Below are positions 1 through 36,758 of a DNA stretch of 36,758 bases, in pieces. The translations under genes were made by a program, and so were the position numbers. Position 1 is the stretch's first letter; each line of letters opens with the position of its first letter. The DNA lies in NCBI GenBank assembly GCA_030688685.1, contig JAUYJF010000002.1, positions 1 through 36,758 on the forward strand, given 5' to 3'. The notes beneath the pieces are model-generated. The model saw only the letters and a list, made by a program, of their open reading frames with translations. It was not told the origin of the DNA and searched no databases. Source of the DNA: Candidatus Yanofskybacteria bacterium (GTDB taxonomy: Bacteria > Patescibacteriota > Minisyncoccia > Minisyncoccales > UBA10102).

Positions 1-2180
<2,180 letters not shown>

Positions 2181-2264
2181 TGGAGGGCTGGCAATTTGTG
2201 CCCGTTACTTCACTGTTCGCATACCAACTATTTGAGATACCAAACAAGCACAGAAAGAGCGTTT

Positions 2265-2375
2265 AGATGGCGGCTATACCAGGAGTGCTCCACCCGTTCC
2301 CATTCCGAACACGGAAGTGAAATCTCCTCAGGCCGATGGTAGTCCGAAAGGGCAAGAGTAGGTAGCCGCCGTCTA
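2265..2375 (+). rRNA. rrf: 5S rRNA (ends approximate)
   Basis: CCCGTTCCCATTCCGAACACGGAAGTGAA, GCCGATGGTAG and GAGTAGGT motifs; terminal helix AGATGGCGGC/GCCGCCGTCT. Confidence 0.95.
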
Positions 2376-2383
2376 AGCGCTCT

Positions 2384-2412
2384 TTGCGTATGCGGGAACT
2401 TATCCGTATAAT
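2384..2412 (+). promoter_or_regulatory. Sigma70-like promoter for mreC
   Basis: TTGCGT-17 nt-TATAAT, 9 nt before the mreC ATG. Confidence 0.6.
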
Positions 2413-2421
2413 GGTTTCAGG

Positions 2422-3204
2422 ATGAAACAGATTCAAACGCAGCGCAGAATAACCTTTTTCGTTCTGATTCTGCTTCTCGCGCTGCTCGCTTCAAATCTTA
2501 TTTCGGATTCTTTCCGCGCAACCGTGTTGCAGGTTTTTTCTCCCATGCAGTCTATCGCATGGAATATGGGAAAAACTGTAAGCGGCGTTTTTCCTTTTCC
2601 GGATGTTTCTCAACAGAATGAGATGCTGCAGCAAGAGAATCTCGAACTTCGCTTTGAAAATACCGCCCTTCAAAATGCTCTTTTGGAAAATGAGGAGCTC
2701 AAGAACGCGCTCCAGCTTCAAGAAGAGAGCGAATTTTCTTTGGCTGCGGGAAGAATTGTTGGCAAATCAATAGGGGAGGACCGAATACTGGTGCGAATGG
2801 GGCCGGATGTTGATGTGCGCCAGCGCATGCCCGTGGTGACAGCCCAAGGAGTCGCGGTAGGCACTGTTGGCCGTGTTTTAGGCTCTATGATTGAAATACT
2901 CTTGCTTTCACACCCTGACTCCTCCGTGGACGCGAAGGTCTCTGGCGGGCGCGGCATCATACGGGGAGAAGGGCGATTTCAAATAACTCTGCATCTTTTG
3001 CCTCGCGAGATTGCTCTGCAGGCAGGAGACACGGTTGCTACAAGTATAGGAGGAGGCCTCTTTCCTGATAATTATCTCATTGGGACTGTTTCAGCCGTGG
3101 AGAAAAAGGACACAGAACCTTTTCAAAAGGCATTCCTTTCTCCATTTTTTTCTTTAGAATCAAGCGAGATTGTGTTTGTGATCACAAATTTCCTTTCCCC
3201 ATGA
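2422..3204 (+). CDS. mreC: Rod shape-determining protein MreC
   Basis: N-terminal TM, coiled coil (ENEELKNAL), GDTVATSIGGGLFP..IGTV and FQKA motifs; upstream of mreD and mrdA. Confidence 0.92.
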   Translation: MKQIQTQRRITFFVLILLLALLASNLISDSFRATVLQVFSPMQSIAWNMGKTVSGVFPFPDVSQQNEMLQQENLELRFENTALQNALLENEELKNALQLQEESEFSLAAGRIVGKSIGEDRILVRMGPDVDVRQRMPVVTAQGVAVGTVGRVLGSMIEILLLSHPDSSVDAKVSGGRGIIRGEGRFQITLHLLPREIALQAGDTVATSIGGGLFPDNYLIGTVSAVEKKDTEPFQKAFLSPFFSLESSEIVFVITNFLSP

Positions 3205-3503
3205 AAATGTTTTTTCTTAATAGCGTTCTCTTTTCTTTTTTGACGCTTATTCAGGTAAGCGTCCTGCCGCATGTGGGTATATGGTGGAGCGTGCCAAATC
3301 TTATCCTCCTGGCTGTGACCCTTATTAATTTGTTGGAACCGGGCGATTCTTCGTTTGGGATTGTTGCCGCCTTTGTCGGAGGCTTGTTTTGGGATATTTT
3401 TTCATTCCAGCTCTTGGGATTGGGAGCCAGTACGCTTGTGATAGTCGCCTTGCTTATTAAGATAGGAAAACAAAGCTATGTCCGCATTCCGCTTCTTTCA
3501 TAA
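3201..3503 (+). CDS. mreD: MreD-like membrane protein (short, 100 aa)
   Basis: PNLIL and AFVGGLFWD motifs, hydrophobic, ATGA overlap with mreC. Confidence 0.75.
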   Translation: MKMFFLNSVLFSFLTLIQVSVLPHVGIWWSVPNLILLAVTLINLLEPGDSSFGIVAAFVGGLFWDIFSFQLLGLGASTLVIVALLIKIGKQSYVRIPLLS

Positions 3504-5403
3504 CAAGCGGCAATTTCGTGTTGCCCGGGAGTTTTCTGAAATTGAGCCCCAAGAGGTGCTTTTGGATAAGTTGGCTCGCGATCGGGAGTCCCAGGAACTT
3601 GGGGAAAAACGTCTGGAGGTTCCTCTGTCTCAGAGTATTCTCAGGGCGGTATATGGCACTTTTGTCCTCATCGCAATTCTTTTTCTTGGTAAGTCATTTC
3701 TTCTGCAGGTTGCCGCGCATGAGGAAATGGCTGCGGCAGCCGCCAGGAATACGCTGCGTTCAATTCCGGTGTTCGCGGATCGCGGGGTCATCTATGACCG
3801 ATACGGAGTACAACTCGCGTTCAATGGAGCAAGTTTTGATCTCTTGTGCGACAGGCGCGATATCCCCGCTTCTCTCAATATCCGGGAACGGCTCCTGGAA
3901 ATTCTCTTAGAAATAAGCGGATCTCATGCCACAGAGATTCAAAAAGTGTTTGAAGAAGGAATATCACCTCAAGTTGTTATTCAGAAAAATCTTACGCATG
4001 AGCAGCTTCTTCTTTGGGAGACAAGGAAAACTGAAGGAGAGGGGTGTCAGGTGCAGGAGAATATTGCACGAGTATACAAAGACGGCTCTCTCTTTGCTCA
4101 TCTCATTGGATACACCGCGAATATTTCCGCGCAAGAGTTTAAGGACAGAACTGATTACTTTGTCCAGGAGAATATCGGCAAGATGGGGGTTGAGAGATCG
4201 TATCAGGATGAGCTGCGCGGCAGACATGGAAAGATTGTTATGGAAAAAGATTCATTTGGAAATCTGGTCCAAGAGCACGGAAGAGTGGATGCTCTGCCAG
4301 GAAGGAGTATACAGCTCTGGGCTGACGCAGGCCTCCAGCGCGCGCTTGCTGAGTCCATGCAAACAGCGCTTGCGAAGATCGGAGTGCGGAAGGGAGCAGC
4401 CGTAGCCCTTGATCCAAGAAATGGGGGAGTGCTTGCTCTGGTAAGTTTCCCTTCCTTTGACAGTAATCTGTTTTCACAGCCTATATCAGTGAATGACTGG
4501 AACTCCATATCGCAGGATCCTGACCGTCCCTTATTCAATCGCGCGATCGCAGGATCAGGATACCCAAGCGGTTCTGTGATAAAGCCGCTCATTGGTCTGG
4601 CAGCTTTGCAGGAGGGAATCATCAGTGCGAACACGGCTCTGGAGACGCCTTTGTCCCTGTGCGTGCAGAATATATATACAGGAGAAGACGAGTGCTTTGC
4701 GGACTGGACGTTTCACCCGGGAAGAAACGATGTAAAGAGATCTCTTGCTGAATCCATTAACCCTTTTTTCTACAAGATCGGAGGAGGACACAAAGAGTTT
4801 CAGGGTTTGGGCGCGGCAAAAATCAAAGAGTACTTGGAACTTTTTGGATGGGGAGAAAGAACCGGCATTGATATCCCGAACGAGGGAGGTGGAGTGCTCC
4901 CCCTTCTGGGCCCAAACTGGCGCCTTGGAGATACGTATCACCTTTCCATTGGGCAAGGACCATTTGCGGTAACGCCGCTTCAAGTTGCCACAGCATTCGC
5001 TGCCATTGCCAATGGGGGAACGCTCTTTGAGCCCCAAGTTGTGCGTACGATATTTGATGACTCTCTGAGCGAGACACAGGAACCGAAAATTCTCAAAGAA
5101 GGGTTTCTGGACGCAGAAAATGGGAGGGTCATTCGCGAAGGAATGCGCCAGACGGTGATCAATGGGACAGCGACCGGTTTTCTGGACAGGATACCAGCTG
5201 CTGTCGCGGTCAAGACGGGATCTGCCCAAACAGGAAGGATTCACGCTGACGGACAGGAGATGCTCCATAGCTGGATTGCGGGCTTTGCTCCTTACGAGAA
5301 CCCTGAAATCGTGCTTGTTGTTATCGTGGAGGATACGAAAGTCCGCCAGCCTGCGGCCTTGGAGGTTGCGCGAGACGTCTTTCAATGGTACTTTAGCAGA
5401 TAG
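3478..5403 (+). CDS. mrdA: Penicillin-binding protein 2 (class B)
   Basis: RGVIYDR, GKMGVERSY, SxxK (GSVIKP), SxN (SIN) and KTG motifs; mreCD context. Confidence 0.93.
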   Translation: MSAFRFFHNKRQFRVAREFSEIEPQEVLLDKLARDRESQELGEKRLEVPLSQSILRAVYGTFVLIAILFLGKSFLLQVAAHEEMAAAAARNTLRSIPVFADRGVIYDRYGVQLAFNGASFDLLCDRRDIPASLNIRERLLEILLEISGSHATEIQKVFEEGISPQVVIQKNLTHEQLLLWETRKTEGEGCQVQENIARVYKDGSLFAHLIGYTANISAQEFKDRTDYFVQENIGKMGVERSYQDELRGRHGKIVMEKDSFGNLVQEHGRVDALPGRSIQLWADAGLQRALAESMQTALAKIGVRKGAAVALDPRNGGVLALVSFPSFDSNLFSQPISVNDWNSISQDPDRPLFNRAIAGSGYPSGSVIKPLIGLAALQEGIISANTALETPLSLCVQNIYTGEDECFADWTFHPGRNDVKRSLAESINPFFYKIGGGHKEFQGLGAAKIKEYLELFGWGERTGIDIPNEGGGVLPLLGPNWRLGDTYHLSIGQGPFAVTPLQVATAFAAIANGGTLFEPQVVRTIFDDSLSETQEPKILKEGFLDAENGRVIREGMRQTVINGTATGFLDRIPAAVAVKTGSAQTGRIHADGQEMLHSWIAGFAPYENPEIVLVVIVEDTKVRQPAALEVARDVFQWYFSR

Positions 5404-5410
5404 ACAGTGT

Positions 5411-5866
5411 ATGGAATATATCACAAAGGAGGGCCTGGAAAAGCTGAAGCAGGAGCTTGAGGTCCTGAAAAACGTAAAACGGAGAGAAGTAGCAGCGCGT
5501 CTGCAAAACGCGGCGGCCCAAGGGGACCTGTCGGAGAACTTTGATTACTCGGACGCGAAGGAAGAAATGGAGTTTGTGGAGCGAAGGATCGCCGAGTTAG
5601 AGGCGTTCCTTTTGAGCGCGACAGTTGTTTCTGAGACGCGCACAGGGAATACCGTAGAGGTGGGATCGCGTGTTTCTCTCAATGGGCCAGACGGGTTCTC
5701 TCTCGATATTGTCATCACAGGACCCAGGGAGGCAGATCCTCTCAGTGGGAAAATCTCTTCTGAATCTCCTCTCGGGAACGCGCTTTTGGGAAAGAAGAAG
5801 GGAGACAGCGTTGCGGTGGAGACGCCGGGAGGAAAGGCGGCGTATACGATAAAAGCTATTGAGTAA
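5411..5866 (+). CDS. greA: Transcription elongation factor GreA
   Basis: YITKEG, GDLSEN, ISSESPLGNALLG; start moved to ATG 5411, after the mrdA stop. Confidence 0.95.
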   Translation: MEYITKEGLEKLKQELEVLKNVKRREVAARLQNAAAQGDLSENFDYSDAKEEMEFVERRIAELEAFLLSATVVSETRTGNTVEVGSRVSLNGPDGFSLDIVITGPREADPLSGKISSESPLGNALLGKKKGDSVAVETPGGKAAYTIKAIE

Positions 5867-5873
5867 ATCTCGT

Positions 5874-7343
5874 ATGGCAGGATTTTCGGAAATCAAAAAA
5901 GAACGATTGAAAAAACTGGAGCTTCTTGAAAAAACAGGGCAAGCCTCGTATCCTTCAGATACAAAACGCACGCATACCGCAGAGGAAGCTGTTTCTCAGT
6001 TTTCTCAACTTTCTAAAAGCGAAAAAGAGATAATCCTCGCAGGGCGCATCCGAACGATTCGGGAACACGGAGGATCCACCTTTTTTCATCTGGAAGATGG
6101 AACAGGGATGTTCCAGGCGTATATGAAAAAAGACGGGGTAGGGGAGCAATCGTACCAGCTCTTTTTGGATTGTTTTGATATCGGAGACTTTATCCAGGTT
6201 CGGGGTATTCTCTTTGAAACGAAAAAGGGAGAAAAGACCCTGCAGGTCACAGACTACAGGCTTCTGGCAAAATCTCTTTTGCCTCTTCCCGACAAATGGC
6301 ACGGCCTTCAGGATATGGAAGAAAGGTTTAGAAAACGATATCTTGATTTGATTTTCAACAAAGACGTGAAGGCAATATTCGCCACAAGAGCTGAGATTAC
6401 CAAAGCAATTCGCGGATTTTTAGAGCAAGAAAAGTTTCTTGAGGTGGAAACCCCGGTTTTGCAAACCATGTACGGGGGAGCGGATGCTCAGCCCTTTGTC
6501 ACGCGTATCAATGCTTTTGACATGGATATGTATCTCCGCATTTCCCTGGAGCTTCCGTTAAAGCGCCTCATCGTGGGAGGATTTGAAAAAGTATACGAGC
6601 TGGGACGGGTGTTCCGAAACGAAGGAGTGGACCGTCAGCACAATCCCGATTTTACCATGCTTGAGTTCTACTGGGCGTACGCTGACTATAAGGACATGAT
6701 GCGACTGACTGAGCGCATGTTTGTCTCTGTCTTGCAGCAGGTGTTTGGGAAAACGATAATTTCGTACGAGGGAAAAAAACTGGACTTTACAACCCCATGG
6801 CCGAGGATTGAATACGCGGATCTTTTTTCGCAGTACGCGAAGATTGATATTTCCTCCATGAACCGGGACGCGCTGTTCAAGAAAGCGAAAGAACTGGGGG
6901 CGAATGTGGAGGAAACATTTAGCAAGGCGCGCATTGAAGATGCCATCTATAAGAAAGTAATCCGTCCCAATCTTTGGGACCCTGTGTTTGTGATTCATCA
7001 TCCCGCTGAAATGATGCCCCTGGCAAAGCAATCGGCAAAAGATCCAAAGAAAGCGGAATCCTTTCAGCTTCTTGCTGCTGGCGGATGGGAATTGGTGAAA
7101 GCGTATTCAGAACAAAACGATCCGCAGATTCAAAGAAAAGCATTTGAAGAGCAGGAGGGATTATTCCGGAAGGGGCTGGAGGACGCCCAGCGCATGGACG
7201 CTGATTTTATTGAAGCCTTGGAATATGGTATGCCTCCCACAGCAGGCTTTGGCATGGGTATTGACCGGCTTACGACCCTTCTCACTGATTCTCATTCTCT
7301 CCGGGAGGTTATCCTGTTTCCAACAATGAAGCCGAAAGAATAA
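5874..7343 (+). CDS. lysS: Lysine--tRNA ligase (class II)
   Basis: YGGADAQPF, FRNEG, HNPDFTMLEFY, YGMPPTAGFGMGIDRL; start at ATG 5874. Confidence 0.97.
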   Translation: MAGFSEIKKERLKKLELLEKTGQASYPSDTKRTHTAEEAVSQFSQLSKSEKEIILAGRIRTIREHGGSTFFHLEDGTGMFQAYMKKDGVGEQSYQLFLDCFDIGDFIQVRGILFETKKGEKTLQVTDYRLLAKSLLPLPDKWHGLQDMEERFRKRYLDLIFNKDVKAIFATRAEITKAIRGFLEQEKFLEVETPVLQTMYGGADAQPFVTRINAFDMDMYLRISLELPLKRLIVGGFEKVYELGRVFRNEGVDRQHNPDFTMLEFYWAYADYKDMMRLTERMFVSVLQQVFGKTIISYEGKKLDFTTPWPRIEYADLFSQYAKIDISSMNRDALFKKAKELGANVEETFSKARIEDAIYKKVIRPNLWDPVFVIHHPAEMMPLAKQSAKDPKKAESFQLLAAGGWELVKAYSEQNDPQIQRKAFEEQEGLFRKGLEDAQRMDADFIEALEYGMPPTAGFGMGIDRLTTLLTDSHSLREVILFPTMKPKE

Positions 7344-7346
7344 TCT

Positions 7347-8603
7347 ATGCTGGATATTTCATTTATTCGGGAAAACCCAGAAAAGGTAAAACAAGCGATG
7401 AAAGACCGCGGTGTTGTTGCGGATATCGCCCTGATTCTGGAAACAGACAAGGTATATCGGAATAAATTGCGCGGCGTGGAAGAGCTCAGAGCTGAATTAA
7501 ACGCTCTTTCAAAGAAGATTGCTCAAGTTTCCCAGGATGAGCGCGAGGAGAGCATCAAGGAGGGAAAGCGGGTGAAGGAACAGCTCGCGGTGCGTGAAGA
7601 AGAGGCAAAGGAGCTGGAGAACCATGTGCAGGCGCTTCTGGTACAGCTTCCTAATATTCCGCATGAGGAGGTACCAGCTGGGGGCGAAGAAAACAACCGC
7701 GTTCTTCGACAGATAGGGGAGAAACCAGCATTTGATTTTCCTCCGAAAGATCATCTGACGCTGGGAGAGAAGCTGGGGCTTATTGATATTGAACGGGCGG
7801 CAAAAGTTGCGGGATCACGCTTCGCGTATCTCACGCATGACGCCGTATTGCTTGAATTTGCGCTGGTGCGGTTCGTTCTGGATGCTGCGGTGCGGGAGGG
7901 ATTTGTCCCCATTCTCCCCCCTGTTCTTATTCGTGCTGAAATGATGCAGAAAATGGGGTATGTGGATACTCCTGAGGATCTGGCTGAACGCTACTACCTG
8001 GAGAAAGAAGGCATGTTTCTGGTGGGAACCGCAGAGCAAGCAGTGGGACCAATGCACGCGGGAGAAATATTTCATGAGAAAGAACTTCCCAAGCGCTACG
8101 CCGCTTTTTCTTCGTGCTTCCGCGAAGAAGCGGGCTCCTATGGGAAAGATACAAAGGGAATCTTGCGTGTGCACCAATTTGATAAAGTTGAACTCGTAAG
8201 CTTTGCTCATCCTGAACGATCATGGGAAGAGCATCAATTTTTGCTTCAATTTGAAGAGAAGCTGTGGCAGCAGCTCGGTATACCCTACCAGGTGGTTCAA
8301 CTTGCCGCAGGTGACATGTCGCGGCCGTCTGCTTCCACTCTTGATATTGAAGCTTGGCTTCCGGGACAAGAGAGGTATCGGGAAGTGAGTTCTTGCTCCA
8401 ATACCACGGACTATCAAGCAAGGCGTCTGAATATTCGCTATCGGGGAAAAGAGGGAACTCGTTTTGTGCATATGCTCAATGCTACGGGATTCCCCATTGG
8501 CAGAACAATTATAGCGATTCTGGAGAACTACCAGCAGAAAGACGGATCAATTCGGATTCCTGAGGTTCTCCAAGGATTCATGGGAAAGGAAAGCATTGCA
8601 TAA
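7347..8603 (+). CDS. serS: Serine--tRNA ligase
   Basis: MLDI start, GTAE, FREEAGSYG, RVHQFDKVE, EVSSCSN, LNAT, LENYQ. Confidence 0.97.
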   Translation: MLDISFIRENPEKVKQAMKDRGVVADIALILETDKVYRNKLRGVEELRAELNALSKKIAQVSQDEREESIKEGKRVKEQLAVREEEAKELENHVQALLVQLPNIPHEEVPAGGEENNRVLRQIGEKPAFDFPPKDHLTLGEKLGLIDIERAAKVAGSRFAYLTHDAVLLEFALVRFVLDAAVREGFVPILPPVLIRAEMMQKMGYVDTPEDLAERYYLEKEGMFLVGTAEQAVGPMHAGEIFHEKELPKRYAAFSSCFREEAGSYGKDTKGILRVHQFDKVELVSFAHPERSWEEHQFLLQFEEKLWQQLGIPYQVVQLAAGDMSRPSASTLDIEAWLPGQERYREVSSCSNTTDYQARRLNIRYRGKEGTRFVHMLNATGFPIGRTIIAILENYQQKDGSIRIPEVLQGFMGKESIA

Positions 8604-8607
8604 ACGT

Positions 8608-9384
8608 ATGGAAAAAGCGCAAGAGCAGAAAATCAAGTTGGACGCCAGAACCGCGTTTCTCAAAAGCGCGGGAGAGGGGAGGAACCTCCTTATTATTCAT
8701 GGATGGGGGGGATCCTCTGACTCCTGGGCAAAAGTACAGGAACATCTGGCGGGATCCGGGTTTCGGGTTATTGTTCCGGATATTCCGGGATTTGGCAAAA
8801 CTCCAGCCCCAGAGCAGGTATGGGGTACGGATGAATACGCGGCATGGATTGACGCTCTGGCAGGACAGCTGCATCTGCAGTCATTTGTTCTTCTGGGGCA
8901 TTCCTTTGGAGGGCAAATGGCCATTAAGTACGCGCTCTTGCATCCAGACAAAGTGGAAAAGCTTATTCTGGTTGCTCCCGCCGCCATCAGAACAAAACCC
9001 GGGCTGAAAGAACGGGTCTTAAGTCCGATCGCGAAAGTACTAAAGCTTCTGCTGGAACTCTTTCCGGAGCATCAGAGAGAACGGATCCGCGCGTTTGGAT
9101 ACAAGGTGATACGCCGGCGTGATTATTCAAAAGCGAAAGGCATTATGCGCAAAGTATTCCAGAAAGTCATCCGGGAGGATTTATCTCCTCGCTTTGCCTA
9201 CCTGCGCCCTGAGACGCTTTTGCTTTGGGGAAAAGAAGACACGCTTACTCCGCTGCGGGAGGCCCATGAACTTGACCAGCGGCTCCCTCACGCGACACTC
9301 AAGGTATTCGCCCAGCATGGGCACAACCTGCATGCGGAGATGCCAGAAGAGCTCTCAAAAGAAATCGTAAAGTTTCTCTCCTAA
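8608..9384 (+). CDS. Alpha/beta fold hydrolase
   Basis: HGWG, PDIPGFG, GHSFGG nucleophile elbow, WGKED, C-terminal GH. Confidence 0.9.
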   Translation: MEKAQEQKIKLDARTAFLKSAGEGRNLLIIHGWGGSSDSWAKVQEHLAGSGFRVIVPDIPGFGKTPAPEQVWGTDEYAAWIDALAGQLHLQSFVLLGHSFGGQMAIKYALLHPDKVEKLILVAPAAIRTKPGLKERVLSPIAKVLKLLLELFPEHQRERIRAFGYKVIRRRDYSKAKGIMRKVFQKVIREDLSPRFAYLRPETLLLWGKEDTLTPLREAHELDQRLPHATLKVFAQHGHNLHAEMPEELSKEIVKFLS

Positions 9385-9386
9385 GA

Positions 9387-10982
9387 ATGGAGCAATTTTT
9401 CCTCGGTTCTCTTTTGGTGTTCTGGCTTATCAGGGCCGCGAAAGCATCCCTGTTCTGGCTGTCTTTGTGGCAGGTCAAATCCTACCAAGTTGGGAGATTC
9501 TTGGATCATTTTCGCACCGCGCAGGGAAAGAAACTGCTTCTGTATCCGCTTCTCGGGGTAAAGGTTATCGGCCTTTCTCTTTTTTTCGCCTTTGATTCCC
9601 CATTCATCCCGTTGCTGTTTTTATTCCTTGTGTATGGGGCAGAAGCAGGGAAAACAGTACTGGATGTCATGGGGAGGAGGATCCGCGTTCCTGTGCTCAC
9701 GAGTAAATCCATTCCGCTGATCGGGATTGCCCTGGGACTCGTGTTTCTTGTTCTTTTCGCAACGCGGGACCCGAGGGTCCTTGTCTTATATGATATTTTT
9801 ATCCCTCTTGTTGTGTTTCTGATCGTATCAGCTCTCCAGCCTTTCAATCTGATTGCGCGTGAGCTTCTGATTCTCCGTCCTGCCAGAAAAAGACGGGCGC
9901 AATTTCCCAACCTCATTACCATCGGCATTACCGGTTCCTACGGGAAGACAACAACCAAAGAAATTCTTTCTCATATTCTTTCCGCAAAGTATGCTGTTCT
10001 GAAAACCCCAGAGCACCTCAATTCTGAGGTGGGAATAGCAAGAACCATCTTGAAAGATCTCAAGCGGGAACACCAGGTGTTTGTATGTGAAATGGGGGCG
10101 TACAAGAAAGGAGAAATTGCCATGTTTTCTAAAATATCCCAACCCACTATGGGAATTGTGACGGGAGTTAATGAGCAGCATTTAGCTACCTTTGGCTCCA
10201 TGAAAAACCTCTTGAGCGGGGAGGGGGGAAAAGAGTTAGTGTCTTCTCTGCCGAATGGGGGAGTGCTTGTAGTGAATGGCAATAACGCGTACGCGAGGGA
10301 TCTTGAAGCTCCCAAGCTGAAGAAGAAAACAGCGGGATTTTCCAGAGCATACGATGTTTGGGCGGAAGGCGTACAACAGCAGAAAACAAGTATTTCTTTT
10401 CTTGCCCATTCCAGAGATGGAGACTCTGCCGCGTTCACCGTGAATCTCCTGGGCGGCCACAACGTGGAAAATATTCTTGTGTCCGCAAGTCTCGCCAAAG
10501 AGCTGGGAATGAGCATGCGAGAGATCGCGGAACGCTGTAAGAGTATCGTGCCTGAACTGGGCGCTTTGAAATTGCGGAAGAGCAGAGAAGGAATGAACGT
10601 GGTGGACTCCACGTATTCTGCGAATCCGGACGGGGTGCGCGCGTCCCTGGAATATCTTGCGGTATGGCCCGGCAAAAAAGCGATTGTCCTGCCTTCTCTT
10701 ATTGAACTGGGGGAGGCTTCTGCGGATGTCCATCAGAATATAGGGGAGAAGATAGGAGAGGTATGCAGCTTGGCAATTGTCACCACAGCTGATCATTTCA
10801 ATGAATTGAAGGCAGGGGCGATCAAGGCAGGAATGACAGAAAAGAGTGTGATCATGAGCGCCAATCCCCAGGCAATTCTTGAGCGCTTAAAAAGCCTGAG
10901 AGGGCCAGAAGATATTATTCTTTTAGAGGGAGGAAAAGAAAGCGCGACGCAGACAGAACTGAAGCGTTTGCTGTTTTCATAA
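9387..10982 (+). CDS. murF: MurF-like Mur ligase with N-terminal transmembrane domain
   Basis: GITGSYGKTTTKE P-loop, CEMGAY, NEQHL, DSTYSANP; about 150 aa hydrophobic N-terminus. Confidence 0.85.
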   Translation: MEQFFLGSLLVFWLIRAAKASLFWLSLWQVKSYQVGRFLDHFRTAQGKKLLLYPLLGVKVIGLSLFFAFDSPFIPLLFLFLVYGAEAGKTVLDVMGRRIRVPVLTSKSIPLIGIALGLVFLVLFATRDPRVLVLYDIFIPLVVFLIVSALQPFNLIARELLILRPARKRRAQFPNLITIGITGSYGKTTTKEILSHILSAKYAVLKTPEHLNSEVGIARTILKDLKREHQVFVCEMGAYKKGEIAMFSKISQPTMGIVTGVNEQHLATFGSMKNLLSGEGGKELVSSLPNGGVLVVNGNNAYARDLEAPKLKKKTAGFSRAYDVWAEGVQQQKTSISFLAHSRDGDSAAFTVNLLGGHNVENILVSASLAKELGMSMREIAERCKSIVPELGALKLRKSREGMNVVDSTYSANPDGVRASLEYLAVWPGKKAIVLPSLIELGEASADVHQNIGEKIGEVCSLAIVTTADHFNELKAGAIKAGMTEKSVIMSANPQAILERLKSLRGPEDIILLEGGKESATQTELKRLLFS

Positions 10983-10986
10983 CGCC

Positions 10987-12240
10987 ATGAATTCGTATCG
11001 TATTCGTCCCATATCCATTTCTCTTTCTCCCAATACTGAGCGGGATGATATTCTGCTTGCTGGAGCATTGCTTTTCCAGCTCTGGCGGTGGAAAAAGGGA
11101 AAAGGAACAGAACTTTTGGAGAAAGAATTCGCAAACCGCGTAGGGATGCGCCACGCCCTCTCTTTTAACAGCGGTAGATCAGCTCTTATGGCGGTTCTTC
11201 ATGCTTTAAACTTTGAAAAGGGAAGCGAGGTGGCATTGCAGGCCTTCACGTGCAACGCGGTTCCTAATCCTGTCCGCTGGTCAGGACTGACGCCTCTCTT
11301 TATTGATTGCGCAAAAGATGATTACAACATGGATGTCCAGGATCTTGAGCGCAAGATTACCCCCCGCACAAAGGCGGTTATCGTGCAGCATACCTTTGGC
11401 ATTCCAGCTGACATGGACGCTATCGCGAAAATATGCGGCGAGAGAAACCTTATTCTCATTGAAGACTGCGCGCACGCTTTGGGAGCAACCTATAAAGGAA
11501 AACCAGTAGGAACAATAGGGGACATCTCTTTCTTTAGTTTTTCGCGGGATAAGGTGATTTCCTCAGTATATGGGGGCATGGTTGCCACAAACAATGAAGC
11601 GTGGGCGGAGCGCGTGAAAGAGTTCCAAGAGCGCGCGGGATACCCGGGGCTCTTCTGGATAAAGCAGCAGCTGCTGCATCCTGTTCTCATGAACACTCTT
11701 GTTCTGCCTTTTTACGGAATCTTTGGAAAGTATATACTGGTGCTCTTTCAGAGTCTTCATCTGTTTTCAAAGGCGGTTCATTGGAAAGAGAAAAAAGGGG
11801 AGAAGCCGGCGTATTTTCCCAAGCGCATGCCCAATGCCCTGGCTGTTCTTGCCCTCCAGCAACTCAAGAAGCTTGAGCGGTTCAACCAGCACAGAAAAGA
11901 GATTGCCGAATTTTATTCGCGGGAGTTACATGATACTCAATACTCAATACCAGATACTAAATACCAAGACGGCAGTATCTTTTTACGTTATCCTGTGCGT
12001 CATGCCCGCGCTCACGAGATTATCCGCAAGGCATGGAAGAAAGGCATACTCTTGGGGGATTGGTACACCACTCCTATAGATCCCCACGACACAAAAGCTG
12101 AATCCTGTGGATATGTTGCTGGTTCGTGTCCTATTGCGGAAGAGCTTTCACAAGAAACGCTCAACCTTCCCACGCACATCCGCATATCCAAAAAAGACGC
12201 GGAGAGGATCATTCAGTTTCTTAGAGCATTCAAAATGTAA
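10987..12240 (+). CDS. DegT/DnrJ/EryC1/StrS-family PLP-dependent aminotransferase
   Basis: NSGRSAL, EDCAH, FSFSRDK (PLP lysine), LNLP. Confidence 0.9.
   Translation: MNSYRIRPISISLSPNTERDDILLAGALLFQLWRWKKGKGTELLEKEFANRVGMRHALSFNSGRSALMAVLHALNFEKGSEVALQAFTCNAVPNPVRWSGLTPLFIDCAKDDYNMDVQDLERKITPRTKAVIVQHTFGIPADMDAIAKICGERNLILIEDCAHALGATYKGKPVGTIGDISFFSFSRDKVISSVYGGMVATNNEAWAERVKEFQERAGYPGLFWIKQQLLHPVLMNTLVLPFYGIFGKYILVLFQSLHLFSKAVHWKEKKGEKPAYFPKRMPNALAVLALQQLKKLERFNQHRKEIAEFYSRELHDTQYSIPDTKYQDGSIFLRYPVRHARAHEIIRKAWKKGILLGDWYTTPIDPHDTKAESCGYVAGSCPIAEELSQETLNLPTHIRISKKDAERIIQFLRAFKM
11926..11967 (+). repeat. Degenerate heptamer tandem repeat inside the aminotransferase CDS
   Basis: TTACATG ATACTCA ATACTCA ATACCAG ATACTAA ATACCAA. 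Confidence 0.75.
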
Positions 12241-12336
12241 TTCGCTTGGATCATGGCGGAGGCATTGAAAAAGTGAGGAAAGTGTGGTACGCATATCCTA
12301 GACACAGCGCTTATTTTGGGATTAGGAGGGTAGGGC

Positions 12337-12786
12337 ATGCTGGATCAAGTTGCTATGCCGGCGGAGGGTGCTGAATTTCCCCTAGGTTTCTGCGATAGTT
12401 CTTCTCCTCCTTTCCTGTTTGCCGGATTCAGTTCTCGTGGCTGGAGGTATGTCGGTCCCCCGCCATCGCAGAGGAGGGTAATTAAGGCGAAGCTTGTTCG
12501 CCTCGGCTCCGCGCGAGACCTCAGAGAGGCGAGGCAAATCGCCGACGAGATGGATTATTCCCTCGTGAGCGATCGGGCGCAAGAGCCCTTTACAGCCCTA
12601 TTTCCGCGTCCGGCACAAAAAGGGCTCGTGATCTTTGGCGGCTCTGAGTGGGAAAATGCACTCGGTCGGTTATTTGTGGTTTGTATCCGTGTCTCAGAGG
12701 GCGCATGGAACCTCTTCCTTCGTCCTTCTGACGAGCTCTTCGGTGAATTCTGCCTCTGGATGGCAGGAAAAAAAGAAGGAACATAA
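12337..12786 (+). CDS. Hypothetical protein in a stand-alone cassette
   Basis: AGGAGG at 12324-12329, upstream TTGAAA..TGTGGTA promoter-like sequence, downstream hairpin; no recognised motif. Confidence 0.65.
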   Translation: MLDQVAMPAEGAEFPLGFCDSSSPPFLFAGFSSRGWRYVGPPPSQRRVIKAKLVRLGSARDLREARQIADEMDYSLVSDRAQEPFTALFPRPAQKGLVIFGGSEWENALGRLFVVCIRVSEGAWNLFLRPSDELFGEFCLWMAGKKEGT

Positions 12787-12799
12787 ACTCTGACCAAAG

Positions 12800-12840
12800 A
12801 TTCCCTTGGTGAGCTTGCTCACCAAGGGGATTTTCTTTTT
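12800..12840 (+). terminator. Intrinsic terminator
   Basis: CCCTTGGTGAGC/GCTCACCAAGGG inverted repeat (12803-12828) followed by a T-rich tract. Confidence 0.8.
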
Positions 12841-12882
12841 CAGAGCTTCAAAAAGAGGCCGCAAAATGGTATGTGTTAAACA

Positions 12883-13935
12883 ATGGAGATACGGGAGGTT
12901 CCAAACAAAGAAGAATGGGAAGAGTTTCTCGCGGCGTGTAAGGAAAAGACCTTTTTGCAGTCATGGCAATGGGGAGAATTTCAAAACACGATGCGGGGAA
13001 AGGCATGGTATTTCGGAATATATGAAAGAAGCGTTCTTGTTGCCGCGGCTCTTTGTGTTCGGGTGCGGGCAAAGCGCGGATCTTTTCTTTTGTTTCCCCA
13101 TGGTCCTGTAGTCAAAATGCAAAATGCAAATCTCAAAGATCAAAATGACAATGTAAAATTCAAAATTCTTGAGACACTCCTTGAAAAACTCAGAGAAATT
13201 GCAAACAAGGAAGACGTGAACTTTATCCGCGTAAACCCCATATGGGAGCGCAATGAGGAGAACAGCCGTCTCTTTTCTGCTTTTGGATTCAGGAGGGCGC
13301 CTATCCAGATGCACCCTGAGGCCTCATGGAAATTGGATATCTCTCTTTCAGAAGAAGGGTTGCTCTCTGCAATGCGCAAGACAACCAGATACCTGATTCG
13401 CCAAACGCAAAAAAATGAAGATATCCAAATAAGGCAGAGCGCGGATCTCAAAGACGTGGAGGTATTCAGCAAACTCCACGAAAAAGTTTCCGCGCGTCAG
13501 AATTTCGTCCCATTTTCTCTTGAGTACCTCAAGAACGAATTTTCATCTTTTTCAAAAGATAGCAATATTTCCTTGTTTATTGGAACGGTCAAGGGGGAAA
13601 TCGCCGCCATGTCCTTTGTGGTGTTCTGGTCGGGTATCGGGTTTTATCATCATGCCGCGTCTCTTCCAGAGTACGCAAAGCTTTCCATTCCGTATCTGCT
13701 CCAATGGGAAGCGATCCGGGAAGCGAAAAGGAGAGGGTGCGCCCTGTATGATTTCTGGGGGTACGTGGATCCAAAAACCCATCCCAACCATGGCTGGGCC
13801 GGCCCTACGCTCTTTAAGATGGGATTTGGAGGCGCGGCCCATGAATATGTGCATACCCAGGATTTGCCTTTAACCTGGAAGTACTGGCCGACTGCTTTCT
13901 TTGAAGCATTCAGAAAAATGAAAAGGGGATTGTGA
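12883..13935 (+). CDS. FemAB/FemX-family peptidoglycan peptidyl transferase
   Basis: FLQSWQWGEF, PHGPV, MRKTTRYLIR, LLQWEAIREAK, YDFWG, FKMGFGG. Confidence 0.92.
   Translation: MEIREVPNKEEWEEFLAACKEKTFLQSWQWGEFQNTMRGKAWYFGIYERSVLVAAALCVRVRAKRGSFLLFPHGPVVKMQNANLKDQNDNVKFKILETLLEKLREIANKEDVNFIRVNPIWERNEENSRLFSAFGFRRAPIQMHPEASWKLDISLSEEGLLSAMRKTTRYLIRQTQKNEDIQIRQSADLKDVEVFSKLHEKVSARQNFVPFSLEYLKNEFSSFSKDSNISLFIGTVKGEIAAMSFVVFWSGIGFYHHAASLPEYAKLSIPYLLQWEAIREAKRRGCALYDFWGYVDPKTHPNHGWAGPTLFKMGFGGAAHEYVHTQDLPLTWKYWPTAFFEAFRKMKRGL
13113..13167 (+). repeat. Degenerate heptamer tandem repeat (CAAAATG-like) inside the femAB CDS
   Basis: CAAAATG CAAAATG CAAATCT CAAAGAT CAAAATG ACAATG TAAAATT CAAAATT. 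Confidence 0.8.
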
Positions 13936-13944
13936 TCCATACCC

Positions 13945-14781
13945 ATGAAAGGAAGTTATAGAAGCCCAAAACGCATACGCAAAAAAAAGAGCGCGGCCAG
14001 CAGATTCATGAAGATCGCGAGAAACCCTTTCGCGTGGGGAGGATTTCTTTTTGTTCTCTGCGGAGTTGGGGTCTGGTATGGGGCGGCTTTCTCTGAGGCG
14101 GCGCAGGTGAAGACTGTTACGGTGTCTGGGGCCGCGACGCTTAAGCAGGAGGAATTGGAGTCTGCTGCCTGGGCTCTTCTCCCTCGGCAGGTTTTATTTG
14201 GAAGAACGGCAAGTATTCTGCTGGTAGACACAGGCGCCGTGCAAGAGGGGATTCTGCGGTATGACCCGATTATCTCGGATGTTACGTTGCGGCGAAGCAT
14301 TTGGGGGCGCGCTCTGCGTTTTCATATTCAAGAAAGAACACAGGAAGCACGGTGGTGTCAGCAGGAATGCTACTCTGTAGACAAACAGGGTGTGGTATTC
14401 CGGGCAACAGCATCCCGCGAGGATCCTATATTGGTGGTTTCTGGAATTGAGCGCGCGGAACTTGGAGCAAGGATCCTTGAGGAGCAGGTCATGGCTCCTC
14501 TTTTGGCATTCTCTGATCTTCTTTCGCATTCTGCCATCTTCCAGACAGAGCTCATTTCCATTGAGTCGCTGGATCCTTCTCAAAGGGAAAAGGCGGTAGC
14601 TCGGAGTTCTGAGGGCTGGGATATTTTCTTTGACCTTGACTCTGACATTGATTGGCAAGCCTCAAAAGCGCTCGCGGTTTTAGAGCATAAAATATCAAAA
14701 GAAGAGCGAAGGCGTCTCCAATATATTGACGTACGGTTTGGCGATCAGGCCTATATGTACCCTGGGGACTTGACAAACTAG
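13945..14781 (+). CDS. ftsQ: Cell division protein FtsQ/DivIB-like
   Basis: Basic N-terminus, single TM, POTRA-like VTVSG segment, IQER..VDKQG, C-terminal YIDVRF. Confidence 0.8.
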   Translation: MKGSYRSPKRIRKKKSAASRFMKIARNPFAWGGFLFVLCGVGVWYGAAFSEAAQVKTVTVSGAATLKQEELESAAWALLPRQVLFGRTASILLVDTGAVQEGILRYDPIISDVTLRRSIWGRALRFHIQERTQEARWCQQECYSVDKQGVVFRATASREDPILVVSGIERAELGARILEEQVMAPLLAFSDLLSHSAIFQTELISIESLDPSQREKAVARSSEGWDIFFDLDSDIDWQASKALAVLEHKISKEERRRLQYIDVRFGDQAYMYPGDLTN

Positions 14782-14798
14782 CAAAAGTATTTTATAAT
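14770..14798 (+). promoter_or_regulatory. Consensus sigma70 promoter
   Basis: TTGACA-17 nt-TATAAT; the -35 lies inside the last codons of ftsQ. Confidence 0.8.
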
Positions 14799-14828
14799 GC
14801 ACCCAAGATTGCACAATAGGAGGAAGAG

Positions 14829-15248
14829 ATGCCTGAGAGCGCAGTAGACCTTTTCAAGCGGGCAGCCCTAGCGACTGAACAGGAAATCCAGGAGGTCAAG
14901 GGCCAGGAGGATCAGCTCCGGGCGAAGGTCCATAACCTGATCCTCGGGGCGATGGAGGCCGTTCGCCCCTTCATCATGAAGGGGCATATCCAAGACCTCG
15001 GATTCAGCAACCTCACCCTAAGCCCCACAAGAGGGCTACGGAGAAACAATCATGGTGCCTCACAGAAGGACATCCTCCGGAGCATGGGGATACAGGGTCA
15101 TCTGACCCTCCTGAAGGTCCTCCTCCAGTTGTTCAAGGGATATGTGGAGGTATCCAGGGAGAAGGTCACGGCCAGGAGGGCCGAAACAGAGCGGGTCAAG
15201 AACCAGATTGATGAGTTCGCTCGAGAACTCGAGCGACTCGCCAACTAG
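14829..15248 (+). CDS. Hypothetical coiled-coil protein in a stand-alone cassette
   Basis: AGGAGG 14818-14823, consensus promoter, helical N- and C-termini. Confidence 0.75.
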   Translation: MPESAVDLFKRAALATEQEIQEVKGQEDQLRAKVHNLILGAMEAVRPFIMKGHIQDLGFSNLTLSPTRGLRRNNHGASQKDILRSMGIQGHLTLLKVLLQLFKGYVEVSREKVTARRAETERVKNQIDEFARELERLAN

Positions 15249-15253
15249 CAAGG

Positions 15254-15289
15254 GTGCGGAGTGCGGGGCACACACCCCGCACTCCGCAC
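15254..15289. terminator. GC-rich hairpin between convergent genes
   Basis: 15-bp perfect stem GTGCGGAGTGCGGGG/CCCCGCACTCCGCAC, no U tract; a second hairpin lies at 15295-15318. Confidence 0.6.
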
Positions 15290-15314
15290 TCGCGATAACA
15301 CATTTACAGATGTG

Positions 15315-17078
15315 TTATTTTATTTCATAAAGCAAGATAGAGGTGCCGGCCTGGTCTACGGGTTCATGGGCCGAAAGCCAGCCATAGTACGTTGTGTCCT
15401 GGTCATATCCTGGGGCTTGCTTTGAAGATCCTCCCTTCAGCTCATTGAGAGAGATTGCGATCCATCCGCCTTCCTCTTGCGCTTCTTTGCACGTTCTCTG
15501 CTTTTCTTCTCTCTGGTCAGAGCAATTCATTTCAAGGTATTTTTCTCCCAGCCAGTAAGAAGGAGACTCGCCTCCAAAGTAGTGAAGCCGGAGTTTTTCA
15601 ATATTGTGCTCCTCAACTTTTTCCAGGAGGCGGTAGAAATCCTGCCCCCAGTCATAGTTGGAATCCACCGCAACCTCGTGTCCGCTCCGGGTCCCTCCCG
15701 CTGACTCATTGTAGAAGGAAATGAAATGGGGAAAGGCGCTCAGAGAAGAGAACGCGTACCAAGAAAAGAGAAGGGTGGCACCGCCAAAGAATAGTATTCG
15801 CGCGCGCATTCCCTCAAAGAATGGGAAGAGCCGGTTTCCTGCCCAGGCAATCAGCAGGTACGTAAAGGGGAGAACAGGAAGGATATGGCGTACCCCAATG
15901 TTCAGGTTTCCTGAAAGGGTAACTGCCCAGTAGATGGAGATAAAGATTACCGCCCCCCAAATGTCCAAAGGGATATTCCGTATCATGGAACGGAATCGCA
16001 GAAGCGCCAACAGGAGAAGCAGCAGGGTAAGGACGTGAAGAGCAAGAGGAATCTTGGTGAGGTACATGGTGGGGAAATACGAGAGTTTCCCGCCAGAGAA
16101 CACTTCCCCCATAAAGTACGTGGTGTTTCCAAAAGAGCTGCGCTGGCTCGCCATAAGCGCTCCTCTGGCGTATTGGGCAATGGGGCGCAGAAGCGGTTTG
16201 TCTGACATCCAGATTGCCGCTTGTTCTGAGGCGGTTATTTCTCCGGGAGAAAGATCTGCTATGGTGTCCCGCGTTTGGCGCTCTTGGGGATAATTCCAGA
16301 TATGGAACTGATACACCGGCCAGATCACGAGAAAGAGAGCAACGAAGCCTGCTGCCACAGAAAAAGATACGTATTTTGCTGTTTCGCGCCACTGGTTTGA
16401 GAGAAGTATATGGAGGATGGTAAGAATCCCCAGAGAAGGAATGAGAAGGATCATGCTGAATTTCAAGAGAAGAGCTATGCCCAAAGCAAATCCCGCCAGA
16501 AGAACATTCTTTGAAGTGGGGTTTTTCAAGAAAGACACCCAGGCAATGATCGCGAGGACAGCTCCCAGGGCCGCGGGAACATCCGTGGTGACCAGCCGCC
16601 CGTGAGCAAGAAGCGTGGGGGAGAAAGAAAAGAGAAAGAGAGCCGCAAGGGCTGCCTTGTCTCCGGCAATCTTGCGCGTCCAGCAAAAGAGCATCCATCC
16701 GCAGAGGAGAAGGAGCAGGATCATGGGAACTCGCGACCAGAAGATAATCTGTCTCGGGTCGTTCCCGGATTCATAGAGGAACTCGGTTCCCAGGTTGAAC
16801 TGCACCCACCAGGCGGGAGGGTCTTCCTGCTGCCACCATGGGCTTTCTGTTGGGAAGTTGAGATTAAGGAAGAGGAGGGGAAAAGCTGAAATATCTTTCG
16901 CGAGCGGAGGATGTTCAGGATTCACGCGGTAGTCCTGCTGGGTAAGGTACGAGTAGCCGGCCGGGATATGGGCGAGTTCATCAAAGGTAAGGGCGTCCTG
17001 TTTCATGCTCAAGAGCGCGAGAATCCCCATGATTCCCAAAAGCACTCCCGCTGTGATGGATGTCTTATTGAATTTCAT
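15315..17078 (-). CDS. GT-C fold glycosyltransferase (ArnT/PMT_2, GT39/GT83-like)
   Basis: TFDE..H, EHPPL, TTD, LLKFS, DSNYDWGQD, multiple TMs; start inferred at ATG 17078. Confidence 0.85.
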   Translation of the reverse strand: MKFNKTSITAGVLLGIMGILALLSMKQDALTFDELAHIPAGYSYLTQQDYRVNPEHPPLAKDISAFPLLFLNLNFPTESPWWQQEDPPAWWVQFNLGTEFLYESGNDPRQIIFWSRVPMILLLLLCGWMLFCWTRKIAGDKAALAALFLFSFSPTLLAHGRLVTTDVPAALGAVLAIIAWVSFLKNPTSKNVLLAGFALGIALLLKFSMILLIPSLGILTILHILLSNQWRETAKYVSFSVAAGFVALFLVIWPVYQFHIWNYPQERQTRDTIADLSPGEITASEQAAIWMSDKPLLRPIAQYARGALMASQRSSFGNTTYFMGEVFSGGKLSYFPTMYLTKIPLALHVLTLLLLLLALLRFRSMIRNIPLDIWGAVIFISIYWAVTLSGNLNIGVRHILPVLPFTYLLIAWAGNRLFPFFEGMRARILFFGGATLLFSWYAFSSLSAFPHFISFYNESAGGTRSGHEVAVDSNYDWGQDFYRLLEKVEEHNIEKLRLHYFGGESPSYWLGEKYLEMNCSDQREEKQRTCKEAQEEGGWIAISLNELKGGSSKQAPGYDQDTTYYGWLSAHEPVDQAGTSILLYEIK

Positions 17079-18654
17079 AGATCCAGATTCGTTCTCGTTC
17101 ATGGAGTATTCCATTGGGATACTGTTCTCGCGCAAGAGCAAGGAAACGTGCCTCTTTATTCATGGTAAAGAGAAGATCGCCTGGCATAAATACGGTTGTG
17201 GCAACTTCTTCCGGATGCAAGTAGATGGCTTCCTGCCGATTCTCGGTGTACTGAATGAATCTCGGGACCTCGCGGGGCAAATCTCCTTCTGACATAACCA
17301 CGTACTTTTGGATTTCTTTGGGATAGGAATTAAGTTCATGCCCCACATCCATAAAACGGAGGGTAAAGGACTCTTCCAGCTCAGGGCTTTGCTTCCATAG
17401 AATAAAATAGGAGTGAAAGGAGAGGAGTGTTGTTCCCAGAAGAACAAGGGAAATTGCTCCAGCTTGCATGTATTGCCCGCGGGGAAGCCGCAAAAGAAAC
17501 CGGAAGGAGATAAGCGCGCCAAACCCCGCCAAGAGATACAATGCGGGAATCATGCCAATAACCCGTAAAGCATGCGGGATACCCTCGGAGGTGAGAACTC
17601 CCGGGAGAAGCAAAAAGAAAAGCCAAGCAAGCACGAACGCACCAATAAGGAAGGCGCGGGACGCCTCACCCTGCATTCTGGTTTTCACCAGGACAGCAAA
17701 GGCTTTGATGGTGTTTGCCATAAACGCTCCCAATCCAATAAGGAAGAAAATGCCAACCACGGCCGGGAGCTGAGCCTGGCCCGCAACATTGTGGCGCCAA
17801 TTCTGGTCTCCCGCGATATTGAACATCGCAAGGTGTTTGAGGGTGCTTTCCCCAAGGGCCTTCAAAGGCTGTTCCTGCGCGAATACGGAAATACCGCTTG
17901 CCCGGAAGAGAAAGTCTTCGGGAGTATTCAAGAAGTGCCAAAGAATAGGGGATGCTGAGAGAAGCGCGAAGAGAGAAAACGCGCTTGCTTTGAAAAGGAA
18001 CTCCTTTCCCCAACGCTCTTTTATCGCGAGGATAAGCCAGAGAAGGAGGGCGAGGGCTACGGCGAGAGCGCCGAGCCGAAAACTGATATACGTGTGGAAT
18101 CCCAGTCCAAAGATGAGCCCCGCGAGAATAAAGTCTAGAATTTTCTTTGTGCGCATTCCCCGGAATAGGAAGTAGGAGGAGAACACAAGAACAAGAGGAA
18201 GAAGAATAGCCCGGAACCCTATTCTGCTGAACATAATATGCCATACGGAAACCGCGAGGAAGAATGAAGACAAGAGAGCGATCTTTGCGGCATGTATTCG
18301 CGTAGCGGCAATCTGTCCAAAGAGCTCGCGAGTAAGCAGGAACTGCCCCAGCACCGTAAGGATTCCTATGAGAGCGGGAACAATCTTAAAGGCCCAAACG
18401 CTGACGCCAAACAATCCAAACGCGAAGGAAATAAGGAGAAAGAAGAATCCCTCTCTTCCGTGATTCTCAGGATAAAACACCTGAAACTCTCCGGTTTGTA
18501 AAATCTCCACCGCCGTGGTGGCGTTAATGGCTTCATCCGGCCAAAGTCCGGGAGGAAGCGTGTCTAATTGCCAAAGACGAAAGAAGGACGCAAGCAGGAG
18601 AATACCCAGAAGAGCAAAGAGAACGCCCTTTGATTTCACCATGTTTGAAAGCAT
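17065..18654 (-). CDS. GT-C fold glycosyltransferase (ArnT/PMT_2-like)
   Basis: FRLWQL..PPGLWPDEA, SRIGFR, HTY, multiple TMs. Confidence 0.85.
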   Translation of the reverse strand: MLSNMVKSKGVLFALLGILLLASFFRLWQLDTLPPGLWPDEAINATTAVEILQTGEFQVFYPENHGREGFFFLLISFAFGLFGVSVWAFKIVPALIGILTVLGQFLLTRELFGQIAATRIHAAKIALLSSFFLAVSVWHIMFSRIGFRAILLPLVLVFSSYFLFRGMRTKKILDFILAGLIFGLGFHTYISFRLGALAVALALLLWLILAIKERWGKEFLFKASAFSLFALLSASPILWHFLNTPEDFLFRASGISVFAQEQPLKALGESTLKHLAMFNIAGDQNWRHNVAGQAQLPAVVGIFFLIGLGAFMANTIKAFAVLVKTRMQGEASRAFLIGAFVLAWLFFLLLPGVLTSEGIPHALRVIGMIPALYLLAGFGALISFRFLLRLPRGQYMQAGAISLVLLGTTLLSFHSYFILWKQSPELEESFTLRFMDVGHELNSYPKEIQKYVVMSEGDLPREVPRFIQYTENRQEAIYLHPEEVATTVFMPGDLLFTMNKEARFLALAREQYPNGILHERERIWIYEIQ

Positions 18655-18732
18655 TCCAGAATTGTACCAGATTATTTTGCAAGTTTCTAATTAGCTTTTT
18701 GGTTTCCCCTCATATCTCTGTAACAAGAAACA

Positions 18733-18760
18733 TTGACAAAATAGTTTTATAATGTATAAT
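18733..18760 (+). promoter_or_regulatory. Sigma70 promoter
   Basis: TTGACA-16 nt-TATAAT. Confidence 0.7.
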
Positions 18761-18789
18761 ACATTTAGAGTTTGCCAGGAGTAGTAGAA

Positions 18790-19128
18790 GTGAAAAAGCT
18801 CTTTGTTTCTGTAGTGATCGCGACCCTGGTCGCGGCAACGATGATAGGCAGGGTGCCTCCTGTAGATACTCGTGATGGGTCTGTCAACTTCTCGTATTAC
18901 CTTATTGAGGTGAAACGGGGGGAGACAGAGGGAGAAATACTGGTAAGCATGCCTCCGGGTGTGCATATCAGTGGATCTGCGGGGTTTTCTTCCGTGGCAG
19001 CTGGACTAGCAATCTTGCCAATCAAGGCTGACACTGGGGTACTTTGGTTACATGCCCCTAAGGGCATGGAATTTCAACCGGGCGTGTTTCCAAGTACTAC
19101 GCAGTATGCCATGCAGCAACTCAGATAG
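18790..19128 (+). CDS. Hypothetical secreted or membrane-anchored protein in a stand-alone cassette
   Basis: AGGAG 18777-18781 then GTG start; signal-peptide-like MKKLFVSVVIATLVAA. Confidence 0.65.
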   Translation: MKKLFVSVVIATLVAATMIGRVPPVDTRDGSVNFSYYLIEVKRGETEGEILVSMPPGVHISGSAGFSSVAAGLAILPIKADTGVLWLHAPKGMEFQPGVFPSTTQYAMQQLR

Positions 19129-19135
19129 AGAAAAG

Positions 19136-19164
19136 GGGCGAGGGAGATATGAACTCCCTCGCCC
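19136..19164. terminator. Hairpin, probable terminator
   Basis: GGGCGAGGGAG/CTCCCTCGCCC 11-bp stem just after the stop. Confidence 0.65.
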
Positions 19165-19173
19165 TGAACAGTA

Positions 19174-19200
19174 TTAGCAGTCAACCCCATTGACTGCTAG
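19174..19200 (+). promoter_or_regulatory. CIRCE operator (variant) overlapping the hrcA -35
   Basis: TTAGCAGTC-N9-GACTGCTAG versus consensus TTAGCACTC-N9-GAGTGCTAA; directly upstream of hrcA. Confidence 0.9.
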
Positions 19201-19224
19201 TTTTTTTATGGTAGCATAGTCTTA

Positions 19225-19917
19225 ATGCCCCAGACGGTTCGCCAGCAAGAAATCCTGGAAGCAATTATAGAAGAGCATATCAAGAGAGCGAGTCCCGTAA
19301 GTTCGCAGGTTTTAGGTGAGGCACGGGATTTCGGGCTTTCTTCAGCTACCCTGAGAAGTGAGATGGCAAATCTCACCGAGCAAGGGTTTCTTGCCCAGCC
19401 CCATACGGCCGCGGGGCGCGTTCCCACCGATAAGGGATACCGCTTCTATGTAGATAGTATTCTTGAGGAGCAGAAGGGAAAGCGCAGCTTTGAGCGCTTG
19501 CTTCAGGAAATGGAAGATGAAATCCAGATCCTGCAATCCCTGACCCGGCTTTTGCGCGCTTCTGCCTCGGGGCTTACTATTGCCTACCTTTCTGACCGAG
19601 AATTCTTTTGGAAAGAAGGGTGGGAGGAGGTGCTGGAAGAGCCGGAATTTGAAGAACATGAAACGGTTGAGAGTTTCCTGCGTTTTCTGCAGGATTTGGA
19701 GAACGCGTTCGCGCAAGAGCATCTTTCTGCCGGAGAATTGCAGGTGTATATCGGGAAAGAGAACCCCTTTTCTCCGGTTGAAGATTTTAGTATTATAGTG
19801 AGCGGGCTGCGTCTTCCCAAAAGGCAGACAGGGGTTCTCGCGTTAGCAGGCCCCAAGCGCATGGCGTACCCGGAGAACATTGGCGCCTTGCGCCAGCTTC
19901 TCTGGTATTTTCAATAA
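19225..19917 (+). CDS. hrcA: Heat-inducible transcription repressor HrcA (short form)
   Basis: RQQEIL, PVSS, SSATLRSEM, PHTAAGRVPTDKGYRFYVD, GPKRM.Y. Confidence 0.93.
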   Translation: MPQTVRQQEILEAIIEEHIKRASPVSSQVLGEARDFGLSSATLRSEMANLTEQGFLAQPHTAAGRVPTDKGYRFYVDSILEEQKGKRSFERLLQEMEDEIQILQSLTRLLRASASGLTIAYLSDREFFWKEGWEEVLEEPEFEEHETVESFLRFLQDLENAFAQEHLSAGELQVYIGKENPFSPVEDFSIIVSGLRLPKRQTGVLALAGPKRMAYPENIGALRQLLWYFQ

Positions 19918-19922
19918 CATCT

Positions 19923-20411
19923 ATGGAAGCAAAAAAAGAACAAACAAAGGAGCAAATTCTCGCAGATCTCGAAGAATGCAGAAAGCAGGCGGATGAGTAT
20001 TTGCAGGGGTGGCAGAGGGAGCGCGCTGACGCGCAAAACGTAAAAAAAGAGATGCGGGAATACGCGGAAGCCCTTGCCCAGCACACCCGCGAATCGCTGT
20101 TTGAAGAATTATTCAGTGTATTGGATAATCTGGACCGGGCAGAGTCAGCGCTCAATGAAAAGGAGAAACAGACAAGCGTGACCCAGGGGTTTCTCTATAT
20201 CGCCCGGCAGCTTCGGGATGTTCTGGCGCGGCACGGGGTGCGGGAGATACCAACAGAAAAATGCCAGATGTTTGATCCTGCCATCCATGAGGCCGTGCAG
20301 GAAGTGGAAGAGGAAGGCATGGATCCGGGAACAATCCTGGAAGTGCTTGAGAAGGGATACACGCGGGAAGGAAAACTTCTCCGACCCGCAAAAGTTACAG
20401 TCGTAAAATAA
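19923..20411 (+). CDS. grpE: Nucleotide exchange factor GrpE
   Basis: [33 protein letters not shown]. Confidence 0.95.
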
Positions 20412-20428
20412 TATTCACGTATATCACT

Positions 20429-22321
20429 ATGGCAAAAATTCTCGGAATTGACTTGGGTACTACATTCTCCGCCATGGCAGTCATGGAAGGAGGGGAGGCG
20501 AAGATTATTGAGAACCGCGAGGGAGCCAGGACAACCGCTTCTGTGGCTGCTCTCTCCAAAACCGGGGAAATACTCGTTGGGGTGCAGGCGCGCCGCCAGC
20601 AGGTTACAAATCCCAAGAATACGGTGTTCCAGGTAAAGCGTTTGATTGGAAGAAGATTTTCTGACACTGAAGTTCAGCAGGACCGAAAACTGCTTCCCTA
20701 TGAGATTCGCGAAGGCCAGGACGGGGGAATAGAAGTGCGGATGGGGGAAAAATGGTACCGGCCCGCTGAAATTTCCGCCATGATTCTCCGCAAGCTGAAA
20801 GCGGACGCGGAAGACAAATTGGGGGAAAAAATCACAGAAGCCATTATTACTGTTCCCGCCTATTTTGACGACAGTCAGAGAAAGGCAACCAAAGTTGCGG
20901 GAGAGATCGCGGGCTTGGACGTAAAGCGCGTGATCAATGAACCCACCGCGGCAGCTCTTGCCTATGGGCTTAATAAGAAAAAAGACGAGCGCATTATTGT
21001 GTACGATTTCGGAGGGGGAACATTTGATATCTCCATCCTTGAGGTTTCAGAGGACACTATTGAGGTAAAAGCAACAGGAGGAGATACGCATTTGGGCGGA
21101 GAGGATTTTGACCAGAAAATCGTGGAATGGCTCATTGCGGAATTCAAGAAAGACGAGGGCATTGACCTGGGCCAGGATCCCTTGGCGCTCCAGCGCCTGA
21201 AAGAAGCGGCGGAACGAGCCAAGATTGAGTTGTCCACCGCTCTGGAGACAGACATTAATCTCCCGTTCATCAGTTCTGATAGCGCGGGTCCCAAGCATCT
21301 CCTGTATAAACTGACACGCGCCCAGCTGGAGAACATGGTGCAGGCGTACATTGATAAGTCCACACAGCTTCTCCAGTCAACGCTGCAGGAGGCAAAATTG
21401 AGCGCGCAAGACATCGACGAGGTTATCTTAGTGGGAGGTCAGACCCGTATGCCCGCCATTCAAGAAGCAGTGAAAGGATTGCTGGGGAAAGAACCCAACA
21501 AATCCATTAATCCTGATGAGGTGGTGGCGTTGGGAGCCGCTATCCAGGGAGGCATACTGGAGGGGTCAGTGCGCGATGTTCTTCTTTTGGATGTGACTCC
21601 TTTGTCTCTCGGTATTGAAACTTTAGGAGGACGCAACACGGTGCTTATTCCCAAGAATACCACGATCCCTACTTCAAAGAGCCAAATCTTCTCCACGGCA
21701 GCTGACAACCAAACATCGGTGGAGGTTCATGTGGTGCAGGGAGAACGTCCTCTCGCTCCAGACAACAAATCGCTGGGCAGGTTTATTCTGGAAGGCATTC
21801 CGCCTGCTCCCCGGGGGGTTCCCCAGGTTGAAGTTGTCTTTGATATTAACGCTGACGGCATCCTGAACGTAACGGCTCGCGAAAAGACCTCCAATAAGAG
21901 CCAGTCCATTCGCATTGAGGGAAGCACGGGTATCTCAGAAGAAGAAGTGGAGCGCTTGCGCAGCGAGGCGGAATTGCACGCGGAAGAGGATCGCAAAAAA
22001 GAAGAACTCATTGAGGCAAAGAATAACGCTGAAGCTCTTCTCTATACCGCGGAAAAATCTCTAAGAGAAGCGGGAGAGAAGGTGCCCCAGGACGTGAAAA
22101 AGGAGGTGGAAGAGAAGATTTCCGGCTTGAAGCAGGTCAAGGACAATGGTACACTGGATGAAGTGAAAAAAGCGGCAGAGGAGCTTTCTCAAACGCTTCA
22201 GAAAATCGGAAGCGCGATGTATTCTTCTTCCGCGGGAGCTGTGCCAGACACCCAGAACCCAGAACAGGGACCTGAGGAGAAGAAAGACGAAAACGAAGGT
22301 TCCGACGAGAACACGCGATAA
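20429..22321 (+). CDS. dnaK: Chaperone DnaK
   Basis: [39 protein letters not shown]. Confidence 0.98.
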
Positions 22322-22362
22322 GAAGGAAGTTCTCCTTGCCTGTTTCTCACTCTTATGTACCT

Positions 22363-23463
22363 ATGAAGGACTACTATAAAATTCTTGGCGTTGCCAAAAA
22401 CGCCACAGACACCGATATTAAGAAGGCGTATCGCCGCCTTGCCCACAAGTATCACCCCGATAAAGGGGGAGACGCGCAGAAGTTCAATGAAATAAGCGAG
22501 GCCTATCAGGTGCTTTCCGATCAAGACAAGAGATCTCAGTACGACAAGTTCGGAAAAACCTTTGAAGGTCCGGGATTTCAGGGAGCAGGGCCCGGAGGGT
22601 TCCGCTGGGGATGGGGACAGCCCAGCTCAGACTTTGGGTTTGAAGAGGAAGGGGGCGCTTCCTTTGATTTCCAGGATCTCGGAGACATGTTTGAGGAATT
22701 TTTTGGCGGTGGCCACGTTCACAAGAATACCAAGAAAGGAAAAGATATTGAAATTGAACTCGAGATCTCTCTGGAAAAGGCATTCTCTGGCGGGGAAGAG
22801 AGAATCGTGCTCTCACACCTTCAGCAGTGCGCGAGATGCCAAGGAGTGGGGGCAGAGCCCGGCGCTCAGGTAAAAGAATGCCTCATGTGCCGCGGAAGCG
22901 GAGAAGTCCAGGAGATCAAACGCACCGTGTTTGGGTCTTTCACCAGAGTTTCCACATGCCCTTCGTGCGCCGGAGAAGGATTAACGCCAGAACGCCTGTG
23001 TAACGTATGCAAAGGAGAGGGGAGGATTCAGAATGAGGAGGAGGTGCTCGTTCGGATCCCCGCCGGCATTGATTCTCACCAGATTCTGCGCATGGAAGGA
23101 AAAGGAGACGCGGGAAGACGCAAAGGAAAAGCAGGGGATCTCTATGTCCGCATTCTGGTAAAGCCTCACGCGATATTCACGCGCAAAGGAGATGATGTAT
23201 CTGTAACCGTTCCTATTCTTTTGTCTCAAGCTGTATTGGGAGACGACATCCAGGTTCCCACAATTGATGGGCAAACCGTGCAGTTGAAGATTCCGGCGGG
23301 AACTGAGTCCGGGAAGGTGTTTCGCATTCCCGGAAAGGGAATTCCTCATTATGGATCCTGGGGGAACGGGAGCCTCCATGTCCGCGTGGAAATTCAGGTT
23401 CCCAAAAAGCTCACGAAAGAACAGAAGGATCTCTTGGATCGGTTGAAAAAGGAGGGATTGTAG
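22363..23463 (+). CDS. dnaJ: Chaperone DnaJ
   Basis: [13 protein letters not shown] region, four CxxCxGxG repeats; start at ATG 22363. Confidence 0.97.
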
Positions 23464-23496
23464 GGTATAATCTCTATGCGCAGAGTATGTGCGCAT

Positions 23497-23570
23497 GCCT
23501 CGGTAGCTCAATTGGTAGAGCAGGTCCCTTTTAAGGACAAGGTTTGTGGGTTCGACCCCCACCCGGGGCA
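23497..23570 (+). tRNA. tRNA-Lys(UUU), CCA not encoded
   Basis: Acceptor GCCTCGG/CCGGGGC, D arm GCTC/GAGC, anticodon loop CTTTTAA (TTT at 23530-23532), T arm GTGGG-TTCGACC-CCCAC; TATAAT at 23466-23471. Confidence 0.93.
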
Positions 23571-23578
23571 CTCTCGTT

Positions 23579-24466
23579 ATGGAGAAGACCTCTCAGCAAC
23601 TGATTGATGAATGTCAAACTCTGAGACGGCGCGGCTTTACACTTGGGGAAATCATGAGAGCGACTGGTTTGCCCAGGACTACGGTGTACGGTTATATCTC
23701 TCGATTCCCTCTGTCTCCGGACATAAAGCAGCGGCTCATTAGGCAGCATACCGAAAGGATTAACGCGTTTAATCATGCGCAAAGGGGACACGCGCGGTCA
23801 GGAAGGAATTTCCGGAGACCTCAACAATGGTCCCGCGATTTGATCTTCTTGGTAGCTCACTTTATGTTTGATGGAAGAATATGTCATGAAGGTTGTCACT
23901 ATTACAACAGAAGCGATTTTCTTATACAGGAAATGCGAGAAAAATCGTTGAAGAATTTTAAACTAGAGTCAAAAATTGAGCTGCGAAAGGGTGGGGTGAA
24001 AGCTCTTAGCTACTACAACGTGGAGTTTGGAGAGTACATACGAGAGAAGGCCCTGGAGCTTCGTGTACACATCCGTTTGAGCTCCTTAGAAGAGAAACGT
24101 GTTTTTCTTCAATCCTTTTTTGATGACGAGGGAAATATAAGTTTCAATATCAAGAGAAGCAAAAGACAAGTGCGTGGGTTTCAGTACGACTTATCCCTTT
24201 TACGGATAGTACGGATACTTCTCATGGATTTTGGCATACCGAGTACAGTAGATGAGACATATAAGGAGATTATTATTTCCCGGAAAGGAAATCTCATGAA
24301 GTTTCGAGATTTCATAAATTTCTCTGAAGGAATATATATCAATCCCGAAAGAACGAATAGTATCTGGAAAAGGGAATTGTCAAAACGACAACTTCTCAAT
24401 ATGGCAATAGAGAGCTACCGCCCCTTGGGCGCGCCAGGAGTACACAAGAGCCCCCGTTTCTCATGA
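23579..24466 (+). CDS. Free-standing double-motif LAGLIDADG endonuclease-like protein with N-terminal HTH
   Basis: HTH TLGEIMRATGLPRTTVYGY; motif 1 FLVAHFMFDG; motif 2 FLQSFFDDEG; LLMDFGI and FRDFINF as in intein-type LAGLIDADG domains. Confidence 0.8.
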   Translation: MEKTSQQLIDECQTLRRRGFTLGEIMRATGLPRTTVYGYISRFPLSPDIKQRLIRQHTERINAFNHAQRGHARSGRNFRRPQQWSRDLIFLVAHFMFDGRICHEGCHYYNRSDFLIQEMREKSLKNFKLESKIELRKGGVKALSYYNVEFGEYIREKALELRVHIRLSSLEEKRVFLQSFFDDEGNISFNIKRSKRQVRGFQYDLSLLRIVRILLMDFGIPSTVDETYKEIIISRKGNLMKFRDFINFSEGIYINPERTNSIWKRELSKRQLLNMAIESYRPLGAPGVHKSPRFS

Positions 24467-24547
24467 GAAACCCCTAAATGGCATGAAGGCAGTGTCAATC
24501 AACATTTCAACGCAGAAATCTCCTGAAAAACAACATACAATGCAAAG

Positions 24548-24584
24548 TGAAAGGGCCTATGACTTTGTATCATAAGCCCTTTCA
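24548..24584 (-). terminator. Hairpin, probable terminator of the minus-strand GreA-domain gene
   Basis: TGAAAGGGC.TATGA/TCATA.GCCCTTTCA imperfect inverted repeat. Confidence 0.6.
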
Positions 24585-24595
24585 AAGAGCTGTTG

Positions 24596-24859
24596 TTATT
24601 CCGGCATCCACTCAACTACCTCCCTGACTCCGACTATTCTGCTTTTTCCATTTGGGAGGGTGAAGCTAACAATGTCACCCACCTTTTTCCCGCGAAGCGC
24701 CTTTCCCAGAGGGGATTGGTCGCTAATGCGGAAGACTCCATCATAGCTCCCGTCATTGACCATCACATAGCTGTCCTCCCTTTCTGTGGTCATGTCCACT
24801 ATTCTGAATTTCGTTCCAGGACCGATTGGAATCTTCAGGATCTTTGCGGCATTTCCCAT
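24596..24859 (-). CDS. GreA/GreB C-terminal-domain-only protein
   Basis: ISDQSPLGKALRGKKVGDIV..LPNG; AAGGAG SD (24865-24870); TTGTCC-17-TATGAT promoter upstream. Confidence 0.8.
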   Translation of the reverse strand: MGNAAKILKIPIGPGTKFRIVDMTTEREDSYVMVNDGSYDGVFRISDQSPLGKALRGKKVGDIVSFTLPNGKSRIVGVREVVEWMPE

Positions 24860-25011
24860 TACTTCTCCTTTCTTTCTGGGCATGTAGCAAGATGCCAATT
24901 TATCATATGAGAAAATGAAGAAAAGGACAAGACGAGCGCAAGAGTTGACATTTTGTTGATACTGTGGTAAATATACTTTGGTACTTATCTTAGAAAGAAT
25001 CGGAGGGAGAA

Positions 25012-25437
25012 ATGGAACTAATCCATTTTGTCGCGCAGTATTGGTGTGCTGTATGTTCTCGCCTCATTGGCGGGTACATACAGAGCACAATCCCGTTTGT
25101 AGTCAAGAACGCAGAGACGGACGGGGAGCGCAAAATCAGCTTCGGGGAGAGCAGTTTTATTTCCTTGAATACCTATTGCAAAGGTTGCGCATCTCTTCCG
25201 CCTTCGCGGGCGGTTGTGGTGTCATCAAGCTGCAAAGTTTGCAGTAAGGATACCACTTTCTCAGTGATTGATTCTCCTCTTATGCGGGTGCCTGAGGGAG
25301 AAGAGATACGAGTCCATGCTTCACAAAGATTGTTTCATGTATCTGCGATGTCTTGGTGTTCTCAGGAATGCCTTGACAAGCAGAGAGGAGACACAGAGAT
25401 TGAGGTACGGGACATGAATCCTTTACCTCCTCTGTGA
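25012..25437 (+). CDS. Hypothetical Cys-rich putative zinc-binding protein
   Basis: CAVC, CKGC, CKVC, CSQEC; GGAGG SD at 25002-25006; TTGACA at 24945. Confidence 0.7.
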   Translation: MELIHFVAQYWCAVCSRLIGGYIQSTIPFVVKNAETDGERKISFGESSFISLNTYCKGCASLPPSRAVVVSSSCKVCSKDTTFSVIDSPLMRVPEGEEIRVHASQRLFHVSAMSWCSQECLDKQRGDTEIEVRDMNPLPPL

Positions 25438-25452
25438 GAAGTATACTCAAAT

Positions 25453-25488
25453 AAAGTCGGTGGCTGAAAAGCTGCCGACTTTCCCTTT
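25453..25488 (+). terminator. Intrinsic terminator
   Basis: AAAGTCGGTGGC/GCTGCCGACTTT stem followed by pyrimidine tract. Confidence 0.7.
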
Positions 25489-25528
25489 CATGGGTTGAAG
25501 TTTTTGCGGCGTGTGCTAGAATGGCGCC

Positions 25529-26737
25529 ATGAGTACTGGCCAGAGAGGATCCTCTCTTTTCTTTATTGTAGGGGCCATAATCTTCGCATTTAGCGTTGGG
25601 TTCTTGGTGGGGGGAGGATTACAAAAAGAACAGTATGTCGCGGGACTCGTAAACATTGAACAAGGCAAACCTGGAGCGGTGGATTTTTCCATGTTCTGGG
25701 ATGCGTGGCGTGTTCTCCAGGAAAAGTACGCGGACGCGGATTCTCTGGATCTCCAGGCCATGGTACACGGTGCGATTTCCGGCATGGTGAAAAGCGTTGG
25801 GGATCCCTACACGGTGTTTATGGACCCAAAAGACACCAGGAAGTTCATGGAGGACATCGAAGGAACCTTTGAAGGCGTGGGGATGGAGATTGGCATACGG
25901 GACGGACTCTTGAAAGTGATCGCTCCCTTGGAACAAACTCCCGCCCAGAGAGCGGGTCTCAGGGCAGGGGACGCAATCTACGAGATTGACGGGGCAACCA
26001 CAAGGGATATGACCGTGGACAAAGCGGTCTCCTTGATCCGGGGCCCAAAAGGCTCTACCGTCACCTTTACGGTTTTCCGGGACGGATGGAGCGACACCCG
26101 GGAATTCACGATTGAGCGTGGCGTGATTGAGGTGCCTTCGCTCCGCTGGGAACTCAAAGAGGGAAATGTGGCATATGTGCGCCTGTTCCACTTTTCCAAG
26201 AAAGCATCCGCGGATTTTCGGAAAGCGGCCTCTGAAATCCTTGCTTCCTCGGCTGACCGTATTGTTCTGGATCTCAGAAATAACCCGGGAGGATATCTGG
26301 AAGTTTCTCAGGAGATCGCGGGATGGTTCTTGGAGCCGGGAGCTCTCGTGACGATTGAAGATTTCGGATCCCAAGAGAAAAAGAGGGAATACCGGGCCCA
26401 GGGAAACGGAAGATTGGCATCCTACCCCATTGTCGTGCTCATGAACGAGGGATCAGCTTCTGCTTCTGAGATTTTGGCAGGGGCTCTCCGCGACAATAGG
26501 GGAGCTCTCCTCATTGGAACGCAATCTTTTGGAAAAGGGTCAGTACAGGAGCTGGACCGTCTTCGGAACGGAGCCTCCTTGAAGGTGACGGTCGCAAACT
26601 GGCTTACTCCCAACGGGCACCATATTACGGGAATAGGGCTGGAGCCGGATATTCAGCTCAACCTAACCGCGGAGGATTTTGAGAAGAATCTTGACCCCCA
26701 GCTTGACAAGGCACTTGAAGTTGTAAAAGATGTATGA
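25529..26737 (+). CDS. ctpA: S41 family C-terminal processing protease
   Basis: DPYT, PDZ (GVGMEI), DLRNNPGG, SASASE, FGKGSVQ, DPQL. Confidence 0.93.
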   Translation: MSTGQRGSSLFFIVGAIIFAFSVGFLVGGGLQKEQYVAGLVNIEQGKPGAVDFSMFWDAWRVLQEKYADADSLDLQAMVHGAISGMVKSVGDPYTVFMDPKDTRKFMEDIEGTFEGVGMEIGIRDGLLKVIAPLEQTPAQRAGLRAGDAIYEIDGATTRDMTVDKAVSLIRGPKGSTVTFTVFRDGWSDTREFTIERGVIEVPSLRWELKEGNVAYVRLFHFSKKASADFRKAASEILASSADRIVLDLRNNPGGYLEVSQEIAGWFLEPGALVTIEDFGSQEKKREYRAQGNGRLASYPIVVLMNEGSASASEILAGALRDNRGALLIGTQSFGKGSVQELDRLRNGASLKVTVANWLTPNGHHITGIGLEPDIQLNLTAEDFEKNLDPQLDKALEVVKDV

Positions 26738-26767
26738 GAATATAGGTGCTAGATTGCGGAATACATT

Positions 26768-27214
26768 ATGAAAGTCATTCTTTTAAAGGACGTACAAAAT
26801 ATAGGCAAGCGTTTTGACATTAAGGAGGTGGCGGACGGACACGCGCGCAATTTTCTGATTCCCGAGGGTTTGGCCCGCCAGGCAACCAAGGACGCGGTCA
26901 AATGGGTGGAAGCGCAGAAGGAGCTTCTTACCAAACGAGCCGAGCAGGATCTCCAGAAATCCCAGGAAGTCGCTTCCCAGCTGGATGATCTTGAAGTTGT
27001 TCTCGCCGTGAAAGTGGGGGAGGAGGGACAATTATTTGAATCTATCACTGCCCAGAAGATCTCAGACCGTCTTCGGGAAATGAGCATTGACATAAAGAGG
27101 CACCAGATCAGATTGGATGCTCCAATCAAGGAAATTGGAGAATTCCCGGTCAAAGTGTCTCTGGACCACAACCTGGAAGCAACCATACGAGTAATCATCA
27201 GCGAGGCGGAGTAA
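26768..27214 (+). CDS. rplI: 50S ribosomal protein L9
   Basis: MKVILLKDV, VADGHARNFLIP, PIKEIG. Confidence 0.96.
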   Translation: MKVILLKDVQNIGKRFDIKEVADGHARNFLIPEGLARQATKDAVKWVEAQKELLTKRAEQDLQKSQEVASQLDDLEVVLAVKVGEEGQLFESITAQKISDRLREMSIDIKRHQIRLDAPIKEIGEFPVKVSLDHNLEATIRVIISEAE

Positions 27215-27246
27215 TTCTCCGTCTCTTGTTTATCCATTACGAAACA

Positions 27247-28893
27247 ATGACACGGTACATCTTTGTCGCGGGCGGAGTTATTTCTGGAGTAGGAAAGGGG
27301 GTGGCAACAGCTTCCATCGGCAAGATTCTCCAGAGCAAGGGATTTCAGGTTTCCGCCATGAAGATTGACCCGTATGTGAACGTGGACGCGGGAACTCTCA
27401 ACCCGTTAGAGCATGGAGAAGTATTTGTTACCAATGACGGAACGGAGTGCGACCAAGACGTCGGCAATTACGAGCGGTTCCTGAATCAGGATTTCAGCAC
27501 CGCGAATTATCTGACAACCGGCCGTGTATACCAGTCGGTTATTGCCAAAGAGCGCAATCTTGAGTACGGCGGCAAAACCGTGGAGGTTGGCCTCCATATC
27601 CCAGAGGAAGTCATCTCGCGCCTTCAGCTGGTCGCAGAGCATGATCACGCGGATTTTGTGCTGGTGGAAGTGGGAGGCACGGTGGGAGACTACCAGAACG
27701 TGCTGTTTCTGGAAGCGGCTCGTCTTTTAAAGCGGAGAATACAGGAGAATGTGCTCTTTGTGCTGGTTACCTATCTCCCGGTTCCCGGAAACCTGGGGGA
27801 AATGAAGACCAAACCCACCCAGCACGCGGTGCGCGCCCTGAATGCCGCCGGTATTCAGCCAGATTTCATCCTGGCGCGTTCAGCTTTTCTCGTGGATGAG
27901 CCCAGAAAGCGCAAGATTTCAGATTTTTGCAACGTAGATCCCCAAGACGTTATTTCCGCTCCTGACGTGGAATCTATTTATGAGATCCCGGTGAATCTGG
28001 AGGAGGAAGATTTGGGGAATCGCATTCTTGAGAAGTTCCACATCAAGCCCCGGGAAAAAGACCTCGCGGACTGGAGAAAGCTCGTGGAGGTTATTGGCAA
28101 GAAAGGGAAACCGGAAGTGCGGATTGGAATTGTGGGGAAATACTTTGAGATCGGGGACTTTACGCTCATGGATTCCTATCTCTCCGTCATTGAGGCTTGC
28201 AAGGCGGCTGCCTGGCGGTTTTCTTCAGAGCCAAAGATCACCTGGCTGTCCGCTGAACAATACGAGAAGAATCCCGAGCAGGTTCAGGAACTTGAACAAT
28301 ATGATGGTGTTATCGTGCCGGGAGGATTTGGCACCAGGGGAGTTGAAGGAAAAATCAAGGCGATTGAATACTGCCGCACCCGCCAGATTCCTTATTTTGG
28401 GTTGTGCCTTGGTCTTCAGCTTGCCATCATTGAATTTGCGAGAAACGTGTGCGGCGTCAAAGACGCCACTTCCCGTGAGTTTGACGCGGATGCCGAGAAT
28501 CCCGTTATTGATGTGATGGAAGAGCAGAAAGCGCTTCTTGCCGAAAAAAAATACGGAGCAACCATGCGCTTGGGAGCGTATGAAGCTGAACTCAAAAAAG
28601 ACACCATTGCGTATGGCGCCTATAAGACAACAAAGATTTCAGAGAGGCACAGGCACAGGTATGAGGTAGAGAATTCATACCGCGATCTTTTAGAGCAGCA
28701 CGGTTTTGTGATCTCAGGGGTAAACCCTCAGAGGAATCTCGTGGAAATTGGAGAACTTTCCAATCACCCATTTTTCCTGGGAACGCAGTTTCATCCGGAG
28801 CTTACATCCCGACCTCTTCAACCCCATCCGCTCTTTCTGGCTTTTCTGGAGGCCGCCATTAAGCGACGCGAGAAACAGGGTCAACGTGGATAA
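27247..28893 (+). CDS. pyrG: CTP synthase
   Basis: [44 protein letters not shown]. Confidence 0.97.
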
Positions 28894-29149
28894 TCTTGAG
28901 AATACGCTGCCTGTTGTTGAAATTCCGCTTGCGTTTTGTAGAGAATCGGACAACGCCATCGCGCAAGGCAAATAAGGTGTTGTCTCCGCCCTCTTTCACA
29001 TTGGATCCCGCGGCAAATTGAGTTCCCCGCTGGCGAATGAGAACCTGTCCAACTTTTGCCCTCTGGCCCGCGAACAGCTTAACTCCCAGATATTTTGGCT
29101 CAGAATCCCGCGCGTTCCTACTTGTACCTGCAGCTTTTGTTGTTGACAT
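28859..29149 (-). CDS. rpmA: 50S ribosomal protein L27
   Basis: [30 protein letters not shown]; start at ATG 29149. Confidence 0.93.
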
Positions 29150-29157
29150 ACGAAAAT

Positions 29158-29186
29158 ATGGTAGCAAAACTCACGGAATTTGTCAA
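29158..29186 (-). promoter_or_regulatory. Promoter for rpmA, located inside the divergent ORF
   Basis: Minus strand TTGACA-17 nt-TACCAT with extended TG, 8 nt before the rpmA ATG. Confidence 0.65.
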
Positions 29187-29316
29187 AATACACAAAAGGG
29201 ATATCCTTCTCGGGTTGCTCGTGCTCTTGCTTTCTCTGCTGTCTTTTGGCATAGGATATCTGAAGGCCCGCGAGGACTTCAGACAGCCTCTTATTATTGA
29301 ACTGCCCCATGACTAA
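29158..29316 (+). CDS. Small single-TM hypothetical protein (52 aa)
   Basis: One TM ending SFGIGYL; stop overlaps the NUDIX start. Confidence 0.65.
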
Positions 29317-29821
29317 GAAATTCGCGTTCTTTCAGGTTTCCCTTAAAATTCTTCTTAAGAAAAAGAACGGAAAGGTGCTTTTGCTCAGGGCCAGAAAGGG
29401 GGACATTGATCTTCCCGGCGGGCGTATTGACTCTGGAGAAGAGAAGAAGTCCCTGGAAGAGATCGTGAAAAGAGAAGTCCAGGAAGAGCTTGGGGGAGAT
29501 ATCGTATTCAAGCTGGGACGGCCGCTGTTCCAGTACCGCATCTATATGCATCGGACAAAGACGTATGAATTTGTCGTGGTGTATGAGGCGCAGCATCTGG
29601 AAGGGAAGATTACGCTTTCTGAGGAGCACAAAGAATACCTTTGGATCCATCCCCGCGCGCTTACCCTCCTTCCGGCTGATTTTCGCGTCCAGGATCAGGA
29701 AAAGAGCGGAGCATTTCGCGCGTACTTTGATACTTGGAGGAGCTTGCGTTCTTTGCCAAACCCAGGAAGAGAAAAGACGCCTCCTACGCTTGCGCCTTTC
29801 CCCGTGCATGAGAAAGCTTGA
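29309..29821 (+). CDS. NUDIX hydrolase
   Basis: LPGGRIDSGE..REVQEELG Nudix box; LSEEH..Y.W. Confidence 0.9.
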   Translation: MTKKFAFFQVSLKILLKKKNGKVLLLRARKGDIDLPGGRIDSGEEKKSLEEIVKREVQEELGGDIVFKLGRPLFQYRIYMHRTKTYEFVVVYEAQHLEGKITLSEEHKEYLWIHPRALTLLPADFRVQDQEKSGAFRAYFDTWRSLRSLPNPGREKTPPTLAPFPVHEKA

Positions 29822-30191
29822 TCGTCCCATCCTTCTCACAGGATCTATCGTTCAAGGGAGGGGAAGCGGGATGCGGTTTCCCACTGCTACCCTTCAAACG
29901 GATACAGAACTTCCAGAACCCGGAGTGTATGTGTCTCGCGTGATCCTGCGCGACCGGGCAGAATGGTATGAAGGGGCAACGTCCGTAGGGGTTGCCTCCA
30001 CGGTGGGGGCGGTGAATCCTACGGTGGAAACGCATCTCTTTGATTTTACGGGAAATCTTGTGGGGGATCATGTGGAACTTGAGCTCCTCAGCTTTATTCG
30101 CCCAATGGAAACCTTTCGTTCCATGCGGGATATGGAGGAGGAGATTGAAAGGGATATCACGCTTGCGCGTGATTTCTTTCGTTCTGCCTAG
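29808..30191 (+). CDS. Monofunctional riboflavin kinase-like protein
   Basis: G.IVQG.G.G, FPTAT, GVY, VETHLFDF, FIRP..F; no adenylyltransferase domain. Confidence 0.85.
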   Translation: MRKLDRPILLTGSIVQGRGSGMRFPTATLQTDTELPEPGVYVSRVILRDRAEWYEGATSVGVASTVGAVNPTVETHLFDFTGNLVGDHVELELLSFIRPMETFRSMRDMEEEIERDITLARDFFRSA

Positions 30192-30236
30192 CGGAAGACG
30201 GGAATCCCGCCCCCTTAAGAGTCTTCGCGTCCAATT

Positions 30237-30542
30237 ATGGATCCGGTTCATGTCACGAAAAAAGAGATGAGCGGAGCAGAAGCTGTATGGGAGTTTGTGG
30301 TAGCTGTTGGCAGAGAAGACACCGATCTGATAGGATTTCTGGTATACTTGGAGAAAGCGTATTGGCAAGAGCTGACAAACGGGCTTCGTTCCCCAGAGGA
30401 GCTGGTAAAGAGCTCCTTTGAGTTTCTTCTCAAAAAAGAATCCAAATATCTGATTCTTCGTGAGTTTGATCTGCGGGATATCCAGGGCTTTTTCCCTGAG
30501 TATGAAGAGGAAATGAAGAAAATGTTGCATGTGCCTTCCTAA
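30237..30542 (+). CDS. Hypothetical protein
   Basis: Fills the gap on the operon strand; globular composition. Confidence 0.7.
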   Translation: MDPVHVTKKEMSGAEAVWEFVVAVGREDTDLIGFLVYLEKAYWQELTNGLRSPEELVKSSFEFLLKKESKYLILREFDLRDIQGFFPEYEEEMKKMLHVPS

Positions 30543-30575
30543 AAGGAACAAGGTCGCGCGAGAACAATAAACAAG

Positions 30576-30631
30576 TGATAATTGACAGTTGACGCGTACA
30601 CATAAAGTCAAAAGTCACCTGTCACAATTCA
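30576..30631. repeat. Inverted heptamer-periodic repeat
   Basis: TGATAAT TGACAGT TGACGCG facing AAAGTCA AAAGTCA CCTGTCA CAATTCA. Confidence 0.55.
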
Positions 30632-30647
30632 TTCGTCATCCAAAAAT

Positions 30648-30920
30648 ATGGCAGAACACGTTGTAAAAAAAGACGGAACCAAGGAACCCTTTGATGCGGC
30701 AAAGATTCGGCAGGCGATTACGCTCGCGGCTCAAGAGGCGGGAAAAGAAATAGATCAGCGGCTTATTGATAGGGTGACCCAGCCCGCCTTGAACTTCGCG
30801 GAAGACCGCCAAGAGGTGGCAACCAAGGAGTTGCGGGAGATTCTGTTGTCTGAGCTTGAAAAAGAAGCTCCGGAGATTGCGGCTGCTTGGCGGGCGCACG
30901 ACCAGAAAAAGGGGAAGTAG
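30648..30920 (+). CDS. Stand-alone ATP-cone domain protein
   Basis: VVKKDGTKEPFDAAKIRQAI..A, V.T.ELRE. Confidence 0.88.
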   Translation: MAEHVVKKDGTKEPFDAAKIRQAITLAAQEAGKEIDQRLIDRVTQPALNFAEDRQEVATKELREILLSELEKEAPEIAAAWRAHDQKKGK

Positions 30921-30934
30921 ACAAAGCGAGTTTT

Positions 30935-30973
30935 AAGAACAAGATGGTCCCGCGCCGTCTTGTTCTTTTTTTT
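30935..30973 (+). terminator. Intrinsic terminator
   Basis: AAGAACAAGATGG/CCGTCTTGTTCTT stem plus poly-T. Confidence 0.8.
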
Positions 30974-31042
30974 GTCATATTCTGGTCAAAGAAAGCGTCG
31001 CTATTAGTAGAAAGGTCTCAGGCGAGGATCCTCCATCTTCGT

Positions 31043-31138
31043 ATGCCCAAGAACATATTCACGCTTCTCTTCATTACGATTGTGCTCGCGGTGATTGCTG
31101 GAGTTGTGTTTGTGGTAACACGCCCCGGAATGGGGTGA
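31043..31138 (+). CDS. Small single-TM protein (31 aa)
   Basis: MPKNIFTLLFITIVLAVIAGVVFVVTRPGMG; CGTATG start context as in lysS and rpmA; ends 4 nt before the next ATG. Confidence 0.5.
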   Translation: MPKNIFTLLFITIVLAVIAGVVFVVTRPGMG

Positions 31139-31142
31139 ATGT

Positions 31143-31730
31143 ATGAATGCGTATCTGAATGAAATAAAGCCGTACCTGGGGCTCGCGTTCCTCGTGTTCG
31201 CGGGAGCTTCCGCGTTCGGGTACGTTCTTGCCTTCCTGGATCCTACAGAAACCCTTCATGTCCAGAGGGGAGTATATGAGCAGGCGCGTCCCTTGCTTGA
31301 TCTGCAGAGCTGGCAGATCGCCCTCCTGATTTTCCTGAACAACAGCATCAAGGTCTTTTTCTCCATGGCGCTGGGGCTGGTGTTCGCGTTTGTTCCCATT
31401 CTGTTCCTCTTTGTAAACGGCCAGCTTCTCGGAACCTTCGCGTTTCTCGTGCAGGACAGCCTCGGATGGGGCTTTTTTACCACAGGCATCATTCCGCATG
31501 GAATCATAGAAATTCCGGCGGTTCTTGTTGGCGCAGCTTTCGGGATCCGATTAGGGTTCCTCGCTTTTTCTAAGCTCTTTGGGCCAAAGAGCGAGATAAG
31601 TCTCAAGCAAGAAATAAAGCGCGCCGTCTCCTTCTATCTGCGGGTTCTTCTTCCGGTCTTTTTCCTTGCCGCGCTTGTTGAGGCATATATTTCCCCGTTT
31701 TTTCTCGCGTTATTTTACTCCGTCCTATGA
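31143..31730 (+). CDS. SpoIIM/DUF95-family membrane protein
   Basis: IFLNN, VNG, PHGIIEIPA, AALVEAYISP. Confidence 0.88.
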   Translation: MNAYLNEIKPYLGLAFLVFAGASAFGYVLAFLDPTETLHVQRGVYEQARPLLDLQSWQIALLIFLNNSIKVFFSMALGLVFAFVPILFLFVNGQLLGTFAFLVQDSLGWGFFTTGIIPHGIIEIPAVLVGAAFGIRLGFLAFSKLFGPKSEISLKQEIKRAVSFYLRVLLPVFFLAALVEAYISPFFLALFYSVL

Positions 31731-32164
31731 AGTTGAAAAAAATCTATTCCAAAGATCTGGGGATTGATCTGGAATCCAGAAAGGAGCGGGAAGCATTCAA
31801 ATGGCTTGTTGCCTGTTTTTTATTCGGCAATCCGATCTCTCAGGAGATTGCGGCCCAGGCGTGGGGCGAACTTGAGCAGGAAGGCCTCATGAGCCCGGAC
31901 GCGCTCCTCAAGGCGGGATGGGAACGGATCGTGAGGGCGCTGGATCGGGGCAAATACGGCAGATATGACGAGTCTACCGCGACCCGGCTTCTTGATGCCG
32001 CGGATCTCCTGAAAAAGAAGTACCAGGGAAGCATGCTGGTGTTTTTTCAGAGAGTAGGGAGGACAAATCTGGTGGACAAACTGCAAGAAGAATTCAAGGG
32101 CATCGGCCCCATTTCTTCCCGTATCTTCATGAGGGATATGGAGAAGTGGTTTTTTTCAGAATAA
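31727..32164 (+). CDS. Putative helix-hairpin-helix (HhH-GPD-like) DNA-binding protein
   Basis: FKW..ACFLFG.PI, Y.RYDE..A, FKGIGP HhH-like motif. Confidence 0.6.
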   Translation: MKLKKIYSKDLGIDLESRKEREAFKWLVACFLFGNPISQEIAAQAWGELEQEGLMSPDALLKAGWERIVRALDRGKYGRYDESTATRLLDAADLLKKKYQGSMLVFFQRVGRTNLVDKLQEEFKGIGPISSRIFMRDMEKWFFSE

Positions 32165-32213
32165 GAGAATGGTATAATAAGCATGAGAGTTGCTATCTCA
32201 GAGGAGGAGTTGC

Positions 32214-33014
32214 ATGAAGCGGTTTGCTCTCGGTTTCATCTTGCCTCCTGTTGGACCAATCGCGGGAGTGGTAGCGGGAATTGCGGGCGTGCTGGCGTAT
32301 CTGGCCTATCGGGCGGAAGCGTGGCGAGAGTTCTGGGCCATCGTGGGATCGGCGATTTTTCTCTTCATGTTCCTTGCGATCATGGGGGGAGCGATCTTTG
32401 CCAGGCGGCACCCGGAACAGGAACCTGAAATCCAGCTTCCAGACTATCTTTCAGCGCAGAGTCGGGCTGTACTGAGCGCCGCCGTTGACCGGGCGCAAGG
32501 ACAGCACGCGGGACATCTTGGTCAGCCTGTTCTCCTGTCCGTATTCTCCCGACAGGATGCAACCGTGCGGAGCGTCCTGAACCTGTTGGGAGCGACAGAC
32601 CCTGTCATAAAGGATGCGGAAGGGGACTTTGCGAAGAGGAACATCGTTCCCTTGTTTGTTGACCGCGCGCAGCTCATCCAGTCAGGGCAACACCTTCTGG
32701 AAGCCGCAAAAAGGAGGTACGCGGATCGGGTAGGATCCGAACAAGTGGAGCCTGTGCATATCCTTTTGGCAATGACGGAGGGAAGGGAGAATGTCCTGGC
32801 GCCCTATACTCCAGAAGACGTGGAGTTTGCCATGGAGGCACGGATCCTGACCGTTTCTGAGTTAGAGCAAAAGCGCGCCCAACTTGAACAGGAAGAACGG
32901 GAACTGCGTGAAAAGCTCGCGGTAACCGGAAGGAGGCTGGATATCGTGAATCGGGGGATTCGGCTTCAGCCGAATGGGGTTATCCACAGCGTACTCGCAC
33001 CTCCTCCGTACTAA
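32214..33014 (+). CDS. Membrane protein with Clp N-terminal-like repeats and a C-terminal coiled coil
   Basis: Two TMs; LSAQSRAVLSAA..A and EQVEPVHILLAM Clp_N-like motifs; AGGAGG 32202-32207; TGGTATAAT 32170-32178. Confidence 0.65.
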   Translation: MKRFALGFILPPVGPIAGVVAGIAGVLAYLAYRAEAWREFWAIVGSAIFLFMFLAIMGGAIFARRHPEQEPEIQLPDYLSAQSRAVLSAAVDRAQGQHAGHLGQPVLLSVFSRQDATVRSVLNLLGATDPVIKDAEGDFAKRNIVPLFVDRAQLIQSGQHLLEAAKRRYADRVGSEQVEPVHILLAMTEGRENVLAPYTPEDVEFAMEARILTVSELEQKRAQLEQEERELREKLAVTGRRLDIVNRGIRLQPNGVIHSVLAPPPY

Positions 33015-33030
33015 TACGGAGGAGAACATA

Positions 33031-33065
33031 AAAAGAGCGTCTTCGCGTGCCGAGGGCGCTCTTTT
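33031..33065 (+). terminator. Intrinsic terminator, possibly bidirectional
   Basis: AAAAGAGCGTCTTCG/CGAGGGCGCTCTTTT. Confidence 0.7.
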
Positions 33066-33109
33066 CTCAGCACAGTTTCTTTGAGAGTTTTCTATGGTAT
33101 GATTCGGGC

Positions 33110-33580
33110 ATGAAGGAAACGGGAAAGCTTCTCGCCGCCATCGGGATTTGCCAGGGAGCGGGGATCATCGGATCCTTTTTTGTGGCTTCTTCAATTCAGG
33201 AATGGTACCTGTTTCTTGAAAAACCGCTGTTCTCTCCGCCAAACTGGATATTTGGTCCCGTATGGGGAACGCTGTATACCCTGATGGGCGTCTCGCTCTA
33301 TCTTGTGTGGAAAACGCGCACCAAGGAAGAATGCCATTGCGGGCCGCTGACGGTGTTCTTCTTTCAGCTGGGCTTCCACGCGCTTTGGCCCATTGTTTTC
33401 TTCGCCCTCCGCAGTCCCTTGCTGGCGCTTTTGGTGCTCTGCGTTCTTTGTATCTCGCTTGTGTGGACGACGCTCCTGTTTTGGAATGTACGCAAGCTTG
33501 CCGGGGCGCTCCTTATTCCGTCTGTCCTCTGGGTGCTCTTTGCGGCGTATCTGAATTTCTTTCTCTGGCGGATCAACTAG
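33110..33580 (+). CDS. tspO: TspO/MBR tryptophan-rich sensory protein
   Basis: WY..LEKP.FSPPNWIFGPVW..LY, W..FA.YLN; start at ATG 33110. Confidence 0.93.
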   Translation: MKETGKLLAAIGICQGAGIIGSFFVASSIQEWYLFLEKPLFSPPNWIFGPVWGTLYTLMGVSLYLVWKTRTKEECHCGPLTVFFFQLGFHALWPIVFFALRSPLLALLVLCVLCISLVWTTLLFWNVRKLAGALLIPSVLWVLFAAYLNFFLWRIN

Positions 33581-33584
33581 AAGA

Positions 33585-33614
33585 TTGACAGATGCGATTG
33601 AGTTGCACTAGAGT
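33585..33614 (+). promoter_or_regulatory. znuA promoter with a Fur/Zur-like 7-1-7 inverted repeat in the spacer
   Basis: TTGACA-18-TAGAGT; TGCGATT-G-AGTTGCA at 33593-33607. Confidence 0.55.
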
Positions 33615-33621
33615 TGAGCAT

Positions 33622-34563
33622 ATGAAAACTTTTCTCATTGGCTTGTGCGTTTTGCTTGTTGGAATCTCCGGAGCTGTGGCGCTTCAGAGATGGAAAGGGG
33701 TCTCCGTGGAAGAGGAGAAAATGCGGGTTGTGGCCTCTTTTTATCCTCTGGCGGAGTGGGCGTCCCGCGCGGGAGAAGAGCTTGTGAATGTGCACGTTCT
33801 CGCTCCGGCCGGGATTGATCCGCATACGTTTGAACCTACTCCCCGGGAACTCGCCTTGATATACAATGCTTCGGTGTTTTTGTTCGTGGGTGGGGGATTT
33901 GAGCCTTGGGCAGAACGCCTGGAGGAGGACTTGAAAAAGAGGGGAGTCACGGTTCTTGAGATGGAAGAATATATGGAATTCTTCCGCGTTGAGGAGGAGG
34001 AACATGAGGAGGAAGAGGAAGAACACGGACACGGGGCGTACGATCCTCATTTTTGGCTTGATCCTACGCGAGCGGCAGAAGCAGTCCGTCTTGTGGGGGA
34101 AACATTCAGCGCTCTGGATCCTGACAATACGTCAGCCTACGAGATCCAGGCAGCCGCGTATATGACAGAGCTCGAACAATTGCACCATGAGTACGAGCAG
34201 GGTTTGGTTTCTTGCGCAAAGAACGAAATCATTGTTGCTCACGACGCGTTCAGATATATGGCTGACCGGTACGGATTTGACATTATTGCCATCGCGGGGA
34301 TTTCTCCGGAAGAAGAACCTTCTCTGCGGAGAATGGGGGAGCTCGTATTGCTTGCTCGCGAAAAGAACATCCGATACATTTTCTTTGAAACCTTGGCGAG
34401 TACGCGGTTATCTGAAACAATAGCCCAAGAAGTGGGGGCGCAAACCCTTGTTCTGAATCCCATAGAGGGGCTTAGCGCGCAAGAGGAATCTGAGGGGCAC
34501 ACCTATATCTCACTCATGCGTCAGAATCTTACCAACCTGCGGCTTGCCTTAGAATGTTCATGA
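33622..34563 (+). CDS. znuA: Zn/Mn ABC transporter substrate-binding protein
   Basis: DPHTFEP, E/H-rich loop, DPHFWLDP, HDAF.Y; start at ATG 33622. Confidence 0.9.
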   Translation: MKTFLIGLCVLLVGISGAVALQRWKGVSVEEEKMRVVASFYPLAEWASRAGEELVNVHVLAPAGIDPHTFEPTPRELALIYNASVFLFVGGGFEPWAERLEEDLKKRGVTVLEMEEYMEFFRVEEEEHEEEEEEHGHGAYDPHFWLDPTRAAEAVRLVGETFSALDPDNTSAYEIQAAAYMTELEQLHHEYEQGLVSCAKNEIIVAHDAFRYMADRYGFDIIAIAGISPEEEPSLRRMGELVLLAREKNIRYIFFETLASTRLSETIAQEVGAQTLVLNPIEGLSAQEESEGHTYISLMRQNLTNLRLALECS

Positions 34564-35324
34564 GCTCCGTCCCCCTCCTTGAACTTCAGAATGTCGGATT
34601 CTGGTATAACGGCAGGCAAGTCCTGAAGGGTGTAAGTTTTCAGGTGCAAGAAGGAGATTACCTGGGAATCTTGGGGCCGAATGGATCTGGCAAAACAACG
34701 CTTTTAAAGATTATGCTGGGCATTCTCTCCCCGCAAGAGGGAAGCGTTCGCGCGCGCGGAAAAGAGGTGCTGGCGGGAGGGGACTTCTCTGTGTTCGGCT
34801 ATGTTCCCCAGCATGCTTCGCACGCGGAATTTCGTTTTCCTGTAACGGTCAGGGAATTAGTATCAAGCGGGCGCGTCCCCCAGCTCCCTCTTTTTGGAAG
34901 ATTCAAGGACGCTGACCGAAAGATGGTGGAGCAATCCATGCGTACCGTTGGAATCCTGGAACTTCAAAACAGGCGGGTGGACGATCTTTCCGGAGGGGAG
35001 CGCCAGAAGGCGTTTATCGCGAGAGCCCTTGCCGGAAACCCCAAGATTCTTATCTTAGATGAACCGCTCACGGGCGTGGACACAGCTTCTCAAGAGCTGT
35101 TCTATGATTTTCTGCGGGATCTGAATGAAGTGTTTCGGATTACGATCATTCTTGTTTCCCATGATGTTGATGTCCTTGCTCAGCAAGTAAAATCAATCCT
35201 CTGTCTCCGGCATGAGCTGCTCTATTATGGATCATCTTCTGATCTCACCAAGGAAGAACTTGTGGAAAAACTCTATGGAAGCAAGGTAAAATTCTTTCCG
35301 CATAAGGAAAATCATCATGCTTGA
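34560..35324 (+). CDS. znuC: Zn/Mn ABC transporter ATP-binding protein
   Basis: GPNGSGKTT, YVPQ, LSGGERQ, LDEP, VSHD. Confidence 0.9.
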   Translation: MSSVPLLELQNVGFWYNGRQVLKGVSFQVQEGDYLGILGPNGSGKTTLLKIMLGILSPQEGSVRARGKEVLAGGDFSVFGYVPQHASHAEFRFPVTVRELVSSGRVPQLPLFGRFKDADRKMVEQSMRTVGILELQNRRVDDLSGGERQKAFIARALAGNPKILILDEPLTGVDTASQELFYDFLRDLNEVFRITIILVSHDVDVLAQQVKSILCLRHELLYYGSSSDLTKEELVEKLYGSKVKFFPHKENHHA

Positions 35325-36117
35325 ACTCTTTCAATTTGATTTTATGGTCCGCGCTTTGGGTGCGGGGCTTATGGTTGCCTTTCTTGCCCCGGTGATCGGC
35401 ATGTTTCTTGTGGTAAGAAGGTACTCTCTCATGGCAGATACCTTAGCCCACGTGGCATTGGCCGGAATTGCCATGGGCATCATTCTGCAGGTATATACCA
35501 TCGCTGCCGCGGTCGCGCTTTCCGTGGGAGCGGCCGTGCTCATTGAAATTCTGAGAGTACGATGGAAGATCTTCGGAGAATCTCTGCTTGCCATTTTTCT
35601 TTCAGGTTCCTTGGCAATAGCAGCGGTTCTCCTGAGTGTCACAAAGGGTTTTCAGATTGGTCTGTTCGGCCTCCTGTTTGGAAGCATAGCGACCGTGAGC
35701 CAGACCGATGTATACGTTATTCTTGGATTTGGAACGCTTGTTCTTGGAACAATATTCCTTTTATATAAGGAGTTCTTGTTTGTTTCTTTAGATCAGGAGT
35801 TTGCTCAAGTGTCAGGAAGAAAGGCAAGAATCCTGAACATTGTGCTTATGGCGCTCACTGCCATGGCGGTCGCTCTTTCCATCCGTATTGTCGGGGTATT
35901 GCTTGTGGGAGCGCTTACCGTGATCCCCGTGATCGCGGCAATGCAGCTTGGCCGGAGTTTTCTGCAGACCATGGGGCTCGCGGTTCTGTTTTCCCTTCTT
36001 TCTGTTATTTCAGGGATTTTTCTTTCTTACTCCTATGACCTGGCAACCGGAGGAACCATCGTGGTTGTTGCCCTCGCAATCTTCATCCTGAGCTTGCTTG
36101 TGAAAGGGAAAAGATAA
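35317..36117 (+). CDS. znuB: Zn/Mn ABC transporter permease
   Basis: FMVRAL, DTLAH..LAG, LFGSI, VGVLLV. Confidence 0.9.
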   Translation: MLELFQFDFMVRALGAGLMVAFLAPVIGMFLVVRRYSLMADTLAHVALAGIAMGIILQVYTIAAAVALSVGAAVLIEILRVRWKIFGESLLAIFLSGSLAIAAVLLSVTKGFQIGLFGLLFGSIATVSQTDVYVILGFGTLVLGTIFLLYKEFLFVSLDQEFAQVSGRKARILNIVLMALTAMAVALSIRIVGVLLVGALTVIPVIAAMQLGRSFLQTMGLAVLFSLLSVISGIFLSYSYDLATGGTIVVVALAIFILSLLVKGKR

Positions 36118-36164
36118 GGCCTCACTGTTGACAGGGGGATCTTTGGATACCACAATAGAGTAGT

Positions 36165-36419
36165 ATGGCGCTTGAAAAAGAAGATCTGAGGCAAATAAAG
36201 GTGATTGTCACCGAAGCGGTGGAAGAAACCGTGGAAAAGACCGTGGAAAGGGCCGTGGAAAAGGTGGTGGCCCCTTATTTTAACGCTATCCAAAAAGATT
36301 TTGGCAATGTGTATGAGCGGCTTGACCGCATTGAGAATCTTATAGACAACGACTACAAACAAAGAATTGAGAAGCTGGAAGATCAAATAATCCAGCTGCG
36401 CAACCTGCGCGCCGCGTAA
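36165..36419 (+). CDS. Small coiled-coil hypothetical protein
   Basis: Heptad pattern; own promoter TTGACA-17-CACAAT (36128-36156); 12-nt repeat encoding VEET-VEKT-VERA-VEKV. Confidence 0.7.
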   Translation: MALEKEDLRQIKVIVTEAVEETVEKTVERAVEKVVAPYFNAIQKDFGNVYERLDRIENLIDNDYKQRIEKLEDQIIQLRNLRAA

Positions 36420-36436
36420 AGAGAAGCGATTCCACT

Positions 36437-36462
36437 ACAGCCCGAAGGGGCTGTTTTGTTTT
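36437..36462 (+). terminator. Intrinsic terminator
   Basis: ACAGCCC-GAAG-GGGCTGT followed by TTTGTTTT. Confidence 0.75.
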
Positions 36463-36527
36463 GCAAAAAGAATAAGACCCCGGGCCAGCGTTTGCTTGAA
36501 AGCATTCACTGACCAGAGGCCTTTATT
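36462..36527 (-). terminator. Long hairpin on the minus strand followed by a U tract
   Basis: Minus GGTCAGTG/CGCTGGCC and GGCCTC/GGGGTC pair using G.U only on the minus strand; followed by CTTTTT. Confidence 0.5.
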
Positions 36528-36758
36528 GTGGTGGCGTTCCATCTCCTTTGCGGTATCCTAAAAATACAGACAAGTTTTCTTGTGAAGTCTTACGCGCAAA
36601 GGTATTATGAAAGAGTCCCCACACTTACCACATTTCGTTCTCTGAGCAAGATGAATATTGAATCAGATTCAAGGCGCGAGGAGTGATGCGTATCAGGCGA
36701 TACGTGAACGACGAGCAACAAAGAAGGTGGTTCAAATTCACTTGCCCGCAGGGAAGCT

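Follow-up and report, generated by a model that had tools for sequence, protein, structure and literature searches.

Shine-Dalgarno-led single-gene cassettes at operon junctions of a Patescibacteria-like genome whose 16S rRNA lacks the anti-Shine-Dalgarno sequence

Phage morons are autonomous promoter, ribosome-binding site (RBS), ORF and terminator units exchanged between conserved genes, integron gene cassettes are single-gene units with variable cargo, and Paul et al. 2017 reportedly deals with CPR DGRs. T4-type PeSL mobile cassettes are described in the available portion of PMC2839356. Bacteroidia have ribosomes blind to the Shine-Dalgarno (SD) motif and a few SD genes, such as rpsU, according to the available parts of PMC7797042 and PMC13000453, and the accessible text of Tsurumaki et al. 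2022 (PMC9297842) describes an anti-SD-less Parcubacteria subgroup with no CCUCCU, no bS21 found and a four-domain bS1, concluding that SD helices do not form. A Patescibacteria-restricted DGR clade 2 and DGR variable proteins are treated in the available sections of Roux et al. 2021 (PMC8144416) and Wu et al. 2018 (PMC5758913), respectively.

The window analyzed here, the whole stretch of 36,758 nucleotides, comes from a Patescibacteria-like genome and contains six cassettes that resemble morons and PeSL in combining promoter (firm in two, fair in two, doubtful in two), RBS and terminator in a unit that lies between conserved genes and is missing from relatives. They differ in being chromosomal in a cellular parasite, in lacking common ends, a prophage setting and phage homologues, and in having an RBS mismatched to the resident ribosome. 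Unlike integron cassettes, they have no attC-like repeat or array, have their own promoters and are dispersed, and unlike IS or transposon insertions they have no terminal repeats, target duplication or in-unit transposase. Mostly SD-less starts with a strong-SD minority recall the Bacteroidia. As far as the two accounts extend, however, those bacteria retain an anti-SD that bS21 sequesters; such a switch cannot operate in the present genome, which has a deleted anti-SD and in which no bS21 was found. The anti-SD-less Parcubacteria share the CCUCCU-free 16S, the four-domain bS1 and the failure to find bS21, but the retained SD-led gene class seen here does not appear in the accessible text of that account, nor did the literature on SD, anti-SD and leaderless initiation in Patescibacteria, CPR and Parcubacteria, in the portions available, give any account of such a class. 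The DGR clade 2 offers homology of ORF 12337 to the variable genes of full VP-TR-Avd-RT elements, which explains just one of the six cassettes.

Layout, proteins and junctions of the six cassettes

The six ORFs and their SD motifs were found where a preliminary description had placed them, and the hairpin that it saw just after each stop is present in all six, beginning at most 15 nt past the stop with energies of -21.8 to -38.9 kcal/mol. Its claim that each has its own promoter is firm for ORFs 14829 and 18790 and fair for ORFs 24859 and 32214 but doubtful for ORFs 12337 and 25012, neither of which has a site on the scanner's list, and, taken together, the promoter-like sites in 12000-26000 scarcely exceed the number expected by chance (16 vs. 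11.1 ± 3.1). All cassettes except that of ORF 24859 are on the forward strand. ORF 12337 (12337..12786, 149 aa) is preceded by a weak promoter-like site, TTGAAA-17-TACGCA (12265..12293), and by AGGAGG (12324..12329) with a 7-nt spacer to its ATG, and after its terminator-like hairpin (12797..12834) comes an extended -10 belonging to leaderless femAB. ORF 14829 (14829..15248), a 139-aa orphan with a GC3 of 0.73, has a consensus sigma-70 promoter with 12/12 matches (14770..14798), whose -35 (14770-14775) lies within the 3' end of ftsQ (end at 14781), as first described; AGGAGG (14818..14823) stands 5 nt before its ATG and a 3' hairpin of -38.9 kcal/mol follows (15254..15289). ORF 18790 (18790..19128), a 112-aa orphan with an N-terminus that by eye is hydrophobic and signal-peptide-like, also has a 12/12 consensus sigma-70 promoter (18733..18760), with AGGAG (18777..18781) 8 nt before a GTG start, and its 3' hairpin (19136..19164) adjoins the CIRCE-like inverted repeat that is the putative operator of hrcA (19174-19200), the neighbor originally reported.

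On the reverse strand, the GreA-C gene (ORF 24859, 24596..24859), encoding 87 aa, has a promoter-like site with 9/12 matches (24902..24930), AAGGAG (24865..24870) 5 nt before its ATG and a terminator-like hairpin (24548..24584). ORF 25012 (25012..25437), a 141-aa orphan with three CxxC motifs, has a site seen by eye, TTGACA-17-TAAATA with an imperfect -10 (24945..24973), then GGAGG (25002..25006) 5 nt before its ATG and a 3' hairpin with a pyrimidine tail (25453..25482). ORF 32214 (32214..33014, 266 aa) has an extended -10, TG-TATAAT (32170..32178), read by eye at a position beyond the scanned promoter range and followed by an out-of-frame ATG at 32183; AGGAGG (32202..32207) stands 6 nt before its ATG, and the 3' hairpin (33031..33065) has a U-rich tail. 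The cassettes are flanked by core genes, and the eight core genes initially listed as SD-less, along with five further ones, all lack an SD (0/13). A separately assembled contig (run X1, possibly the same sample) covers 11500-21558 and another covers 24037-31400, so the junctions in these intervals are not assembly artefacts.

Two of the products had been taken for detached single domains, which holds for the stand-alone GreA/GreB C-terminal domain of GreA-C, whereas the Clp_N-like repeat domain of ORF 32214, between a hydrophobic N-terminus and a coiled-coil-like end, scores below the Pfam cut-off (E 0.0013) and is backed by predicted-structure look-alikes. The other four had been called unrecognized; one, ORF 12337, belongs to a known DGR variable-protein family. 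No Pfam family was found for ORFs 14829 and 25012, no viral relative for the four proteins searched (all but the GreA-C and Clp_N genes), and no relative in PHROG, phage, plasmid and IMG/VR searches. Neither ORF 18790 nor, by sequence, ORF 32214 has a homologue beyond itself among 5.8 billion proteins, the nearest feature look-alikes of the latter being Patescibacteria clusters, and a search of 250 genomes of the order at E ≤ 1e-9 gave no match to the GreA-C gene.

Comparison with family genomes showed that the six ORFs are not syntenic and that, in relatives, the corresponding junctions either carry different cargo or have no insert; the cassettes occupy variable operon junctions. At the degT-femAB site, G000 and G021 have genes of different subfamilies, indicating that independent insertion at the same site occurs; the G021 gene was ruled out as an orthologue of ORF 12337 (pairwise E 0.06). 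No common ends, attC repeats, terminal repeats or target duplications, which may have decayed if old, were found across the six cassettes, and there is no transposase within them and no integron integrase in the window. Among the 15 of 49 read joints listed, none skips a cassette to join across an empty site. The proposal that insulated, SD-led accessory genes form a recurrent class is supported, having withstood both of the refuting checks set for it, on SD frequency by conservation and on synteny, but a single system acquired through one mechanism is unsupported, since the six are unrelated, have no common end sequence and include one member of a known DGR family.

A genome-wide SD-led gene class and the cell's own ribosome

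The genome contains a second, SD-led gene class beside its leaderless or SD-less core. With genes called by an SD-blind caller and conservation judged against two family genomes, a strong SD precedes 37 of 285 genes without a homologue compared to 6 of 386 conserved genes (9-fold, p = 2e-9), in agreement with the predicted link between SD and poor conservation. AGGAG/GGAGG peaks at positions -12 to -10 of 726 genes (17, 23 and 14 vs. a background of 2.2 per position), the spacing is 6-8 nt in 30/37 class genes, and SD enrichment recurs in G032, G003 and G021; related genomes in these counts are non-independent samples. Class genes more often have a 3' hairpin (29/37 vs. 120/377), are never leaderless-like (0/37 vs. 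53/377) and seldom have the T at -1 that is the cell's own feature (7/37 vs. 191/386). A count of SDs at any early start was discarded as uninformative, since 76/386 conserved genes score. Their GC3 far exceeds the GC of the flanks and is not ameliorated. Pfam families were assigned to 18/57 class genes, with an IS110 transposase and a number of ordinary cytoplasmic enzymes among them; DUF397, IS110 and YcaO members look foreign. Core genes are also SD-less in two anti-SD-bearing Patescibacteria (0/19 and 0/16).

The one 16S found in the genome has no CCUCC after helix 45, and this loss of the anti-SD, at the 16S 3' end singled out for inspection, sharpens the suggestion of a different translation mode. 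The anti-SD is also missing from 16/16 readable 16S ends of relatives in the order and, among 24 rows for order relatives, from 20/20 true 16S ends, and it is kept in 21/21 ends of other classes and 2/8 of the same class. A second 16S with an anti-SD was not found in this 48-contig assembly, which has one 16S, or in the one-contig family genome G032, which also has one and no GGATCACCTCC. Displacement of the anti-SD into the spacer was considered and rejected, as CCTCC turns up sporadically in the 800 nt downstream, at no conserved position. Across 16 genomes, pairing with the SD reaches -12.4 kcal/mol for a canonical tail compared to -4.1 kcal/mol for the own tails. That an SD persists across an order whose ribosomes have lost its partner is a paradox of translation initiation.

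The DGR variable-protein family of ORF 12337

By sequence, ORF 12337 belongs to a Patescibacteria DGR variable-protein family, with a profile match of E 1.7e-26 (the profile includes ORF 12337 itself) and 35-39% identity to five subfamily members, one of which, L325, sits in a full DGR element. In relatives, 18/25, 18/24, 20/27 and 19/25 of the VR/TR mismatches fall at TR adenines. ORF 12337 is considered orphaned because no TR or RT lies nearby and it does not match the genome's TRs; in this fragmented assembly it scores 37 and 27 against its own two TRs compared to 72 against the L325 TR, and no cognate TR differing at adenines only was found. The predicted model (pLDDT 87.6) has a C-type-lectin-like fold and no transmembrane segment; its best structural match is middling (Z 6.9, rmsd 3.8, 102 aligned), CLec-fold chains, Mtd among them, make up almost the whole list of 50 rows, and a PDB sequence search with the family profile gave nothing significant.

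In the anti-SD-less order, an SD precedes the first in-frame ATG of 24/29 family members compared to 5/66 internal ATGs, and this frequency is not lower than in anti-SD-bearing genomes (11/16). The SD and its spacer are kept in the sister pairs G094/G113, G004/G109 and G079/G062, whose synonymous divergence is close to saturation, with four-fold sites only 33-37% identical, and the SD is weakened in some anti-SD-less members (G014, G131, G159, L326). Within the same DGRs, no SD precedes RT or Avd (0/14 each), both of them AT-rich with a GC of 0.27-0.46; the variable gene, by contrast, has an SD at the first ATG in 7/14, or 9/14 counting the second, and a GC of 0.50-0.62 in 12 of 13 listed (0.42 in one), a contrast not found in the available sections of PMC8144416 and PMC5758913. 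The family occurs in 74/401 genomes of the phylum and 1/151 of another phylum, patchily and at a different junction each time. The best match lies within the order for 25/27 members, yet in the tree anti-SD-less and anti-SD-bearing members are intermixed, with order-only long-branch clades that include that of ORF 12337. This intermixing, together with sampling of the best 30 loci of each search, leaves room for recent import from unsampled donors.

Which ribosome reads the motif

The six ORFs are unrelated stand-alone accessory genes of the second class, and their SD sites pair poorly with the cell's anti-SD-less 16S. In the preferred reading, a ribosome with an intact anti-SD, most likely the host cell's, would read their messages. 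The genes may be read by another ribosome because the own rRNA cannot pair well and housekeeping genes are SD-less, and selection likely preserves the SD sites because an anti-SD-bearing ribosome would translate the messages. The SD is probably maintained within anti-SD-less lineages, not merely carried in. That a host ribosome is the reader, through mRNA or cassette-DNA transfer over the episymbiont-host contact, is our best guess, though a tentative one, closely followed by passive carriage from a phylum-wide pool. Export of mRNA from a bacterium into a bacterial host is not known to have a precedent. The candidate route is a relaxase-less type IV secretion system (T4SS): the genome has a VirB4-like ATPase, and the available part of PMC12102498 describes widespread, mostly relaxase-less T4SS whose cargo is not known. 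New cassettes may land between operons because there the terminator and the downstream extended -10 keep the leaderless core gene expressed.

Reading by host ribosomes would explain the purpose of the ubiquitous relaxase-less T4SS and of Patescibacteria DGR targets without membrane anchors, and it would let a single motif serve to filter thousands of genomes for host-directed genes. It is conceivable, if doubtful, that Patescibacteria hold two gene sets for two ribosomes, a leaderless SD-less core and a rapidly swapped GC-rich SD-led set for delivery to and translation in the host. The second set would comprise hypervariable DGR lectin-fold proteins, decoy domains (GreA-C, Clp_N) and nucleotide and amino-acid biosynthesis enzymes, entering as mRNA or DNA much as the early genes or auxiliary metabolic genes of phages do, and the SD would then be a tag listing host-manipulation genes and the cargo of relaxase-less T4SS. 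Against the host-ribosome reading, the genes are unameliorated, as recent arrivals would be, RT and Avd may be SD-less merely through weak expression, class enzymes and the IS110 transposase could act inside the cell itself, and the own U-rich tail wobble-pairs with some SDs.

Possible, with about the same reservation as the two-set proposal, is a phylum-wide mobile pool in which the SD is selected only in anti-SD-bearing Patescibacteria, which would use it for accessory genes, while anti-SD-less lineages repeatedly import the genes, translate them weakly with no help from the SD and lose them ahead of any decay of the motif. The breadth and patchiness of the family, its intermixed tree and differing junctions, the retention of the anti-SD in other classes, and unameliorated genes without T at -1 are all consistent with this, and the SD class would then measure the turnover speed of the phylum's accessory pool. 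The undiminished SD frequency in anti-SD-less genomes, the order-only clades and the lack of an SD in the AT-rich RT and Avd genes that share DGRs with the variable gene argue against it, as does composition: anti-SD-bearing residents show an equally large GC excess (flank 0.43, GC3 0.67) and so are not the compositional source. An SD-led purC between dnaJ and ctpA in two anti-SD-less genera, with the SD kept in both, also speaks for maintenance; the pair has diverged to much the same degree as its core neighbors (62% aa identity and 0.38 at four-fold sites compared to 58-78% and 0.27-0.35), and purC copies of low GC3 (0.29-0.36) carry an SD too, the anti-SD state of five purC-bearing genomes being assumed from their order. 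The purC evidence is a single pair at a proven hot spot.

Recognition of the motif by the cell itself, with no canonical anti-SD, is unlikely; it would depend on bS1, on a protein or RNA acting in trans, on wobble between the motif and the U-rich 16S tail, or on a hairpin in the leader with GGAG as one of its strands. Class enzymes would plausibly be useful inside the cell, the genome encodes a four-domain bS1, and the own tail pairs better with SD-class leaders than with others (mean -5.5 vs. -2.0; -10.7 for the C10 gene), but tails vary across the order and several are unable to pair (-0.6 to -2.8 in G094, G041, G109, G079 and G113) with the SD unchanged. The GGAG is frequently paired in predicted folds (mean unpaired 0.35), though not significantly more than in leader shuffles (0.42, p = 0.08). 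CsrA and bS21 were not found in G000, no conserved single-stranded CCUCC RNA was obvious by eye in 365 non-coding matches, the fixed 6-8 nt spacing is ribosome-like, and GC-rich third positions are left unaccounted for.

Recent transfer of moron-like units from non-CPR bacteria or phages, with the SD a relic, is improbable. It would fit the autonomous promoter-SD-terminator layout, the GC-rich composition, the foreign-looking members and the one family member in another phylum; it is disfavored for ORF 12337, whose family is centered on Patescibacteria (clade 2 in the available text of PMC8144416), and runs against the empty phage, plasmid and viral searches, the lack of homologues of ORFs 18790 and 32214 and the Patescibacteria look-alikes of the latter. 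Selection of ORFs for having an SD, which the 4.1% of internal ATGs with a strict SD by chance (84/2028) and the near-chance promoter-like sites might suggest, is refuted by the SD-blind positional peak and enrichment, repeated in three other genomes, and by the first-ATG rule fixed in the DGR variable-protein family.

Cassette structure and exchange at the junctions

The source genome (G000; 694 kb in 48 contigs, the window being contig C36) probably belongs to a Paceibacteria-like member of the Patescibacteria, judging from its intron-containing 16S rRNA gene, its gene content and its synteny with a Nealsonbacteria match in which the gene order equals that of the window. The Shine-Dalgarno (SD) motif, spacing and 3′ hairpin reported in the preliminary description were present at all six stand-alone ORFs (12337, 14829, 18790, 24859 on the reverse strand, 25012 and 32214), and an SD was found at none of the 13 core genes checked. 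A promoter of its own, also claimed for each cassette, was firmly supported at 14829 and 18790 and fairly well at 24859 and 32214, but is doubtful at 12337 and 25012. Core genes standing first in their units commonly looked leaderless, with an extended −10 element ending 6–11 nt before the ATG, an arrangement seen in 31 of 123 conserved genes with an upstream gap of at least 60 nt and peaking at 6 nt. In the Clp_N cassette (ORF 32214; window 32183-32428), an out-of-frame ATG at 32183, 4 nt past the extended −10, could act as a leaderless start rivalling the SD-led one.

The cassette pattern is real, but the cassettes are not one mobile system as had been suggested. A search for shared cassette ends or duplications found none. 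The junctions are hot spots with exchangeable cargo. Of 21 family loci, 16 had a degT-femAB gap of at most 45 nt and two a gap of about 110 nt, with other cargo between the genes in the remaining three; ftsQ adjoined pmt1 in 8 of 8 loci, and the pmt-hrcA gap was short in five of eight, with other SD-led cargo recognized by eye ahead of hrcA in four relatives (G002, G008, G016 and G028). The dnaJ-ctpA interval, occupied in the window by 24859 and 25012, held SD-led purC, purE and asd in relative G032; in relative G021 it held purC together with one more SD-led gene. None of the six cassette proteins matched any of these relative junction loci. A seventh insert in the dnaJ-ctpA hot spot is an HTH and LAGLIDADG-like gene (window 23546-24466), which directly follows tRNA-Lys(TTT), is low in GC and lacks an SD. 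A femAB promoter motif (window 12845-12882; loci L062 and L066) was common to G000, G021 and G002, and limited to these three genomes with large degT-femAB cargo. The CIRCE consensus carries CTC/GAG at positions where a GTC/GAC variant (window 19174-19200; loci L071-L094) was conserved before leaderless hrcA in most family loci.

The products of 14829, 18790 and 25012 remained orphans in searches that extended to the full protein set for 18790 only. ORF 24859 encodes a lone GreA C-terminal domain, for which a search of 250 order genomes gave no match; a second greA-like gene of full length was noted by eye at G000:C37:8449-9000. A sequence homologue search with 32214 was empty, and its look-alikes are patescibacterial stand-alone Clp_N proteins.

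A genome-wide SD-led class in cells without an anti-SD

Genes were called with a purpose-written caller blind to upstream sequence, and AGGAG/GGAGG peaked at −12 to −10 in G000, in G032 and in the 497 kb fetched of relative G003. A strict SD preceded 37 of 285 genes without a match in G032 or G003; for conserved genes the figure was 6 of 386 (odds ratio 9.4, p = 2e-9). This contrast is conservative because the no-match group takes in some core genes absent from both relatives and the SD-blind caller overlooks four of the window's six starts. Genes with weak matches in these relatives had a strict SD in 3 of 55 cases, the chance rate at internal ATGs was 4.1%, and among proteins of up to 250 aa the counts were 31/203 (no match) versus 3/202 (conserved). 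SD-class genes were short (median 138 aa), slightly GC-richer (0.535 vs 0.50) and mostly followed by a strong 3′ hairpin (29/37 vs 120/377). Leaderless-like starts were never seen among them, and T at −1, characteristic of genes in this cell, occurred in 7 of 37 as against 191 of 386.

A Pfam family was absent in 39 of 57 SD-led genes that we chose from 20 fetched stretches; those with one were accessory enzymes, regulators, Fic, PIN, YcaO, DUF397 and an IS110-family transposase (G000:C33:3436-4599). An SD-led nitroreductase and YcaO pair (G000:C17:158-2640) is a possible RiPP-modifying unit. SD-led metabolic genes of G032, named by eye from their N-termini, were pyrF-, pyrE-, pyrD-, dapA-, asd-, purC- and purE-like (L101, L108, L109, L134); they make up incomplete pathways that resemble the auxiliary metabolic genes of phages. 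Two copies of one hairpin element with CCTCCC/GGGAGG arms lay between SD-led orphans at G000:C10:11320-12656, and the element also occurred in G032 and G003.

The sole 16S rRNA found in G000 has a U-rich tail after helix 45 and lacks CCUCC, the anti-SD (aSD). Among 29 relative loci, 16 had a readable end (12 lacked the 3′ end and one was mis-anchored), and the aSD was likewise absent from all 16, as it was from all 20 true 16S ends from family and order genomes (24 rows, four of them not 16S). G032, a one-contig genome of 671.5 kb, has a single 16S and lacks GGATCACCTCC. Loss of the aSD has been reported for a Parcubacteria subgroup (PMC9297842). The G000 3′ end (G000:C46:3900-3945, reverse strand) was more eroded than those of its relatives, with mispairs in helix 45 and even GGAUCA lost, and the gene is split near position 530 by an insertion of ~700 nt.

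Relic or maintained SD in the ORF 12337 family

The family of ORF 12337 is unnamed and very large, counting 3697 clusters at 50% identity, and has no PHROG match; the model of ORF 12337 (pLDDT 87.6) resembled C-type-lectin folds (Z up to 6.9, rmsd 3.8, 102 aligned). Template repeats with adenine-biased mismatches followed family members at 5 of 25 loci tested, counting the C10 copy of G000 (19/44 in that copy), many loci contained an RT gene, and a close subfamily member sits in a complete DGR element, indicating that ORF 12337 is a DGR variable-protein homologue. Its clade is restricted to Patescibacteria (PMC8144416). ORF 12337 is orphaned here, matching neither of the two template repeats of G000. 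One of these accompanies an SD-led variable gene (G000:C10:1-1074, reverse strand) and the other lies with Avd and RT at a contig end (G000:C14:30671-32133); the C14 repeat fits the 3′ end of the C10 variable gene better than C10's own, so G000 may hold two DGR elements.

This family permits an SD-blind start rule, the first in-frame ATG, at which an SD was found in 24 of 29 order loci versus 5 of 66 internal ATGs (looser SD motif set; 3 of 32 loci dropped, one of them open at its 5′ side and two where no ATG lay upstream). Counted by hand, 17 of 19 fall in genomes whose aSD-less 16S end was read directly; aSD-bearing genomes gave 11/16. Sister pairs retained both the SD and its spacer while their four-fold sites were nearly saturated. 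The purC gene was SD-led at some in-frame ATG at 10 of 16 order loci, low-GC3 copies included, and the G032/G021 purC pair, in the same interval and diverged like its core neighbours, had an SD in both copies. Selection on the SD within the lineage is somewhat probable. Against it, composition is unameliorated, some SDs are weakened, different subfamilies inserted independently at one site, and wobble pairing links G000's own 16S tail with the SDs, a U-rich tail that is not conserved across relatives, several of which have tails unable to pair; sampling was limited, and related genomes are not independent samples.

Passive carriage from aSD-bearing relatives is the strongest alternative, only slightly less probable than the reading by a host ribosome proposed below. 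The tree put ORF 12337 in a clade with good support, made up of order members and a single unplaced protein. For 25 of the 27 order members the best match lay inside the order, but aSD-bearing rows were interspersed elsewhere in the tree. Within the same DGRs, an SD preceded RT in 0/14 and Avd in 0/14 cases, both genes being AT-rich (counts excluding G000's own DGR, whose RT has a weak GAGGT; Avd starts were picked roughly), whereas the variable gene had an SD in 7/14 at the first ATG and 9/14 when the second was added, and was GC-rich, in most cases beyond the variable repeat as well. The SD signal is thus not accounted for by import of a foreign element as a whole. Two aSD-bearing genomes (60 kb each) had an SD in 0/19 and 0/16 conserved genes and in 5/37 and 2/39 others, indicating a grammar of two gene classes that spans the phylum and does not depend on the aSD. 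Previous work has described the loss of the aSD, DGR clade 2 and moron-like units; a maintained SD-led class in aSD-less cells was not found in the literature searched. The present analysis contributes the RT/Avd control, the finding that core genes of aSD-bearing genomes are SD-less, and the purC pair.

Candidate readers of the SD class

Given selection within the lineage, a second translation system would account for the features of the class better than a factor of the cell's own. The SD with ribosome-like spacing, the lack of leaderless starts and of T at −1, and third positions that are GC-rich whatever the resident genome favour such a system, and the GC excess was alike in aSD-less and aSD-bearing residents. 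SD-class messages would then be read by this second system, that of a host being the obvious candidate, and we tentatively propose the host ribosome as reader. A reader of the cell's own is improbable; bS1 was present in G000, and CsrA and bS21 were not found in a search of that genome. Donors outside the CPR are very unlikely. The ORF 12337 family occurs in 74 of 401 phylum genomes and, among 151 genomes from a different phylum, in one.

Patescibacterial T4SS are mostly without a relaxase, according to PMC12102498. G000 encodes a VirB4-like ATPase, a VirB4/TraG-like gene split over two contig ends (G000:C1:272-742 and C39:16288-16455).
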